A stretch of 64,000 nt of DNA, taken from IMG/VR virus record IMGVR_UViG_3300025009_000058. The stretch is one strand, 5' to 3'. Below the pieces are notes generated by a model. The model did not search any database and was not told the DNA's origin. It worked only from the letters and a program-made list of their open reading frames with translations. The position numbers and the translations under genes were made by a program. How positions within the stretch are numbered: the stretch's first letter is position 1; the number at the start of each line of letters is the position of its first letter. Origin of the DNA: a virus (lineage: Duplodnaviria > Heunggongvirae > Uroviricota > Caudoviricetes). Shown in pieces: positions 1-64,000 of the stretch.

Positions 1-697
1 TTGCAAAAGCTTGTCTGTAAGAATAAATAGTTTCAATGTCTCCAGGATTAGGCTCAATAGCTTCAATTGTCTTTGGATGACCTTTTCTTAAATACACATC
101 CCCCTTTGCGTTATTAAAAAGTAATGAGAAATACTCTCCATCAAGAAAAGCATTTTTAACAATTTCTCTTTCTTTTATTTCCATAGAATTAATTCTACGA
201 AATTCTGAAATAACTTCATTAACTTCTTTCACCGGTGTAGAAACTGTGATACCAGTACCAATAACATAATCAATATAATTATCTACTATTCCATTTATCA
301 AAGGATCTAAAGCATATTTTGTCCAACAAGCATCTTGAATCAACCATAGTTCTGAGTTTGTTAAATCAATCTCAGGAACAGAATCCATAGAGCTTAACAT
401 AATATCATTTACATCATTAAAATTCTTTGAAAACTTCTCATCTTTTACTAATTGTTTCTTAACAAATGCTGTAAGCTCTTTTTTACTATTGTCTCTCCTT
501 TCAATCTCACTAAATAAATATTCTGAATTTGAAGAAAGTATTCTAGCTTCTGCAAGTTCATTTTCAATTCGTTCTTTATGTTTCTCATAGAACAAATTAA
601 CAGCTGCTGATGCAGCTTCTTCAGAAGCTTTACTAATCTGAGTATCAATAGTTTCTTGAGTAGTAATTCTAATTTTGAACTTAAATGGATTTTTCAT
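1..697 (-). CDS. Portal (head-tail connector) protein, 5' portion. The gene continues beyond the window start.
   Basis: ATG at 697 on the minus strand. The frame stays open to position 1 (232 codons, translated by eye: MKNPFKFKIRITTQETIDTQISK...). It sits immediately after the terminase genes in transcription order. The portal call is by position and composition only. Confidence 0.45.
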   Translation of the reverse strand, partial: MKNPFKFKIRITTQETIDTQISKASEEAASAAVNLFYEKHKERIENELAEARILSSNSEYLFSEIERRDNSKKELTAFVKKQLVKDEKFSKNFNDVNDIMLSSMDSVPEIDLTNSELWLIQDACWTKYALDPLINGIVDNYIDYVIGTGITVSTPVKEVNEVISEFRRINSMEIKEREIVKNAFLDGEYFSLLFNNAKGDVYLRKGHPKTIEAIEPNPGDIETIYSYRQAFA

Positions 698-704
698 TTA
701 TATC

Positions 705-1733
705 CTATAGATACGGATTATTCAATCTAGATGATGATCTTAAATCTTGTATATCTCTTGGGTCAGTTGAGATACCATTACCATCATTAGATAATAGATA
801 GTTGTCATATTGTGCTTGAGCGTTCTTATAGAACTGGTCTTGATTCTGTTCAAATTCTTGTTCTGCTTGAGTGGTATAATACATCCTTTCATTCATTACA
901 CAATGGAATGTTGCTCCACATATAGCTTGTTCAACATCAAGTGTACCTCCAGGTGGATGATCTATTTTACCAGTAGCACCCACTTCTTGAGCATAGCTTA
1001 ATTCATCTTCAAAGTAGTCTCTATCATAGCCTACATTTTCTGAATTTGGTATATGTAATCTATCATCATAAATCAATTCTCTTAAGGTATATTGAGCTGC
1101 ATTATAGTTTCCTTCAGTTGACTTCTTTGAATAACCTAATTCATTATCATCAAGTTGTAACCAGTGTGCTGTCCTATCAATAGATAAATGACCAGCTCTA
1201 AAACCATAAGTTCTTAAAATCTGAATACTATCTAATGATTGAAATCTATCAAAAGAAATAAGACCAAAATAAAAGTGACGACGAGCTAATTCATAAATTA
1301 GCTCCCTTATTTCACCTAATATAATATCTTCACCTTTCCTTACAGTAATCCTACCCCAGAAGTCACATTTCACAACGGGTAATTTAACTTTTTCTATCTT
1401 TAATTTATCTTTATCATTAGGATTCTCAAGCCAAACTTCTCTATCAACAAAGGAAGGGACATGGCACATGGCTATACCAACAGCATCTCTATTTTGACCT
1501 AAATCTATATGCATAAAACGTCTAAATGTATCTTTGCAGATAAAATCTGGGTCAAAAGTCTTTGTAAATGGATTAAATAAATTAGGATATGGTTTCTTGC
1601 AGTCTTTTATTTTTCTTTTACGTCTGATAAAAGGATGTATACCTCTCTGGGTAATGTTTGCAATATCTCTAATGAAGTTCTCAATATTCCTTTGAGCACT
1701 AGATTGTAGTGACTTTGGTACACGAATAATCAT
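705..1733 (-). CDS. Large terminase, C-terminal nuclease-domain ORF (separate polypeptide)
   Basis: 342 aa. The RNase-H-like terminase nuclease motif I (FMHIDLGQNRDAVGIAMCHV, D...D) and a later acidic region (KIDHPPGG..DVEQA) are present. It follows the TerL ATPase ORF in the same orientation, with two genes in between. Confidence 0.55.
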   Translation of the reverse strand: MIIRVPKSLQSSAQRNIENFIRDIANITQRGIHPFIRRKRKIKDCKKPYPNLFNPFTKTFDPDFICKDTFRRFMHIDLGQNRDAVGIAMCHVPSFVDREVWLENPNDKDKLKIEKVKLPVVKCDFWGRITVRKGEDIILGEIRELIYELARRHFYFGLISFDRFQSLDSIQILRTYGFRAGHLSIDRTAHWLQLDDNELGYSKKSTEGNYNAAQYTLRELIYDDRLHIPNSENVGYDRDYFEDELSYAQEVGATGKIDHPPGGTLDVEQAICGATFHCVMNERMYYTTQAEQEFEQNQDQFYKNAQAQYDNYLLSNDGNGISTDPRDIQDLRSSSRLNNPYL

Positions 1734-1980
1734 GTTTAACTAATTCCTTTTTATTAATGGCTTTAGCTCCACGAAAAATGCAAGTATTTCTATCTGCTTC
1801 AGAAATATTAAAGTGAAACTCAACTATTTTTGTTGTTCTTTCCGGATTCACCCAGTGTGCTTTATCAGGTTCTAACCCTAAAATCTCTGCAGCAAATATT
1901 ACTAATTCTTCTGCAGACTTATCAGAGAATAGATGGGCATGAGGTTTAACAAGACCATGAATATCAGTTACATATATCAT
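1699..1980 (-). CDS. DUF4031-family protein
   Basis: 93 aa. The N-terminus MIYVTDIHGLVKPHAHLFSD...ELVIFAAEILGL resembles the DUF4031 family often found in phages. The start overlaps the upstream gene's stop. Confidence 0.5.
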   Translation of the reverse strand: MIYVTDIHGLVKPHAHLFSDKSAEELVIFAAEILGLEPDKAHWVNPERTTKIVEFHFNISEADRNTCIFRGAKAINKKELVKHDYSCTKVTTI

Positions 1981-2588
1981 TTTTTATTCCCTACTATATC
2001 TAGTAGATTAATTTGCCAACCCATGAGTAAAATTAAATTGGTTAGTGCAATTGCATCTGATAAAGCTCCATGAGGCCGATGAGTTATCTTCATAGTAGAA
2101 GTCCAAGTTGATAATTGATTGTTTACTAGTTTATTCCTTGATTCTCTACATAATTTTAATGTGTCAATATAAACATGATTAGGAGCAGTAGCACCATAAA
2201 ATTCTAGAAAAGCATGTTCAAAAGCGGCACTGTGTGCATATATTGGATGTTCTCCAAGTACTTCTTTCACTTCTTTTATGACTTCTTTGGTATTAAATGA
2301 TGGAAATCCTTTCAATAAATCAACTGATAAGCCATTTCTTTCAGCAGCTTTATCTGAGATGCTTTTAATAGAATAAAACTTATGATATACATCTTTTACT
2401 TGATTACCTATAACTTTTATAATTGCTATTTCAGCTACTTCACCTCCTACATTAGGACTCAAATTAGTAGTTTCTAAATCAACAACATTAAATGTGGGTA
2501 TGTTATGCATATCTTCCTCTTCTATGGGTTCTTCTATTAGTTTTATTAAGTCTTTCTGTAAAATCAATAATCGACTTACTTCACTCAT
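1977..2588 (-). CDS. DnaQ-like DEDDh 3'-5' exonuclease
   Basis: 203 aa. Exo I VVDLETTNL (D-x-E), Exo II YAHSAAFEHAFL and Exo III HGALSDAIALTNL (H-x4-D) are present. An ATGA start/stop overlap couples it to the upstream TerL-ATPase ORF. Confidence 0.7.
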   Translation of the reverse strand: MSEVSRLLILQKDLIKLIEEPIEEEDMHNIPTFNVVDLETTNLSPNVGGEVAEIAIIKVIGNQVKDVYHKFYSIKSISDKAAERNGLSVDLLKGFPSFNTKEVIKEVKEVLGEHPIYAHSAAFEHAFLEFYGATAPNHVYIDTLKLCRESRNKLVNNQLSTWTSTMKITHRPHGALSDAIALTNLILLMGWQINLLDIVGNKK

Positions 2589-3694
2589 TAACCTACCTTT
2601 AAGTACTTAGCAACTTTTGAAAGGTATTCAGCTTCCATTGACACAATTGGAAAGTTTGCAGCATCAGCAGCATCAAGTAATTCTATGACTTTTGGATCAG
2701 ATATAATCTCTGCATTATCAGTATCAATATAAAAATTATCTTTTTTATGGAGTTTTCCATCTTCATCATAACCTCCATTAAATTCAGGGTAAAATTTATG
2801 CCCTTTTGCTTCCCACATGGGTCTTCTTCTGTAAAAGATTCCAGAATCTGGAATAGTACCCTTTTCTTTTGCTTCCTTTACAATTTTATCATGCAATTCC
2901 ATCTGTTTATGCATAAAATCATCGGGAAAGTTTGGAGAACTAATCATACAGATCATACCTGGTAATTTACCATGTTTCATAAATCTTGAAGTCATTCTGT
3001 TGTAAATAGCATTATACATCTCTTCACAAGCATCAAAACTCCCATCAACAGTCTTATTAGAATCCTCAGTAACTTCCAAAAAAGCAGCTTCATCGATAAT
3101 ACTCCCATATAAGTTATAGCCCAATGCTGAAAGAGCAGAGCTTGTACCAGGGAAAATTGTAGTATTGTTTCTTGAGATCCGGATCTCAGTTGTAAATCTT
3201 GAATCAATAGGAAAATAGTCTTTATTAAATCCACACTGGAAGCGATTAAAGACTTCAGTGAATGTTACCTTTTTAGCTTGTTTCTCTGTGCGGTTCATAT
3301 TAATCAATGCTATAACTGAGCTTGGAGCTAAATCAAAGTAATCTTGTGGGTTATCAATCAAGGACAATTCAAACCATTGAAGCCAAGTAATAATAGAAGA
3401 CTTAGTTGTCTTACCAGAGCCGATTCCTTCCATGAAAATAACTAAGTTTACCTGTCTTTTCTTTCTCTCTTCAAACAAATCTACTATATCTTGTAAAACA
3501 CCATCATAAACTTTATCTCCAAAACCTAAAAAGTATGGATCTTTTATCAAAGTTTCAATAGGGATCTGTGCAAACTCATTAGCAATACGTTGATTCCACT
3601 CAAAAACAGCTCCAGTGGTCTTTTTATTATAATCATCTATATAGTCTTGTGCGAACTTATATAAATAATCTTGTGATTCATCTTTTTTTGCCAT
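2588..3694 (-). CDS. terL: Large terminase, ATPase-domain ORF
   Basis: 368 aa. Walker A GIGSGKTT, Walker B LYGSIIDEAAF and the coupling motif MICMISSP are typical of TerL ATPases. The ORF terminates before any nuclease domain. Confidence 0.8.
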   Translation of the reverse strand: MAKKDESQDYLYKFAQDYIDDYNKKTTGAVFEWNQRIANEFAQIPIETLIKDPYFLGFGDKVYDGVLQDIVDLFEERKKRQVNLVIFMEGIGSGKTTKSSIITWLQWFELSLIDNPQDYFDLAPSSVIALINMNRTEKQAKKVTFTEVFNRFQCGFNKDYFPIDSRFTTEIRISRNNTTIFPGTSSALSALGYNLYGSIIDEAAFLEVTEDSNKTVDGSFDACEEMYNAIYNRMTSRFMKHGKLPGMICMISSPNFPDDFMHKQMELHDKIVKEAKEKGTIPDSGIFYRRRPMWEAKGHKFYPEFNGGYDEDGKLHKKDNFYIDTDNAEIISDPKVIELLDAADAANFPIVSMEAEYLSKVAKYLKVG

Positions 3695-3945
3695 TACTTT
3701 AGCTTCTTTATTTTTATAATTGCTTGTTTTGGTATAGATGTTAATCCACTATAAGGCCTATGGTCTATTGTAGTACAACGACTTTCTGCTAAACAAATAC
3801 CTTCTTTAGTATATTCAATTAGAAAACCTACCGATTGACACTGTGATATATCAATATGACAATCTTGTTTACTCAACCAACCCGGTTGACCACTTGAATC
3901 TACCCAATCAACTAATATTAAATCATCTTTCTTAAGTTTCATCAT
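3694..3945 (-). CDS. Hypothetical protein
   Basis: 83-aa ORF translationally coupled to terL (its stop overlaps the terL start). Confidence 0.4.
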   Translation of the reverse strand: MMKLKKDDLILVDWVDSSGQPGWLSKQDCHIDISQCQSVGFLIEYTKEGICLAESRCTTIDHRPYSGLTSIPKQAIIKIKKLK

Positions 3946-3996
3946 AATCTAATTTTATCCTCCAGTGATCTGGTTTCTGATTTGTCCATTCTAGTT

Positions 3997-4215
3997 TCAT
4001 TCAAAAATCTCATTTATCCTATTTCTGATATAACTATTTTCAGGATTTGTAGGAAGATAAGTATTCCATTTTATTGGGTCATTTTCGAAAGGATTGCATC
4101 CATGTTTTTGTGCATTACTTGCCATTAACAAATTATTTGACATCCATTTACTAGCTTCATATCCTTCCAAAGTTATAACAGTTTTGTCATCTTGTTCAAT
4201 AATAATTCTTGCCAT
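3997..4215 (-). CDS. Hypothetical protein
   Basis: 72-aa ORF in the packaging module. Confidence 0.35.
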   Translation of the reverse strand: MARIIIEQDDKTVITLEGYEASKWMSNNLLMASNAQKHGCNPFENDPIKWNTYLPTNPENSYIRNRINEIFE

Positions 4216-4403
4216 TTATAGTCTCCAAGAGTTTTAAGAGCTTTTCTCAGTTATGATATATGTTTTTGGTATCCAGCCTGGTAGAGTAAAACCTTTTATT
4301 CTGGCATAGACTCTGTCACTATATTTGTGCATAATCCAACATTGAATATACACTGGTTTATAACCAGGACCGGCTAACCAAGCCGCAACATCAACATAGG
4401 TCT

Positions 4404-4610
4404 TCATACTTTCTCAGCATCTTCTTCTTTCAGAGTATACAATTTCTTGTCATACTCAAAGTCTGAGAAAGTTTTTAATCTATTTAATATGGCTTCTTTA
4501 TCAGAGCATAATCTCAGGTCAATGAAATACCATTTCCCCAGAAAACCTTTCGGCCTTTTAGCTTTGATTGCACCAAGATAATATGTTTCAGAATTCACAA
4601 CTCCAGCCAT
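4404..4610 (-). CDS. Hypothetical protein
   Basis: 68-aa ORF whose stop abuts the upstream gene's start. Confidence 0.35.
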   Translation of the reverse strand: MAGVVNSETYYLGAIKAKRPKGFLGKWYFIDLRLCSDKEAILNRLKTFSDFEYDKKLYTLKEEDAEKV

Positions 4611-4612
4611 GA

Positions 4613-5389
4613 TTACTCCACAGGAATAGCAGCTTCAACTTTTTTCAAAAATGAATTTTTCATTTGGTCTGGATCTATTTCTCCAGAATGTATTCTATCT
4701 TTATTTCTAAACGGAATGATGACTTGATTCAGAATATCGTTCATGAGGTTCTTAGCCTCTGGGCCGCGAATTCTTCCAGCAATGATCTCAAATATCTGTT
4801 GGACAAATTCTCTGACGGAGGTTGCATCGAGACGCAATTCTCGCTGTATTTTGTTTTTCAGACCCTTGGCTTTCACCAAATCAAGTGTGATACCTCTGAC
4901 AGTCTCAATTTGGTCGAGAGTCATTTCTTCACCCATTGTCATAATATAGTTTTGCAAAGCATATAGCATTTTGATCTCTGTGTCAACAGACATGAGATCT
5001 TTCTCCTCCAGCTCCTCTGCATGTTCCAATAATTCTGACATCCGTGCTGGGAGCCTGTGTGCCGTTGAAAGCTGAATATTATACAATGACCGTCGACCGT
5101 GATTCGAACATTTTCCGAATCCTTTGTGATCTGATCCCCATCCTGCAGTCAAAAGGCATGGACCATATGTTGTTCTATGGCCACAGATTTTTCTTAGTTT
5201 AACTCCTTCTGGCGATATCAACCAATGAGTGCTCTCAGCTGTATCTTCTTCAACCCGATATCCTTGGAGTTTTTTAAGTTTCCGTATGCCACTAATCTGC
5301 CTGCTAACAGTCTTTATAAATTGTCCAGGGTCATCTTTGGTCTTTGATTGTTCTGAGAGAGATCCGAGTCTTATCTGTTGTTTTGCCAT
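4613..5389 (-). CDS. Zinc-ribbon protein, possibly the small terminase subunit by position
   Basis: 258 aa with a CGHRTTYGPC...CSNHG motif and a C-terminal coiled-coil-like region. The gene is markedly GC-richer (about 45%) than its flanks (about 27%). It lies upstream of terL in the same orientation. Confidence 0.5.
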   Translation of the reverse strand: MAKQQIRLGSLSEQSKTKDDPGQFIKTVSRQISGIRKLKKLQGYRVEEDTAESTHWLISPEGVKLRKICGHRTTYGPCLLTAGWGSDHKGFGKCSNHGRRSLYNIQLSTAHRLPARMSELLEHAEELEEKDLMSVDTEIKMLYALQNYIMTMGEEMTLDQIETVRGITLDLVKAKGLKNKIQRELRLDATSVREFVQQIFEIIAGRIRGPEAKNLMNDILNQVIIPFRNKDRIHSGEIDPDQMKNSFLKKVEAAIPVE

Positions 5390-5766
5390 CTAGGATAGAT
5401 CACTTATGTTTTTACGGAAAATTAAAATGGCTTTATTTAGCCTATCCCATCTATATATGCTAAGAACTCAATCAAAGCACAGCGATACAATTTTATTATA
5501 ATTTGGGAATATGGAGATATTTGTTAGCGTATATTTTATCAATTATATAGTCCTGCTTACACTGGATTAGTTTTATGAAAATCCAAAATTAAAGGATATT
5601 CAATATCTCAGTATAATTTCAAATTGGAAGCCGCTTGCAAGTTGAGTGAAGATTTTTTAGGCATGTGAAAGACGGATGAGTCGGGTAAGTTCAAAAATTT
5701 TTTAAGAAATTTTTTGGAAGATGACTAGACTTTGAAATCGTTGCGAGTTGTTAATAGGTGGAATAA

Positions 5767-5858
5767 TTGGATGATTGGATGATTGGATATTGGCTAATCA
5801 GCTTTAGTGGCTAATCAGCTTTAGTGGCTAATCAGCTTTAGTGGCTAACCGGCTATTC
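5767..5858. repeat. Tandem repeats: (TGGATGAT)x2+TGGATAT, then a 17-mer TGGCTAATCAGCTTTAG x3 plus a degenerate fourth copy
   Basis: Read directly: ggatgattggatgattggatattggctaatcagctttagtggctaatcagctttagtggctaatcagctttagtggctaaccggctattc. It lies in a 750-bp noncoding region next to the putative terS. Confidence 0.85.
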
Positions 5859-5898
5859 CGGATACGGGCTTCTCATTGATAAAAAAAGTTGTCAATTG

Positions 5899-5917
5899 AG
5901 TTGTATTATAGTTGTCA
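5899..5917 (+). promoter_or_regulatory. Short-spacer variant of the conserved promoter-like motif, plus orientation
   Basis: gtattatagttgtcaagtg resembles GTATTATATTTGTTTTGTCAA with a shorter middle. It overlaps the palindrome TTGTCAagTGACAA and lies upstream of the plus-strand island. Confidence 0.25.
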
Positions 5918-6137
5918 AGTGACAAAGACGGAAACATGTCCACAGTAGAAATGCTTATTTTCAAGGTTATGGTGTATAGACAAGGCGACGCCCGTCATAT
6001 ATCTTTGAAACTTTTTTTGAGTTGTAATAGTTTGAGTCTTGATAGTTCACAAAATATATATTATTTATTTTTACAAAGTATTGATTTTTGTTTATACATT
6101 CATTAAGTTTCATTTAGTAATTAATTGAGATATAAAC

Positions 6138-6392
6138 ATGGAAACAATAAAAAAAGAATTTAGAATAGTTACTGCAATTGGAAACAAAATAAGATACTTT
6201 GAATCTAAAGTAACCTATGGGAGATACAAGGGTTGGACTATAGTTTTAAATCTTAATAAAACAGAAGCAACTTTAATTCATCAAAATCAAGTTTTTAGGG
6301 TTCTAATTGATGAGGTTGCAACAGCAAAATTAACATCAGGAAATAAAAGAAATAATAATCAAGACTTAAACAATCACATATTAAGAGGTTAA
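6138..6392 (+). CDS. Hypothetical protein (plus-strand island)
   Basis: 84-aa ORF, the first gene of a short plus-strand island inside the minus-strand arm. Confidence 0.45.
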   Translation: METIKKEFRIVTAIGNKIRYFESKVTYGRYKGWTIVLNLNKTEATLIHQNQVFRVLIDEVATAKLTSGNKRNNNQDLNNHILRG

Positions 6393-6518
6393 AATGAAAA
6401 TAGTTGAAGATAAGCAAGAAAATGGAGTAGGTTTATTTTTAGCAATATTAAGCGGTATTTTTTGGTTATTGGGGTGGGCATGGTATTTAAATAATGAATC
6501 ATTTAATTTTATATTTTA
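6393..6518 (+). CDS. Small membrane peptide (41 aa, single TM)
   Basis: Not in the ORF track (shorter than 60 aa). RBS AAGAGG precedes the ATG at 6393. Translation MKIVEDKQENGVGLFLAILSGIFWLLGWAWYLNNESFNFIF*. Confidence 0.35.
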
Positions 6519-6529
6519 AGGGTAATAGC

Positions 6530-6703
6530 ATGGCAAATCAAATTAATAAAAAGAAAAGTTATGTATCGGCTAATATGGTAAGGCATTCCATAGCTTTAAA
6601 TGAACAAAAAAAACCAAGTCCAATTTTTCAAACTGAGGTTAAATATAATGGTTTGAAACATGACTTAAAAAATGACATTAAACAACAAATTTATAAGTTT
6701 TAG
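6530..6703 (+). CDS. Hypothetical protein
   Basis: The track ORF 6494..6703 is trimmed to the internal Met (MANQINKK..). The RBS is weak. Confidence 0.3.
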   Translation: MANQINKKKSYVSANMVRHSIALNEQKKPSPIFQTEVKYNGLKHDLKNDIKQQIYKF

Positions 6704-6838
6704 ACTTAAGATATAACTTTATAAAAAGCAACTTTATAAAAAAATAACTTGACTTTAGTAAAAAAAGAAATTATTTTTAAACAGCTTAATTAAGGTAATT
6801 AAGCTAAAATAAAAACCAAATCAAATAGGAGTAATATT

Positions 6839-7357
6839 ATGTCAGAGCAAAAATTCAGTGATTCCGTAAACATTAACTCACGGACTTCCCAATCTTCAGA
6901 AGCTCAAAAAGCCCTTGAAGTCCCCTTTTCAACTGATGAGAGTAAGAATTTAAAAACTCACCTGCAAGCTGGAAACATTTACTTAGGCAGTTACTCAGGA
7001 ATTGGTTTAAAAAACCATTCATCAAAAATTGAGCCTTTTTCAAGTTTTAGGCACTATTGCCAAAAAAGTAAAAATTTGGGTATCTCTCAAAATCAAGTGG
7101 TAAAAGATGGCGGTTTAAACTTTGAAGCTATTCAAGAAATTGCTAACTCAAAGAAGTTTGTTTCTATTGATGGTGATATTTGCGCAGTTTCATTCGTTGA
7201 AAAAGGAAACGTTTTACTTTTCAGCTTAACCGGATTGAAAAAACGATTTTCAAAAGTTGAAACTGTTCAAAGTAAAATTGAAACCAAAGCCGAAACCAAA
7301 GCCAAAACCGAAGCTAAAACCGAAGTTAAAACCGAAGTTAAAACCGAAGCTAAGTAA
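6839..7357 (+). CDS. Hypothetical protein with a C-terminal (K/E)T(E/K)(A/V) tandem repeat
   Basis: 172 aa. A strong RBS AGGAG lies 7 nt upstream. The C-terminus is ETKAETKAKTEAKTEVKTEVKTEAK. An intrinsic terminator follows. Confidence 0.6.
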   Translation: MSEQKFSDSVNINSRTSQSSEAQKALEVPFSTDESKNLKTHLQAGNIYLGSYSGIGLKNHSSKIEPFSSFRHYCQKSKNLGISQNQVVKDGGLNFEAIQEIANSKKFVSIDGDICAVSFVEKGNVLLFSLTGLKKRFSKVETVQSKIETKAETKAKTEAKTEVKTEVKTEAK

Positions 7358-7364
7358 TAAAAAG

Positions 7365-7390
7365 AAAAGCGGACTAACAATCCGCTTTTC
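7365..7390 (+). terminator. Rho-independent terminator
   Basis: aaaagcgga-ctaacaa-tccgctttt: a 9-bp stem followed by a T tract, directly after the stop of 6839..7357. Confidence 0.7.
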
Positions 7391-7404
7391 GATGTACCTA
7401 AAAA

Positions 7405-7430
7405 AGATATTAAGGTCTTAATGTAGTTTG
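7405..7430. repeat. 26-bp direct repeat, copy 1, with an internal palindrome ATTAAGgtCTTAAT
   Basis: agatattaaggtcttaatgtagtttg. A second copy lies at 7529-7554 (one mismatch). Confidence 0.8.
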
Positions 7431-7528
7431 CGACTCCCGTGAAATTGCTTTAGATTTAAATACTTTATACTTATAGCGAATCCCGTGGAAATCGGACATT
7501 AGTATCTTATTATCCTATATGGCTAATC

Positions 7529-7554
7529 CGATATTAAGGTCTTAATATAGTTTG
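7529..7554. repeat. 26-bp direct repeat, copy 2
   Basis: cgatattaaggtcttaatatagtttg. The region between the copies also holds the imperfect repeats gactcccgtgaaattg and gaatcccgtggaaatcg. Confidence 0.8.
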
Positions 7555-7805
7555 TTGTTCATGTTGTTTCAATTGCTTTGTATATTATATACATTACAAT
7601 GTAGGGAATTGTGTATTGACAAGTGTAAAGTGGGTGGTGAATAGATAAGTATTATATTTGGTTATATAAGGTGAAATGTAAAAATTTTGTGAGAAGTATT
7701 GGGTGAGTTGTGTAATAGGTAAAATCGTAAAAGCCATATCTTATCCTTATATTATAACTACCCACTTCCATGGTGTTCGCAGGCTTATCTCTGTCCATTT
7801 GCGCG

Positions 7806-7841
7806 CATAAAAAATCCCGGATGGTTAATATGATCCGGGAT
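7806..7841 (-). terminator. Rho-independent terminator for the minus-strand gene 7876..8220
   Basis: Hairpin atcccggat-ggttaatat-gatccggga. It is followed on the minus strand by TTTTTT (plus aaaaaa at 7809-7813), 35 nt after the stop. Confidence 0.65.
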
Positions 7842-7875
7842 CAAGTCAATCATAAATAGTTAAGGAGGCTACTAA

Positions 7876-8220
7876 TTAATATCCGAGAACATATCCGGCT
7901 TTTCCATTATGACGAATAACTCTATTAGCCAATGTAGATAAAGCCATGTTCAGTTTCGATCTTTTTAATTGCAACGATTTGTTTTCTTTTGCTTCTTGAA
8001 TTGATATACCGGTGATAGCTTTAAAGTCTGCAATACTCATACCAGCAGCTTTAGCCAACGCGTAGTTATTAAAACCAATCCGGTGAAGAGCTTGAACAAA
8101 ATTCATTTTATAAAGAGGTTTTGTTCTCTTAAAGCCCTTTTTGTTCGGCGATCCTGTTTCTGATATAACGATCATTTTTAATTTGTTAATGTTATTTTGA
8201 AGTGTAGTTCTAGTAGCCAT
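7876..8220 (-). CDS. Putative DNA-binding protein (HTH-like)
   Basis: The track ORF is trimmed to the internal Met (MATRTTLQNN...), so the conserved promoter motif at 8248-8269 lies upstream rather than inside the gene. The basic region KGFKRTKPLYKMNFVQALHRIGFNNYALAKAAGMS looks HTH-like. Confidence 0.5.
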   Translation of the reverse strand: MATRTTLQNNINKLKMIVISETGSPNKKGFKRTKPLYKMNFVQALHRIGFNNYALAKAAGMSIADFKAITGISIQEAKENKSLQLKRSKLNMALSTLANRVIRHNGKAGYVLGY

Positions 8221-8247
8221 TTTAATTTCCTTAAATATTATTTTTGA

Positions 8248-8269
8248 TTGACAAAACAAATATAATACA
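8248..8269 (-). promoter_or_regulatory. Conserved promoter-like motif, copy (ttgacaaaacaaatataataca)
   Basis: 28 nt upstream of the 8220 start. Confidence 0.6.
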
Positions 8270-8274
8270 TCCGT

Positions 8275-8496
8275 TTATTTATATACTCTTTTCAACTCAA
8301 GATTAACAAATTTAATAAATGAATCAAAAGAGTCAAATCCTCTAATCTTTACTTCTTCAAGTAACTTATTTTGAAAACCATTCAAATAGTCTTCTCTCTC
8401 TGAAGTTGAAGCATAATATGATTTCTCTCTTGATGATAAAAAAGATTCAATTATATAGCCTAGAACAAAATGAGACAATAAATTTAAATTAATCAT
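8275..8496 (-). CDS. Hypothetical protein
   Basis: 73-aa ORF. Confidence 0.4.
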   Translation of the reverse strand: MINLNLLSHFVLGYIIESFLSSREKSYYASTSEREDYLNGFQNKLLEEVKIRGFDSFDSFIKFVNLELKRVYK

Positions 8497-8595
8497 CTGA
8501 ACTTCTCCTCAATTAATATTATTTTATAAAATTGATATTTCAAAATTAATATCTAAATTTTCTTTTGTCAACATTTATTTAACTTTTTATAATTT

Positions 8596-8620
8596 AATTA
8601 CCAAACATAAAAACATCTCT
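8596..8620 (-). promoter_or_regulatory. Degenerate copy of the promoter-like motif (taattaccaaacataaaaacatctc)
   Basis: Upstream of 8275..8496. Confidence 0.3.
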
Positions 8621-8635
8621 AATTTTAGATAATAT

Positions 8636-8720
8636 CATCAGCGAACCCATCGGACTTCGTCCTACCATCTTATATTATCCTGCCGGCTTCCTACTTCAGA
8701 GCCCTCTTATCTTTGAAACA
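8636..8720. repeat. Structured noncoding element A, with a partial repeat at about 10780-10860
   Basis: Shared blocks are atcagcga, a GGAC..GTCC hairpin, atcttatatt and ggcttc. Both copies sit just upstream of promoter-motif copies. Confidence 0.5.
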
Positions 8721-8774
8721 TAGAGGCTTACTTCTTATTAATAAGCTTTCTTATATCTACAAGTTCTTAGCTAT

Positions 8775-9197
8775 CTAATATGATTCACAATAAAATAATA
8801 TTGTTCTATCAACACCCGCTTCCGCAAATACATCATTCCATTGCTCATCATTCAATAAAGCCTTTATGAAAGCATCCCAAATCTTCTGATCTTCTGCATA
8901 TTCTTCTTTAATCAAAAGCCCGTGAGAGACAAAAGCTTCTTTAAAATGGAATGTAGCCGAGATTGAATAAGCACCGTGTAGCTCAACCCAAGTAAATAAT
9001 ATGACCATAGAGCCAATATGTTTTGATATTGCATTAATAGCATCTATCCTACGTTGTTCTCCATCTTTGTATTCTTCCCACTCAGGTCTTATACCAAAGT
9101 CTGGATTAGTATAATGAGCTTTAATAAATGTAGTACCAAGATCAACTCCGTCAGCATTAACATATACTTTTGCAATTACATCTTGTTTCATTTTCAA
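8775..9197 (-). CDS. Hypothetical protein
   Basis: 140-aa ORF. Confidence 0.5.
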   Translation of the reverse strand: MKMKQDVIAKVYVNADGVDLGTTFIKAHYTNPDFGIRPEWEEYKDGEQRRIDAINAISKHIGSMVILFTWVELHGAYSISATFHFKEAFVSHGLLIKEEYAEDQKIWDAFIKALLNDEQWNDVFAEAGVDRTILFYCESY

Positions 9198-9589
9198 TCC
9201 TCCTCATTTATATGTGAATAAATCTTTTTAACATTACCAAACTTCTTTTTGTATTCCCGAATTAACCTCAACTCTTCGGGTTCAGGCTTCCCAAACAATC
9301 TTGTACTACAGATAATAAGATAATCTGCTAATTCCGGATCTTCTATCCCATCAATAAATGCATCAAACTGTGCCAGTCTTTTATTCCTGATTTTACCCCA
9401 ATCAGATCTTCTATATTCTTGTTCTTCTTTGAGTATCTTTTTTTCATCAATTGAAGTTCTAATGCCATTAATAACGTTTTCAGAATAATATTCATCTATC
9501 TTTATTTGTGCTTTTTGTATTACTTCCGCTTGAGTTGGAGGAACATTTTTAATTGTTTTAATCCGCAGTGTATCTTGGTAAACTTCCAT
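9194..9589 (-). CDS. Hypothetical protein
   Basis: 131-aa ORF overlapping its downstream neighbour by 4 nt. Confidence 0.5.
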   Translation of the reverse strand: MEVYQDTLRIKTIKNVPPTQAEVIQKAQIKIDEYYSENVINGIRTSIDEKKILKEEQEYRRSDWGKIRNKRLAQFDAFIDGIEDPELADYLIICSTRLFGKPEPEELRLIREYKKKFGNVKKIYSHINEED

Positions 9590-9618
9590 TTTTTGCCTCC
9601 TTATAGCTTATTAGTTAA

Positions 9619-10143
9619 TTAGTCTTCAATAATATAAAGGTTCATTTCATAATTTGGATTCAATTTTTTAATTTCTTCTTCAACCCTATTATGCCTTTCT
9701 TTATCCTTCTTTGATATTGTATATTTAAGCTTCAATGGGATGAATTTTGAAGAACGGATTGTTTGACTTGTATCATCAAGAGTTTTTAAATAATGATTTA
9801 TAACAATTTTTGAAATGAGGATTGGTTTTTGAGCAATTAGTGATTCAATTTTTTTATTAAAGAAGCCAAATTCCATACCATATTTGGTTATTAACTCAAC
9901 AAGGAGAGGATTGTTTTTGGCTGCAATAGCTTGATTCAATTCAAGAACAAAAGGCTTTACCCTATTTGATTCTTTATACATATTCAATAATTTTGTTCTT
10001 TGAGCATCTTTAATTTTTTGAGCTTCTTCCGCTTCAGTTAAGTATGTTTTTTGTTTAGGAAGGGTAGAACAAAAGCATTTTGTATTATGATGTACTTTTA
10101 TTCTTACCTGCTTCAAATTGATTGTATCAAAATATTGTTGCAT
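9619..10143 (-). CDS. Hypothetical protein
   Basis: Trimmed to the internal Met (MQQYFDT..). This Met has the strong RBS AAAGGAGG and leaves the promoter motif at 10179-10200 upstream of the gene. Confidence 0.5.
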   Translation of the reverse strand: MQQYFDTINLKQVRIKVHHNTKCFCSTLPKQKTYLTEAEEAQKIKDAQRTKLLNMYKESNRVKPFVLELNQAIAAKNNPLLVELITKYGMEFGFFNKKIESLIAQKPILISKIVINHYLKTLDDTSQTIRSSKFIPLKLKYTISKKDKERHNRVEEEIKKLNPNYEMNLYIIED

Positions 10144-10178
10144 TACGTTGCCTCCTTTTGAATTATTTTTTATTTTAA

Positions 10179-10200
10179 TTGACAATTCAAAAATAAATAC
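10179..10200 (-). promoter_or_regulatory. Promoter-like motif copy (ttgacaattcaaaaataaatac)
   Basis: 36 nt upstream of the 10143 start. Confidence 0.45.
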
Positions 10201-10416
10201 TTTTATCAATATTATCAACCATTTTTTAACTTTATTAACATATATAACAGAGCAATCTAAGAGCACACCTCTGCCCCAAAAAGATTATTATAATTATCAG
10301 TTATGCCTGCTTGTCCAGACGTCTGAAAGTTATATAACTTTCTGGGACATTAGTGTATCATCCATATGGGTGAGATAGCTGACATCTTTGCCCAGATGAT
10401 AGCGCGCAATAAAATG

Positions 10417-10728
10417 TTACTGTATGGAGCTTATAATAAAAATATCTTCATTATTTTGAGAGATCCAAACCATTGTTTCATCATCAAATGTGATGTTAAA
10501 ATACTCTTTCAATCCTTCAACTTCTTGTTTGGACATTAGATTATCATAACCAGCATTAATAGATACCATATGTAGAGTTGTATTACCTGGATCATCCGTT
10601 AGCTGTGATAAATCATAATGAGTAAATTTTGCTTTAATATTAGGTTTTATAGTATGATAATATTCTTCAATAGCATCGGAGTAAAGATGTTTTTCTGCAT
10701 TAATTGTAAATGGCATCTGGTACCTCAA
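10417..10728 (-). CDS. Hypothetical protein
   Basis: 103 aa. SD GAGGT lies 8 nt before the ATG. Confidence 0.5.
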   Translation of the reverse strand: MRYQMPFTINAEKHLYSDAIEEYYHTIKPNIKAKFTHYDLSQLTDDPGNTTLHMVSINAGYDNLMSKQEVEGLKEYFNITFDDETMVWISQNNEDIFIISSIQ

Positions 10729-10741
10729 TTTTATTATTTAA

Positions 10742-10763
10742 TTGACAAAACAAATATAATACA
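10742..10763 (-). promoter_or_regulatory. Promoter-like motif copy (ttgacaaaacaaatataataca)
   Basis: 14 nt upstream of the 10728 start. Confidence 0.6.
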
Positions 10764-10769
10764 GCTATC

Positions 10770-12060
10770 TAATCCTATATCATTAATCAGCGAGTCCAGT
10801 GGACGAAGTAAGTCGCAGCTATCATATCTTATATTCTGGGCTTCTTTCCTCAACTTATGTATTATATCCCATAGTTTGTGCCTATTAGCCGGTCAAAGAT
10901 GGAGATCTGGGCTAAGTATTGTATATTGGCAACAATGGTATCTTTTTACCAAGGTTTGCCAACGACTACAAAAGAAAGCCCGACGACTCCAAAGTATGCC
11001 AAGGATACAATTGGAATTTGCAATAGGGGCACATTTGCTATCTGGTGTGGTTATTGAGAGCTGTTCGTTGGATATCCTTGAATAATCTACGGGAGCCATT
11101 TTGGATAGATAAAGTTACTTATATTGAAAAGAAAAACAAACTAGGGGCTCATTGGCTAACCGGCTTGAAGCTGGAACATCGTTTCAAGTTACTGGAACAG
11201 TGGAACATTTTGTTCCATCTATCAATTACAAGATGTTTCAAGTTGCTGGAACATCTATTCCAGCCTAATGGCGGCTGCACGGAACTGACAGGTCGCTTTT
11301 ATTGAATATTAATACATAGTAACATAGCCGGTTAGCCATTTAAAACTGGTTAAGCTTATAGCCATTTTATCCGTCCCAGCCGGTTAAATTTACATTTTTC
11401 CTTTTCTTTTCCATTACATTCATTATCCTACTATTATTCCTATTGTATGTTAAAAGATAGAGTTTTCTTTGAAAAGATATTTTATTTTATCCATTCAATA
11501 CATTACTCTTAGCATATTTTCCTTATATATTTATGTTAATGTATGTATTTGGAATGCTATTGTTTTTAGTTTAAGTCTTATAATGAATAGTATTTATTAT
11601 ATAAAGAATACAACTTATAAGGGCACCAAACTTTTAACGTACACCCCCAAAGTAATGAGTACTATAATATAAATTTGATAGGTGGCGGGTGAGAGGACGG
11701 ACGGAGGCTGTGAAGTGTCCAGATGTGGAGATGATTGTATTTTGGATATTTTGGAAAATTTATTGAATTGGACTATCTGTGTGTGGAGAATGGGATATGG
11801 AGTCAATATTTTGAAAAGAGAGTCAAATGGTATCTGTGGGACCATCCCAAGACCAGATGATCAGAACCGACCAAGATGTCAGGTCTGTGGAATACTGCGT
11901 TGTGAAAGTCAGATTGTCATTTTGGTGATCTTTCTGAATATCGTTCAAATGTTTAGTGAGAAGATCTGTGACCAACGGGGCATTCTTGGAGGATATGATT
12001 CTGGATTGATGAGCTCTCAGTGAAGATGATTTTGATGTAGGCACTATCTGTTTTTTGGTT
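10770..12060. other. GC-elevated, ORF-poor noncoding island with iteron-like repeats
   Basis: No convincing ORF on either strand; track ORFs here carry the DNA repeats. CTGGAACA occurs four times at 11170-11262, with a palindrome tggaacattttgttcca at about 11205. There are repeats of c(c/t)ggtta(a/g)..agccatttt at 11300-11390 and an AT-rich tract at 11400-11680. Confidence 0.5.
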
Positions 12061-12280
12061 TTTATGCCAATTTTATAGATAATTACAGCGAAAATTGAAC
12101 AAAGTATTGACCAAGTCATAACAAACAAAATAATATCTATTAATGTCATCATTTATCCTTTTTATTAATTTCCATTACCTTTTTGAATCTCGAGCTTCTC
12201 ATTTTCATTAATTTATACTTCAAGTGCATTGATGTCACTTAACCTTTGTTTAAACTCTTCTATAGACATCACGTAATACT

Positions 12281-12589
12281 TCACAATTCATCTCCATTTT
12301 TAAAAGGTAATTCATCTTCAATAAATTTAATATAATTCTTTCTCAAATTTTTCAATTTGGAAATAATAGCAGATTCTAATTCAAGGTCAGGTAAAAGATC
12401 TTCAGAAATTGTTATTATGTATCTTGGTTCATGTGGTAACAAACTTTTTCTCAATGAAAGATTAGTAACTTCAATTGAATCAGAATCTTTCAACAACAAT
12501 GCATCAATTTCATCTATCTTGTTTTGAAGCTGTGATATAATCTTAATCTTTTTTTGAAATTCTTGCAAAGTCAATTTAATTTGTCCCAT
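12281..12589 (-). CDS. Hypothetical protein
   Basis: 102-aa ORF. Confidence 0.45.
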   Translation of the reverse strand: MGQIKLTLQEFQKKIKIISQLQNKIDEIDALLLKDSDSIEVTNLSLRKSLLPHEPRYIITISEDLLPDLELESAIISKLKNLRKNYIKFIEDELPFKNGDEL

Positions 12590-12824
12590 TTACGTCTTCC
12601 TTATATGAATAATGTATACAAATAGTTGTTGTGATTGGTGCACCACCATAAAGAGAATGTGATTGTGAGGTTGATAATAGAACTTTAATTGTTAAATCAT
12701 TCTTAGTCTTTCTCAAATGTTCCATAAACAAATTGGCTTCTGTTTCAATCCTTTTAGTATTATCAATACTCTCAAAAATAGCAATTTCATTATAAGTTTT
12801 CATCTTTAACCTCAAGCTTATCAA
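12576..12824 (-). CDS. Hypothetical protein
   Basis: 82-aa ORF. Confidence 0.4.
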   Translation of the reverse strand: MISLRLKMKTYNEIAIFESIDNTKRIETEANLFMEHLRKTKNDLTIKVLLSTSQSHSLYGGAPITTTICIHYSYKEDVNGTN

Positions 12825-13296
12825 TCAATTCTTGAATTCCTTGCAAAGCAGATGGTAGATATATTCGGTCAATAACTTTGTATTCTGACTCCAAGTTATT
12901 GTATTCAATTATATAAGACCGAATATTCAAAAGATTTTTCATCAAACTATTATCTAGTATTGGAAAAGTGAGCTCTCCAACAATAACCTCTTGATATTGT
13001 TTCTTCAATTTGAGAAGGCTATCTACAAGAACAGTTTTTGAAAGAATGTCTTCAATGAAAGCGTCTGATAATGTTATCGTAGTTTGATCATCAATATCCT
13101 GGTCGTTTGCCAATCTAATTTTGAAGCCATCAATTCGAATAGGGCCTTTATGAGCTAAGATCTCATCTATTTTATCAATATTTTCTCTGGTCTCTTTAAC
13201 ACAATCAGAGCGACTCATTAATTCATCTTCAGATATTTTTATTACTGCTTTCATTTTGTACCTCAATTTATTTATTTCTATATTTATCTGCGACAT
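12790..13296 (-). CDS. Hypothetical protein
   Basis: 168-aa ORF. Confidence 0.5.
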   Translation of the reverse strand: MSQINIEINKLRYKMKAVIKISEDELMSRSDCVKETRENIDKIDEILAHKGPIRIDGFKIRLANDQDIDDQTTITLSDAFIEDILSKTVLVDSLLKLKKQYQEVIVGELTFPILDNSLMKNLLNIRSYIIEYNNLESEYKVIDRIYLPSALQGIQELIDKLEVKDENL

Positions 13297-13462
13297 TCTT
13301 CAGTGTATTAAAATGTCTTGGTGAAAGATCTCCTTTTTGAGTATAATATTTATGCGTACTCTTTATGAAACCTAATTCCCAATCAGTTAATTCTTTCTCA
13401 TGTCTCAAAACAATATTAATATTTTCAGAAATGATTTTTGTTCTAATATTACTTAGTGTCAT
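13268..13462 (-). CDS. Hypothetical protein
   Basis: 64-aa ORF. Confidence 0.35.
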   Translation of the reverse strand: MTLSNIRTKIISENINIVLRHEKELTDWELGFIKSTHKYYTQKGDLSPRHFNTLKNVADKYRNK

Positions 13463-13640
13463 AAGTTACTGAGATTGTTATTTCAATAGTTTGAAGAGAC
13501 CTGTTATGAGAATAGTCTCCACTGCGTAATATATCCAATAATTCAGGAACTGCTTCTTGTAATTTTGAAGTTGTTGCTTTTGAAATAATCTGCTGTTTCT
13601 TCAAAGTCTTACTGGCTGTTTTAATCTTTCTTAAGCTCAT
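13449..13640 (-). CDS. Hypothetical protein
   Basis: 63-aa ORF. Confidence 0.35.
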   Translation of the reverse strand: MSLRKIKTASKTLKKQQIISKATTSKLQEAVPELLDILRSGDYSHNRSLQTIEITISVTYDTK

Positions 13641-14034
13641 CTAATAATTCCATTGAATATTTATTCAAAATAGACTGAAGATAATCAGCTCTATCATTTA
13701 ACAATTTTAATATAGCTTTAGGTGAGGGAGGTAAATCCTCATAATCATAAAGTATGTAACTAGGATGAGATTTACATCTCTTAAAATGATCATCTTGACC
13801 TAAAATACATTTATTACAATTATCTGACATACCAAAAAAATGATATGGAAAATAAACTTGCTCACATAATAAACAAGTACCAAATACGTTTAGAACATAT
13901 TTATTTTTTAATTTCTTGGGCACTTTTCCTGCAGAAAAGTCTTCTAATTCTTTATAAACTTGTTTCTCAGTAATACTTCTATATCGTCGAATAACCTCTT
14001 TTAAAGTATCAATATGTTCTTTAGAATATGTCAT
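13621..14034 (-). CDS. Cys-rich (putative zinc-binding) protein, paralog 3 of a tandem triplet
   Basis: MTYSKEHIDTLKEVIRRY.., then CLLC..x..C.KCIL...H..C. Confidence 0.55.
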   Translation of the reverse strand: MTYSKEHIDTLKEVIRRYRSITEKQVYKELEDFSAGKVPKKLKNKYVLNVFGTCLLCEQVYFPYHFFGMSDNCNKCILGQDDHFKRCKSHPSYILYDYEDLPPSPKAILKLLNDRADYLQSILNKYSMELLDELKKD

Positions 14035-14423
14035 AGCTCAACACCTGTTTTTTCACTTAATATTCTTTTCAAATATTTAATTCTTGCATTAATAAGTTTG
14101 ACAAGATGAATTATAGAAAGACAGTGTTCTCCCATTAATAAGTAGGTAGAGCTCTTAACACAAGGATGTTCATCAACAAATAAAATACATTTCATACATT
14201 CTTTATCAATAATAGTATTTTTATTAAGGGACTTACACAATAAACATTCTCCATCTTCAAATACTAATTCTTTTCTAATTAAATAAGGCATCTTTTCCCA
14301 AGTATAAGGATGATAAGTAGCTTTATGCTTAGAATGTATTCTTAATATATCAATATCCGTTATAGACTCATAACGTTTAATGACTTCTTTCAAAGCATCA
14401 ATATGCTCTTTAGAGTATATCAT
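14031..14423 (-). CDS. Cys-rich protein, paralog 2 of a tandem triplet
   Basis: MIYSKEHIDALKEVIKRYESITD.., then ECLLCKSL..C.KCILF. Confidence 0.55.
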   Translation of the reverse strand: MIYSKEHIDALKEVIKRYESITDIDILRIHSKHKATYHPYTWEKMPYLIRKELVFEDGECLLCKSLNKNTIIDKECMKCILFVDEHPCVKSSTYLLMGEHCLSIIHLVKLINARIKYLKRILSEKTGVEL

Positions 14424-14839
14424 AATTCAATTCCAGCCTTTTCTTTTAATACTTTTTTCAAATAATTAATCCTTGCTTTAATCATTTCATAAACCATTAA
14501 ATGATTTGTGCAATTTGAATCAAAAGATATATAAGTAATATGAAAAGTACAAAATTTATACTCTTGTCTATCATATAAAATACAAAACTTACAATTTTTA
14601 TCAGTAACAGACTCTTTATATAATGATTTACATAATAAACATTCATGTCCATCCAAAATATATTCTTTTTTAACAAGATATGGCATTCTTTCCCATATTT
14701 CTTTTTCAGTAATTAAGGATAATTGGTGACGTTCTTTATACTCAACATATACTTTTTTTATCATATCATCCGTTATAGACTCATAACGTTTAATAATTTC
14801 TTGAAGTGCATCAATGTTTTTTTGACCATATCCCATCAA
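14420..14839 (-). CDS. Cys-rich protein, paralog 1 of a tandem triplet
   Basis: ..NIDALQEIIKRYESITD.., then ECLLCKSL..CKFCILY.. Confidence 0.55.
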   Translation of the reverse strand: MMGYGQKNIDALQEIIKRYESITDDMIKKVYVEYKERHQLSLITEKEIWERMPYLVKKEYILDGHECLLCKSLYKESVTDKNCKFCILYDRQEYKFCTFHITYISFDSNCTNHLMVYEMIKARINYLKKVLKEKAGIEL

Positions 14840-15054
14840 TCTAAATCCTTAAAATATTCTTTAATATCATTAAAAGTATCAATTAGATTAATACACATTC
14901 TATAGAGCAAGAAAAACCATAAAATAAAAGGTATCATTAAAATGTGAAATTGTTTCTTAGTTTCAATATATGGATATCCATCTATTACAAGTATTATGAG
15001 AACAAACAATTGAACCACATATGAAACAATTAATAAGATAAGCTCATTTAACAT
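14836..15054 (-). CDS. Small membrane protein
   Basis: 72 aa, two hydrophobic helices. Confidence 0.4.
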   Translation of the reverse strand: MLNELILLIVSYVVQLFVLIILVIDGYPYIETKKQFHILMIPFILWFFLLYRMCINLIDTFNDIKEYFKDLD

Positions 15055-15073
15055 ATTTATCCTATATTTGAAA

Positions 15074-15556
15074 TTATGATGTACTCTTTGGAAACTGATG
15101 TATTGTAACAGATGATTTTACGGGTACTTCAATTGATTCTGGCTTTATATGATCAATTGCAAACAAAAGTATTCTATCAAGCATCTTGGATAAGAATTGC
15201 TCAGGAGACTTATTTCTCCTCTGAATGAAGACCTGAGCCTGTGTCTCAAGGTGTTCTGCAGCATCTTCAAGAAATCTTGCATTTGGTATTTTGGAACTAT
15301 CTATTGAAGTATATATCTTATCAGGAAGAAGTGCACAAACTTGGAATTCCAAAACACCAAATTCATTTCTTAAATCTTCATCAATATTATGTATAATTAA
15401 GTCTGAAGGTATTATAAAATGAAAATCTTGTGAGTCTTCATCATTCAGAAAAAAAGCATTAAACTTTCTACCAAATTTTGAATTGGTAATAAGTATTCTT
15501 AATTCTGGTGTTACTTTTTCGATTATAATTAACAAGTGTTTTTGCAAATGCTTCAT
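15074..15556 (-). CDS. Hypothetical protein
   Basis: 160-aa ORF. Confidence 0.5.
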   Translation of the reverse strand: MKHLQKHLLIIIEKVTPELRILITNSKFGRKFNAFFLNDEDSQDFHFIIPSDLIIHNIDEDLRNEFGVLEFQVCALLPDKIYTSIDSSKIPNARFLEDAAEHLETQAQVFIQRRNKSPEQFLSKMLDRILLFAIDHIKPESIEVPVKSSVTIHQFPKSTS

Positions 15557-15558
15557 TG

Positions 15559-15753
15559 TTATTTATTCCCTTTTGAATAATCTAGTACCTTTGGCATATT
15601 TCTATGTACAAACTGTAATTCATCTCTGTAAACAAAAGAGTTATTTGATTTTCTAATACCATTTCTCTTTCTAAACTCCAATACCAAAGAATCAACCCAC
15701 ATTGGAATCTCTTTTGAAAAAATATATTCTGGAATATATTGAAATGATTCCAT
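15559..15753 (-). CDS. Hypothetical protein
   Basis: 64-aa ORF. Confidence 0.35.
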   Translation of the reverse strand: MESFQYIPEYIFSKEIPMWVDSLVLEFRKRNGIRKSNNSFVYRDELQFVHRNMPKVLDYSKGNK

Positions 15754-16125
15754 TTATAATTTAATATCAAATTTACTTAACAGTGTTTCAAGATCTTTTG
15801 AATCGATCAAAGCCAATTGAATCTCTTCCATTATACTTTCATGATTAGTATTAATTTTCAAAGCTTCAATTCTTGCATCAATTAATTTATCTTTAACTGC
15901 AGATTCTTGAGTTGTTACAGAATAAGAAGATATATAGACATCTGCTTTAAAAGGTAGTTTATTCAATAAATCTTCTGCTCTCTTAATGATAGCTAAACAG
16001 TTACCCAAGGATAAATTGACTGATGCATCTTTTTCTAATCGTTTCTTTTCTTTTACAATCTGTAATATTCTAGCATTTTTAATCTTTGACGCAATTGCAG
16101 ATATTTGAGCTTTATTGAGTTTCAT
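15754..16125 (-). CDS. Hypothetical protein
   Basis: 123-aa ORF. Confidence 0.45.
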   Translation of the reverse strand: MKLNKAQISAIASKIKNARILQIVKEKKRLEKDASVNLSLGNCLAIIKRAEDLLNKLPFKADVYISSYSVTTQESAVKDKLIDARIEALKINTNHESIMEEIQLALIDSKDLETLLSKFDIKL

Positions 16126-16316
16126 ATGATTCCTCTTTTATCAATACAACAAAATTTATATTTCTTTCCACTACCACAAAAACAAAAGTCATTTCTACCA
16201 AGAGTCTTTTTAGCAGTAATAGTTTTTTGCTTAGATATTATATGATGATGGTTTTTTAGAACAAAGGTCTTTTCAAATGGATTAGATGCTTCAATAAAAT
16301 TTAACTTACTATCCAT
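16122..16316 (-). CDS. SEC-C metal-binding motif protein
   Basis: The C-terminal CFCGSGKKYKFCC matches the SecA/YecA-type SEC-C zinc motif. Confidence 0.5.
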   Translation of the reverse strand: MDSKLNFIEASNPFEKTFVLKNHHHIISKQKTITAKKTLGRNDFCFCGSGKKYKFCCIDKRGII

Positions 16317-16343
16317 ATCAAACCTTTTTCAATTTGTTTTTGA

Positions 16344-16365
16344 TTGACAAAACAAATATAATACA
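16344..16365 (-). promoter_or_regulatory. Promoter-like motif copy (ttgacaaaacaaatataataca)
   Basis: 28 nt upstream of the 16316 start. Confidence 0.6.
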
Positions 16366-16626
16366 TCATTCTGAATAAATAGCTTTTTGCATAGAATACT
16401 CTGTACCCCATTTCATATCGCGTCTTGAACCAGTCCATGCTCTTCGGCTTGATTTAATTTCCCACCCAGCAGTAGTTAACTCATTAAATCTTTTATTAGA
16501 TTCATAATTATTTTCTTGAACAAAAATTATTTTAGTTTCATACCCAGTAATAATTTTTTGTTTGGGAGCACAACCTATAAATGTTAGTAACAACCAAGTT
16601 ATTAAAAGCATTCTGTAAAATTTCAT
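16366..16626 (-). CDS. Predicted lipoprotein, o-spanin-like
   Basis: Signal peptide with lipobox MLLITWLLLTFIGC. It lies immediately downstream of a gene for an N-terminal-TM protein. Confidence 0.45.
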   Translation of the reverse strand: MKFYRMLLITWLLLTFIGCAPKQKIITGYETKIIFVQENNYESNKRFNELTTAGWEIKSSRRAWTGSRRDMKWGTEYSMQKAIYSE

Positions 16627-16661
16627 TTATATACCTTTTAGTTTATTAACAAGATTTAAAA

Positions 16662-17009
16662 TTAATTTATTATAGGTTCAATACTTATACCTTTTGAGTG
16701 AATATAAGTAAAAGAATTATTACCATAAGAAAAAGGGAAATACCACAAAGGAATTCTTACGTATACTTCATCATATTCAACTTTTACTATATTCCCTTTT
16801 GATACTATATCTGAGAATTCAGTTATCCATCCGACTGATTGAATATAATAATTTATTGAATATTTATTTAAGCTAGTTGACAGTACTTTCTCAACAATAA
16901 TCTTTCTTTTATACTGATGTTCTTTCTTAATCATAAACACCACCATCCATATAATAGTGATTATTAAGAAAACTATAATCATTGATGCTTTAAAATTAAA
17001 AGTATTCAA
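16662..17009 (-). CDS. N-terminal TM protein, i-spanin-like
   Basis: 115 aa with the TM segment MIIVFLIITIIWMVVFMI. Confidence 0.4.
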   Translation of the reverse strand: MNTFNFKASMIIVFLIITIIWMVVFMIKKEHQYKRKIIVEKVLSTSLNKYSINYYIQSVGWITEFSDIVSKGNIVKVEYDEVYVRIPLWYFPFSYGNNSFTYIHSKGISIEPIIN

Positions 17010-17023
17010 AAGTATGTCTCCTG

Positions 17024-18061
17024 TTATTTATCAAACTTATATGGTGTTTTTGAAGTCTTGTCTAACTCAAAACAAATAGCTAAAGTCTTATATGTTTCAT
17101 CAAAGCTAATATTAGTAGGTTTTGCTGTACCAACCAATTTATATATTGGCTCAAATACATTCTTAGCTATTGTAAATTCAGACGGGGCTCCTTGCAGTCT
17201 GTGCGCTCTTTCAAGATAAGCTCTATCACCAACACAAGATATCTTTTTACCTGTTAATGATTTTTCTATCATAATACAAAACTTTAATAAATTATCATCT
17301 TCAACCACATTCTCAATGATGTATGTAATTCTTGAATCAGTATCATCAACATCATTAATAGCAGACAATTTACAATTCAAAAGACTTCTAAAATAGGAAC
17401 TGAATCTGATTCTTGGGATATGATTCCTTGAGCTATATAAACCACAGTAACGGTCATGTTTACTTAACTTGTTAACATCAATTACTTTAATTTTTGATTC
17501 TAGTTTTTTAAGAGCTTCTGCATGTTTCTTTGATTGAAGCGCAAAAAGCTCTGGATTATAATTCTCTTGAGTTATTGATTGATCTGCCACATTTGCAGCC
17601 TCAACAGGTATATTTTCATTTTCATTTTTATTTTCTTTTTTCCCTTTAAATACTAATCTTCTTAAGAAAATTTTAACATCATTAAAAGAGCTATATCTTT
17701 GAAGAAACAATAATTTAAATATAAATCTAGAAGATATTGTTATTGAGTTAATATTTGGATTAGCATCTACTACATCAAAATACTCAATGCAAGAAAAATA
17801 TTTATTAAAGAATGGTAAATTTCTTGGAAGGATATATTTATGATCAGAAGCATTATGTAATAAATAATAGCCTTGATCTTTAGTATGCTCAAGAAAAAAT
17901 TCAATTTTCAAGATTAACCTTCCCCAAGAGACTTTAAAATAAACTTCTGAGCCTTTCATTAAGTATAATCTGTTACCAATTAATAGATTATTTGGTAATG
18001 AAATTGACATTTGATCAGACCCTGAAGTTGCAAAATAGTCTGCTACTTTAATCTTCATCAT
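17024..18061 (-). CDS. Hypothetical protein
   Basis: 345-aa ORF with a promoter motif 20 nt upstream. Confidence 0.55.
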   Translation of the reverse strand: MMKIKVADYFATSGSDQMSISLPNNLLIGNRLYLMKGSEVYFKVSWGRLILKIEFFLEHTKDQGYYLLHNASDHKYILPRNLPFFNKYFSCIEYFDVVDANPNINSITISSRFIFKLLFLQRYSSFNDVKIFLRRLVFKGKKENKNENENIPVEAANVADQSITQENYNPELFALQSKKHAEALKKLESKIKVIDVNKLSKHDRYCGLYSSRNHIPRIRFSSYFRSLLNCKLSAINDVDDTDSRITYIIENVVEDDNLLKFCIMIEKSLTGKKISCVGDRAYLERAHRLQGAPSEFTIAKNVFEPIYKLVGTAKPTNISFDETYKTLAICFELDKTSKTPYKFDK

Positions 18062-18080
18062 ATATATTACCTCTTTTTAA

Positions 18081-18102
18081 TTGACAATACAAGTATAATA
18101 TC
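18081..18102 (-). promoter_or_regulatory. Promoter-like motif copy (ttgacaatacaagtataatatc)
   Basis: Upstream of 17024..18061. Confidence 0.5.
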
Positions 18103-18106
18103 TCTG

Positions 18107-18343
18107 TCATTTTGGCATTTGAATCTTTAATGGAAAAACATTACCACAAGCTTTATGCTTATATTGATGCTCTTTGAAATCCAATAAAAATAAACCCTCT
18201 GAGAAACCCAACTTTTCATATTGATGACAACAAGGACAGATAAAAGTAATCTGTATAGATTTGACCTGCCCAAATACAATGGATTTATAATTGTTTATAA
18301 TTGCCTGATCCCTCTGTCTTTCTCTATCTTTACTAAAAGCCAT
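18107..18343 (-). CDS. Small Cys-containing protein
   Basis: 78 aa, CPCCH...C. Confidence 0.4.
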   Translation of the reverse strand: MAFSKDRERQRDQAIINNYKSIVFGQVKSIQITFICPCCHQYEKLGFSEGLFLLDFKEHQYKHKACGNVFPLKIQMPK

Positions 18344-18529
18344 CTATTCCTCAGCTTTGATAATTTCTGCTTTGATATTCCAATCTACTAAACAACCACA
18401 ACTTGGACAGATCTCTTCATCATATCCTAATAATACTCCATCACAATTTCCACAAAGAGCTTCTTCTAAAAGATTGCCATAATCTTTAGTTTCTCTTTCG
18501 ACAAGTTTTTTAAGTTTTATAGTTTTCAT
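18344..18529 (-). CDS. Small zinc-ribbon-like protein
   Basis: 61 aa, CGNCDG....CPSCGC. Confidence 0.4.
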   Translation of the reverse strand: MKTIKLKKLVERETKDYGNLLEEALCGNCDGVLLGYDEEICPSCGCLVDWNIKAEIIKAEE

Positions 18530-19050
18530 GTTCTTCTTATTATTTCTTTTGAAAATGCTTGAAAGTTTTGTATTAATATTGATGGGGGTTGATTCTTAAA
18601 AAAGCTATACATTTCTGCAAAAACCAATTCTTTTAATGACGTCCTCATTGTTTTGAGTTTTGATGTTTCAATTAGTTTTAGTTCTTCTTCTAATAGTAAA
18701 ACTTCTGCAAGGTTAAATTTCTTAAATTTTGAAAAAGAACTTTCTATAGGACCACAATAAGTAAATTCTGTATCAAGAACCTCCATTGTGGTTAAGAAAT
18801 CTTTATGAGAGCCTATCATAATAGCATTCACTATATCAAGAGCAGTTCTAAGGCTAATATATTCTTTGTAATTACCTCTGATAAACTTAACCATAGCAAT
18901 TTTTGACTTTTCTTTTACTGCCACTTTAATTAACGGATGGTCTTTGTACTTATCAATTTGTCTTTTACCCTGAAGATGAAGTTTTCCATTACTGTCAGAA
19001 TAAGTAATATAAATTCTATTACTAGTAATTTTATTATAACCTTTTCTCAT
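18526..19050 (-). CDS. Hypothetical protein
   Basis: 174-aa ORF. Confidence 0.5.
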   Translation of the reverse strand: MRKGYNKITSNRIYITYSDSNGKLHLQGKRQIDKYKDHPLIKVAVKEKSKIAMVKFIRGNYKEYISLRTALDIVNAIMIGSHKDFLTTMEVLDTEFTYCGPIESSFSKFKKFNLAEVLLLEEELKLIETSKLKTMRTSLKELVFAEMYSFFKNQPPSILIQNFQAFSKEIIRRT

Positions 19051-19223
19051 TTTAATTTTTTCATCCTTCTTTTAAGATCATCTAATCGAGTTTTCCATTT
19101 CCTTAACTCAAGTGGATTAGTAGTCCTACTTATTAAACCTTCGACTACCTCAATAGCCAATGTAAAATCTTTCTTTGAAAAATTATCCATATCAGTTTTA
19201 TGTTCAAAACTATATTTACTCAT
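19049..19223 (-). CDS. Small protein carrying the duplicated N-terminal module (about 57 aa)
   Basis: Not in the ORF track. MSKYSFEHKTDMDNFSKK.. matches the N-terminus of 19223..19714. It is TAATG-coupled to the upstream gene. Confidence 0.35.
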
Positions 19224-19714
19224 TAGAAATGTACTAAAGTTTCAATAGATTTATCATCAACACAAGCTTTCATAATATTAAGAACCCATCCAGGAAAACC
19301 TTGAACATCATAAAAATCGTCTTCACCATTATAGGAAAATCCATGAGATGCATAAAGAGATATAATATCATGTTCATCTTTATTAGCTATTTCAATGCAT
19401 TTTTCAAGTGAAGTTTCTGTAAAGAAGATACCTTTTTGAATAGTATCAATATGCATAATTAATGATTCAGCATGGTAAATTTTCAAATCAAAATCTCTAT
19501 TAATCTTTTCTTCGATTAAACCCCAATGTTCATGCCTTAAATCTAGAGTCTTCATCATTTCATGAAATTTTGCTTCAAGAGTATTGAACGCTAAAAAATG
19601 TAGGTCCTTTTTAAAGTAAGAAAAATGTTTTGGGATAATTAAAGACTTAAGCATATTTGTTTCCTTTGAAAAATTATCCATATCAGTATAATGCTCAAAA
19701 TTATATTTTGTCAT
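19223..19714 (-). CDS. Hypothetical protein, tandem paralog A
   Basis: 163 aa. Its body is homologous to 19711..20142 (..KGIFFTE(T/A)SLE(K/Q)C..). The N-terminal 18-aa module is repeated upstream. Confidence 0.55.
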   Translation of the reverse strand: MTKYNFEHYTDMDNFSKETNMLKSLIIPKHFSYFKKDLHFLAFNTLEAKFHEMMKTLDLRHEHWGLIEEKINRDFDLKIYHAESLIMHIDTIQKGIFFTETSLEKCIEIANKDEHDIISLYASHGFSYNGEDDFYDVQGFPGWVLNIMKACVDDKSIETLVHF

Positions 19715-20142
19715 TGAAGATACACCGCAGTTTCAGTTGTTTCATCTTTTACACAAGCATCCATAATATCAAAAAGCATCCCAGGAAAACTTTGACCATA
19801 ATCAAAATCATCTCCACCATCATGAGATATATCATGCTTTGAATATAATTCCATAATTTTATCTTCACCGAGATTTGCTATCTTTAAACATTGCTCAAGT
19901 GAAGCCTCAGTAAAGAAAATTCCTTTTTGTTCAAGATCAATATGCATAATCAAGTTTTCAGCATGATAAATTTGTAAATCAAAATCTCCATTAATCAATT
20001 CTTCAACAGTATTATACCCATTAAGCTTCAAATGATCTCTGTTTTCTTTTGGCGCTTGAGCATTCAATGTATCAAATGCTAAATAATGTAAACCATCTTT
20101 GAAATGTGAAAGTGATTTAGGAATTATTAATTCTTTGGACAT
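19711..20142 (-). CDS. Hypothetical protein, tandem paralog B
   Basis: 143 aa with a promoter motif 27 nt upstream. Confidence 0.55.
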   Translation of the reverse strand: MSKELIIPKSLSHFKDGLHYLAFDTLNAQAPKENRDHLKLNGYNTVEELINGDFDLQIYHAENLIMHIDLEQKGIFFTEASLEQCLKIANLGEDKIMELYSKHDISHDGGDDFDYGQSFPGMLFDIMDACVKDETTETAVYLQ

Positions 20143-20168
20143 ATTTGTTTCCTTTCAAATTATTTTGA

Positions 20169-20190
20169 TTGACAAAACAAATATAATACA
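20169..20190 (-). promoter_or_regulatory. Promoter-like motif copy (ttgacaaaacaaatataataca)
   Basis: Upstream of 19711..20142. Confidence 0.6.
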
Positions 20191-20195
20191 TCTGA

Positions 20196-20423
20196 CTATT
20201 CAAGTGCAGTTTTTAGCTTAGTGAAGATTTTTTGATGCATAATATAAAGAGACATAGGTTTCACATCAAGAATTCTACTAATTTCTTTTATTGATAAACC
20301 ATCTCTATATTTGAGGATTAGTAGCGTACGTTCTCTTTCTGGTAATTTCTTTAATAATTCAAGAAGTTTTTGATTAGTTTCTTCTTGTTCAAATTGTTCC
20401 TGTATATCTATACAATTATCCAT
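20196..20423 (-). CDS. Sigma-70 region-4-like HTH protein (region 4 only)
   Basis: 75 aa. LPERERTLLILKYRDGLSIKEISRILDVKPMSLYIMHQKIFTKLK fits the sigma-70 region 4 / LuxR-type HTH pattern. Confidence 0.5.
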   Translation of the reverse strand: MDNCIDIQEQFEQEETNQKLLELLKKLPERERTLLILKYRDGLSIKEISRILDVKPMSLYIMHQKIFTKLKTALE

Positions 20424-20819
20424 TTAAAACTCATCTGAATCAGAAATATCAATTGTTTTTAACTTTTTTGATATCTTTACTTTACTTTCAAGTATTTTAA
20501 ATTGTTCACCATTTAAGATTATATCAGTACTTGTATTAGTAGCTAAGCTAGAATCTATATATTCTTCAACTTTCATTTTAGACTTAGCTTTAATTTTAAT
20601 AACTTCAATTGATTTTTCAATATTATTAATATAATCAAATGAAAAAATATAATAAATGAACATAAGCCCTCTTAAGTATTGATTAATATTATTTCTACAA
20701 TAGATTATTATTTTCTCCAAAGTCTTAATATCAATATTACTATGCAGACCCAAATTAAAATACTTATTATAGCTTTCATCTTTTTTTACTCTGTAAAGAA
20801 TCTTCCAATGATCTATCAA
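20424..20819 (-). CDS. Hypothetical protein
   Basis: 131-aa ORF. Confidence 0.45.
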   Translation of the reverse strand: MIDHWKILYRVKKDESYNKYFNLGLHSNIDIKTLEKIIIYCRNNINQYLRGLMFIYYIFSFDYINNIEKSIEVIKIKAKSKMKVEEYIDSSLATNTSTDIILNGEQFKILESKVKISKKLKTIDISDSDEF

Positions 20820-21240
20820 CTATAAACATAATAACTGCCCAAATACAATGATTTAAATCAGGATATAATTTAGTAAGTTTCTTTTTAATTATTTGTTTCT
20901 TGTACTCAAATTTATCATACTTAAAAAACTCAACAATTGAATTCATTGCTCCATAGTCACTAAGACATAAAGTAATATCTCCACAATGATGAGGTGGAAC
21001 ATCTAATAACTTAAACTCTATAACCCTCAATTTACCCTTCTTTAGAAGCTTAGACCTTTTCAAAGTTTTCAATAAAGCCATTAAGTATTCATCATGATTG
21101 GGGATATAATATATCCTTCTATTTATTGAATAATAATCAATGAAGTTTTTAACAGATAGAGCATGAATAGATTTAATCTTTTTCAAACATTTATAAAGTT
21201 TATGATATTGCTCTATTAATATACTATTTGGAATTTGCAT
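20776..21240 (-). CDS. Hypothetical protein
   Basis: 154-aa ORF. Confidence 0.45.
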   Translation of the reverse strand: MQIPNSILIEQYHKLYKCLKKIKSIHALSVKNFIDYYSINRRIYYIPNHDEYLMALLKTLKRSKLLKKGKLRVIEFKLLDVPPHHCGDITLCLSDYGAMNSIVEFFKYDKFEYKKQIIKKKLTKLYPDLNHCIWAVIMFIVDRSLEDSLQSKKR

Positions 21241-21273
21241 AATAAAATGCCTTCAATTTATTGTATAGATACA

Positions 21274-21699
21274 TTAAAAATTATCCGAGCAATTGGTCTT
21301 AATTGCTTCAATTAGAGAATATCTTGACATCTTTAATCTTGCAGCAGCATTAACAATAATATAAGTAAGTTCTTCCATTAACAGTTGAGCTTCTTCATTA
21401 TTAATATGCATCTCTTCTGACAACTCAGAAGTTATCTCATTTGTAAAACAACGATCCACTTCCCATTTCATTCTAGCATCTAAAAATCCACGTGTATTTT
21501 TAAATTTTGAAATAATGAATGGGTCATTAATAGCTTGAAATTCATCATAAATAGATTTATTTTTAACTCTTCTTTCTTCAAGATCTGAAGTATTAAAATT
21601 ATCATTAATACCTTCAGATAAAACAGATAAAAGGGTTTGAGATGAATCTTTTTTATTGAGCACTATTGCTAATACAGTTTTTGCCATTTTAAACCTCAA
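21274..21699 (-). CDS. Hypothetical protein
   Basis: 141-aa ORF. Confidence 0.5.
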   Translation of the reverse strand: MRFKMAKTVLAIVLNKKDSSQTLLSVLSEGINDNFNTSDLEERRVKNKSIYDEFQAINDPFIISKFKNTRGFLDARMKWEVDRCFTNEITSELSEEMHINNEEAQLLMEELTYIIVNAAARLKMSRYSLIEAIKTNCSDNF

Positions 21700-21724
21700 T
21701 TTTAATTACAATACAAATTTAATA

Positions 21725-21916
21725 CTACTTAGTTCTTTTATATGACATACTTGTTAATTCAATTACAGTTGATACAACCCCTCGATATTTTTGTTTATCA
21801 AGACCATTAACTTCCATGAAAAAATCCACTGCTAGTTCATAAGAATCAGCATATACTCTCGTTATATACTTTTTGGGATCACAAGAATACCCTACAATAA
21901 ATAAATATTCTTTCAT
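21725..21916 (-). CDS. Hypothetical protein
   Basis: 63-aa ORF. Confidence 0.35.
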   Translation of the reverse strand: MKEYLFIVGYSCDPKKYITRVYADSYELAVDFFMEVNGLDKQKYRGVVSTVIELTSMSYKRTK

Positions 21917-22551
21917 AAACCTATTTTCCTTGAGAATAATCTTTTTATTTCATAACTGAATTGACCTTCAGCAAATTGTGAAGCCCAATCTTTTACTATT
22001 TCTTTATTATGATGACCATAAGCAATTACTTTATTAACTTTGTTAATAACAGCATAATACTGTTCTTTCTGAGTTGGTTTAAGTAAATCAATTAATATTA
22101 TTTCGTAATCTACATCTAATATCATATCACTCTCAATTGCCCACTCATCTGCCCAAGTTTTAACAGCTTGTTCGTCATGATTACCATAGGCAATTACTCT
22201 ATTATGTTTATTAACTACAATATAATATGGATTTTCAATAGGTAGCATATCATCTAGTTCAAACTCACCTAATTCTTGAAACTTAGGGTCTTGATTAAAA
22301 GCATTTTGACTCTGAATTAAAGCATTTTGACTTAATTGAGCATGATAATCTTCTTTCATCATTTCAAGTTGATTCTTTGATTTTTTTAATTCAAGTTCAA
22401 GATCTTGAATATATTGAAATAGTGAAAGAACTGCACCATCTCCAGTAAAATTTCTCCAATTACCACCATATCTTAAACAAATAAAAGAACCAATCTCATC
22501 ATCATGTTTAAAAGTATACTTTCCATCACAAAGTGATATAGTATTTATCAT
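21913..22551 (-). CDS. Hypothetical protein with an internal duplication
   Basis: The internal repeat is YYIVVNKHNRVIAYGNHDEQAVKTWADEWA / YYAVINKVNKVIAYGHHNKEIVKDWASQFA. Confidence 0.5.
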   Translation of the reverse strand: MINTISLCDGKYTFKHDDEIGSFICLRYGGNWRNFTGDGAVLSLFQYIQDLELELKKSKNQLEMMKEDYHAQLSQNALIQSQNAFNQDPKFQELGEFELDDMLPIENPYYIVVNKHNRVIAYGNHDEQAVKTWADEWAIESDMILDVDYEIILIDLLKPTQKEQYYAVINKVNKVIAYGHHNKEIVKDWASQFAEGQFSYEIKRLFSRKIGL

Positions 22552-22859
22552 TATATGTCAAACCTCCAATTAAGAGAATCAATAGCAGTAAAAAGTTGTT
22601 TTTGAGTAATATGAGAGAATTTAAGTTTATAATAACTAAGTGAGTTTCTGAACCTCAATGCTTTTTTTGATACAGAATAAATATCTGATCTTACATAAGT
22701 ACCTAAAGGTTTAGCATAAACATGGTAATAAAACTTCTTAGTCTTCTTTTGTTTATTTTCTCTCCAATAAACAACAATGACCTTTTTTGGTTTTGTACCT
22801 ATACAAGTATTCTTACCTATACACATTCCATAAATACCTAAAGGCTTTCTTTTTCTCAT
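22551..22859 (-). CDS. Hypothetical protein (weak GIY-YIG-like N-terminus)
   Basis: LGIYGMCIGKNTCIG loosely resembles GIY...YIG. This is not convincing. Confidence 0.4.
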   Translation of the reverse strand: MRKRKPLGIYGMCIGKNTCIGTKPKKVIVVYWRENKQKKTKKFYYHVYAKPLGTYVRSDIYSVSKKALRFRNSLSYYKLKFSHITQKQLFTAIDSLNWRFDI

Positions 22860-23320
22860 TTAATATCTTTCCTAAATTTTATAAATGAAGTCATCTCATT
22901 ATATAACCAAGTATATCCTTTGATTTGATGGTCCTGTATTAGAGGACGACCAGATAAAACAGCCTCATAATACCTAGAATTTTCCCTTTCCAATATATCT
23001 TCAATTAAATATGGGAGCTCATTAAGGGTTGGCATATTTTTATCTACTAGTGATAATGGACCTACTGGGATATCACCTTTTAAAACTCTTTCAAAGAAAA
23101 CAAGGTTTGCTTTCTCATAAGCCTCTTTAACTACTCTGTGATAGTAATAATCTCTCAATAACAAAAGCATTTGCATGAAAGCATGAGACTGAGTCAAATT
23201 ATAATTTTCTTCAATAAACTTTCTCAAAGACTTTATAAAAAGTCTCTGGGACATAAAATTTGAACTTTCATAAATCGAAGTATTTGCAGATTTCATATGA
23301 TTAATAGGGTTTTTTGCCAT
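22856..23320 (-). CDS. Hypothetical protein
   Basis: 154-aa ORF. Confidence 0.5.
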   Translation of the reverse strand: MAKNPINHMKSANTSIYESSNFMSQRLFIKSLRKFIEENYNLTQSHAFMQMLLLLRDYYYHRVVKEAYEKANLVFFERVLKGDIPVGPLSLVDKNMPTLNELPYLIEDILERENSRYYEAVLSGRPLIQDHQIKGYTWLYNEMTSFIKFRKDIK

Positions 23321-23321
23321 A

Positions 23322-23723
23322 TCATCCTTCCATTAATTCTTCATAACTATCTGTTTCAATAAGAAGCAGCCATTTACTGATATCAGTATCAAATAAATCT
23401 TTATTTGATACATAAAGTTTAAATTCTTCGAGCAATTGATCCTGAATAGGTTGATTATTAAGCCCTTCATCTAGAGAAATAAAAAGCGCTTTAAGTAATG
23501 TTATTTGAGTATGATGAACACCTGGATAAAGCTCTTTCAATTCCTTAATAGAACAGTTAAATTGTCCTTCTAATTGATACTCTTCTCCTGCACCAGTATA
23601 TAAACATCTGTAGAGGTAATCAATTTTATGAGGATTATGATTTCTATTCTCAATATAAATATCATATTGTTCTTTAGTCAATTCACCACCCCAATTCTTT
23701 TGAAATTTCTGAAGTAAATCCAC
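23322..23723 (-). CDS. Hypothetical protein
   Basis: 133-aa ORF. Confidence 0.5.
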   Translation of the reverse strand: MDLLQKFQKNWGGELTKEQYDIYIENRNHNPHKIDYLYRCLYTGAGEEYQLEGQFNCSIKELKELYPGVHHTQITLLKALFISLDEGLNNQPIQDQLLEEFKLYVSNKDLFDTDISKWLLLIETDSYEELMEG

Positions 23724-23907
23724 CTTTTTCTTTCAGAGTGTCTGAAAATAAATCTCCCAAACTTTTACCTTCACTAGTAATTAAATCTTTCCTAAACATT
23801 AAAGTACCAGAAGGAGCAAACCTCCAATTCCTACAAAGGGTATACTGATCCATAGCTTTTATAGTTTCAGCTATACTATCAATTTGTTGTTGAGTTAATT
23901 CTGCCAT
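23683..23907 (-). CDS. Hypothetical protein
   Basis: 74-aa ORF. Its 93-nt leader contains the hairpin ATAGGGG...CCCCTAT. Confidence 0.4.
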   Translation of the reverse strand: MAELTQQQIDSIAETIKAMDQYTLCRNWRFAPSGTLMFRKDLITSEGKSLGDLFSDTLKEKGGFTSEISKELGW

Positions 23908-23998
23908 ATTTTCCTCAAATTTAATGCCTTTATAGGGGGCGGAAATTCATCCTACCCCTATTGGTGAGTGAGTCATATTGCAAAGGCTAGGCAATACA

Positions 23999-24021
23999 AA
24001 AATCAAATTGTTTTAAATCAA
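23999..24021 (-). promoter_or_regulatory. Degenerate type-2 promoter-like motif (aataattcaaatataaagcttcg)
   Basis: Resembles the ..caaatataaagcttc variants at 36999 and 35954. Confidence 0.3.
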
Positions 24022-24025
24022 TAAT

Positions 24026-24253
24026 TCAAATATAAAGCTTCGTTCTCAATTTATGTAAAAATTTGCTGAAAATTGAGTATTTGATTTGATCATTCTTTAT
24101 ATCAACTAATATTGAAATTCTTTCTTCTAGAGAAAACATTTTATTATCCCTTGAAGTTCTTGGCATATTAATTTTGTCAAGCAGTGTATGACACTTATTA
24201 ATAGTCTCAACACTTTCTCTTAGCTTAAACTTTAATAACTCGTTCTGGTCCAT
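24026..24253 (-). CDS. Hypothetical protein
   Basis: 75-aa ORF. Confidence 0.4.
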   Translation of the reverse strand: MDQNELLKFKLRESVETINKCHTLLDKINMPRTSRDNKMFSLEERISILVDIKNDQIKYSIFSKFLHKLRTKLYI

Positions 24254-24259
24254 TTAACC

Positions 24260-24694
24260 TCAGTTAATATTACGGTTCCTTTTATCGATAGATACAATTT
24301 TTGGCTGAGAAGCTACAAAGGTTAGACCTTTTAAGATTTCATTATTAGGTTCAAAATCATTATTAAAAGAATCAATAAAGTCCGAATGCACATCCAATTT
24401 CTTATGCTTAAGTAAGAATTTTATTACTTCTTCAGTTAAAGGATGGAGCTCTGGATAATTCTTTTGAATAATAGCTTGAGAATTTTCAGGAGTCATGTTC
24501 CAAATTGCAGCAATTTCAGGAGCTACTGCCATTTCTATAAATACATTTTTAGTATTGTTTTCACTTGAAATGATATTAATAACTTTAATAACACCAAAAT
24601 TATTCCCATCTCTTTCAAGATTAAAAAAGAATTGTTTCTTGTTAATCTTTACTTCAACTTCCAGAACCGGCATGTTTTTAATTGTTACTTCCAT
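24260..24694 (-). CDS. Hypothetical protein
   Basis: 144-aa ORF. Confidence 0.5.
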   Translation of the reverse strand: MEVTIKNMPVLEVEVKINKKQFFFNLERDGNNFGVIKVINIISSENNTKNVFIEMAVAPEIAAIWNMTPENSQAIIQKNYPELHPLTEEVIKFLLKHKKLDVHSDFIDSFNNDFEPNNEILKGLTFVASQPKIVSIDKRNRNIN

Positions 24695-24712
24695 TATAGT
24701 ACTCTCGTGATT

Positions 24713-25030
24713 TTATTGAATAATATTTTTATTGATTGATAACTCTCGATAAGCTTTGGCAATATCTAAATTAAACCTAAAGTGTTTAATATTTTTAATT
24801 GCAATAAATAGTCTATTAGTTCTGCCTATTAAAAAAATTAAACCATTGATAAATTTTGAACTTCTTTCATGTTGAATGATTTCATCTAGACTTGGTACAT
24901 ATATATCCATCCATCTTTGTTCTTTTTTTCGCAGTTGAATTATTTCATGGTACCAATTTGATGAAATTGAAATATAAATAAAAAATGCAAACAACCCCAT
25001 TAATATCAATAATGCTTCTAAACCATTCAT
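24713..25030 (-). CDS. N-terminal TM protein (holin/lysis-region candidate)
   Basis: 105 aa with the TM segment LEALLILMGLFAFFIYISI. Confidence 0.4.
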   Translation of the reverse strand: MNGLEALLILMGLFAFFIYISISSNWYHEIIQLRKKEQRWMDIYVPSLDEIIQHERSSKFINGLIFLIGRTNRLFIAIKNIKHFRFNLDIAKAYRELSINKNIIQ

Positions 25031-25136
25031 TTTAAAAATCCTTTAAAAAATAAAGCCGGAGTGTTTATTGTGACCCTCACAATACACAAATTAACGCTTT
25101 ACCCGATTGTTTAGTGTTAAAATCTCCGGCTTAAAC

Positions 25137-25571
25137 TTATTCTTCATCTCCTGCTTTAATTGCTTTATCTTTTCTGCGTATGGCAAAAGGTAATAAGATT
25201 AGACCTATTATCAAGAACAATAGATATAATAGAGAATATAAAGCACAAAACTTTATAAAATAATCTCCAGTTAATATAATTATTGACCACTGATTTGTGA
25301 TTTCAATTGTTTCTATTCCAATTACTGCAAGACAACGTATAGCAGCCTCAAAGACCAAAAGGAAAATAAAAGAAGCTAGAGCAAAAGAGAAAAAGAATAT
25401 TGAGGGTCTCCAAATTGGTTCATCTAAATACTTTTGCCATTGAGTTCTTGTGTCTTCAACAGGTTTAGATGAAGGACCTCCTATTCCACCTCTTCTACCT
25501 CTTCTGAAAAAGATTGGAGCAAATAACATTGGTGAGATCATATCTATTATCCTTATTTTATTTCCATTCAT
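25137..25571 (-). CDS. Multi-pass membrane protein (holin candidate)
   Basis: 144 aa with three or four hydrophobic helices and a Gly/Arg-rich loop. Confidence 0.45.
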   Translation of the reverse strand: MNGNKIRIIDMISPMLFAPIFFRRGRRGGIGGPSSKPVEDTRTQWQKYLDEPIWRPSIFFFSFALASFIFLLVFEAAIRCLAVIGIETIEITNQWSIIILTGDYFIKFCALYSLLYLLFLIIGLILLPFAIRRKDKAIKAGDEE

Positions 25572-25857
25572 TTAAATTTTCAATTATGCATTCTTCAAGC
25601 TTATCAAAAACCTCTTTAGAAACATTTACTGTTGTGTGTTCATCCATTATAACTGAAAACCCATCATCTGCAATATATTGATAAGCGTTTATAACCTTTA
25701 ATCCTTTTTTTGAAGACTCGAGCCGTAAACAAGCATTTGTACCAATATTTTTCTTAAAAGCAAATATAATCTTTCTTTTTCTAAAAATGCCTTTATGCAC
25801 AACGCAATAATGAGTACAAGTCTTCAGAGTTGAATAAGCTTTTTCTTCAAAGTTCAT
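25558..25857 (-). CDS. Hypothetical protein
   Basis: 99-aa ORF. Confidence 0.4.
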   Translation of the reverse strand: MNFEEKAYSTLKTCTHYCVVHKGIFRKRKIIFAFKKNIGTNACLRLESSKKGLKVINAYQYIADDGFSVIMDEHTTVNVSKEVFDKLEECIIENLNEWK

Positions 25858-25863
25858 AATAAC

Positions 25864-26529
25864 CTACTTAATTTTCACAAAACCAATTAATTTAATATCT
25901 CTGATCATTTTTTTCATCCAAAGCTCACTGGTAATTTTAATTGTTTTATCTTTGTATAGTTCAGAATAAGCTCCATAATAACGCGTAATAATTCTGCCTA
26001 ATAAATCAGCCCCTGGTTTATGAATTTCTTCATTAATAATATATCTTAAAATATAAGCCGCAGCTTCAATATTAACTTCTGGTATATAAAGATCATTTCT
26101 GTTTTCAGCAATTTTTTTATTTATTAATTTATCACTCCAGTATTCCCAAACCACCCCACCTAGACCAATTGCATTTGTTTCTTTACCTTTTACAAATATC
26201 TTTGGGTGATTAATCATCCATCTATAATCTGACTCAACCCTAAATATTGAATGAAGCATTCCAACCGGAATTGAATATTCTTTTGAAGCCTTCTCGATTG
26301 AACCAATAAAATCTTTATTGACTCTTTTTGAAATATACCCATACATCTCAATGTCTTCTTTTACAAATTGAAGATCAGAACGAAATAGATCTTGTTTGAA
26401 TGAAATAAGTAATTGATCCCTCTCGTCCTTTAGACTTTTTATATAAAAACTTCCGGCAAATACTAAGAATACTATTAAGACGACTAAAGACCACTCAAAC
26501 CATGAAAGTTTTTTATTGAGCTCTAGCAT
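25864..26529 (-). CDS. Lytic transglycosylase (SLT-domain endolysin) with an N-terminal signal-anchor
   Basis: Trimmed to the internal Met (MLELNKK..) so that the promoter motif lies upstream. SLT motifs FRVESDYRW (catalytic E-S), AIGLGGV and AAAYIL..Y are present, along with the N-terminal TM segment LVVLIVFLVFAGSFY. Confidence 0.65.
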   Translation of the reverse strand: MLELNKKLSWFEWSLVVLIVFLVFAGSFYIKSLKDERDQLLISFKQDLFRSDLQFVKEDIEMYGYISKRVNKDFIGSIEKASKEYSIPVGMLHSIFRVESDYRWMINHPKIFVKGKETNAIGLGGVVWEYWSDKLINKKIAENRNDLYIPEVNIEAAAYILRYIINEEIHKPGADLLGRIITRYYGAYSELYKDKTIKITSELWMKKMIRDIKLIGFVKIK

Positions 26530-26547
26530 ATAATACCTTTTTTTTAA

Positions 26548-26569
26548 TTGATAAAACAAAATTAATACT
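26548..26569 (-). promoter_or_regulatory. Promoter-like motif copy (ttgataaaacaaaattaatact)
   Basis: 19 nt upstream of the 26529 start. Confidence 0.5.
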
Positions 26570-27062
26570 ACCTTGTCTTTAAATTCAAATCAATGGTATT
26601 AATAATTGAATTCTTTGGTATATAGAATCTAAATTCAGCATTACATAATGACTTAGCGTATGAGTCAGAAGAAAAATACTGTGATACAAAATTATTAATA
26701 TCAGTAATTTGAACATTGCCAGAAGATAAAGCCATATTCATTGATTTAGTGTTTAAGAAAACATACAAATGCAAATGCTCATTAGACTCTATTATGGTAA
26801 CAAATCTTGCAGGAATATTTAATGGATATATAATTCCATACCTTTCAACATAACAAGAATATATCATTTCTTGACCTGATTGAGATTGATATGAACCTAT
26901 ACCCAAAAAGAATTGACCTGATCCATTTCCATGTGTTTGAGATGATACTACTAACTGTTTTAAGTTAAAAGTGCCCATAGCTTGACTAATCCAAGGCTGG
27001 CTCTTAATTACAATTGAAGTAAAAAACAACATTAATGCAATTATTAGTGTCTTTTTGCACAT
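26568..27062 (-). CDS. Secreted protein (signal peptide)
   Basis: 164 aa, MCKKTLIIALMLFFTSIVIKSQPW. Confidence 0.5.
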   Translation of the reverse strand: MCKKTLIIALMLFFTSIVIKSQPWISQAMGTFNLKQLVVSSQTHGNGSGQFFLGIGSYQSQSGQEMIYSCYVERYGIIYPLNIPARFVTIIESNEHLHLYVFLNTKSMNMALSSGNVQITDINNFVSQYFSSDSYAKSLCNAEFRFYIPKNSIINTIDLNLKTR

Positions 27063-27082
27063 AATTTTATCTCTTTTAAAAA

Positions 27083-27104
27083 TTGATAAAACAAAATTAA
27101 TACT
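27083..27104 (-). promoter_or_regulatory. Promoter-like motif copy (ttgataaaacaaaattaatact)
   Basis: 21 nt upstream of the 27062 start. Confidence 0.5.
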
Positions 27105-27123
27105 ACAGCTGCTAAAACTTATC

Positions 27124-27324
27124 TTACTTTCTCAAAGGTCTGATAACAATAGTGTCTGAAAGGAAAAGATTATTTTTAAGACTTTGAATAGATTTTAAAA
27201 CATTTGATTCTTTTTTATAGCCTTCACTTTGAGCCATAATTTTTCCATTTCTTGAAACAATAGAAAAATACCATTGATTATTCTTTGAGGATTTTTTAAC
27301 AATTATCTTAAGAGCAGCTTTCAT
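27124..27324 (-). CDS. DUF1508 (YegP-like) domain protein
   Basis: KNNQWYFSIVSRNGKIMAQSEGYKKESNVLKSIQSLK fits the YegP/DUF1508 pattern. Confidence 0.5.
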   Translation of the reverse strand: MKAALKIIVKKSSKNNQWYFSIVSRNGKIMAQSEGYKKESNVLKSIQSLKNNLFLSDTIVIRPLRK

Positions 27325-27338
27325 GATTAGCCTTTTGT

Positions 27339-27638
27339 TTAGTTTTTATTATCTTCAGAATAAAATTCTTCTATATTATCTTCAAGGAGTCTACCTCTAT
27401 CAATTGGATAATAGATGATCTCTAAACCCATCTCATCTCTTTGAAGTTTCATTTTTGCAGCTTTTTTAATATCATCTGCGTAAATTTCTTTTCTTCTGTT
27501 TGTGCAGACTGCTGGACCTGTCCAAGAGAATCTTCCATGATAGTCTCTAACCGGAATATTAGCCTTAACCATTCTTTTAACAAATTGATTACATTTTTCA
27601 TTATCATAAACCAAAGGTAATTTTATTTTTGTACTCAC
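27339..27638 (-). CDS. Hypothetical protein
   Basis: 99-aa ORF. Confidence 0.45.
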   Translation of the reverse strand: MSTKIKLPLVYDNEKCNQFVKRMVKANIPVRDYHGRFSWTGPAVCTNRRKEIYADDIKKAAKMKLQRDEMGLEIIYYPIDRGRLLEDNIEEFYSEDNKN

Positions 27639-27988
27639 TTTAAATGCTCCTTTAAGAATTCTTCATAATTAATAACAATGTGATCAGTCAACGCAGCTAA
27701 AGATTCTGAATCGTCTCCCATTTCAATATATTCTCTAATCATATCTTCTAGTAAATCATAGATGGAAATTAAGACTAATGGTACTGAATTTATTGAAATC
27801 TGAGCTAACATATCATCATCAATTTCTTCAGCAATTTCAATATCATGAAAAGCTTTAAACTCACGAAAAGTTTCATCAAAATTAATGTTTTTAGATAAAT
27901 AGACGCATCTAAGAGAGTGTATACCTCTTAATCTCTCAAGAGTAAATATAATACATTCATTTAACTCAGAAAGCTTAGGATCCAACAT
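27635..27988 (-). CDS. Hypothetical protein
   Basis: Trimmed to the internal Met (MLDPKLSEL..), which leaves the motif at 28015-28037 27 nt upstream. Confidence 0.45.
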   Translation of the reverse strand: MLDPKLSELNECIIFTLERLRGIHSLRCVYLSKNINFDETFREFKAFHDIEIAEEIDDDMLAQISINSVPLVLISIYDLLEDMIREYIEMGDDSESLAALTDHIVINYEEFLKEHLK

Positions 27989-28014
27989 TATATCCTCTTC
28001 AAATTTTATTTTAA

Positions 28015-28037
28015 TTGGTAAAAACAAATATAAGGCT
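28015..28037 (-). promoter_or_regulatory. Promoter-like motif, type 2 (ttggtaaaaacaaatataaggct)
   Basis: Upstream of 27635..27988. Confidence 0.45.
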
Positions 28038-28130
28038 TTTAAAATAATAAACTTAACTTAATTCAATTTAACAGAACTGAATATACTGTAACTTAATTCA
28101 ATCGAATATAAAGTAAAAGACTTAAAAATC

Positions 28131-28168
28131 AAATTTGAGGCCTCTATTAGACTAGAGGCCTCAAACTT
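28131..28168. repeat. GC-clamped perfect palindromic hairpin, copy 1 (tttgaggcctcta-N6-tagaggcctcaaa)
   Basis: 13-bp perfect arms containing AGGCCT, embedded in an AT-rich region with many aattcaat / actgaa words. Confidence 0.85.
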
Positions 28169-28300
28169 AATATAATTGAATCTAATAAACTGAAACTGAA
28201 CTAACCTGAATAAAGTGAAATTCAATTCAATAGAAGTTAATGCAATTCAATCTAATACAATTTAACTGAATCAATCTAGATATATTCAAATTTAATAATC

Positions 28301-28338
28301 AAATTTGAGGCCTCTAATCTAGTAGAGGCCTCAAACTT
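28301..28338. repeat. GC-clamped palindromic hairpin, copy 2
   Basis: aaatttgaggcctctaatctagtagaggcctcaaactt, with the same flanks (aatc aaatttgagg ... cctcaaacttaa) as copy 1, 170 bp away. Confidence 0.85.
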
Positions 28339-28413
28339 AACTTAATGAAATACAATCAAATCCACAGCAACTAAATATAGTAAAATAAAATGAAACCGAG
28401 CTTAATTGAATAA

Positions 28414-28998
28414 TTAAGATGTTGCAATTTTATTAGAAAAAGTTTTCTTGTAAAAATCAATGTCAGGAGTAAATAAAAGTTTATTTGACTTCTCTGGTGA
28501 TTTAAGTGCGTTCAATGTTTTAACGCTTGAGAATTGTTTTAACATTCCAAATTGAGCAATCTTAGAAATATAAGTTTGACGTTGCTCAGCTGGGAGGGAA
28601 TCAACATTTACTGATGTTAACTTTCTTATTGACCTAGATGCAGTCTTAGATATCCTCCTGCGTTCTCCATCTGTTAAATCTGATATCTCTGAAGGATTTA
28701 AGCACTTAATACAATCTTGCTTATATAATCGTTTCCATACTAGTCCATTGTTTCTAAGTACATAAGAAATAGCAGACAATAAGAATTGATATCCACTTCT
28801 GCTAGGTCTAGTATCTTTGTTGATTAAGATCATCATCTCTGCATCTGAAATAATGTCTCCTACTTGTTTTGAAGACAATAATGTAATCAACTGAGCAGTA
28901 AATACTGATTTATGTGGAAAATGTCTAATTTCTTGTGTTTCCATATCATAACTCAACTTCTTTATATGATTTAACAAGAAAACGTCCATATTCTCCAC
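28414..28998 (-). CDS. Hypothetical protein
   Basis: 194-aa ORF. Its start may be an internal Met, since the first 53 nt overlap the upstream gene. Confidence 0.5.
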   Translation of the reverse strand: MENMDVFLLNHIKKLSYDMETQEIRHFPHKSVFTAQLITLLSSKQVGDIISDAEMMILINKDTRPSRSGYQFLLSAISYVLRNNGLVWKRLYKQDCIKCLNPSEISDLTDGERRRISKTASRSIRKLTSVNVDSLPAEQRQTYISKIAQFGMLKQFSSVKTLNALKSPEKSNKLLFTPDIDFYKKTFSNKIATS

Positions 28999-29533
28999 CT
29001 TTTCTTGGACGCATAGCCAACAATCCTACAAATTTACCGGCTTTATCAAGATATTCAATAACCTTTTCAGACCTATCAATCAAAATAGGATCAATAATTA
29101 TGATTCTTGCTTTTCCAGTCCATTCTGTAATAACTGGAAATTTCTTCCATACCCTTGAACTTCCGCCCTTTTTACCATCAGAAGGTACAAACATTGGTAG
29201 ATAACTTACTGCACTTTCATCAATACCCAATTGGATATTTTCAGGAATTGATATGCCAGCTTCAAAATGTTTTGTGTAAGTTGCTTTGCCTTTACCAGGA
29301 ACTGATTCTGATAAAAATCTTGCACATTCAACTAAAGTGTTACTAAGTGCTCTACCAGGAATGTAAACTTCTTTAGTTGTTGGATCAAAATGAAGTCTTT
29401 CTTTCCAAGTCTTGTCTTCAAATTTTTCATGAGCATCTCCAGCTTCTTTTTTGGAGATAATAGGCTTATTATACAAAATTGGACTTGCGCTTGTTAATTC
29501 AACTTCAAAGCATTTGATTGTTTCTTTTTTCAT
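28946..29533 (-). CDS. Hypothetical protein
   Basis: Trimmed to the internal Met (MKKETIKCFEV..), which leaves the motif at 29561-29582 28 nt upstream. Confidence 0.5.
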   Translation of the reverse strand: MKKETIKCFEVELTSASPILYNKPIISKKEAGDAHEKFEDKTWKERLHFDPTTKEVYIPGRALSNTLVECARFLSESVPGKGKATYTKHFEAGISIPENIQLGIDESAVSYLPMFVPSDGKKGGSSRVWKKFPVITEWTGKARIIIIDPILIDRSEKVIEYLDKAGKFVGLLAMRPRKGGEYGRFLVKSYKEVEL

Positions 29534-29560
29534 CTTTATACCCTTTTTAATTGTTTTTAA

Positions 29561-29582
29561 TTGATAAAAACAAATATAAGGC
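29561..29582 (-). promoter_or_regulatory. Promoter-like motif, type 2 (ttgataaaaacaaatataaggc)
   Basis: Upstream of 28946..29533. Confidence 0.5.
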
Positions 29583-29665
29583 TTCACTCATATTAAACCT
29601 CATAAATTTAATATGGCGAAGCCTTTGGATTAAGAAGGAAAAGAGTGCTTTCTCAAAAAACCTTC

Positions 29666-30316
29666 TTAAATAAGAGTAGTACTGTATTTTAATATGTAAA
29701 ACTCTTCAAGTCTTTTATCTTTAAGAACAGTCTCAAGTTCACTTGCATTTTCCCCTACTTCAACTTCATCGACCTCCCCATCAAGAATAATTTGAAATGT
29801 CTCATGAGTAGGAAAAGATAAAGAGCTTACTGCATAAACATCTGCAATAATTGTATTTAATAAAGCCAAAGAGATTTCAGTAATAGTTTCATTGATTGAA
29901 TATACTGAGTCACAGCCCCAAAAACTAAGGCCCGTCAATACATCTGAGTCTACTGAAAAATTCCATAAAATCTTTGCATGTTCTTTGTTTAGCATTTTTA
30001 ATCTTCTTAGAAGATCTGAAAGCATCAAATGATAAAAATAGATTAATTGTGTTTTAACCCAGTAACGTCCAAAACTGTTAAGAGGTGGTAAATACCAACT
30101 GATTTTAGACTTAATAAATTCTTTTAGAAACATTTTCTGAAAGACCTGAATATAATTTAAAGCTATTATTTCAGAGTAATTTCCTTTTGCTCTTTGAAGC
30201 TCAGCTTCAAATTCTTTACAGCGTTCAACAAAGAATGGGAAGTTTAATACAGCTTGTTCAATGTCGGTTCTTGTTATAGGTTGTTTCAACCTATCTGTCA
30301 AGTATAACCTTTCCAT
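29666..30316 (-). CDS. Hypothetical protein
   Basis: 216-aa ORF. Confidence 0.55.
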   Translation of the reverse strand: MERLYLTDRLKQPITRTDIEQAVLNFPFFVERCKEFEAELQRAKGNYSEIIALNYIQVFQKMFLKEFIKSKISWYLPPLNSFGRYWVKTQLIYFYHLMLSDLLRRLKMLNKEHAKILWNFSVDSDVLTGLSFWGCDSVYSINETITEISLALLNTIIADVYAVSSLSFPTHETFQIILDGEVDEVEVGENASELETVLKDKRLEEFYILKYSTTLI

Positions 30317-30363
30317 TTAGTACCTCTATTTTAGTTATTTATTTACCCTGTTTTTCAAGGAGT

Positions 30364-30627
30364 TTAAAATCTATTCCTTTCATGATAAAACTTTGATTTT
30401 ACCCAATGTTTTCTTTTCCTTTTCTCAATAAAAACTTCTTTTGGGATTTCAAATAGTGCATTACTAAGCTTGAAAATCTCAGGTACTAGTCTTTCAGGTG
30501 TCTTAATTATTATCTCGAACAATTCAATGTTTCTTAATTTACTATTAATTGACACCATATGAGATATTAATTGAGCTTCTATTTCACCAAAATCAACTCC
30601 GATTATAGCAATTTTATTATGACTCAT
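30364..30627 (-). CDS. Hypothetical protein
   Basis: Trimmed to the internal Met (MSHNKIAIIG..) to remove a 134-nt overlap with 30617..30850. Confidence 0.4.
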   Translation of the reverse strand: MSHNKIAIIGVDFGEIEAQLISHMVSINSKLRNIELFEIIIKTPERLVPEIFKLSNALFEIPKEVFIEKRKRKHWVKSKFYHERNRF

Positions 30628-30850
30628 CAGGTTTAACTCTAAAATTTTCAGGATATGAAATAATATCAAATAGTGACACTGAAATTCTATCTGCCCATCT
30701 CTCTTTGCTAAATTTACCTGCTTTTGATTGTAGATCTTTTCCCTCTTCAATAGCTTTTAAAAGTCTTGACACATTTAATAATGATATAGACTTTCCTCCT
30801 TTGAGAGTTATTCTCTCTATTTCACTACTGCTATATATAAGTTGTGTCAT
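30617..30850 (-). CDS. Hypothetical protein
   Basis: 77-aa ORF. Confidence 0.4.
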   Translation of the reverse strand: MTQLIYSSSEIERITLKGGKSISLLNVSRLLKAIEEGKDLQSKAGKFSKERWADRISVSLFDIISYPENFRVKPDES

Positions 30851-30858
30851 TTAAAACC

Positions 30859-31146
30859 TCAAATAAATGCTATATCTTTGCATTGAACTGTAATATCTAT
30901 TTTATGGGTAAAAGACCAAACAAGAACAGATTTATTACTAAATCTATCATCAATAATGACAGGATTACAAATTGTTATACTACCTTTAGGTAATATATTG
31001 CCCATTTTGGTTTTTATTCTTTTTTTCACTTGGATTAAAACATAATTATCAAAATGTCCTTTATATTGAGGATAAGTCATTACTTGCTCGTAAGCATTCT
31101 GTCTTAATTTTAAAACTATTAGAGCATCAGCCATTTTAGACCTCAA
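30859..31146 (-). CDS. Hypothetical protein
   Basis: 95-aa ORF. Confidence 0.45.
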   Translation of the reverse strand: MRSKMADALIVLKLRQNAYEQVMTYPQYKGHFDNYVLIQVKKRIKTKMGNILPKGSITICNPVIIDDRFSNKSVLVWSFTHKIDITVQCKDIAFI

Positions 31147-31148
31147 GA

Positions 31149-31364
31149 TTATTTTTCTTTTTTCATAATGAAAGAATCACAATATGTCTGTTTGTGTTTA
31201 TTAGTACTTTTTAAATTAAAGCATTCTCTATACACATAACATGAATTAATAGATTTCCTATAAACAATCTCTAAAGTTTTGTTATCACTACCAAAACCTA
31301 TTGAAATTAGAACCTTTGCATTGATTAATTTTTCATTAGTTACAATCTGTATTTTATTAGCCAT
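31149..31364 (-). CDS. Hypothetical protein
   Basis: 71-aa ORF. Confidence 0.4.
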   Translation of the reverse strand: MANKIQIVTNEKLINAKVLISIGFGSDNKTLEIVYRKSINSCYVYRECFNLKSTNKHKQTYCDSFIMKKEK

Positions 31365-31382
31365 GTAAATCCTTTTTATTTG

Positions 31383-31456
31383 CGGAGGCGTTAGGACTCG
31401 AACCTAAATCCCATATCATTTCTGATACGATAATTACCATTATTACAACATCTCCG
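31383..31456 (-). tRNA. tRNA-like element, possibly a tRNA pseudogene or a noncanonical tRNA
   Basis: The minus-strand sequence folds with a canonical T-arm (TTAGG-TTCGAGT-CCTAA). It has a 7-8 bp acceptor stem (GGAGATG / CGCCTCC with one A-C mismatch), a D-arm with GG in the loop and a total length of 73 nt. The anticodon arm is TATC-AGAAAT-GATA, a 6-nt loop that lacks U33. No tRNA search program could be run. Confidence 0.4.
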
Positions 31457-31498
31457 TAATCAAAGTACGTTTTTAATTCCTTTGATTGCTAGCCTATT

Positions 31499-32446
31499 TT
31501 ATTGATTAGGACCTAACAATGAGCCTGTTTGTACGGGTATTGGCCCATAATGATTTGCTGGGACATATCTTCCATCCCATCTTTTAATTTCTTCATATTT
31601 ATTTTGTAGCCGGATTTTTTCCAATTCATATTGCATAAATGAAGCAGTCAATATGTAGTACTTTTGTAGGCCTTCTCCTTCTTTGAACTTAGCCTTAGCA
31701 TTGATTTCTGCCGCAGCGAGATTTCCTTCCGCAATTAATACTTTCGCTGTCTTTTGAGCCTCTGCCTGTTTTACTTGCTTTTGAGCTTCTTGTTCTGCAA
31801 TCAATAATTCTTGTTGTTTTACTTTCACTTGTTGAGCTTCAGCCATAGTTCGTTCAATTTGCTTCTCAAATTGTTCTGACCAGTCGTAGTTAATGATTTT
31901 GAAATTATCTACCAAGACAGGATAGATTTTTAATTCCTGCTTTATAAGAGCTTCGACTTGACCAGCAATCATTTGCTGATTAGCTGCGACATCAAATATA
32001 GTATATTTACCAATAACTTGCTTAAATGCGGATTGAAGAGTTCGATAAACAATGCTCTTCATCTTGTCAACGCCCACTTTTTGCCACAGATAATGCAGTT
32101 TGTATTCATTGTTAGATATAAATAGTTTAGTACTCGCACCGACTGTTTGGTTATCTTTTGTAATAGCGCCTTCCGGACCTACAAGAACATCAACTTCTAT
32201 TTCTTCAGGCCGCACAGACAAAACTTCAACCGATTGAAAGAATGGCATAGTAAATTGAACGCCAGGATTAAGTGTACTTTGTTCAAGTTTACCCATGTTA
32301 AAACGCAAACCTCGAGAACCTTCTGGTATGATTGTAATAACCATCCAGAGAACGATTAAGATACCAAAGATACCTAAACCGATTTTCAATCCTTTGCTTG
32401 ATTTCAAAGTATTGAGTAATTGTTGCATTGGTGATTCGTAAGCCAT
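31499..32446 (-). CDS. SPFH / Band-7 (prohibitin/HflK-like) membrane protein
   Basis: 315 aa. It has an N-terminal TM segment (IGLGIFGILIVLWMVITII), an SPFH-like core (..VDVLVGPEGAITKDNQTV..) and a long Ala/Gln/Glu/Lys coiled-coil. Confidence 0.55.
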   Translation of the reverse strand: MAYESPMQQLLNTLKSSKGLKIGLGIFGILIVLWMVITIIPEGSRGLRFNMGKLEQSTLNPGVQFTMPFFQSVEVLSVRPEEIEVDVLVGPEGAITKDNQTVGASTKLFISNNEYKLHYLWQKVGVDKMKSIVYRTLQSAFKQVIGKYTIFDVAANQQMIAGQVEALIKQELKIYPVLVDNFKIINYDWSEQFEKQIERTMAEAQQVKVKQQELLIAEQEAQKQVKQAEAQKTAKVLIAEGNLAAAEINAKAKFKEGEGLQKYYILTASFMQYELEKIRLQNKYEEIKRWDGRYVPANHYGPIPVQTGSLLGPNQ

Positions 32447-32477
32447 TATAGCTCCTTTTATTGTTTGAATTAATTTA

Positions 32478-32499
32478 TTGACAAAACAAATATATCTCT
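32478..32499 (-). promoter_or_regulatory. Promoter-like motif copy (ttgacaaaacaaatatatctct)
   Basis: 32 nt upstream of the 32446 start. Confidence 0.5.
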
Positions 32500-32598
32500 T
32501 CTAATAAAAATGCCTCTTAAGTTTTAAATGCTTCCAATTGTGGGGGGTCAATTGGACATATTAAAGACAAAAGAGGCAAACTTTATTTAATCAAAAAA

Positions 32599-32620
32599 GT
32601 ACAAAACAAAAATAATACAT
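32599..32620 (-). promoter_or_regulatory. Degenerate promoter-like motif (gtacaaaacaaaaataatacat)
   Basis: Lacks the TTGACA end. It lies just downstream of the thyX stop. Confidence 0.3.
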
Positions 32621-32628
32621 CAGTGATT

Positions 32629-33534
32629 CTATTTTTTATTTAATTTACTGAAAGGTGAGGAAATGCCTAGTAATTTCAACTTAGATTCAAACTCATCTAA
32701 TTCTCTTGAAACCTTAATATAAGAATTATCAACATACGACAACCAACCAAATTCTGTGGCCAATTCAAAAATATCTTTTGGAGTATATTTCTCAGCAATG
32801 ATCATTTGTATTAAGTTATAGTCTTTCTGGAAAAGTTTTAAAGAATATAACTCATACTCTTCAAATGCAGACCATGATATTGGGAACTCTTCTTTAACAA
32901 ATTCTGCAATAGCCAAAGCATACTGATGGATCTCATATTGTGCATGCGAGTCCAATCGAAGTCTTAAAAAGTTAAATAAGTTATGCAAATCAATCTTCCA
33001 ATAAGCTTCTGTATAAGTTGATAATGGAAGATCTTTTCTTGCTTGTTCTTTTGCAACTCCAGCTTCAATTCGTTCATTATATATTCTTGTAGCGATAGCT
33101 TGAAAATTTTTCTCATCTTTTGAAAGATTATGGGCTAATATAGGGTTTATATCTTCAAGTTTTCCAGCAGAACCTTGTTTATTGTCTTGAGCTTGTACTC
33201 TCCACTGATTTTGTGCAGTTTCTTGTTTCTCATCAATTGCTAATGAATATCTGGTTGAATATTCATTTACATTTGCAGTTCTATGTCTAATCCATTGACG
33301 CCAACAATCCATAGGAACTTTAACATGAAATTTCATTTCAACCATTTCAAATGGTGATGTGTGCCCATGTCTATAAAGATATTTTATTAAACCTTTGTCT
33401 TCAGAGACTTTTTTAGTACCAGCACCATATGAAACTCTTGCTGCTTGAACAATTGAGTCATCAGAGCCCATTACATCAACAAGGCGTACAAATCCCTTAT
33501 CTAAAACATTAATTTTTCTACTCCACTGTTCCAT
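32629..33534 (-). CDS. thyX: Flavin-dependent thymidylate synthase ThyX
   Basis: The ThyX signature RHRTANVNEYSTRY (RHR-x7-S) is present, along with HGHTSPFEMV and an N-terminal VLDKGFVRLVDVMGSD. Confidence 0.85.
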   Translation of the reverse strand: MEQWSRKINVLDKGFVRLVDVMGSDDSIVQAARVSYGAGTKKVSEDKGLIKYLYRHGHTSPFEMVEMKFHVKVPMDCWRQWIRHRTANVNEYSTRYSLAIDEKQETAQNQWRVQAQDNKQGSAGKLEDINPILAHNLSKDEKNFQAIATRIYNERIEAGVAKEQARKDLPLSTYTEAYWKIDLHNLFNFLRLRLDSHAQYEIHQYALAIAEFVKEEFPISWSAFEEYELYSLKLFQKDYNLIQMIIAEKYTPKDIFELATEFGWLSYVDNSYIKVSRELDEFESKLKLLGISSPFSKLNKK

Positions 33535-33815
33535 TATTTTTTTCCTTTAAATATTAATATGGTATTATCGATGATTAACAATAAACCCCAGAGGATAAAC
33601 ATAGAACCAAAAGAATAAGCAATAATATCAGTAGGCCATTCACTGACAGGTTTTAAACTAAATAAGTTTATTACTATCTGTAAGCCAATTGAAAAAATAA
33701 ATACACCAAGAGAAATGAGAAATATACCTGACATAATTGATGATTTCACTATTACCTCTTTTAATAATAAAAAATAATGGCCGGTATTGCTACCAGCCAT
33801 AAATGAATAATGCAA
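33534..33815 (-). CDS. Small two-TM membrane protein
   Basis: 93 aa with two hydrophobic helices. Confidence 0.45.
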   Translation of the reverse strand: MHYSFMAGSNTGHYFLLLKEVIVKSSIMSGIFLISLGVFIFSIGLQIVINLFSLKPVSEWPTDIIAYSFGSMFILWGLLLIIDNTILIFKGKK

Positions 33816-33920
33816 AAAGAATCACGTGTTTGTCTTGGAGTCCGTTATGTAAGCGGTTTTAAAGACGTTTAGAGTGACACTACGTGTTCATCACTTTTGA
33901 CCAATTCGAATTGGTCAAAC

Positions 33921-34688
33921 TTAAAATATATTACGATCTATCATATATGATCTATAAGCATGTAAACTATTAATAAGAACAATAAGTTTACCGGGTTCAA
34001 TTGGCACTCCATCAACTAGTTGATCATTAATTCTTTTAGTTACCCAATCATTTAATTTTCCAGCAAGGTACATGTCATTGATAAAATGCGTGTAAAAATC
34101 ACAACTCCTCATGTGATAAAACATAATCAATTTATTATCACGAATCAACCAAGAATAATCTAAAGAACAAGAAACCCGTCCAGTTTGTTCATTCATGTCT
34201 TGGTCAAGATCACTTGAATAGATATTTAATACTTGACGTCTTGAATTCCTATCTAATACAAGTTGATTAATAATACGAAGCAGAAGATTATTACGGAAGA
34301 AGCGCTCATTGTAAGTATATTCAAAACGACCATTAACCATAATTGGTTCCCAAACATACCGACGTAATTTCCAAGCTTCACCAGGATTGGGACTAATAGC
34401 TGATTCATCTACTCTTTCAAGAAACTCAACATTGGCCCATGCAAGAACGTTATCTGGTTGTTCTATTGAATCTTTATAGATAAAAGCATAAGCCTTTTTA
34501 ACTTCAGCTAATGGGTCTAGTATTGAGAATGTTTCTCCTTGAATTTCTTTAGTAGTATACTTCTCAACAAGTTCAGGTGTGTCAAGTTTTTTGTTCTGAA
34601 ATGACTTAAGTCTAACCTCTTGACCCATTTCGAATAAGTTTCTTTGTGTTTCTTTCACTGTCTCGTAAAGATTTTTGTAAATCCTCAT
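33921..34688 (-). CDS. T4 gp42-like deoxycytidylate 5-hydroxymethylase (ThyA-family)
   Basis: 255 aa. The C-terminal half aligns to ThyA/dCMP-hydroxymethylase motifs: SRRQVLNIYS, the catalytic Cys in RVSCSLDYSWLIRD, MRSCDF, FINDMY (Asp at the ThyA Asn177 / T4 gp42 Asp179 position) and GKLIVLINSLHAY. The alignment to T4 gp42 is from memory. Confidence 0.6.
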   Translation of the reverse strand: MRIYKNLYETVKETQRNLFEMGQEVRLKSFQNKKLDTPELVEKYTTKEIQGETFSILDPLAEVKKAYAFIYKDSIEQPDNVLAWANVEFLERVDESAISPNPGEAWKLRRYVWEPIMVNGRFEYTYNERFFRNNLLLRIINQLVLDRNSRRQVLNIYSSDLDQDMNEQTGRVSCSLDYSWLIRDNKLIMFYHMRSCDFYTHFINDMYLAGKLNDWVTKRINDQLVDGVPIEPGKLIVLINSLHAYRSYMIDRNIF

Positions 34689-34911
34689 ATTCTTCTCCTT
34701 TAACTATGAAGTCTTTAGTATTTATATAACGATTAAATTCAACAATTTCACCTTCAGCTAAGTCTCTTATAGCAAAACCATTTATATCTTGTATGCCAAA
34801 ATTTCTAAATACATTAATAGATTTTGATTTTTCTTTAAAAGAGATGGGCTCACCTTTTTTAATTTTGACTAGACATTTACATTTAAAAATGTATTTATGT
34901 TTATCTCCCAT
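34612..34911 (-). CDS. Hypothetical protein
   Basis: 99-aa ORF whose 3' end overlaps the downstream gene's start. One of the two starts is probably an internal Met. Confidence 0.35.
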   Translation of the reverse strand: MGDKHKYIFKCKCLVKIKKGEPISFKEKSKSINVFRNFGIQDINGFAIRDLAEGEIVEFNRYINTKDFIVKGEEYEDLQKSLRDSERNTKKLIRNGSRG

Positions 34912-35173
34912 TTCTAAATTCCTGTATTAGTTCTTTACCTAATTCAAATACCTCCTCAACTTTAAAATCAACTGTATTTAATGATATCCAAACCCCTTTT
35001 TTTGTTGGCAGCCAAGTACCTGTTTCAGAAAGAGTATATAACCTAATATCAAGATAAAACTTATTACTTAATTCCATTATTGTAAGTTTTATCTTGGTAC
35101 TGTCACTCATTTCAATTTCTTTACTTTGATGAGCAACACCAGTAAATTCTTTTTTTACTTTGCTATTTGCCAT
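34901..35173 (-). CDS. Hypothetical protein
   Basis: 90-aa ORF. Confidence 0.45.
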   Translation of the reverse strand: MANSKVKKEFTGVAHQSKEIEMSDSTKIKLTIMELSNKFYLDIRLYTLSETGTWLPTKKGVWISLNTVDFKVEEVFELGKELIQEFRNGR

Positions 35174-35460
35174 TTATCATCCAAGAAGATAAAAACTTCA
35201 ATTGGTATAACTTGCTTACCAAAAGATTTCCTAGTTAATTTCTTAAAATTTTGAATTGCTCTTCTACGATTTACTGCTCTTGTTGAGAATTCATATCCTT
35301 TTACATCACATTTATAAAGATTTAAATTCTCTTGAAGAGATATAACCTTTTGTTTACCATCAATCTCAACTTGTACACTTCCTTCTAAATCTAAATTAAA
35401 TTCAGTTACAATACTCTTTACATCTAGCTTTGATAATGAATGCTTAAATTTATCTTTCAT
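35155..35460 (-). CDS. Hypothetical protein
   Basis: 101-aa ORF. Confidence 0.45.
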   Translation of the reverse strand: MKDKFKHSLSKLDVKSIVTEFNLDLEGSVQVEIDGKQKVISLQENLNLYKCDVKGYEFSTRAVNRRRAIQNFKKLTRKSFGKQVIPIEVFIFLDDKWQIAK

Positions 35461-35490
35461 AAACCAGGAAAGGGACCTGAGTCCCTTTCA

Positions 35491-35910
35491 TTAATTTGCT
35501 ACAACTTCTGTAGGGATAATAAGAGAAATTGCTTTTGCATTTTCAACAATCTCATCTTTAAATGAGCCACCAGATGTTTCAATTTTTCTCTTGCATTGAC
35601 GAAGTTTTTCTCTACCTGAACTTGTATGGGGAAGAGAAAAGGTATCAAGTAGATCTTTAATTTTGTGGGGCTTTCCATCAGAAACAATTTCAAAGAATTT
35701 TTCAAAGATTGAATCGCCTTTTGAAGCTTTCTGCGTCTTTAAATCAGCAGGAGCAGTTTCAACTTGTTTCAATGATTTAACAGCTGATTTTGTTTGTTCA
35801 ACTGGAACAACAGTCTCTGTTTTTTCAATTTGCGTAGATTCAACTGGAGCATCAGCCTTTTGTTTAACTGTTTCTCCATTGCTTAACCTTAAACCTGATA
35901 ATTTTGCCAT
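35491..35910 (-). CDS. Basic DNA-binding-like protein (MAKLSGL.. family)
   Basis: 139 aa. It shares the MAKL(A/S)GL start and a K-rich character with 36497..36943. RBS GGGAGG. Confidence 0.5.
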   Translation of the reverse strand: MAKLSGLRLSNGETVKQKADAPVESTQIEKTETVVPVEQTKSAVKSLKQVETAPADLKTQKASKGDSIFEKFFEIVSDGKPHKIKDLLDTFSLPHTSSGREKLRQCKRKIETSGGSFKDEIVENAKAISLIIPTEVVAN

Positions 35911-35953
35911 TTTTAATTAGGCCTCCCGACCTTGTTTTGTTAATAAAATAAAA

Positions 35954-35975
35954 TTGACAAAACAAATATAATGCT
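35954..35975 (-). promoter_or_regulatory. Promoter-like motif copy (ttgacaaaacaaatataatgct)
   Basis: 44 nt upstream of the 35910 start. Confidence 0.5.
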
Positions 35976-35980
35976 TCTTG

Positions 35981-36391
35981 TCAGCGATCTTTTAAAGCCC
36001 TTTCTAATTCTAGTATATGGCGTTTAATGTCATCAACAGATTTTAATTCAAATTCATCCAACTCAATTCCAGGTTCAAAAAAAGATTCCACTTCTAATTC
36101 ATATTTATAGAATAAAATTTCTTTTTTTGTAAGATCAGTTTCTTCTTCCCATTTCTTTTCAAGTTCTCTTAATGCTGCATCAAGCTTTTTTAAGTGAGGA
36201 TTATTTTGCTTCCATATGATATCAATTTGTTCTAGCTTTTGCGAACCCAATGAAGTCTGGAATACTTTATTATTTAATCTTTTCCCCTCAATTACTTTAT
36301 ATCTTGAACCATCAACATTTTTAGATTTATTAAACAATTCTTGTAAAAATTTTGGACGTCCAGCAATATCATTTGTTGTATCTATTCCCAT
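35981..36391 (-). CDS. Hypothetical protein
   Basis: 136-aa ORF. Confidence 0.5.
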   Translation of the reverse strand: MGIDTTNDIAGRPKFLQELFNKSKNVDGSRYKVIEGKRLNNKVFQTSLGSQKLEQIDIIWKQNNPHLKKLDAALRELEKKWEEETDLTKKEILFYKYELEVESFFEPGIELDEFELKSVDDIKRHILELERALKDR

Positions 36392-36496
36392 ATCTTCCTC
36401 AAATGATTAATTGTTCCCTAATACGACATAAGCCCATTCAATACTTTCTCTGTTATGAGTATTTCTTGAATGGGCTTAAATCATGACATGGGATAT

Positions 36497-36943
36497 TTAT
36501 GCAACCGGTAATTTGTAGACTTTTTTGTTTGAACCTTGAGTCTGAGTCTTTGTGCAATGAAGCTGATCTCTCAACATTCCGCGAACTTTTCGATCAAATT
36601 TTTCTGCTTTCAATTGTTCAATTGGCGTTGAGCTAATTGATTTCAAAATTTCTTCAGTTCCGAGACCGTCAGGATTTTTTGTAAGAACGTCCTTCAATGC
36701 ATTTAACAATGCTTCGTCTGCTGCTGCTTGTTCCGGAGATTTTGTACGAGGTTTAAGATTTGCAAGTCGCATTGCCTTGAGTTCTTCTTCAGTTTTCTTC
36801 GGCTTGTCTTCTTTAACCTTTTTTTCTTTCTTTGGTTTTGTTTCTACTGCGGCTGCTGCTGCATCTTGTGAGGCAACTTGACCAGCTGCTGCATCCGTTG
36901 CAACTGCAGCGTCTTTTGCTTTTAATCCTGCTAATTTTGCCAT
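36497..36943 (-). CDS. Histone-H1-like Ala/Lys/Pro-rich basic protein
   Basis: 148 aa with a low-complexity AAAA/KPKKEKK N-terminus. Its 5' UTR (catttgtttggctccttttagt) is near-identical to that of 41145..41402. Confidence 0.55.
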   Translation of the reverse strand: MAKLAGLKAKDAAVATDAAAGQVASQDAAAAAVETKPKKEKKVKEDKPKKTEEELKAMRLANLKPRTKSPEQAAADEALLNALKDVLTKNPDGLGTEEILKSISSTPIEQLKAEKFDRKVRGMLRDQLHCTKTQTQGSNKKVYKLPVA

Positions 36944-36998
36944 TTGTTTGGCTCCTTTTAGTTATTAATTGATTTTTTATTTCTCATTGAAATAAAAA

Positions 36999-37019
36999 TT
37001 TGATAAACAAATATAAAGC
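36999..37019 (-). promoter_or_regulatory. Promoter-like motif, type 2 (ttgataaacaaatataaagct)
   Basis: Upstream of 36497..36943. Confidence 0.45.
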
Positions 37020-37043
37020 TTCTTTCTATTCTGTTCTGCAAAA

Positions 37044-37421
37044 TTAATCTTTATCTCTTAACAAGCTGTGAGTATCAAGAAATTCATTTAATGAAAAAGT
37101 ACCTTTTTTATGTTCAACAAACATTGCCCAATATGTTAAAAAGTCTATATCGGGCCTTTGGTTTTTTGAGTCAAAGATTACATTACTAGTACTCCTAAAA
37201 CAAATTTGGAATTCTTTAAATTTTTTCAAGCATTCTGCAGTATTTATAACTAAGCCATTTTCAAGATTTATAAATTTAAAATAAGGAAAAGTTTCACCAA
37301 CAAGATAATTCTCAATTGAATCTTCTTTTCCCTCAGGTAAACCAATAAAATAAGATGGTGCTAAATCTTTAACTTTTGAAATCTCAATATTATCCTCAGT
37401 AAAAACAAGAAATTTAGTCAT
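37044..37421 (-). CDS. Hypothetical protein
   Basis: Trimmed to the internal Met (MTKFLVF..). This Met has RBS AGAGGA and an ATGA overlap with the upstream small ORF. Confidence 0.5.
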   Translation of the reverse strand: MTKFLVFTEDNIEISKVKDLAPSYFIGLPEGKEDSIENYLVGETFPYFKFINLENGLVINTAECLKKFKEFQICFRSTSNVIFDSKNQRPDIDFLTYWAMFVEHKKGTFSLNEFLDTHSLLRDKD

Positions 37422-37549
37422 ATTTTTCCTCTGGAAAGGGTATAAATTAAATAAACAAAACATCCTAAACAAAAAAATATAAATAGTGCAAATAAAGGTA
37501 GAATTACTTGAAGCATTAATAATGTAAACATTAGAGGTATTAATCTCAT
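37418..37549 (-). CDS. Small hydrophobic membrane peptide (43 aa)
   Basis: Not in the ORF track. Translation MRLIPLMFTLLMLQVILPLFALFIFFCLGCFVYLIYTLSRGKI*. Its stop is coupled to the next gene's start, and a promoter motif lies 26 nt upstream. Confidence 0.45.
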   Translation of the reverse strand: MRLIPLMFTLLMLQVILPLFALFIFFCLGCFVYLIYTLSRGKI

Positions 37550-37574
37550 TTAATCCCTTAATTGAATATTTTTA

Positions 37575-37596
37575 ATTGAATTACAAATATAATATC
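37575..37596 (-). promoter_or_regulatory. Promoter-like motif copy (ttgaattacaaatataatatct)
   Basis: Upstream of the small peptide gene at 37418..37549. Confidence 0.45.
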
Positions 37597-37678
37597 TCTT
37601 TGATACTTGAAAATATTATATTTTGCTCAATTAATATGTGAGATATAGTTATTTGGATTTTTAAACTATACGTGAAGG

Positions 37679-38131
37679 CTAGATTACTCCAATGATCCTT
37701 GCATTTTTCAGAGTTGCCTCCATAAACCTTTGTACATCTCCTGGATTGACTCCTTGCTTACCAGTACCAATTAAAGGCACAAAGACTTTTTTACCTCTTG
37801 CTTCTAGATCATCAAAGTTCTTATCTCCCCAAGCTCTTAACCATAAAATTGATTCTTGAATTACAGAGAAGTCAGATTTATTTCTTTGAGTAGACTTACA
37901 AGGTAACAGGATTATGTTGTGTTCTTTATAATATTGATGAAAATCACCTGATAAAATATCTACATTATATTGAGCTCTAAGTCCTGGATTCTGAGCAAAT
38001 ACTTCTTTCAAATAACTTGAAACCTTTAGTGCTTTGCCTTCTGCTTTTTTATTAGGGTCTACACCTAGCACAATAATGTGACCAATTTGATGATATATAT
38101 ATAGTTTTGAATCTCTCCATTCCATAATCAT
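37679..38131 (-). CDS. Possible macro-domain-like protein
   Basis: 150 aa. VFVPLIGTGKQGV resembles the macro-domain diphosphate-binding loop (..AFPAISTGVYG..). The assignment is weak. Confidence 0.3.
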   Translation of the reverse strand: MIMEWRDSKLYIYHQIGHIIVLGVDPNKKAEGKALKVSSYLKEVFAQNPGLRAQYNVDILSGDFHQYYKEHNIILLPCKSTQRNKSDFSVIQESILWLRAWGDKNFDDLEARGKKVFVPLIGTGKQGVNPGDVQRFMEATLKNARIIGVI

Positions 38132-38394
38132 CCTTGAAGTTTTTTAGCTTTCTTTTTTAAATATTTCCAATATAAATAAATACCAACATATACATATGAT
38201 TTATTTATAATATTAAGATTCATCTTTTTAATTTGAGACTTAATCCAGAGAATATTACCATGTATGAGTAGTATACCAGTATTAGCACAAACTAATCTAT
38301 ATTCACCGGCATCTCTATTAACTTTCTTAAGTCTAAATTTATATCTTTGAGCATCTGCAAAACTGTTTAATGTAATAATATCTTCAATCATCAT
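38128..38394 (-). CDS. Hypothetical protein
   Basis: 88-aa ORF. Confidence 0.4.
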   Translation of the reverse strand: MMIEDIITLNSFADAQRYKFRLKKVNRDAGEYRLVCANTGILLIHGNILWIKSQIKKMNLNIINKSYVYVGIYLYWKYLKKKAKKLQG

Positions 38395-38486
38395 TTCACC
38401 AATAGTTCTTTATATCTTGACCGAAGAAATGAAATTCTTTATCTGTATTTAATGACTTATCAAGACCTATATAAAGTATTTTCATT

Positions 38487-39896
38487 TTATCCTCTTCCAG
38501 TTTTTATACAATCTGGTCTAAATCTTTTAAAAATAGGAAATCTTAATGAATGCGTACCTTGTTTGTTAATAGTAATTTCTTGAGAAACTACTTCTATAAA
38601 TTGACCTATTAATTCATCTTTTCTTTTCCAAAAATCATTTCTTTCTTTATCTTCAAACCCTCCTCCACACTTACCAGATATTTTTACTGTTTTCTCTTCA
38701 ATAGCAATATCTTCATCGACTAGTGGTATTTCAGCTTCATAGGTAAACCCACCTAATCTATCTTCATTTTTAGTACCTTTTTCACCTAAATAAGCATCTA
38801 AAATCTTAACAATATATTCACTTTCATTTGTGTTGCCCATTACTTCATCATAGTCTTGAATTTTGAACTTCCACCAAGTTGCTTGTTTTCCTCCTCTCTT
38901 TGAACCCGCTGAATACATGTACATTGAGTTTGAGTCTTTACAAATGACTCCCTCCTCCCCAACTTCACCTTTCCAATATTCAAAAGACTTAATTACATCA
39001 TCCATGCTGTTAACTTCACCATATGGAAGTGTAACTAAGTGAGGTGCCATTAAAGGTTCTCCATCATCAAATAAGAATTCATTGAGTCTATTTTTTCTAT
39101 CTTTTAATTTATGGGTACATTTTTCTTCTAAAAACTCTTCTAAAGGAAGAATGTCCCATAATTTGAATACTGCCTCATCACATTGTACATCATGAATACG
39201 TCTTGCATTATTCATAATACCATTAAATGTTTTATCTTGAATCTCACCATCTAAAACAACTCCATTTTTATAAAACTCTTTTTCTCTGTCATAAAATGAT
39301 TCCCATAAAGTTCTAGTTTCTTGTTCAATTACTTTGAAATTTGTATATGGAATTCCGCTTCTAGCTTTGATTTCAATGTTTCCATCTGGATTAATGAATA
39401 TGAGAGCCCTTACCCCATCAATTTTTGGTTCAATCAAAAGAGGGAATTTAGGTTTTACTTTCTTGAACCTCTCACATAAACCTAATTTAAATTCAGGAAT
39501 CCAATCAGGCCAAATATCATTTATAAGACCAATTCCTACACCAATTTTAAGATCTTTCTTTAGGATTTTTTCAAGATATGGTCTAAACTCAAAAGGTAAT
39601 CCAGTATAAATATTTTCCACATGTTCTCTAGCTTGATTACCTGTTATGACTCTGTCATGTAGTGGTTGCAATTGATCCATTAAGTCATCTACAGTGTACA
39701 GTAACTTACAAGCATTAATTTCACTAATTAATACTACTTTTGCTACATAAAACTTAATATATGGATCATATGCAAAACGAAAAATCAATTTAAGATCTTC
39801 ATCATTTTTATAAAGATTTATTAAATCTTTCTTTGCATTTGTTGATGATATCTTTGAAAGATCATCAAAGACTAATCCAATTGTTTTTAAATCCAT
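38487..39896 (-). CDS. ATP-dependent DNA ligase
   Basis: 469 aa. It has the adenylation motif I KIDGVRALIF (KxDG) and a nucleotidyltransferase-plus-OB-fold layout. Confidence 0.8.
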   Translation of the reverse strand: MDLKTIGLVFDDLSKISSTNAKKDLINLYKNDEDLKLIFRFAYDPYIKFYVAKVVLISEINACKLLYTVDDLMDQLQPLHDRVITGNQAREHVENIYTGLPFEFRPYLEKILKKDLKIGVGIGLINDIWPDWIPEFKLGLCERFKKVKPKFPLLIEPKIDGVRALIFINPDGNIEIKARSGIPYTNFKVIEQETRTLWESFYDREKEFYKNGVVLDGEIQDKTFNGIMNNARRIHDVQCDEAVFKLWDILPLEEFLEEKCTHKLKDRKNRLNEFLFDDGEPLMAPHLVTLPYGEVNSMDDVIKSFEYWKGEVGEEGVICKDSNSMYMYSAGSKRGGKQATWWKFKIQDYDEVMGNTNESEYIVKILDAYLGEKGTKNEDRLGGFTYEAEIPLVDEDIAIEEKTVKISGKCGGGFEDKERNDFWKRKDELIGQFIEVVSQEITINKQGTHSLRFPIFKRFRPDCIKTGRG

Positions 39897-40451
39897 TTAG
39901 ACTCCTATTTTAGAAGATAAAACTTCTATTGATTTGTTGAATCTATTTAAATGTTGTTTAACTAATTCTTTTTGATTATAAGCTTCTTGAGCTTTTTCAA
40001 TCTTTAGTCTAAGATCTAATTTTTTTAATAAAAAGCTAATTATTTGTTCTACAAATAAAGCTGTCTTATTAATATCAACATTATAATATTTATTTGGGAT
40101 TTTTCTTTCACCCGAATCTTTATTAATGTACTCAAATAGTTCTCTGGAGCCTTCTAAATTGATATTAAATTCAAACTTAGGCACACATATACCCATACCA
40201 TCATCAGTTTTATTGTCAGTATAGATAGTCCACGAAAAAATTTCTACTCCTTTATAGAAAATATTATACTCACCAATATTCTCTGATATCCATTCTAATT
40301 TGATTATATAATTATCATTATGTGGACCATAAGATATATTCTTTTTATAATCATCAATCAATAAGCCTAAATTAAAATTAAGCTTACAAAAATCAGGGTA
40401 CCTTTGATTAAATAATCTAGAAATAGGATTATCCAGTTTAAAAGGGTTCAT
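39897..40451 (-). CDS. Hypothetical protein
   Basis: 184-aa ORF. Confidence 0.5.
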   Translation of the reverse strand: MNPFKLDNPISRLFNQRYPDFCKLNFNLGLLIDDYKKNISYGPHNDNYIIKLEWISENIGEYNIFYKGVEIFSWTIYTDNKTDDGMGICVPKFEFNINLEGSRELFEYINKDSGERKIPNKYYNVDINKTALFVEQIISFLLKKLDLRLKIEKAQEAYNQKELVKQHLNRFNKSIEVLSSKIGV

Positions 40452-40753
40452 TTTTGTCTCATATCTGTGACAGCTATTGATATTGATCCATTAGATGAAT
40501 TAGCAATTACATATATAATTTTTCCAGTTTGAAAATCCATTACACGATATAATTCATCATTAAACTTGCCCGTATTAATTATATGTGTATTTGTAATAGA
40601 TGCAGAAGTATTATGATACCATTCTCTATATTGAAATGTAGTACCAAAGAAAGAAAAGATAACAATAATTATAAATACAATTATTGCAATTTCCATAAAT
40701 ATTTGTTTTCTAGTTTTCATATATTTTCTCTTTAGGACATTTATAAAAATCAA
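40448..40753 (-). CDS. Small TM protein
   Basis: 101 aa with the TM segment EIAIIVFIIIVIFSFFGTTF. Confidence 0.45.
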   Translation of the reverse strand: MIFINVLKRKYMKTRKQIFMEIAIIVFIIIVIFSFFGTTFQYREWYHNTSASITNTHIINTGKFNDELYRVMDFQTGKIIYVIANSSNGSISIAVTDMRQK

Positions 40754-41042
40754 ATTTAGTTTTCAACTTTTCTACATTACGTAGAATGAAATTCTTAGCA
40801 TCAATACTACTATTAAAAGATATTTTAAGAGTTATATTCCTCTTAGTTATATTTTCATCCTTTACATAGAAATGTATCTTATGCATACCATCATCAGGAT
40901 GAGATCTAGCAAAAGTTCTTTGTACTTGTATATACCCTATCTTCAGTCCACCTAATTTAATATCATGAGTCTCAGGTTCAAATGATTTCCATCTACCTAT
41001 ATGTTTAATTTTTTTAAAAGAGAAATTTTCTTTTTTTGCCAT
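40710..41042 (-). CDS. Hypothetical protein
   Basis: 110-aa ORF. Confidence 0.45.
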   Translation of the reverse strand: MAKKENFSFKKIKHIGRWKSFEPETHDIKLGGLKIGYIQVQRTFARSHPDDGMHKIHFYVKDENITKRNITLKISFNSSIDAKNFILRNVEKLKTKFDFYKCPKEKIYEN

Positions 41043-41144
41043 ATCAATTATTTATTTTTATTCAACAAATATAATTCATCATTAATACAGAAATGCCAGA
41101 AAATAAATTCTGGCATTTCTAGACTAAGAATATTTAGAAGAATA

Positions 41145-41402
41145 TTAAGCTTGAGGTGCAGATGCAATTGTTTCGCGTTTCTCTCTTAAAGCAGCTCTAA
41201 GTTCCTTCATGAATTTGGTCATTGCAGAACTGCCAGTATTTACTCTTTTGCCTGGAGCTTTCATACCCTTATCAAAAAAGCGAATAATATCTGTTTTCAA
41301 CTGTTCAGTAATTTCATCTAATTTACCACAAAGCAATTCACCTTGTGTTGGATCTACTACTGCAGTTTCTGTTGCAACGGATTCTGTTTTTACTTCTGCC
41401 AT
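41145..41402 (-). CDS. Small basic protein (paralogous 5' UTR to 36497..36943)
   Basis: 85 aa with RBS AAGGAG. It is the first gene of the minus-strand arm. Confidence 0.5.
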   Translation of the reverse strand: MAEVKTESVATETAVVDPTQGELLCGKLDEITEQLKTDIIRFFDKGMKAPGKRVNTGSSAMTKFMKELRAALREKRETIASAPQA

Positions 41403-41440
41403 TTGTTTGGCTCCTTTTAGTGGTTGAAATTAATTTATTA

Positions 41441-41464
41441 TTTGAGACAACAAATATATTACAT
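41441..41464 (-). promoter_or_regulatory. Promoter-like motif copy (ttgagacaacaaatatattacatc)
   Basis: 39 nt upstream of the 41402 start. Confidence 0.45.
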
Positions 41465-41698
41465 CTTTTATTTTTTGATGTGAAAAATTTTTAGAACCAT
41501 ACTTTATTGATAAAATATAAAATGTATCTTATTAGTGAAATAATTGATAATCAAAATATTCTAATAAATAAACTTCTTTCCAATGCGCTCGCCCGTAGTT
41601 GCTTTTATATTTTATATCAGAATGTTAATAATATAAATGTTAAGATCTTGTTTACCATAATTTAATTCAAATTTAATTTAAAAACACCCGTTGAACCG

Positions 41699-41728
41699 TT
41701 GACTTCATTAGTGAATATGTCATATAAC
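41699..41728 (+). promoter_or_regulatory. Candidate host sigma-70-type promoter (TTGACT-N18-TATAAC)
   Basis: Lies in the divergent intergenic region. It is bracketed by the 8-bp inverted repeat ttgaaccg (41691) / cggttcaa (41766) and the palindrome gtcaaaag..cttgtgtgttttgac. Confidence 0.35.
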
Positions 41729-41950
41729 AAGTCAAAAGTAACTTGTGTGTTTTGACTTTTTCTGGCGGTTCAAAAATCAATCTGTAAAAAGTTTAAAACT
41801 CTCAATTTGAAGAACACCGAGTTCGAAAATCCTAATATATTATATATAAATAAGGTTAATAATTTAAAACTAAAATAAGTTAAATAGCTTTTTAGTTAAA
41901 TATATTGGAATTTTCCGCAACTCTGAGTATACTTTATTTTATTGAGATTA

Positions 41951-42175
41951 TTAGCCACCAATCTTAAGTAGCTTTCCATCAGATTCAAGATAATTTTCAT
42001 AGTAGATATCAATTATTTCACTGGGAGAATCCTTTACATATATCATCAATCCTACAACTCCGGAGTTTTTATTGATATAACCTCTACCCTCTAATTGGAG
42101 TTCGCCTAAAGCAATTTTTTCTATAAGTTGCTCAACAGGGGTATTGGACGTTATTTTAATCTCTTTCTCATCCAT
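41951..42175 (-). CDS. Hypothetical protein
   Basis: 74-aa ORF in the divergent region. Confidence 0.35.
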   Translation of the reverse strand: MDEKEIKITSNTPVEQLIEKIALGELQLEGRGYINKNSGVVGLMIYVKDSPSEIIDIYYENYLESDGKLLKIGG

Positions 42176-42411
42176 TAATTAACCTTATCTCTTTTATAGT
42201 TTTCAATCATATTTGATAGTGTTTCTATACAATCTGTAAAATTATCTTCATTCTCCTGAGATTTTAACCATAAGTTAAATTCTGGATCATTTAGTAGTGA
42301 AACTAATTCTTCAAACAATATCTTATATTCTTCTGGATTCAATTAATTTCGCACCAATGGAGTAACTGATTGTTTAATTTTGTCACATCAATTTTGGAGT
42401 AAATTTTCAAT

Positions 42412-43206
42412 ATGATTAATATAATTTCACCAGAACAATTTACTAGTCTGAGTAATTCAGAGGCTAAACTTTTATTCTACCTCTTTCTTTGTCGCAGCAA
42501 TATATCCTCACAATTTAATTTAAATGTTATTAAGAAATCATTTGATGGTAGCCATCAACAAGTATTTTTTCTATTAAATAAACTTGAAGCAGCAGAACAC
42601 TTTGAATATAATATTAATAAAAATGAATTAGGTGTTTTATTCCCTTCTGGATTTGTATCTTTTCATGTTGAAGATTGGACAAATGATCAAATTATTGATA
42701 TGCAATCTACTATATTTGAAAATGATTTAACTACTATTGAAGGATTGATAGAGCAAGTATATATACCTCAGAATATATATACTAAAAAACTAGAACAGTT
42801 AAGTATACCTGCTACTTCAAAAATCAAATGCACAACTAAAACAGAGCGTAGAAAACAAAGAAAGAAAGAGCAAGCAGAATTGATGAAAGATCCAAAGTTT
42901 ATCTTGGCAATTGATGTAGTTGAATATTTGTATTTAAAATTAAAGGAAAAAAATATAAGAGAAGTATATCTCACTACTAAAGATAGAAATAGTGAGATAA
43001 GAAAAATATTTACTCTTGTGAAAGCTAATCCTTCTGTATCATTGGAAGAATATCAAAAAGTAGTTGATTATTTTACAAGCCACACAAATTTCTGGCAGAA
43101 AGTTATTATTGATTGTACTACTCTCCAGAAAAATTTCTTTAAAGGCTTAGTACAGATTAAAGCAGCAAATAGAACTTCTAATTCTCATGGGATTAAATTT
43201 TTATGA
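42412..43206 (+). CDS. Putative replication initiator / replisome organizer
   Basis: 264 aa. The first gene of the plus-strand arm, directly upstream of a loader-like gene and DnaB. The call is by position only. Confidence 0.4.
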   Translation: MINIISPEQFTSLSNSEAKLLFYLFLCRSNISSQFNLNVIKKSFDGSHQQVFFLLNKLEAAEHFEYNINKNELGVLFPSGFVSFHVEDWTNDQIIDMQSTIFENDLTTIEGLIEQVYIPQNIYTKKLEQLSIPATSKIKCTTKTERRKQRKKEQAELMKDPKFILAIDVVEYLYLKLKEKNIREVYLTTKDRNSEIRKIFTLVKANPSVSLEEYQKVVDYFTSHTNFWQKVIIDCTTLQKNFFKGLVQIKAANRTSNSHGIKFL

Positions 43207-43724
43207 CAGATGGTCTTAAAAAATATGAAGAAGACTGGAATTTAAGGTACCTTAATTTAACTGATCCATCACTTATTGAATCTTCATTAAGTGAAGCCAG
43301 CTTGGAAGCATTAAATAAAGTAATTAATAGTTTTCCAGATGTAGACCCAAAAATCATATCTTTTACAGGTGATACATTTATTGGAAATTTAATCTATAAT
43401 TACTTGATTACTACCTTTATGGAAAGTAAATTCATACGTACTAAATGCGTAAGAATAACAAATAGTTGGCAGTATGACAGCATAAGAGAATTAAGTCGAT
43501 CTACATATGATATGAGGCTTCTTGACAATTTAGAATTTTCATTATATAATAATATACAAAAAGAAGCATTAAATAATTATATTGAGACTATTTATAATCA
43601 GACAAAATTAATCATACTAAATGTCCCATCAAGTGAAGATTGGGAATTTGCCCCTAAATCTTTACAGAAATTAATCTCAAACCACTCATTAAACATCCTG
43701 ATCAAGTCCAAGGGCACAATATGA
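43203..43724 (+). CDS. Hypothetical protein (helicase loader candidate by position)
   Basis: 173 aa, translationally coupled on both sides. Confidence 0.4.
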   Translation: MTDGLKKYEEDWNLRYLNLTDPSLIESSLSEASLEALNKVINSFPDVDPKIISFTGDTFIGNLIYNYLITTFMESKFIRTKCVRITNSWQYDSIRELSRSTYDMRLLDNLEFSLYNNIQKEALNNYIETIYNQTKLIILNVPSSEDWEFAPKSLQKLISNHSLNILIKSKGTI

Positions 43725-45070
43725 TTGAAGATTTTTTATCCGAGCAATTAGCAGTTGGTTTAATGCTTAATAGCCGAGAAGCTGCATTCAAAGGAATTGG
43801 TGAATTAGATGATGGAGATTTTGCAAATCCAAATTTTATCGTAGTATTTAGAGCAATTAGAAAAGTTATTGAGCAGCAAAAAGAAGTTGATATATTCTCA
43901 GTAAATTCAATGCTTGAGAATATGGGAAAACCTTTGAGTCTTGAAGAACTATTCAATATTGAAGACAAATTCTATGTTGAAGAGAAGTTTGATTCTATTA
44001 TTGAGATTTTACATGATAAGAAGAACAGAAGAATTACAGATCAAAAATTAAAAGAAGTATCAAAAAGGCTTAATAATGATAATACTTCTTTTGATACTAT
44101 TATAAGAGATATTGATTCAGTTTTTGATACAAAGACTTATTCATCAAATGTAGTCTCAGGTACAAACTATCTTGAGTTTAGAGCTCAACAGGATAAAGAA
44201 AAAAGAGAAAGAAAATGGATTCTTACAGGCTTTGAAGAAATTGATAATATTTTAACCTATAAAATATCAAGGGGGGAAATATCAGTAATTGCTGCAAGAC
44301 CCTCAAATGGTAAATCTGCCCTAAAAACTAATCTAATTAAAAATATGTGTGAGCAAGGAGTAGGTGTAGTAAACTATGCTCTTGAGCAAACAATGGAAGT
44401 TGAATCTGATAGACTAGAATCTTTAGTCAGTGGGATACCTGGTCAATTTATTGTAGATTGCCACATATGGGAAGATACAGATTTTAGAAAGATAAAATTA
44501 ATGGAAGCAAGAGAAAAGATTGCTACTTGGAATTACCATTTAATTGAAGGTATAAGTAAATCTCTCGCTGAGATAAAAAGTGAATTAAGAATGCTAAAGA
44601 GAAAAGGTATTGAAATTGCATTCTTTGATTTATTTGATAGAATAAAAGATGTTGTAAATAGTACATCAAATAAAGCTCAACAAGTAACAAAGTGTTTAAC
44701 TGAGATGCTTGCTATTGCAAAAGAATTAAATATACATATTTGTGTTATAGTACAATTAAATAGAGATCTTACTAAAAGAAAGAGTATGATTCCACAACTA
44801 TCTGATTTAAAAGATTCTGGAGCATATGAAGAAGTTGCAAGAACAGTATTCTTTTTACATTATCCAAAAGCTCATGATAGAAAATTAGTAGAATCAAACA
44901 TTACATGGATCATTGCAAAACAAAATAATGGGCCATTATTTGAGATGGATATTCCTTTCCAAGAAGACATAGGAAAATTTATTTCAAAAGATCCAAGTAA
45001 TCAAGGTATTAAGAAAAAAGGTCTAAGTCAACCATCTTCTAATATTGAGACTCAAAATGATAGAAAATGA
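43721..45070 (+). CDS. DnaB-like replicative DNA helicase
   Basis: 449 aa with a DnaB N-terminal domain. RecA-like core with Walker A IAARPSNGKSALKTNLI and QLNRDL. Confidence 0.8.
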   Translation: MIEDFLSEQLAVGLMLNSREAAFKGIGELDDGDFANPNFIVVFRAIRKVIEQQKEVDIFSVNSMLENMGKPLSLEELFNIEDKFYVEEKFDSIIEILHDKKNRRITDQKLKEVSKRLNNDNTSFDTIIRDIDSVFDTKTYSSNVVSGTNYLEFRAQQDKEKRERKWILTGFEEIDNILTYKISRGEISVIAARPSNGKSALKTNLIKNMCEQGVGVVNYALEQTMEVESDRLESLVSGIPGQFIVDCHIWEDTDFRKIKLMEAREKIATWNYHLIEGISKSLAEIKSELRMLKRKGIEIAFFDLFDRIKDVVNSTSNKAQQVTKCLTEMLAIAKELNIHICVIVQLNRDLTKRKSMIPQLSDLKDSGAYEEVARTVFFLHYPKAHDRKLVESNITWIIAKQNNGPLFEMDIPFQEDIGKFISKDPSNQGIKKKGLSQPSSNIETQNDRK

Positions 45071-45716
45071 GGAATTAGTTAAATTTTGTGCAAAATATCA
45101 AGAAGGTAAAGTAACTGATAAAGAATTATGTTACTACTTTTATAAACTAAAAAGATCTTGGTATTTAAAGTATTATGAGGATAAATCAGGAATATTATTA
45201 AAAGAAGATTTTGAATCTATTGCCTATTTTGGTTATATAAAAGCATTAAAAACATATAATCCATTAAAAAATAACTCTCCACACGCATGGATATATATGC
45301 TTGTAAAACAAGCAGTGGTTAAAGAAATTATTTCAATTTTTAAAAAATCAGGTATGGTTATAAATTCTCATATGGACCCAAATTTAGAAATTGAAAATTA
45401 TGATATTGAGATTGAAGTTCCAATGGATTTTGATATTAGGGTTTATGTATCAGATGGTACACTTATAAAATTTATAAAAGAAATACAAGGAGTTTTTAGA
45501 GGGAAGTCTGGTCAAAAAATTGGTAATATCTTTCAATTAAAACTTATGTTTCCAAACATGAAAAGAGAAACTATCGCAAAAATCATTGGTTATAGTAGAC
45601 GAAATGGTATTGCAAAACCTATGAAAAAGATAAGAGCAATGTTTCATAATGTTGATATTAATACTTCTTCTATAAATTCTAAATTTATAGATTATATCAC
45701 TAAGTCATTATCATGA
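45057..45716 (+). CDS. Sigma-70 family RNA polymerase sigma factor (phage-encoded)
   Basis: Region 2-like AYFGYIKALKTYNPLKNNSPHAWIYMLVKQAV (compare ..GLMKAVEKFDP..FSTYATWWIRQAI). The C-terminal HTH is region 4-like (RETIAKIIGYSRRNGIAKPMKKIRAMF). The start is placed at MIENEEL. Confidence 0.55.
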   Translation: MIENEELVKFCAKYQEGKVTDKELCYYFYKLKRSWYLKYYEDKSGILLKEDFESIAYFGYIKALKTYNPLKNNSPHAWIYMLVKQAVVKEIISIFKKSGMVINSHMDPNLEIENYDIEIEVPMDFDIRVYVSDGTLIKFIKEIQGVFRGKSGQKIGNIFQLKLMFPNMKRETIAKIIGYSRRNGIAKPMKKIRAMFHNVDINTSSINSKFIDYITKSLS

Positions 45717-47233
45717 ATCTAAGAATACAACATAATTATACTTATTTCTCTATTAATAAAGAAGAGAATCCATATGAGATGTATAACTATGTGCAACAAG
45801 CATGTAAATTTGAGTATTCTGCATTTCACAGAGGTAATGGAGAGATAATCCATCAAGATAAATCTTTATGTTTAGCAAATTTGAATTTAAGAAAATTTCC
45901 TACAGGCTTGTTTAACAAAGTTGTTGAAGAAGTACCAGAATCAATTGAATTAAATATAATTGATGAAAGAAATTATAAGGATATAATTGAGGAACAACAC
46001 GCTAAATTTGATTATGATTTTTATGATAAACAAAAACTAGCTATTGATATTGGGATTGAAAATAGAAGAGGTTATTATCATATTGCTACTGGAGGAGGAA
46101 AAACTACTATTATTGCTACGTTGCTAGGACATTTCAAAGGTAAAGCACTTGTTATAGTACCCAGTATTGATTTAGTTGAACAAATAGGATTTGATATATT
46201 TAATGCATTAAATGAAGATATTGATTTTATCATTGGTAAAGAATCTATTTATGCTTCTCAAAGCAGAATTAAAGTTGCTAGTGTTGATACACTCGATTCT
46301 TCATTTGATGAATTAGTTTCTAATGGCTGGTTAGAACAATTTAATACAATTATGTTAGATGAAGCACATCATGCTAATTTTACTAAAGCAAAAATTATAA
46401 AGAAAGGTGGAAGGATTATTAGAAGAATTCCTCAAGGATACACTGGTTACTATAAAATTGCAATGGCTTGTCCTGCTGAGAATAGATTTGGTTTTTCAGC
46501 AACTCCAGAAGAAAGTGAATTATTCATTCAAGCTGTCTGTGGTAAAAAGCTAATACAAATTGATGAAGATTATTTAATATCAATTGGTAGATTGGCAAAA
46601 CCTTATATATTAATCTATAAGCATAAAGTTCCTTTCTATGAAGATGAGAAAGAAGCCACAAAGAATAATATTTATTTAAATGAAAATAGAAATTATATGC
46701 TTTTAAAAGCTATTCAGACTATTAATCAACATGATGGAACAAGCTTGTTAATGATTGATAGTAAAAAATTCCAGTTAGATTTATTAAGGCAGATAAGCGA
46801 TGAGATTATTGAAGTAACGGGTGATACTAAATTAAAAGAAAGAAAAAGAATATATACTCAGCTAGAAAATAAGGAAATCAATAATATAGTATTAACTGTG
46901 GGAAAAGAAGGTCTCAATATCCCAAGTGTTGATGCTATTGTAAGAGGTTCTGCTAAAAAATCAGAGAGGTTAGTTGTACAAGAAAAAGGAAGAGGAGCAA
47001 GAGTTACTAAGACTAAAGGTAAAGTATTGCTTATTGACACTTATGATGATGATGGAGTTAATAAGATTCAAAAAGAAGAATATAAATGGATTACAAAAGT
47101 AGGACATTTAAGAAAACATTCTGAGGAAAGACTAGATATTTATAAAAAGACTAAAGCATCAATAATTAAAATTGTTGAAACTGAGGAAGACTTTATTGAT
47201 TATATAAATAAGTTTTTTAATGGAGAATTATAG
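45713..47233 (+). CDS. SF2 DEAD/DEAH-box DNA helicase
   Basis: 506 aa. Motif I IATGGGKTTI, motif II MLDEAHH, motif III FSATPEE and motif VI QEKGRGARV are present. Confidence 0.75.
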   Translation: MNLRIQHNYTYFSINKEENPYEMYNYVQQACKFEYSAFHRGNGEIIHQDKSLCLANLNLRKFPTGLFNKVVEEVPESIELNIIDERNYKDIIEEQHAKFDYDFYDKQKLAIDIGIENRRGYYHIATGGGKTTIIATLLGHFKGKALVIVPSIDLVEQIGFDIFNALNEDIDFIIGKESIYASQSRIKVASVDTLDSSFDELVSNGWLEQFNTIMLDEAHHANFTKAKIIKKGGRIIRRIPQGYTGYYKIAMACPAENRFGFSATPEESELFIQAVCGKKLIQIDEDYLISIGRLAKPYILIYKHKVPFYEDEKEATKNNIYLNENRNYMLLKAIQTINQHDGTSLLMIDSKKFQLDLLRQISDEIIEVTGDTKLKERKRIYTQLENKEINNIVLTVGKEGLNIPSVDAIVRGSAKKSERLVVQEKGRGARVTKTKGKVLLIDTYDDDGVNKIQKEEYKWITKVGHLRKHSEERLDIYKKTKASIIKIVETEEDFIDYINKFFNGEL

Positions 47234-47635
47234 ATGGAGAATAAAAGAAAAATTAATACTAAGAATGAATTTGAACAAGACATTGATAAATTTTTACTTG
47301 AAAAGAAAGGTATAGAATCATTTTTTATTAGTGGAATTGGCTTAAGAACCAACAGAAAGAAGAATGAAAGATATCATCAACTTAAAGTTAATATACCCAA
47401 AATGAATGTAGAAGCATTTCAAACTTTTGCTTTATATTTAATGCTCACATATAGAACAGAAAAAGTTGATAGAAAACCCCCAATAACCAAATGGTTAGTA
47501 GAACTTGTTAGTCAAAAGATTAAAGAATTAGTTGATAGTAAGGATCCAACTTGGATTGAGGCTAGAAATCTTTTAAGAGACTATAAGTTTCAATATCATA
47601 AAAAATTAATGGAACAAGGAAATAAAAATCAATGA
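47234..47635 (+). CDS. Hypothetical protein
   Basis: 133-aa ORF. Confidence 0.45.
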   Translation: MENKRKINTKNEFEQDIDKFLLEKKGIESFFISGIGLRTNRKKNERYHQLKVNIPKMNVEAFQTFALYLMLTYRTEKVDRKPPITKWLVELVSQKIKELVDSKDPTWIEARNLLRDYKFQYHKKLMEQGNKNQ

Positions 47636-47671
47636 TATATTATATTTGTAAATAAATAAAAAGGATTTATT

Positions 47672-48154
47672 ATGTCTACTGATAATAATTCAGTAAAAAT
47701 AATTGGGAAAGAGGATTTTAGAAGATGTGTTCTAAACTATGATTTACCTTTTTCTCAGAGACTTGCTTTAGTAAAAGAGGAATTTGATTTAGAAATGCCT
47801 GATCATATTGAAGATGGGGAACCTTTCTTAGATTTAGTATATTCAAAATACATGAATATGGTAAATGAATTTCAACTAATGAAGAATGTAAAATATTCAA
47901 TTCAAAGAAATAAAGAGAATCCAACAGAATCAAAAAAATCATTTATAGTAAAAACTATATTTGAAAGTAAGAATGGTATCTTTTATAAAGAGCTATATGA
48001 TACTGTAGATGTCAAGTTTGAATATAGTAAATATGGTCAATCTCCAAGAACAAGATTGAGAAAAGTTATTGAAGAATTAACCATGAAAAACCTAATTGAA
48101 GATACTATGCTTGATGGAAAACGCTACTTGAAAATTATAAAGGCGCAGCAATGA
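47672..48154 (+). CDS. Hypothetical protein
   Basis: 160-aa ORF. Confidence 0.5.
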   Translation: MSTDNNSVKIIGKEDFRRCVLNYDLPFSQRLALVKEEFDLEMPDHIEDGEPFLDLVYSKYMNMVNEFQLMKNVKYSIQRNKENPTESKKSFIVKTIFESKNGIFYKELYDTVDVKFEYSKYGQSPRTRLRKVIEELTMKNLIEDTMLDGKRYLKIIKAQQ

Positions 48155-49053
48155 TAACAGTTATTGACGGTTCTAATCTTGCTTATAGAGCATACCATAC
48201 TTTTATTCAATTTGAATCAAGTGGTGGCGCACCTACGGGTATGTTATATGGGTTTTTATCTATCCTTAATTCTTATGCTAATAGGTTTGGCTCTAGTATT
48301 GTAATTACTTGGGACAAAAAACCCTATTGGAGAAAGATATATTATCCTGCATATAAAGAATCCAGAAAGGAAAATGAAGAATTTGAAAAAATGCGTATTG
48401 AAGAGTCTTTTAGGATACTAAAGGAAGTACTAACGCATTGTGGAATAGTTCAAATTGATAAATTAACTTATGAAGCAGATGACATAATTGCCTTTATAGT
48501 AAAAAAGTTTAGTAGAGATATCACAGTTATATCTGGAGATAAAGATTTACTTTCATTAATGGATGAGAGTAAAAATATAAATATTGTTAGACCCGGTAAG
48601 AAAGGACTTATAAAATATAATGAACAAATGGTAATGGAAGAATTTGGAGTATCAAAAGCAGATATACCAAAATATCTTGCTATTGTTGGTGATAAATCTG
48701 ATAACATTATTGGATTATATGGATTTGGTCCGGTCAAGACAGCAAAATTGATTGATGAGCATCCAGATTTGATGAATAAACTTAATCAATTATTTCCTGC
48801 AGATTTTCAAAGAATTAAGCTTAATCTAGAATTGGTTGATTTAAAGAATCCAAAAGTGAAAATTAATTATCTTGAAAGAGAAGATATTAAAATGCCAAAT
48901 CCAGACAGATTGAAACTCTCCATGGTATTAAGAGATTCTGAAATTAAAGCTTTTAGTCCTTCTGATCTTATTGAGAATTTTAGCAATCTTAAAATAAAAA
49001 CAGACGTATTAAATTTGTTAACTGAAAAAATTGAAACCCGGTTTAATAATTAA
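48151..49053 (+). CDS. 5'-3' exonuclease / flap endonuclease (Pol I N-terminal-like)
   Basis: VIDGSNLAYRAYHT, TYEADDII, ISGDKDL and GDKSDNIIGLYGFGPVKTAKL are the classic 53EXO/FEN motifs. Confidence 0.8.
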   Translation: MITVIDGSNLAYRAYHTFIQFESSGGAPTGMLYGFLSILNSYANRFGSSIVITWDKKPYWRKIYYPAYKESRKENEEFEKMRIEESFRILKEVLTHCGIVQIDKLTYEADDIIAFIVKKFSRDITVISGDKDLLSLMDESKNINIVRPGKKGLIKYNEQMVMEEFGVSKADIPKYLAIVGDKSDNIIGLYGFGPVKTAKLIDEHPDLMNKLNQLFPADFQRIKLNLELVDLKNPKVKINYLEREDIKMPNPDRLKLSMVLRDSEIKAFSPSDLIENFSNLKIKTDVLNLLTEKIETRFNN

Positions 49054-49422
49054 ATGTTTGATGCAGTAAAAGAAAAATTGGTATTAAGCTATATGCTTAA
49101 AAATCCTGACAAGGAATTCTTATTATATTGGTCTGGTGGACAAGATGATGATAAATATATTGTTATGTCAGAGGTAATTAGGGAGAGTAAAGTATGTTGG
49201 TATGTAAAACCAATACATGGTTTTTTTGAAGTAAGGATTAGCAAGCACTTGAATAAAAAATTTCTTGGGTATATATACAAAGGCAAGATTACACAAGAGA
49301 TAGAATTATTTATTACTAGAAGTATAAATATTAAAATTGAAAAGCAACAATTGACAGAAGCCTTTCAAAAATTAAGAGATGAAATAAATATATTAACATT
49401 AAAAAGTATTAATCAGGTATAA
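49054..49422 (+). CDS. Hypothetical protein
   Basis: 122-aa ORF. Confidence 0.45.
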   Translation: MFDAVKEKLVLSYMLKNPDKEFLLYWSGGQDDDKYIVMSEVIRESKVCWYVKPIHGFFEVRISKHLNKKFLGYIYKGKITQEIELFITRSINIKIEKQQLTEAFQKLRDEINILTLKSINQV

Positions 49423-49423
49423 G

Positions 49424-49645
49424 ATGTTAAGAACTGTCAAAAGATTTATGTATGGTGGAAGTTCAGGAATTTGTGGAAAGGTATCTAATGAAGAATTTTG
49501 CAGTAGTATGAAAACAGATTATATGTATGAATTAAGTTGTGGACATACATATGTAGAATCATTTAAAGGTAAAGAAGGAAAAATTCTTGATAATGATTCA
49601 TTAGTCTTATGTGAAAAATGTGATAAATTACCAAACCAGGAGTAG
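49424..49645 (+). CDS. Small Cys-rich protein
   Basis: 73 aa, C..C...C.H.....C.KC. Confidence 0.4.
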   Translation: MLRTVKRFMYGGSSGICGKVSNEEFCSSMKTDYMYELSCGHTYVESFKGKEGKILDNDSLVLCEKCDKLPNQE

Positions 49646-49649
49646 TAAA

Positions 49650-50300
49650 ATGAACGTATATGATTTTCCAGATCAATTTAATGAAGAACACTTATCAAAG
49701 ATATATGAACTTATTTTTGATAGACAAGAGCAATTAGCTCAAAAATATACACCTCTTGAACACCAGAATGGCTTAAGATGGACTCAAGATATGCCAGTCA
49801 ATATTCATGATGGAAAAGGCCAAGCACAATTGAAAGATATGGCTTGGAGAACAATGGAGGAGATTGGAGAATCACTTGAAGCATGGTTTGATGATAGTGA
49901 GAATGTTGAAACTCAAAATGAGCAACTTTTACATGCAAAAGAAGAACTTGCAGATGGCTTACATTTCTTAACAGAATTGGGTATACTTTCAGGTATAAAA
50001 CATACTGATATTAATATTTCACTTGAAAAAGTAGTACATCAAGCTAAAGAGGTTGTAAGTATTGATGAAGCTGTTACTGATTTTGTTTTGAGACTTGGTA
50101 TTACAATGAATTGTTTGAAGAATAAACCTTGGAAATGCTCTCAATATCCAACAGATGAAGCAAAATTCAAGAAACACTATTTATTAGCATATGAGGCTTA
50201 TATTGTTCTTATGCTTGAAATAATGGAACCACTTGAAATTCTTAATCTTTACTTTAGAAAATCAAACGTAAACCAGTTTAGAATTGAATCTAAATATTAG
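49650..50300 (+). CDS. MazG-like / all-alpha NTP pyrophosphohydrolase (dCTPase/dUTPase candidate)
   Basis: Two EExxE-type motifs (MEEIGESLEAW and EELADGLHFL). The start is placed at MNVYDF after RBS AGGAG. Confidence 0.5.
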   Translation: MNVYDFPDQFNEEHLSKIYELIFDRQEQLAQKYTPLEHQNGLRWTQDMPVNIHDGKGQAQLKDMAWRTMEEIGESLEAWFDDSENVETQNEQLLHAKEELADGLHFLTELGILSGIKHTDINISLEKVVHQAKEVVSIDEAVTDFVLRLGITMNCLKNKPWKCSQYPTDEAKFKKHYLLAYEAYIVLMLEIMEPLEILNLYFRKSNVNQFRIESKY

Positions 50301-50309
50301 GAGGTTGTT

Positions 50310-50555
50310 TTGGAAAGAGATGCTATACTTTTGAAATTTAAGAGTATCTTAGAGAATAAGTTGGGTGTTCATTTTTCTGAAATTACAGAAAGCTCACACT
50401 TAATAAATGATTTAGGTGCTGATTCACTAGATGTTATAGAAATTCTAATGGAGTGTGAATCACTTTTTGATATTTCTATACCAGAGGGGGATGTTGAAAA
50501 TCTTTTCACTGTAAAAGAATTAGTTGATTATGGTTATGGGAGGTTAAGTGGCTGA
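50310..50555 (+). CDS. Acyl carrier protein
   Basis: 81 aa. The phosphopantetheine site LGADSLDVIEILMECE (DSL motif) lies in a four-helix ACP-like sequence. Confidence 0.6.
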   Translation: MERDAILLKFKSILENKLGVHFSEITESSHLINDLGADSLDVIEILMECESLFDISIPEGDVENLFTVKELVDYGYGRLSG

Positions 50556-50781
50556 TTTTTGTAAACAATGTCATGATAAATTATTTAAACCTCTTGAGGA
50601 TTCAACTAAGTATGATTTTTATGGTTTAAGCACTCCTGAAGATGATAAAAATGAATTATATCCAGTTGTATTATGCGAAGGTTGTAAAATACAAGGTGGA
50701 TACATACAAGTTAACTCAAAAGGTGAATGCATAAGTCCAGATTGTGGCTCTCATGGAGGAAAGATTTATCCAATAACATAA
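50548..50781 (+). CDS. Zinc-ribbon protein
   Basis: 77 aa, CKQCH...CEGCK...CISPDCGSHGG. Confidence 0.45.
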   Translation: MADFCKQCHDKLFKPLEDSTKYDFYGLSTPEDDKNELYPVVLCEGCKIQGGYIQVNSKGECISPDCGSHGGKIYPIT

Positions 50782-50852
50782 GGAGATCTTATGACTTAAA
50801 AACTATCTATAATCGAAATGTATAGATAGATTGGTAGAGTTATTTTTTGCAC

Positions 50853-50874
50853 AGGCCCTCTAAGTTGAGGGCCT
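50853..50874 (+). terminator. GC-clamped hairpin (aggccctc-taagtt-gagggcct), putative terminator or processing site
   Basis: 8-bp GC-rich stem after 50548..50781. It lacks a U-tract and is similar in style to the hairpins at 28.1-28.3 kb. Confidence 0.35.
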
Positions 50875-50894
50875 AAATTATAAAGGAGTTTAAA

Positions 50895-51155
50895 ATGGCA
50901 AGAACAGCAGTTGACCAATATGAAAGCATGATCACAGTTATTTTTCAACAAAAAGGTGTACAGAGACAAGAATTTTCTCAATCGATGGCTATTTCAATCC
51001 CATCAACTGTTTTTATTGATTTAAGCAAATTAAAAGCAAGACTAGAAGAAGTAACTATTAATCTTATTGATGAGTACAAAAATACCGGATCTTTTCCAGA
51101 ATTAGCAATTATAGATCCATCATTAGATGAACAACCAAAAGATATAACATCATGA
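50895..51155 (+). CDS. Hypothetical protein
   Basis: 86-aa ORF with RBS AAAGGAG. Confidence 0.45.
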   Translation: MARTAVDQYESMITVIFQQKGVQRQEFSQSMAISIPSTVFIDLSKLKARLEEVTINLIDEYKNTGSFPELAIIDPSLDEQPKDITS

Positions 51156-51409
51156 TAAATATGTCTGAAGGAATCTATAAACGATTTATAGACAAGCAAG
51201 TTATAGTCTCAAATAATGTTACTGCAGGTTTTTACTTCTTTGAAGATACAAATACTATTATTATGAATAATAAATCATTTGTATCAATGCTATTTAGAAG
51301 TTTAGAATTTAATAAAGCTTTAGAAACTTATTCAAGTTATTATATCAATAAATTGATGACAAAAGCAGATATACTTTTTTCACGGAAGTTTCCACATGAG
51401 GTTTTATAA
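51152..51409 (+). CDS. Hypothetical protein
   Basis: 85-aa ORF. Confidence 0.4.
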   Translation: MINMSEGIYKRFIDKQVIVSNNVTAGFYFFEDTNTIIMNNKSFVSMLFRSLEFNKALETYSSYYINKLMTKADILFSRKFPHEVL

Positions 51410-51462
51410 TTTATTAAATTGCATCAATTTATTTGATTAAGAATTAAAACTCAAGAGAAAAA

Positions 51463-52356
51463 ATGACATCAGATAATTTTCAAGAAATTTATATAAAGAT
51501 TCTTCAAAAAACTTTAGACGAAGGTATTTTGTGGGCAAAAGCTAAGACAATTACTCCAATTAGTTTTACAATTACAAATCCTGTTTTATCATTAATTAAC
51601 CATAAGAAAAACTGGTCATGGGCTTTTGTTGAACTAGCAAACAGGTTGGCTTTTGAGGAAAAGGAAATGCAAAATCCTGGATCAGCATGGACTTTTAGAC
51701 CTGCTTGGAAAAGAAAACTTGAAAAAGAAAATGGAGAATTTCATTATAGTTATGGTGAGGAATATACAATACAAATTCCACACATCTTAAAAAAATTAAA
51801 ACTTTCAGCAGATCGAGAAGCTATTTTAACAATGTGGAAACCTGAGTATCTTTACATAAAAGAAATGGATAGAAGGCCTTGTACATTAAATATTCACTTC
51901 TTCAAAATTCAGAATAAGTTACATTGTTCTGTATATATGCGTACTGTTGATATAATGAATCTATTACCATATGATGTTTTTCATCACACAATGCTACAAA
52001 GATATTTAGCCTCTGTATTAGGAATTGAATTAGGAAATTTTAACTTTAATGCTTCATTTGGGTACTATCAAAAGAAAAGAGATGTTACAGGTAGTGTGCA
52101 AAATACTCTAAATGCATTATCAAAAACCTCTTCCCTTGATTATTGTGATGATTGGAGATTTGGTGAGAAAGAAAGATTAGAAATAACTAATATAGCTTTT
52201 AGACTTGATAGAGGTGAAGGCTTTTTTTACTATCATAATCATGAACTCAGTTCCTTTGGTCAACAATATGCAAATGCTCTCATATATATTTATCAGAAAA
52301 ATGCTTTATTAAAAGGGTCTGAAATTATAAATGAATTTAAAATTCTTTTACTCTAA
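51463..52356 (+). CDS. ThyA-family pyrimidine C5 hydroxymethylase/methylase with Asp at the Asn177-equivalent (predicted dCMP-specific)
   Basis: 297 aa. The catalytic RPCTLNIHFF (PC) is present. MRTVDIMNLLPYDVFHH aligns to ThyA QRSCDVFLGLPFNIASY with D replacing N177, as in T4 dCMP hydroxymethylase Asp179. Confidence 0.6.
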   Translation: MTSDNFQEIYIKILQKTLDEGILWAKAKTITPISFTITNPVLSLINHKKNWSWAFVELANRLAFEEKEMQNPGSAWTFRPAWKRKLEKENGEFHYSYGEEYTIQIPHILKKLKLSADREAILTMWKPEYLYIKEMDRRPCTLNIHFFKIQNKLHCSVYMRTVDIMNLLPYDVFHHTMLQRYLASVLGIELGNFNFNASFGYYQKKRDVTGSVQNTLNALSKTSSLDYCDDWRFGEKERLEITNIAFRLDRGEGFFYYHNHELSSFGQQYANALIYIYQKNALLKGSEIINEFKILLL

Positions 52357-52360
52357 CAAA

Positions 52361-52381
52361 GCTGAATTATATTTGTTTTGT
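52361..52381 (+). promoter_or_regulatory. Plus-orientation copy of the conserved promoter-like motif (gaattatatttgttttgtaaa)
   Basis: Reverse complement of the minus-arm consensus. It lies 20 nt upstream of the dNMP kinase start. Confidence 0.5.
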
Positions 52382-52401
52382 AAAATTAAGGGATTAATTA
52401 C

Positions 52402-52908
52402 ATGATTTATATCTTTGAAGGCTCAGATTTATCAGGAAAAACAACGTTAGCTGAAGCCTTTTCAAAAAAGAATAACATTCCACTCATTAAAAAACGTTTT
52501 GATGTATTGGGGATGTCAAAAGAATTCTTACTTACAAATTTAATTGAAGAATTACAAAAATTCTTTTGGCTTACTATATGGCCAATAAGAGAACTTATTA
52601 ATGTGGCAGTTGATAGGTCATTACTTTCATCACTTGTTTATGGTACTTTCTTTGAAAGAGAATATGATAAAACATATATAATGGAAGCTTTAAAAGATCC
52701 ATTTGTAAAAGTTTTCTTTGTATATGCTGATTCAAACTCTATTGAGAGAAGAAAACTTGTCAGAACAGAAAAACTTTTCAGTTTAGATGAAATATTAAAA
52801 ATTCAAACCATGTATTTTGAAGTAGTTAAAGTACTTGAAAATGAGGGTATTAAGATTATTTCAATAAATAATTCAGATAATTCAAATATAGAAATACCGA
52901 GTATATAA
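52402..52908 (+). CDS. Thymidylate-kinase-family dNMP kinase
   Basis: The P-loop MIYIFEGSDLSGKTTLAEAF resembles Tmk IVIEGLEGAGKTT. The DRY-like DRSLLSSLVYG is also present. Confidence 0.6.
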   Translation: MIYIFEGSDLSGKTTLAEAFSKKNNIPLIKKRFDVLGMSKEFLLTNLIEELQKFFWLTIWPIRELINVAVDRSLLSSLVYGTFFEREYDKTYIMEALKDPFVKVFFVYADSNSIERRKLVRTEKLFSLDEILKIQTMYFEVVKVLENEGIKIISINNSDNSNIEIPSI

Positions 52909-53552
52909 TGCAAACTTTTTTATTGTCTGATAAAGAATTTGCTGAAACTATCTATTTCAAAGACTTATGTAAAGGCTTAGAATTTCTTGATAATAAGCGT
53001 TTAAATAAACAAATTCTTGAAGCATACCAAATCTTACAAATTTTAATAAAAGGAACTGGTAGATATTTGAGTCATCCTGTGGTTCAAATGTGGATGAGCT
53101 CAGAGAATCTTTTAGCAAGATATGGTTTTGAATGTTGTAAAGCTTTTCAATCAAAAAGTGCTATAAAGACTATACATAAGTATATGAGCTTCTTTGAAGA
53201 ATATTGTTATACAGCACGACATGCTTATTTTAAAGAACCCTTTTGGTTAGAAAATCAGAATTTTTTACATGAATTAGTAAAGTCTCATAAATCTAATCTT
53301 CAATATAAAGACTCAAGTTATTATCAATTTAATGATATTGACTCAAATCTTTTATATGTTTGGCCTTCATATTATGTATTTGATAAAAATAATGGATTTA
53401 GAATCTCTTATGAAGGTAAAGAAGCTTTACTAAAAACATGTAAAAGGAAAGCAATCAAAGAAGATATTTATCAATCTGAAATATTAAACTCATTCATGTA
53501 TTATGATGGAAATAAATGGGTAAGAGCACTTCATTTAATGGAGAAACAATGA
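52908..53552 (+). CDS. Hypothetical protein
   Basis: 214-aa ORF in the nucleotide-modification cluster. Confidence 0.5.
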   Translation: MQTFLLSDKEFAETIYFKDLCKGLEFLDNKRLNKQILEAYQILQILIKGTGRYLSHPVVQMWMSSENLLARYGFECCKAFQSKSAIKTIHKYMSFFEEYCYTARHAYFKEPFWLENQNFLHELVKSHKSNLQYKDSSYYQFNDIDSNLLYVWPSYYVFDKNNGFRISYEGKEALLKTCKRKAIKEDIYQSEILNSFMYYDGNKWVRALHLMEKQ

Positions 53553-54538
53553 AATTTTCTGTTGGTGGTTTTCAATGCGGCATAGGTAATTTATTAGGCT
53601 TCCAATTAGAAGGTTATAATGTGCTTTTTAATGTGGATAATAGAGAGTTTATACATAAAGGTAAGGTAGCTTTTTATGATAATTTCCCTAATATAAGTAT
53701 TAGTAATGATTTTGATGATGGATTAGTAAATTATCCTACTCCAACAGTTTTAATATCATCTCCATCCTGTAGTCAAATTTCTGCATTAGGAGTGAAAAGA
53801 AAGGATCGTTCAAGTTTAAAGACTCTTGGCATTAAAGATTTTGAATTTTATCATGCTCTAGTAAAATTACTTTATACAAATGCTCCATATATTGTTATGG
53901 AATATTTACCTTCTCTCCTTAGGTTTTTTGAAGTAAGGCATAATGAACTTTATTGTATATCAACAAAAGAATCATTCTCATATCCAGATCATTATCGTGT
54001 TCAAATTGTTAATGTTGATTCACAAATATATGGAACGCCACAGTCTAGAAAACGTTTATTTATTTTCTTTTCGCTAAAGAATTTAGATTTTATGTATCTT
54101 AAACCTTCTACAATGCTCGCTGGTAAAAAAGCTGGAGAAGTTTTAATTGTATTAGATCTTTTAAGAAAAGATAGAAAATTATATGATGATGAACATCCTA
54201 ATCATTCTGAAGAAAGAAAACAAGGTTTTAATAAGCTCTTACCAGGTGATAGTTTTTATGGAACTCAAAATAATAAAAGATTAGATCCTGAAAAGATTTG
54301 CCCAGTTATTGCATCATCAAAAACTCAATATGTACATCCTTGGCATGATAGAGTACTTACACCAAGAGAAGCGGCTACATTTCAAGGATTCCCATTAGAT
54401 TTTCAATTTGGGCATATAAGTTTTTCAACAAAGCTGGATTTAATTGGTAGAAGTATACCAGTACAAGTTGCTGCTCATATAGCAAGTGAGATTAAATACA
54501 ATTATGAAAGAAATATTGATTTAGGAGTTATAGGATGA
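53549..54538 (+). CDS. DNA C5-cytosine methyltransferase-fold protein, paralog 1
   Basis: Motif I FQCGIGNLLGF, motif IV SSPSCSQISALG (PC), motif VI MEYLPS (ENV-like), motif VIII QSRKRLF and the C-terminal LTPREAATFQGFPLDFQF are present. Confidence 0.6.
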   Translation: MKFSVGGFQCGIGNLLGFQLEGYNVLFNVDNREFIHKGKVAFYDNFPNISISNDFDDGLVNYPTPTVLISSPSCSQISALGVKRKDRSSLKTLGIKDFEFYHALVKLLYTNAPYIVMEYLPSLLRFFEVRHNELYCISTKESFSYPDHYRVQIVNVDSQIYGTPQSRKRLFIFFSLKNLDFMYLKPSTMLAGKKAGEVLIVLDLLRKDRKLYDDEHPNHSEERKQGFNKLLPGDSFYGTQNNKRLDPEKICPVIASSKTQYVHPWHDRVLTPREAATFQGFPLDFQFGHISFSTKLDLIGRSIPVQVAAHIASEIKYNYERNIDLGVIG

Positions 54539-54849
54539 GTAATTTTCAATCGATACTAATAACAATTAATGGTTCTAGAATTAAAGAGATGGCTTCTAGA
54601 AAAATGGTATTATTACAAACTGTTGCAGCTAAATTAGCTGAACAAATGGAAGATTTAAGAAGAGGCCATCTTAATGCAGACGATCGTCAACTTATTAAAG
54701 AAAAGAAAGATTTTGAGTTATTGAAAATAGATGACTCTGTTAACTTCTGTCAAGTTTTAATAGATTTTATTCCAAATGAAAAGGAATATGAATTAAGTGC
54801 GAGAGAATTAAATTTCTTACGTAATGATAAGATAATTTCTTATGAATGA
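54535..54849 (+). CDS. Hypothetical protein
   Basis: 104-aa ORF. Confidence 0.4.
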   Translation: MSNFQSILITINGSRIKEMASRKMVLLQTVAAKLAEQMEDLRRGHLNADDRQLIKEKKDFELLKIDDSVNFCQVLIDFIPNEKEYELSARELNFLRNDKIISYE

Positions 54850-55606
54850 AATCCTAGTAAATCAAGTTTATCAATGTGATAATCTATACTTACTCAAAGA
54901 ATTACCAAGTAAGTGTATAGATTTGATATATGGGGATGTGTTATTTGGTACTGGAAAAGATTTTAAGGAGTTTAAAGATTTAAAACCTGTGAGATTAGAC
55001 ATATTGGAATTCTATACTCCAAGATTAATAGAAATGCATAGGGTTCTTAAACCAACTGGTTTATTATACTTTCATTGTGATTCAATCATTTCCCATTGGA
55101 TAAGAATACTTATTGATGGTATTTTTGGTGATCATAATTTCAGAAATGAAATAATATGGTACTATAATTCTGCACCTCGTAAGAAAAAAGATTTTGGAAA
55201 AAGACATGATACTATATTAAGATATACAAAAACTGAGAACTATTATTTCAACCCAGATTCTAAATATGTAAGACAACCATATTCAGAAACTGCACCAAGA
55301 GGTTATGATAAAGAAAAATATTATGATCAAAGAGGTAAAATATTAGACGATGTATGGACCATTTCAATTCTAGGTCAAAATGATAAAACAGAGAGAACTG
55401 GTTACCCTACTCAAAAGCCAAAATCTTTATTATATCCAATTATAGACTCAAGTTGTCCAAGTGATGGAGTATTCTTTGATCCTTTTGTTGGTTCAGGAAC
55501 TTCTGTTGTTGTTGCAAAAGAATTAAATATAGATTTCATTGGGTGTGACATAAATCATAATGCTATTTCTTATACTATAGAGAGGTTAAAGAATGTTAAT
55601 TGCTGA
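54842..55606 (+). CDS. Beta-class N6A/N4C DNA methyltransferase-like protein with a degenerate DPPY motif
   Basis: The C-terminal YPTQKPKSLL...FFDPFVGSGTSVVVA is present. The N-terminal IDLIYGDVLFG aligns to VDLIFADPPYN, so the catalytic Pro-Pro-Tyr is replaced by Val-Leu-Phe. Confidence 0.6.
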   Translation: MNEILVNQVYQCDNLYLLKELPSKCIDLIYGDVLFGTGKDFKEFKDLKPVRLDILEFYTPRLIEMHRVLKPTGLLYFHCDSIISHWIRILIDGIFGDHNFRNEIIWYYNSAPRKKKDFGKRHDTILRYTKTENYYFNPDSKYVRQPYSETAPRGYDKEKYYDQRGKILDDVWTISILGQNDKTERTGYPTQKPKSLLYPIIDSSCPSDGVFFDPFVGSGTSVVVAKELNIDFIGCDINHNAISYTIERLKNVNC

Positions 55607-55895
55607 CATAATTAAATTAGCGGAATCAGATTTTTCAGAGTGTTTGGAAACATTAAGAAAAAAGGGGAATGACTATGCTGCAGAGATTGATGGTCTTTCT
55701 AATTTTAAATATTCCGGTGATTTTGCTGGAGTTACACAAGAGCAATCTTGTAAAGTACTAATTGGTACTAAGCTTGCAAGATTAAGAGAATTAACTAATA
55801 ATCCAAACAAAGTTGTTGCAAATGAATCAGTAAATGATACTATCAAAGATTTAATAAATTATTTAATCTTATGGAAAAGTATTAGAAATGAGTAA
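55593..55895 (+). CDS. Hypothetical protein
   Basis: 100-aa ORF. Confidence 0.4.
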   Translation: MLIADIIKLAESDFSECLETLRKKGNDYAAEIDGLSNFKYSGDFAGVTQEQSCKVLIGTKLARLRELTNNPNKVVANESVNDTIKDLINYLILWKSIRNE

Positions 55896-56910
55896 AATTC
55901 TAAGCACTAAAGATGAATTAATACCACATCCAATATCGAAAGTTTCTTTTGGTAGTATCTATTGTGGAGCAGGTTTTCCTATTTTAGGAGCACTTTGGGC
56001 AGGTATGAATGCTAGATGGGGTCTAGAACCACGACCTTATTTTAATATAAAAACTTTCCGTAGCAATTTTCAATCTATTATGTATTCAAGTGAACTGGAA
56101 GCTTTTCATCAATACCCAGTTGATGTTATTTGGGGAAGTCCAAGTTGTGGAGAGATATCATCAAGTTCTAGAAATTCCAAGAATGCAAAAACTATGGCTA
56201 TGAAAGAATTTCAAGATTTTGAATATGTAAGATTTATATTAGAAATTATTGCTAGAAAACCAAAAGTATTCATTCTTGAAAATATACCTTCTGTGAAAAA
56301 CTTTGTTCAATTTAATTCTACTCCTGCTGGATTTATATTAAAGCATCAAATCTCAAAAGAAGAAGTTCCTCTGTATGATTATTATATTGAAGAGCATAGG
56401 ATTACCCCAACTGAAGTTGGTATACCTCAAGTGAGAGATAGGCTATTTACAATTGGTAGTAGATTTCCTTTTAGGTTTATGTTAGAACCACCAGAAAAAG
56501 ATTATAGAGCTGAACTATCTATTGGGCCTATCTTTGAAGAACTTGATGACCTTAGAAGACAAGGTGTTACTTTACATAATGATCATTTTCCAAAACATTC
56601 AGAAGAAAAAATTGAAAAAATGTCTCGTATTCGTCCTGGAGAAGGTCTCTACGGAGGAATCAACAACAAAAGACTGGACTCAACAAAATGTGGTCCAGTT
56701 ATCATGTCTTCAGCAACTAGGTACATACATCCTTGGGAACATAGACTCCTTACAGGAAGAGAATCAGCATGCCTTATGGGACTACCTTTAGACTTCTTGT
56801 TTATTGGAAGCGAAAATAAAGTATTAGATCAGATAGGGAAAGGTATTGTACCACAAGTTGGTGAATATATTCTAAAACAAGTAAAAAAGTATTTGGAAAA
56901 AGAGTCATGA
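55888..56910 (+). CDS. DNA C5-cytosine methyltransferase-fold protein, paralog 2
   Basis: IYCGAGFPILGA, GSPSCGEISSSS (PC), ILENIPSV (ENV), QVRDRLF (QxRxR) and LLTGRESACLMGLPLDFLF are present. Confidence 0.65.
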   Translation: MSKILSTKDELIPHPISKVSFGSIYCGAGFPILGALWAGMNARWGLEPRPYFNIKTFRSNFQSIMYSSELEAFHQYPVDVIWGSPSCGEISSSSRNSKNAKTMAMKEFQDFEYVRFILEIIARKPKVFILENIPSVKNFVQFNSTPAGFILKHQISKEEVPLYDYYIEEHRITPTEVGIPQVRDRLFTIGSRFPFRFMLEPPEKDYRAELSIGPIFEELDDLRRQGVTLHNDHFPKHSEEKIEKMSRIRPGEGLYGGINNKRLDSTKCGPVIMSSATRYIHPWEHRLLTGRESACLMGLPLDFLFIGSENKVLDQIGKGIVPQVGEYILKQVKKYLEKES

Positions 56911-57203
56911 GAAATAATGTCCAGATTATATCAGAATATAAGCTAAAGAGTAATTCAATACGGAAAGGTTTTTATTTAAGTCAAGTATTGATAACATGGT
57001 TAATATTAGATAAGTTTAACCCATCTACAGTAATAAGTACAATTTATTATGTATTAGTAGCACTTTTTCTAGTAATAAGATTAGTTTACATTACACAAAT
57101 TGAAAAAGAGATGTCATTAGAAAGCTTGGTATATGGTATTTTAAAAAATGTTAGTGATAATAAATCAATTAAATCAATTAATGATATTATAAATAAAAAT
57201 TAA
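56907..57203 (+). CDS. Small membrane protein
   Basis: 98 aa with two TM helices. Confidence 0.4.
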   Translation: MRNNVQIISEYKLKSNSIRKGFYLSQVLITWLILDKFNPSTVISTIYYVLVALFLVIRLVYITQIEKEMSLESLVYGILKNVSDNKSIKSINDIINKN

Positions 57204-57214
57204 AGGAAATAGTA

Positions 57215-59083
57215 ATGAATAAAATAAGTACTGAACAATTCAAGAAAGCTACTTCAGAGATAATGAAAGGTATAAATACCCCTCATAATAGAGAGATTGT
57301 TAAAGAATATTATAGAGGTAATGAGAATGTATGGCTTGATTCAGCAAATAATCCTTTAATAAGACCTAGACTTGATTTTGTAAAAAATGCAGTATCAACT
57401 CTTAGTGCTGTAAAAGGTAAAGATATCAAAATTCTTGATATTGGAGCTTGGTCTGGTTTGTTTTCAAATGAGCTTAAAATGTTGGGTTATAATAAAGTTC
57501 AATGTCTTGAATTAAATGTAAAGGCATGTCACTTAGGAGAATTTAGATATGCTTTACCCTACATCAATGCAGATGTTGAAACATATAAAACATTTGAAAA
57601 GTTTGATGTTATCATAATGGGAGAGATTATTGAACATTTAATCAATCCAGCTGAGACAATTAATAAAGTTAAATCTTGGTTATCTGATAATGGACTTTTA
57701 TTAATAACTATACCAAGAGAAGAACATATGTGGCCAGGAGTTACTGGAAATCCAGCAGATGAAGGATCTGAGCATATTAACCAGATATCAATTGAGGATC
57801 TTGAAAAACTAGGTATGGTTATTACAGATACTATAACCGCTGCTAACAATGAAATGTCATGGCATGTTGGGTATATAGTGAATTCAGTTATTGAAACAAA
57901 ATTGAAAGAACCAGAAAAACCAACGTTTCACCTATTAGGCTTAGCAGATTATAAACTTGGATGGGAAGAAGCACCTAATAATCCATTCAATACTAAAATT
58001 ATTTATATGTGCAGGATGCTTAAAGAATTAGACTATAAAGTAATTGTTTATGGTGTTGAAGGAAGCAAAATTGATGAGAAGATTGATGAATTTGTTTCTG
58101 TTGTTTCTGAGAGCATGCATAATAAAATACATGGCAAAAGAGATAAAAATGCTCTTGACCATCTAACTAATCAAGAAGGTCTTGATTTTGAAGCTTTTAT
58201 TAAGAATACAATTGAAAGTCTTGAGTCAAGAGTTAAAAAGCATGATTTTATTCTAAATTTCTTTGGGGATGCTTTTAGACCTATCACAGATGTCTATGCA
58301 TCTCATTGTATTTGTATTGAACCTGGAATAGGACATGGTGGATCATATTTACCGGATAGAATTTTTGAATCATACACATGGGCAACAGCTTGTTACTATA
58401 GGTGGAATAAAAACTCTCCCTCATATTTTCCAAACAACTATGATTATGTTATCCCAGCATATTTTAATGTAGATGATTACCCATTTGAAGCAGAGAAAGA
58501 TGATTATTATGTATTCTTGGGAAGGAAAACTTGGGGTAAAGGCTTATCAGTTGCTATTGATGTCACTCACCAATTAGGCAAAAAACTTGTAGTTATAGGC
58601 GGTGGTAGTATATTTGATCCTGACATTCAAGCGGGTTCAGTATATAAAGTATTTGATCATGTAGTTGAAGTAGGAGTATTACCACTTAAGCAAAAAGTTA
58701 AATACTTATCAAAAGCTAAAGCTCTAATCTATTTTAGTCTATATGTTGAGCCATTTGGTCATGCTCCAATTGAAGCCATGTTATGTGGTACTCCAATTAT
58801 TACCAGTGACTATGGAGCTTTTGTTGAAACAAACCTCCATGGAATAACTGGTTATAGATGTAAAACTATGAATGATATTTACTGGGCTTGTAAATCATCT
58901 GAGAAGCTTAATCCAGAAAAGATAAGAAAATATGCTGTTGAAAATTATGGGTTAGAGAACATAAAAGAAATGTTTAAAAGATATTTTAAAGATACTCATG
59001 ATTTAAGAACAGGAAAAGCAGACTGGTATACAATTGACAAACAAAATCCTGCAAACCTTGAATATCTAAGGAAAAAAATATGA
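57215..59083 (+). CDS. Bifunctional class-I SAM methyltransferase / GT-B glycosyltransferase fusion
   Basis: The N-terminal MTase has motif I ILDIGAWSGLF and motif II FDVIIMGEIIEHL. The C-terminal GT1/GT4 has the motif EPFGHAPIEAMLCGTPIITSDYGAFVE. Confidence 0.65.
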   Translation: MNKISTEQFKKATSEIMKGINTPHNREIVKEYYRGNENVWLDSANNPLIRPRLDFVKNAVSTLSAVKGKDIKILDIGAWSGLFSNELKMLGYNKVQCLELNVKACHLGEFRYALPYINADVETYKTFEKFDVIIMGEIIEHLINPAETINKVKSWLSDNGLLLITIPREEHMWPGVTGNPADEGSEHINQISIEDLEKLGMVITDTITAANNEMSWHVGYIVNSVIETKLKEPEKPTFHLLGLADYKLGWEEAPNNPFNTKIIYMCRMLKELDYKVIVYGVEGSKIDEKIDEFVSVVSESMHNKIHGKRDKNALDHLTNQEGLDFEAFIKNTIESLESRVKKHDFILNFFGDAFRPITDVYASHCICIEPGIGHGGSYLPDRIFESYTWATACYYRWNKNSPSYFPNNYDYVIPAYFNVDDYPFEAEKDDYYVFLGRKTWGKGLSVAIDVTHQLGKKLVVIGGGSIFDPDIQAGSVYKVFDHVVEVGVLPLKQKVKYLSKAKALIYFSLYVEPFGHAPIEAMLCGTPIITSDYGAFVETNLHGITGYRCKTMNDIYWACKSSEKLNPEKIRKYAVENYGLENIKEMFKRYFKDTHDLRTGKADWYTIDKQNPANLEYLRKKI

Positions 59084-61203
59084 AAAATAAGATTGCAATT
59101 TTAGTAATTAATTATGAAACCCCAGAATTAACAAAAAACTTAATGAATCAAATTAAGACATTTGATGAATCAAAGTTTGATTTAACTATTTGGGATAATA
59201 GTTCTTCAAATAAGATGACAGAAGCTACTGAACTTAGCACCCGTAATCTTGGATTCGATCAAACTGTATTAAAATGGTTAAGCTGTAAAGAAGATTATGC
59301 TGGATATTGGCTTTTAAATAGTGATTGTGTTTTGGATTTACAATATAATTACTTAGATAAATTCTTAAATTTGATTAATCATGCTGATAATATTGGTATA
59401 GTCACAACAAAGGTTAATGACACTCTTAATGGATTTATATCTCCCCAGAGAATTACACAAAAGGGTATATTTCTCACTAGATATTCTGATTTGCAATCTG
59501 CAGTTTTGTCAAATTCATTTGTAAAAGCTTTCTTAAAAGGTTTAAAAGGGAAAAAATTAAATTACTTTCATGGCGGATTAGATTTAGATTTTGCATTATT
59601 TGCTGAACGAGAAAATTTCTTAATATTAGTAGATTCTACTATGGAAATCAATCATTTGGTTGGAAAATCAACGGATAAAGCGATACCCATTAATGATTTT
59701 ACCAATTTCTTGATTGAAAGGTTTGGTAATTTATCAATACTTGACAAATATACCAATTCTACTGATACTATTAGATTTAATGAAGGTAATGCAGAACTAT
59801 TAAGTGCTACTTTGATTGAAAGATATTCAATGCCTGTACCAGAAAATAAAACACCTTTAAAAGCAGTCATTGAATTAAAATCAAAAAAACTACAAGGACA
59901 AATGGTAGATTGGGGAATTATTAATTTTAATAACGGAATTAAGCTTTTTAATGAAATTAAATATGCAGAAGCTATTCCATATCTTAAAATAGCTGCTTAT
60001 GCAGGAATACATCAAGCATATGCATATTTAAGTAGTTGTTATGATCAGACTGGTCGATTCTCAGAAGGATCTGAGTTTTTTAAACCATTAGTTAATCTAG
60101 AAGTTTATGATGATGTTAGGTCAAGGTATGAATATTTAACTGCTCAAAGAGACACTTATGAAGTTGTAAAAAGAAAACAACAGTTAATAGTTTTCTATGT
60201 AAAACCTGATGCTGGGCATACTTGGGACGCAGATAACACTGAGAAAGGAATTGGCGGATCTGAAATTGCAGTAATACAACTTTCAAAAGAACTTGCTAAA
60301 TTAGGTCACTTAGTTTATGTTTTTAATAATTGTGGTAATCCAAAAATCATTGATGGTGTAGCTTGGGAACCTATAGAGAAATTTGATGCTTTTGAAAAGA
60401 TAAATGAAATACATACTTTAATAGTGTCAAGATTACCAGAATTTAGATTTGTGAATCCAAAGACTAAAGTTTATTTTTGGGCTCATGATTTAAACTATTA
60501 TAACAGGATTAATCCTATTAATATAAACTATTTTGATAAATTTTTAGTGTTATCAAGATATCATTATAGATTCTTTACGGCTGCATATCCATTTATACCT
60601 ACTAGTAAAATGGAGATTTTTGCTAATGGTTTAGATTTATCAAGATTTAACCAAAAAGTAGAAAGAATACCTACAAAATTAATATATTCAAGTAATCCAG
60701 ATAGAGGCATGACTGAGTTGATACCCATTTTTGAAGAACTAAAAAAATGGGATAATAGATTAGAATTACATGTTTTTGGATACTATCCAGATAATATTAG
60801 AAAACATCCAAATTATTGGAAAGAAACACCTGGATTAATTTATAGAGGATATCATAATCAGAAAGATCTTGCAAAAGAATATATGTCTAGTAAATTATGG
60901 TTATATCCTTGCACATGGTTAGAAACATTTTGTATTACAGCCATTGAAGCTCAAGCAGCAGGAACTCCAGCAGTTGCTTCAGATTGGGGTTGTTTGAGAG
61001 AAAGAGTTGGAAATGCCGGTATTATTGTTGATGGTTGGATAAAAAATAAAGACCATAGAGAAAATTTTATAAATGCTGTTAAACATTTATTAACCAATGA
61101 TATTGACTGGTATGATTATCATCAAAAAGGATTAGAACAGTCTAAGAACTTATCTTGGATTAATGTTGCAAAAAGATTCTTAGAATTGGGAGATAAATTA
61201 TGA
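59080..61203 (+). CDS. Multi-domain glycosyltransferase (GT2-like N-terminus, TPR-like middle, GT-B C-terminus)
   Basis: N-terminus IAILVINYET...DLTIWDNSSSN. C-terminus TFCITAIEAQAAGTPAVASDWGCLRERV (GT1/GT4 E..G..lEA.a.G.P motif). Confidence 0.6.
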   Translation: MKNKIAILVINYETPELTKNLMNQIKTFDESKFDLTIWDNSSSNKMTEATELSTRNLGFDQTVLKWLSCKEDYAGYWLLNSDCVLDLQYNYLDKFLNLINHADNIGIVTTKVNDTLNGFISPQRITQKGIFLTRYSDLQSAVLSNSFVKAFLKGLKGKKLNYFHGGLDLDFALFAERENFLILVDSTMEINHLVGKSTDKAIPINDFTNFLIERFGNLSILDKYTNSTDTIRFNEGNAELLSATLIERYSMPVPENKTPLKAVIELKSKKLQGQMVDWGIINFNNGIKLFNEIKYAEAIPYLKIAAYAGIHQAYAYLSSCYDQTGRFSEGSEFFKPLVNLEVYDDVRSRYEYLTAQRDTYEVVKRKQQLIVFYVKPDAGHTWDADNTEKGIGGSEIAVIQLSKELAKLGHLVYVFNNCGNPKIIDGVAWEPIEKFDAFEKINEIHTLIVSRLPEFRFVNPKTKVYFWAHDLNYYNRINPININYFDKFLVLSRYHYRFFTAAYPFIPTSKMEIFANGLDLSRFNQKVERIPTKLIYSSNPDRGMTELIPIFEELKKWDNRLELHVFGYYPDNIRKHPNYWKETPGLIYRGYHNQKDLAKEYMSSKLWLYPCTWLETFCITAIEAQAAGTPAVASDWGCLRERVGNAGIIVDGWIKNKDHRENFINAVKHLLTNDIDWYDYHQKGLEQSKNLSWINVAKRFLELGDKL

Positions 61204-61394
61204 CACAAGAACAAAAAGAGCAAGTTTCTGAATTTTTATTATATGAGATAGCATCTTCTCCATTTGCATCATTTATAGGGTTACATTATTTTCAAAACAT
61301 AACAGCAATATATTTTGCTTGGAAGGTTAAAAGAAAATTTAATAAATATTTATTATTTAAGGCTAAGAAAAATGGAATCAAACAGAGTAGTTAA
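61200..61394 (+). CDS. Hypothetical small protein
   Basis: 64-aa ORF coupled to the upstream GT. Confidence is low. Confidence 0.3.
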   Translation: MTQEQKEQVSEFLLYEIASSPFASFIGLHYFQNITAIYFAWKVKRKFNKYLLFKAKKNGIKQSS

Positions 61395-61627
61395 TACATA
61401 TTTAGGTATGATTGAAGATGAGAAAACTTGTTTAAAAGTAAACAAAGTCAAACTAAAATTAGCACTTCTAGGCTATGGTCAACATCAATTAGAGGGAATA
61501 GGATACGTAGGTATATTAGAAATGCTTATGAAAGAAGAGAAAAATAAACGTAGAATTATATTTATTCAATTAAAAATACTCTATTATAATTTTATTAAAT
61601 GGTTTCCTATTAAAATTAGTATAAGAA

Positions 61628-63019
61628 TTGAACACGAAAGAATTAAAAGATAAAGTAAAGATTGAAGATATCATATCTCAATATATAAAGATTGAGCGTG
61701 ACTCAAACTATTCTGACATGAGGGCACAATGCCCATTCCATGAGGGAGATCAAAATCCCTCTTTTAGTGTAAATGGTGTTAAACAACTTTTTTATTGCTT
61801 TGGGTGTAAAAAAGGTGGCGATGTATTTAAGTTTGTAGAATACATTGATAAAATTAATTTTCAAGAAAGTATAAAAAGAGTAGCAAAACTTGCAGGTATT
61901 GAAGTTGAACTTGGAGATCTAGATTTACTTAATCAAATCACTGAATATTACCACGAGCAGATCAATCTACCAAGAGGTATTAAGTTTTTAGATGATAGAG
62001 AAATTCCCGATGAGATGGCTATTGAATTTAAACTCGGCTATGCAAATGAAAATCTTTATGCTCTTTATAATGCTTTTCCAGATTTTAAACAACAGTTGAT
62101 AGATTTAAACTTCATTGATTCAAAATATGCAGGAACAGTAAACGAGATAAATCCTTCTAGATTTTCAAACAGGATTATGATTCCTATTACGTCGAACATT
62201 GGTACCATTGGATTTTCTGGCAGAACTTTAATTGACAGTGAAGATAAATATAAAAATATTAAAAATAATCGTTTCTTCAATAGGAGAGAAATGGTATTTG
62301 GTTTACCTCAAGCAAGAAAATCTATTATTGAGATGGGAAACTGCTATTTAGTAGAGGGCTTTCTTGGGAAAATAAGAATGCATCAAAGACATTATTTTAA
62401 TACGGTTTCTATCTTTGGTTCTGCATTAACTATTGAACAAGCAAGACTTATAAGGAGATATACTAATAAAGTAACATTTTTATTTGATGGAGATGAGGGA
62501 GGTTTTACAGCTTGTATGTTTTCTGCTAAGTCATGTATTATGGCAGGTTTAGATTTTGATATATTAATACTTCCAGATGGATTAGATCCTGATGATTATC
62601 TAAAAAAGTCAAAAAATAAAATAGAAACATTAGATAGTATTGATAAAGTAATCTTCTTGAAAGAAGTATTTATTAAATCAGATATACTAGATTGTGTTGA
62701 GAAAGCAGATAATATTGAAAAAATTCCAGTTGATATTATTGATGGCTTTAAGATTAATTTGGATATGGTAAGGAAAAACAGGACTACGTCAATTGTCAAA
62801 AACTACAATATGAAAAATCTGACAAAATTCTCCCACATGTTAATGCTTATTGAATCACACCCAAAACTTGAAGTTTTATTAACTGATGAAGAAAGAGTAG
62901 AAATTGATAAAGAAAAAAATAATATGGATTTATTAGAAAATATAATAGATGGTAATAATTTTTATACTAAAGTCAAAGATCCAGAAAAACTATTTAACAC
63001 AATGAGGAACTCAAAATGA
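61628..63019 (+). CDS. DnaG-type DNA primase
   Basis: Has the CHC2 zinc finger CPFHEGDQNPSFSV...CFGCKKGGDVFKF and a TOPRIM region (..YLVEGF.., FLFDGDEGG). Confidence 0.8.
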   Translation: MNTKELKDKVKIEDIISQYIKIERDSNYSDMRAQCPFHEGDQNPSFSVNGVKQLFYCFGCKKGGDVFKFVEYIDKINFQESIKRVAKLAGIEVELGDLDLLNQITEYYHEQINLPRGIKFLDDREIPDEMAIEFKLGYANENLYALYNAFPDFKQQLIDLNFIDSKYAGTVNEINPSRFSNRIMIPITSNIGTIGFSGRTLIDSEDKYKNIKNNRFFNRREMVFGLPQARKSIIEMGNCYLVEGFLGKIRMHQRHYFNTVSIFGSALTIEQARLIRRYTNKVTFLFDGDEGGFTACMFSAKSCIMAGLDFDILILPDGLDPDDYLKKSKNKIETLDSIDKVIFLKEVFIKSDILDCVEKADNIEKIPVDIIDGFKINLDMVRKNRTTSIVKNYNMKNLTKFSHMLMLIESHPKLEVLLTDEERVEIDKEKNNMDLLENIIDGNNFYTKVKDPEKLFNTMRNSK

Positions 63020-63474
63020 GTAGAATCACAAGACAGGATTATTTTATGGCTATTGCACAATTAACAGCATTAAGAGGAACTTGTAATAGATTACAAGTTG
63101 GTTGTGTTTTAGTAAATGATAATAGAATTGCTTCTGTGGGATATAATTCATCAGTAAAAGGCACAGCTCATTGTATAGATGTAGGCTGTTTAATGGTTGA
63201 TGGGCATTGTAAAAGATGTCCTCATGCTGAAGTAGCAGCAGTTGCTAACCTAACAAGAAGATATCCTCAACTAAAAGCATATATAACACATCAACCTTGT
63301 TTAGATTGTCTAAAATTACTTGTAACTGCAAATGTAACAGAAATATATTATATTAAGGAATATCAATCTGCTGAAAGAAACAGAGTACTTGATGAAATCT
63401 CTCAAGCTCATCCTAATTTTATTATGCAACAAATTATCCCAATAACTAATCTTTTATTAGGTAGTTCTAGGTGA
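63016..63474 (+). CDS. dCMP deaminase (CDA-fold)
   Basis: Zinc ligands CPHAEVAAV and HQPCLDCLKLL (HAE / PCxxC) are present. Confidence 0.75.
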   Translation: MSRITRQDYFMAIAQLTALRGTCNRLQVGCVLVNDNRIASVGYNSSVKGTAHCIDVGCLMVDGHCKRCPHAEVAAVANLTRRYPQLKAYITHQPCLDCLKLLVTANVTEIYYIKEYQSAERNRVLDEISQAHPNFIMQQIIPITNLLLGSSR

Positions 63475-63710
63475 AAAGGTATCTTGTAGTAGTTATAAAG
63501 AATAAAAAACCTATCACAGTAATAAATTCTTTTCTTGAAAAAGAAACTAAAATTGATGAGTTAGGAGAGATAAGTTATATTTATTATATTAATTTTGAAA
63601 ATCAAAAACATGTAGTTAAGTCTGCTACTATTGATTTGTCGAAAATTCCTTGTTGTAAGTTTAAAAATCTATACATTGAAATAATAGAAGAGTTTAAAAA
63701 TGACAGTTAA
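63471..63710 (+). CDS. Hypothetical protein
   Basis: 79-aa ORF. Confidence 0.4.
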   Translation: MKRYLVVVIKNKKPITVINSFLEKETKIDELGEISYIYYINFENQKHVVKSATIDLSKIPCCKFKNLYIEIIEEFKNDS

Positions 63711-63742
63711 TGAATGGTTAAATCAGCCTAAGGTAAATAAAG

Positions 63743-64000
63743 ATGTCTGAAGATCAAATACCAAAAAAGATTTACGATGTATTAAAAAAATTAATGAATC
63801 TAAAAGAAGGTGCAGAAAAAATAGGCTCAATTCATGAAGCAGAGAATGCTGCAGCCAGAATTAATGAAATTCTTCTTAAATATAACTTAGAGCTTTCTGA
63901 AATTAAATTTTCAGAGAAATCAAAGATTGAATATGATGAAACAGCTTTACCAGGTATTGTATTTGAAGATGGAATATTTAAAAATAAACGTAAAAATGAA
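63743..64000 (+). CDS. Hypothetical protein (5' portion; continues past the window end)
   Basis: ATG at 63743. The open frame MSEDQIPKKIYDVLKK... runs to the end of the window. Confidence 0.4.
   Translation, partial: MSEDQIPKKIYDVLKKLMNLKEGAEKIGSIHEAENAAARINEILLKYNLELSEIKFSEKSKIEYDETALPGIVFEDGIFKNKRKNE

Follow-up and report, generated by a model that had tools for sequence, protein, structure and literature searches.

A putative pre-replicative cytosine modification module with two divergent ThyA-superfamily paralogs in an uncultured phage

Substitution of Asn by Asp at the position of E. coli N177 in homologues of thymidylate synthase (TS, ThyA) is well established as a change that directs these enzymes to dCMP (Hardy & Nalivaika 1992; Liu & Santi 1992; Graves 1992, as cited in PMC8670742), and the same switch has been associated with cytosine-modified viral contigs (PMC8670742). 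Enzymes of this type occur in phage T4, where the dCMP hydroxymethylase (dCH) gp42 is accompanied by the gp56 dCTPase/dUTPase, the gp1 dNMP kinase and the Cd dCMP deaminase; in the Xp12/PaMx74 5-methyl-dCMP synthase cluster (MazG, ThyA with Asp, deaminase and DHFR); and in bacterial secondary metabolism, where the ribose preference of the CMP hydroxymethylase MilA follows a rule of Ala at S167 and Lys at R126 (PMC5175136). A third known chemistry of Asp-type ThyA homologues is the flavin-dependent 5-hydroxylation carried out by 5-hydroxy-dCMP synthases, whose signature is D169N (PMC13326640).

The locus considered here (Table 1) lies in a window, i.e., the whole 64,000-nucleotide stretch of caudoviral DNA that was analyzed (IMG/VR record IMGVR_UViG_3300025009_000058), which derives from an uncultured, low-GC, ~123-kb PolA-type phage. 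It is unusual in that two very different, apparently cytosine-specific thymidylate-synthase relatives, like1 and like2, are kept beside DNA cytosine methylases in one phage. On balance, the locus is probably best explained as a module that modifies cytosine in the nucleotide pool before replication. All ORFs named in a preliminary description of this DNA were recovered, and the T4-style deoxycytidine replacement proposed there stands as far as the gene set is concerned; it does not stand in that a gp42-family member is missing, the glycosyltransferases (GTs) are not conserved, and two C5-cytosine DNA methylase-like genes and an adenine methylase inside the cluster had been overlooked.

Table 1. 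Features of the predicted cytosine modification locus (window coordinates)
Feature	Coordinates	Strand	Remarks
ThyX, flavin-dependent thymidylate synthase, predicted dTMP source	32629-33534	minus	PF02511 E 1.8e-52
like1, ThyA-superfamily paralog 1	33921-34688	minus	255 aa; intact ORF; weak PF00303 match
MazG / dimeric-dUTPase type all-alpha NTP pyrophosphatase, candidate dCTPase/dUTPase	49650-50300	plus	PF08761 dUTPase_2
like2, ThyA-superfamily paralog 2	51463-52356	plus	297 aa; intact ORF; PF00303 46 bits
P-loop (d)NMP kinase, Tmk-like	52402-52908	plus	weak match; directly 3' of like2; GxxxxGKT motif
C5-cytosine DNA methyltransferase-like protein 1	53516-54538	plus	PF00145 81 bits; motif IV SPSC, motif VI EYL
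Small ORF	54535-54849	plus	104 aa; between methylase genes
beta-class N6-adenine (CcrM/PRK11524-like) DNA methyltransferase	54842-55606	plus	PF01555 E 3.5e-44; NCBIfam adenine-specific models
Small ORF	55593-55895	plus	100 aa; sub-threshold Nmad1/DUF1599 ('nucleotide modification associated domain 1')
C5-cytosine DNA methyltransferase-like protein 2	55888-56910	plus	PF00145 81 bits; motif I YCGAG, IV SPSC, VI ENI, VIII QVRDR
SAM-methyltransferase + GT1 (GT-B) glycosyltransferase fusion	57215-59083	plus	candidate; domain matches
GT4/GT1 (GT-B) glycosyltransferase, second	59080-61203	plus	707 aa; candidate; domain matches
dCMP deaminase, ComEB-like	63016-63474	plus	HAE and PCxxC zinc motifs

Both paralogs retain the catalytic Cys previously ascribed to them, C174 in like1 (codon 34167-34169) and C140 in like2 (codon 51880-51882). 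The Asp claimed at the N177 column is likewise present in both, the codons having been verified: D205 of like1 (codon 34074-34076) pairs with D179 of T4 dCH in the HMMER alignment, and D171 of like2 (codon 51973-51975) with the Asn of B. subtilis ThyA. As this column is invariant in 121/121 like1 and 25/25 like2 homologues, a chance substitution can be set aside. The columns of C146, R166, D169, Y94, W80 and R126 are conserved in both families, and position 143 is an invariant Arg. Thus, the like1 signature reads R171 (E. coli L143 column), C174 (C146), R194/S195/D197 (R166/S167/D169), H201 (G173) and D205 (N177), with a helix, 'HFIND', similar to the 'GFRND' of T4 dCH, while that of like2 reads R137 (L143), C140, T141 (H147), R160/T161/D163 and D171 (N177), within an 'LLPYDV' helix similar to 'GLPYDV' of the PaMx74 5-methyl-dCMP synthase and 'GLPFNI' of ThyA.

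The PF00303 score of like1 (19.8 bits) lies under the Pfam gathering score, and both paralogs fall far under every NCBIfam thymidylate-synthase cut-off. The AF2 models (pLDDT 94.5 for like1 and 92.4 for like2) recover cytosine-nucleotide enzymes, namely MilA, AfhB and T4 dCH, as their first structural matches; for like1 the top Foldseek matches are MilA, the HY126 AfhB dCMP hydroxylase and T4 dCH, and like2, which bears a five-helix C-terminal extension, matches MilA across its full length (TM 0.74-0.78). In profile searches both are about equally distant from AfhB, MilA, T4 dCH and ThyA, the like1 profile reaching AfhB at 6.5e-19, MilA at 1e-15 and T4 dCH at 4e-14 in the PDB; as a single sequence, like1 reaches T4 dCH at an E of only 0.066 (HMMER), so that the earlier label 'gp42-like' for this paralog was overstated. 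With this equidistance, and with Arg rather than Asp/Glu at position 143, neither paralog belongs to the gp42 family; as judged from their sequences, the two are new clades. Members of these clades had no match in the portion of the PMC8670742 supplements available to us. The like2 family is rare, with ~30 cluster representatives at E<=1e-30 among 1.84 billion. Inteins, which are typical of indispensable genes, are present in both families.

The residues also bear on substrate and product. Both families depart from the MilA ribose rule, having Ser/Thr and Arg where MilA has Ala176 and Lys133', which indicates deoxy substrates. That MilA is the best structural match of both models, and that like2 shares its five-helix C-terminal domain, could be taken to mean that the paralogs act on CMP in nucleoside-antibiotic-like small-molecule or RNA-precursor chemistry, like MilA/BcmA, rather than in DNA modification; given these residues, the location of the genes among those for phage replication and dNTP metabolism, and the conserved NTP pyrophosphatase partner, this is highly improbable. 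A flavin-type 5-hydroxy-dCMP synthase identity, a chemistry that the preliminary description had left out, was also considered and is disfavoured, as the D169N signature is absent and Asp is retained in 119/121 like1 and 25/25 like2 homologues. The published product rule for position 143 yields no answer here, Arg being neither acidic, as in known hydroxymethylases, nor hydrophobic, as in ThyA; it is weakened further by the Asn that the PaMx74 5-methyl-dCMP synthase has there. The C-terminus of like1 ends ~10 residues past the H207/Y209 equivalents, and both paralogs are without the TS C-terminal lid, which positions the cofactor for hydride transfer. This absence weakly favours hydroxymethylation, such that hydration to 5-hydroxymethyl-dCMP may be the likeliest outcome, at least for like1.

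The paralogs might instead make chemically different 5-substituted dCMPs, e.g., 5-hydroxymethyl-dCMP by like1 and 5-methyl-dCMP by like2, resulting in two modified cytosines in DNA or the diversion of one product elsewhere. They share only 23% identity (hhalign E 1.5e-39), differ at active-site columns 147, 167, 173, 176 and 207, carry helices of the T4 dCH type and the PaMx74/ThyA type, respectively, and have been kept together across deep divergence; in phmmer searches like2 pairs with PaMx74 (5e-8) and like1 with T4 gp42 (3e-4), and not the reverse. However, the TS-type lid kept by the PaMx74 methylase is missing in like2, the helical domain of like2 resembles that of a hydroxymethylase, MilA, and DHFR was not found in the window. 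We know of no phage that modifies cytosine in two ways before replication, and regard two distinct products as possible but doubtful.

Turning to the enzymes that would serve such a module in the nucleotide pool, the assignments of the preliminary description hold throughout. The MazG-like protein scores 29.4 bits against PF08761 (GA 22.9), a family that T4 gp56 also matches, and E 3.8e-26 against phrog_12184; its ExxE(21)ExxD metal motif is intact, and pairwise similarity to T4 gp56 or PaMx74 gp53 was not found. In 77/80 viral loci a like1-type gene is preceded, at 2-3 kb upstream, by a homologue of this protein, matching a gp56/gp42-like pairing, and the like1 and MazG-like pair is widespread, occurring in the cultured Mycobacterium phage Muddy and Clostridium phage P21. 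The best PDB relative of the Tmk-like kinase is SPbeta YorR, and a kinase also adjoins like2 in contigs L009, L013 and L018. In related viral contigs like2, like1, a C5-methylase and the dCMP deaminase occur together, and the order like2, kinase, methylase, primase, deaminase is kept, with the deaminase 3' of the primase. ThyX is bona fide, with 184.9 bits against TIGR02170 (NCBIfam cut-off 87.9) and the RHRx7SxR motif. It is unrelated to the ThyX of a 117-kb relative, and by sequence the two are independent acquisitions. This agrees with the earlier claim that dTMP is not the product of the paralogs.

The retention of a dCMP deaminase near the paralogs might nevertheless reflect a route to thymidylate, in which one of the Asp-type paralogs would methylate dCMP and the 5-methyl-dC nucleotide would serve as substrate for the deaminase, yielding a dT nucleotide in line with a proposal for Xp12; genomic cytosine would be left largely canonical and protected site-specifically by the C5-methylases. 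Such a route would accord with the presence, on viral contigs, of 5mC-selective deaminases beside ThyA homologues of the Asp type (bioRxiv 10.1101/2024.12.05.627091), with the intact, conserved C5-methylases, and with the fact that neither ThyX nor canonical ThyA was seen <=10 kb from most like2-bearing loci. Yet ThyX is present in both this phage and the 117-kb relative, the lid expected for reductive methylation is absent from both paralogs, the methylated nucleotide enters DNA in Xp12 and PaMx74, and a dedicated MazG-like enzyme and kinase beside the paralogs fit pool replacement better. We hence hold this route to be distinctly unlikely.

The methylase genes constrain how far any replacement of cytosine could go. 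The first C5-methylase-like gene also occurs in L009 and L013, where homologues of the 104-aa ORF, which has no Pfam match, sit between both C5-methylase genes. In PDB alignments, the Ser-Cys of the second protein falls where a solved bacterial C5-cytosine methyltransferase (3g7u) and DNMT1 have Pro-Cys, and the family of this protein comprises 19 members at 52-77% identity, all on like2-bearing contigs. The persistence of apparently intact C5-methylases at this divergence argues against complete C5 replacement of every cytosine: some cytosines would stay free at C5, or the enzymes would act on the modified base. The adenine methylase was not found in the relatives compared. The 100-aa ORF falls short of PF07659 (23.6 bits; GA 25), and Nmad1 is also a faint match in the precomputed annotation of contig L105. 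GATC is rarer than expected (observed/expected 0.69, z -5.4), a hint that the phage DNA is not restriction-immune.

These observations bear on the full T4-like model advanced earlier, i.e., complete replacement of dC by hydroxymethyl-dC followed by DNA glycosylation through the sugar-transferring enzymes. Two GT-B genes are indeed present, in the same co-directional run between the methylases and the primase; other GTs lie near by in relatives (GT2 in L003 and L021), and GT-B enzymes glycosylating 5hmC-DNA exist and are linked to thymidylate-synthase homologues in metaviromes (bioRxiv 10.1101/2023.12.21.572611). Against this, the GTs, including the methyltransferase fusion, have no counterpart in L009 and L013, the syntenic relatives closest to this phage, and the fusion itself resembles glycan-building enzymes. 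The best cultured homologues of its GT domain (36% identity) belong to the T4-like cyanophages S-CAM7 / ACG-2014f. To our knowledge, T4-like cyanophages are without dCMP hydroxymethylase. With the C5-methylases also speaking against total replacement, this model appears unlikely.

For modification in the nucleotide pool, a pathway can be proposed from homology, active-site conservation, fold and gene co-occurrence, with all enzyme activities predicted. The MazG/gp56-type pyrophosphatase would convert dCTP, and probably also dUTP, to the monophosphate. In the anciently diverged like1 and like2, the conserved Cys would attack C6 of dCMP and the one-carbon unit of methylene-tetrahydrofolate would be added at C5, cytosine presumably being selected by the Asp at the N177 position and the 2'-deoxy sugar by Ser/Thr167 and Arg126; the retained Asp169 would favour folate over flavin hydroxylase chemistry. 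The adjoining kinase may then phosphorylate the modified product for incorporation by the phage PolA, while dTMP would be supplied separately by the dCMP deaminase and ThyX, and the C5-methylase-like enzymes and the adenine methylase would form a post-replicative layer.

The locus can thus be placed among known systems. In the MetaGPA homologues on cytosine-modified metavirome contigs (PMC8670742), position 177 is likewise Asp and position 147 is likewise other than His, and, as here, an NTP pyrophosphohydrolase, dCMP deaminase and DNA ligase are found alongside; that study describes neither pairs of Asp-type paralogs nor an association with C5-methylases. AfhB / RB69 gp48 (PDB 9iqu/9iqc), the top PDB sequence-profile match of both families, have Asp at 177 and a short C-terminus as here, but differ in the diagnostic D169N and in Glu at 143. 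MilA (PDB 5jnh/5b6d) likewise shares the Asp at N177, but has an acidic residue at 143 (PMC13326640) and is a bacterial enzyme, whereas like1 and like2 are phage genes. With the Xp12/PaMx74 cluster there are in common an Asp-type ThyA, a pyrophosphatase and a dCMP-deaminase-family protein, in addition to the 'LPYDV' helix; PaMx74 differs in having an enzyme with the TS C-terminal segment and, next to it, a DHFR, and its pyrophosphatase is without detectable similarity to the MazG-like protein. In its gene set the T4 system follows the same logic, with a pyrophosphatase of the same Pfam family, and like1 shares with gp42 a short C-terminus and the 'xFxND' helix. The similarity is nonetheless remote, and gp42 has Asp at 143 and Gly at 173 where like1 has Arg and His. 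Further, T4 uses Td and Frd where this phage has ThyX, and this phage adds C5-methylases and is without T4-type alpha/beta-glucosyltransferases; and T4 has one cytosine-specific ThyA homologue, whereas this phage has two.

Every open reading frame named in the preliminary description was found where it had been placed, and the protein assignments in the table are taken from Pfam, PHROG and NCBIfam scans of the window. The window is low in GC (~29–30%), and its left-arm genes lie on the minus strand and its right-arm genes on the plus strand, with both GC and AT skew flipping sign at the divergent switch, a possible origin or site of early promoters. The gene set is surrounded by a replication module of DnaB, an SF2 helicase, a 5'-3' exonuclease and an ATP ligase; PolA and RecA lie a little outside the window. 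An acyl-carrier-protein-like ORF, adjoined by a Cys-rich one, sits between the MazG-like gene and like2, the second of two ThyA-superfamily paralogs, and two small ORFs interleave with the methylase genes. One tRNA-like gene, called by ARAGORN, has a four-base anticodon (gaaa) but lacks an amino acid assignment; at gathering thresholds Rfam returned neither tRNAs nor any other family for the window.

Features of the window and the basis of their assignment
Feature	Coordinates	Strand	Basis or remark
tRNA-like gene	31382-31455	-	ARAGORN
SPFH/Band-7 protein	31499-32446	-	
ThyX	32629-33534	-	TIGR02170, 184.9 vs cut-off 87.9 bits; RHRx7SxR motif
like1 (255 aa)	33921-34688	-	weak ThyA-family match
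Divergent switch	41400-42400		
Sigma-70 region-2-like protein	45045-45716	+	kept beside like2/DnaB in relatives
All-alpha NTP pyrophosphatase (MazG-like)	49650-50300		PF08761
Acyl-carrier-protein-like ORF (81 aa)	50310-50555	+	DSL phosphopantetheine motif; PF00550, 38.2 bits vs GA 20.8
Cys-rich ORF (77 aa)	50548-50781		
like2 (297 aa)	51463-52356	+	clearer ThyA-family match than like1
P-loop Tmk-like kinase	52402-52908		
T4 endonuclease V-like pyrimidine-dimer glycosylase (MSMEG_6728 family)	52908-53552	+	overlaps C5MT1 start
C5MT1, C5-cytosine DNA methylase-like	53516-54538		
Small ORF	54535-54849	+	L009 and L013 (relatives) have a counterpart, likewise between both C5-methylase genes
Adenine-type methylase	54842-55606		
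Small ORF	55593-55895	+	sub-threshold match to Nmad1/DUF1599 ('nucleotide modification associated domain 1')
C5MT2, C5-cytosine DNA methylase-like	55888-56910		
Two large GT-B glycosyltransferases	57215-61203		first is a fusion with a SAM-methyltransferase domain
DnaG primase	61628-63019		
dCMP deaminase	63016-63474		HAE and PCxxC motifs

Megablast of 8 kb recovered no near-identical phage and tblastn with the SF2 helicase gave remote matches only; by these searches the phage as a whole appears to be without a close cultured relative. Dozens of public contigs of 50–200 kb, drawn from several sources, encode identical proteins. In one NCBI record the like2 protein is assigned to a 'Candidatus Nanoarchaeia archaeon' MAG, probably through mis-binning of a phage contig.

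The central observation of the preliminary description, that both paralogs combine the catalytic Cys with an Asp at the column of E. coli ThyA N177, is confirmed by HMMER alignments to solved structures and by a codon check: D205 of like1 pairs with D179 of T4 dCMP hydroxymethylase (dCH), and D171 of like2 with the Asn of B. subtilis ThyA. When the paralogs are aligned with E. coli ThyA, T4 gp42, RB69 gp48, PaMx74 gp52 and 144 homologues, this column is Asp in all 121 members of the like1 family and all 25 of the like2 family, and on the aligned sequences a chance substitution is ruled out. Under the rule that Asp177 marks dCMP use, both paralogs qualify. Both families also conserve C146 (the nucleophile, C148 in T4), R166, Y94, W80 and R126 (E. 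coli numbering throughout). Common to them are, in addition, an 'NPGxAW' motif and, at the third residue N-terminal to the catalytic Cys, an Arg that never varies; this Arg falls in the L143 column (121/121 and 25/25), columns 143–146 being ungapped.

Several product and substrate signatures can be set against this background. An Asn in place of D169 is diagnostic of flavin-dependent 5-hydroxy-dCMP synthases (PMC13326640). This mark of the AfhB/RB69 gp48 type is absent from both paralogs, with Asp retained in 119 of 121 like1-family members (D197 in like1) and 25 of 25 like2-family members (D163 in like2); RB69 gp48, aligned alongside them, has the Asn. An acidic residue at L143 (D145 in T4) has been proposed to let in water for hydroxymethylation (PMC13326640), giving a rule by which acidic residues indicate hydroxymethyl and hydrophobic ones methyl products. 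The acidic residue of gp42-type hydroxymethylases is missing from both families; the rule is uninformative here, because both have Arg and the PaMx74 5-methyl-dCMP synthase has Asn. The ribose preference of the CMP hydroxymethylase MilA is linked to Ala at S167 with Lys at R126' (PMC5175136). Neither paralog has this pair: columns 167 and 126 are invariantly Ser and Arg in the like1 family, and Thr (20/25, with Ser or Val in the remainder) and Arg (23/25) in the like2 family. Deoxy substrates are therefore to be expected for both.

The two active sites differ from each other at column 147 (Ser in like1, Thr in like2), 167 (Ser, Thr), 173 (His, Leu), 176 (Asn, Tyr) and 207 (His, Gly/Ala), as do their helix motifs: 'HFIND' of like1 resembles 'GFRND' of T4 dCH, and 'LLPYDV' of like2 resembles 'GLPYDV' of PaMx74. 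In light of these differences, it is possible that the paralogs would make two different products.

The label 'gp42-like' formerly given to like1 does not hold up in profile searches against the PDB, which put it at roughly the same distance from T4 dCH (4e-14) as from other branches, namely AfhB (6.5e-19), MilA (1e-15) and ThyA (~4e-13). For like2, AfhB, ThyA and MilA are about equally distant, and T4 dCH falls outside the top 60 PDB matches. Asp177 speaks against a canonical ThyA identity, as do NCBIfam scores far short of every thymidylate synthase cut-off (at best 44 against 174 and 41 against 108); for like1 even the Pfam gathering score is out of reach. Between the two families the distance is smaller (hhalign E 1.5e-39), yet at 23% identity. 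Thus, by sequence comparison neither paralog appears to fit a characterised branch of the superfamily.

AlphaFold2 models of high confidence (pLDDT 94.5 for like1, 92.4 for like2) have as their best structural matches enzymes acting on cytosine nucleotides, i.e., MilA, the HY126 dCMP hydroxylase AfhB and T4 dCH. At the C-terminus, like1 stops ~10 residues past the H207/Y209 equivalents, much like the short T4 dCH and AfhB, whereas only like2 has the five-helix C-terminal domain of MilA (helices 205-209, 211-221, 235-249, 264-278 and 290-296; full-length TM 0.74–0.78 over ~310 columns). Both differ from the 5-methyl-dCMP synthase PaMx74 gp52 in lacking its ThyA-like, folate-closing C-terminal segment. 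The DHFR that accompanies the Xp12/PaMx74 type, as well as TET/JBP, carbamoyltransferase and hmU-kinase-type hypermodification genes, was not found by Pfam among the window ORFs scanned, a set that is not exhaustive for the smaller ORFs or for the contig beyond them. The missing thymidylate synthase segment weakly favours a non-reductive chemistry, which would be hydroxymethylation, for both paralogs.

The MazG-like protein scores 29.4 bits for PF08761 (GA 22.9), against which the T4 dCTPase/dUTPase gp56 itself scores 25.4, and retains the ExxE...ExxD metal motif (E71..E74, E99..D102); pairwise it shows no detectable similarity to T4 gp56 or PaMx74 gp53, and it has no PDB match. Relatives of like1 are encoded on 447 IMG/VR stretches. 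The broad alignment proved too diverse for the locus search, and with a narrower one a MazG-like homologue was found 2–3 kb upstream in 77 of the 80 best like1-type loci, a redundant set made up mostly of gut-phage contigs. The pair also occurs in cultured phages. In Clostridium phage P21 a single gene separates the MazG-like gene (E 6e-39) from the annotated 'thyA', and the therapeutic Mycobacterium phage Muddy (KF024728; L104 1928-4600) has a run of gp49 (Tmk), gp48 (MazG-like, annotated 'dUTPase'), gp47 and gp46, adjoined by PolA, in which gp46 is a like1-type 'thymidylate synthase' with R143/H173/D177. This pairing, in databases and in cultured phages, together with the metal motif and the PF08761 match shared with gp56, suggests that like1 and the MazG-like protein behave as a gp42/gp56-like core, and the Muddy cassette predicts a cytosine-directed activity. 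The window's kinase has similarity to RB69 gp45 at the P-loop level only. A literature search on modified DNA in Muddy and in the C. perfringens phages found no report, and no like1- or like2-type sequence was matched among those tested in the paper supplements consulted.

The like2 family is, on the other hand, rare, with ~30 cluster representatives at E<=1e-30 among 1.84 billion (24 by word-indexed search). In 11 of the 12 IMG/VR loci encoding like2, like1 lies within 10 kb of it. A C5-methylase-like gene comes next in every evaluable like2 locus, followed by primase and dCMP deaminase, and in six loci (L010, L011, L012, L015, L017 and L018) it overlaps the end of like1. The same set recurs on a more distant 124-kb contig (L021), where a PolA with an N-terminal uracil-DNA glycosylase domain (13209-15941) lies just downstream of the block. 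A relocation of like1 to the opposite arm, beside the ligase, sets apart the window and its two closest relatives, the methylases remaining by like2 and the kinase. Phages with like1 only have no C5-methylase. Since every like2-bearing contig belongs to one broad lineage, the association reflects deep retention (35–60% identity) and not independent convergence. Inteins, which are typical of indispensable genes, were seen with LAGLIDADG endonucleases near the catalytic-Cys region of a like1-type gene (L016 12040-13986) and a like2-type one (P0164, 640 aa), and the DnaB of a 117-kb relative (L003) has an intein signal too.

That relative also bears on the supply of dTMP. Its ThyX (8965-10014), which overlaps the start of like2, has no detectable similarity to the ThyX of the window and occupies another genomic position, implying that ThyX was acquired twice, independently. 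These two acquisitions lend support to the earlier proposal that dTMP does not come from the Asp-type paralogs.

Two C5-methylase-like genes, with conserved motifs, had been overlooked in the preliminary description, and they are the main complication for a replacement of dC, for an enzyme that adds to C5 has no substrate if all DNA cytosines are already substituted there. C5MT1 and C5MT2 each score 81 bits for PF00145 (GA 22). The 19 detectable homologues of C5MT2 (52–77% identity) all reside on like2-bearing contigs, and it is better conserved than like1 or like2. Its motifs I, VI, VIII (QxRxR) and IX/X are intact, and C5MT1 has EYL in place of ENV in motif VI. In nearly all lineage members motif IV reads SP[S/D]C and not Pro-Cys, the catalytic Cys being present; PPC occurs only in the distant members L016 and L021. 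Three accounts of these genes remain: cytosine replacement may be partial and leave them a substrate, the methylases may be confined to particular contexts or time windows, or their substrate may be the modified base.

The sugar-transferring enzymes invoked as downstream steps are present, but a role on DNA finds no specific support: they have only generic GT1/GT4 Pfam matches, the nearest cultured homologue of the first catalytic domain is a T4-like cyanophage glycosyltransferase (36% identity), and they are absent from the syntenic relatives L009 and L013. They may nevertheless have such a role, as GT-B DNA glycosyltransferases are diverse and frequently accompany thymidylate-synthase homologues (bioRxiv 10.1101/2023.12.21.572611).

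Nor does sequence composition serve as a proxy for modification. CpG is strongly depleted (rho 0.36 over the whole window) and GATC is rarer than expected (observed/expected 0.69, z -5.4). The CpG depletion is common to all like1-bearing loci, with an extreme in Clostridium phage P21 (0.11), and is not seen in T4, RB69 and PaMx74, the DNA of which is fully modified. CpG depletion is accordingly rejected as a modification marker, and both it and the GATC avoidance are probably host-type signatures.

Taken together, the gene set put forward as a T4-style replacement pathway stands as an observation, but its full interpretation is only partly supported, given the lack of gp42 membership, the C5-methylases and the non-conserved glycosyltransferases. 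The most likely reading, somewhat more probable than not, is that one or both paralogs modify cytosine at the level of dCMP, prior to replication, with the MazG-like protein, kinase, deaminase and ThyX controlling the pools; hydroxymethyl would be the best guess for the substituent. A bolder and rather unlikely proposal is a composite system without described precedent, in which two ThyA-superfamily enzymes, from new Arg143/Asp177 clades, would each give dCMP a different C5 group ahead of replication, and the C5-methylase-like enzymes with their atypical Ser/Asp-Cys motif IV would join the pathway, either methylating residual cytosines or converting a pre-installed group on DNA through C6-attack chemistry. 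Were this composite system real, Muddy and other cultured carriers of like1 and the MazG-like gene would have an unrecognised modified cytosine.

Survival of phages in the face of restriction, CRISPR and modification-dependent defences depends on modified bases, and the enzymes that make them are a resource for epigenetic sequencing. The products of like1 and like2 would test the present residue rules and might expose a new modification or a genome of mixed modifications. As like1 and its pyrophosphatase partner, abundant in gut viromes, occur also in cultured phages such as Muddy and those of C. perfringens, the question is directly testable for like1. To our knowledge, each known cytosine pathway has one Asp-type ThyA homologue, whereas this lineage stably keeps two, which have little in common with each other or with any characterised enzyme and bear an invariant Arg143 where the residue is believed to influence product chemistry. 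Three features, none of which was found described in the searchable literature, are new with respect to published systems: the stable pairing of deeply divergent Asp-type paralogs, the Arg143 signature common to both, and their tight linkage to atypical C5-methylase-like genes.
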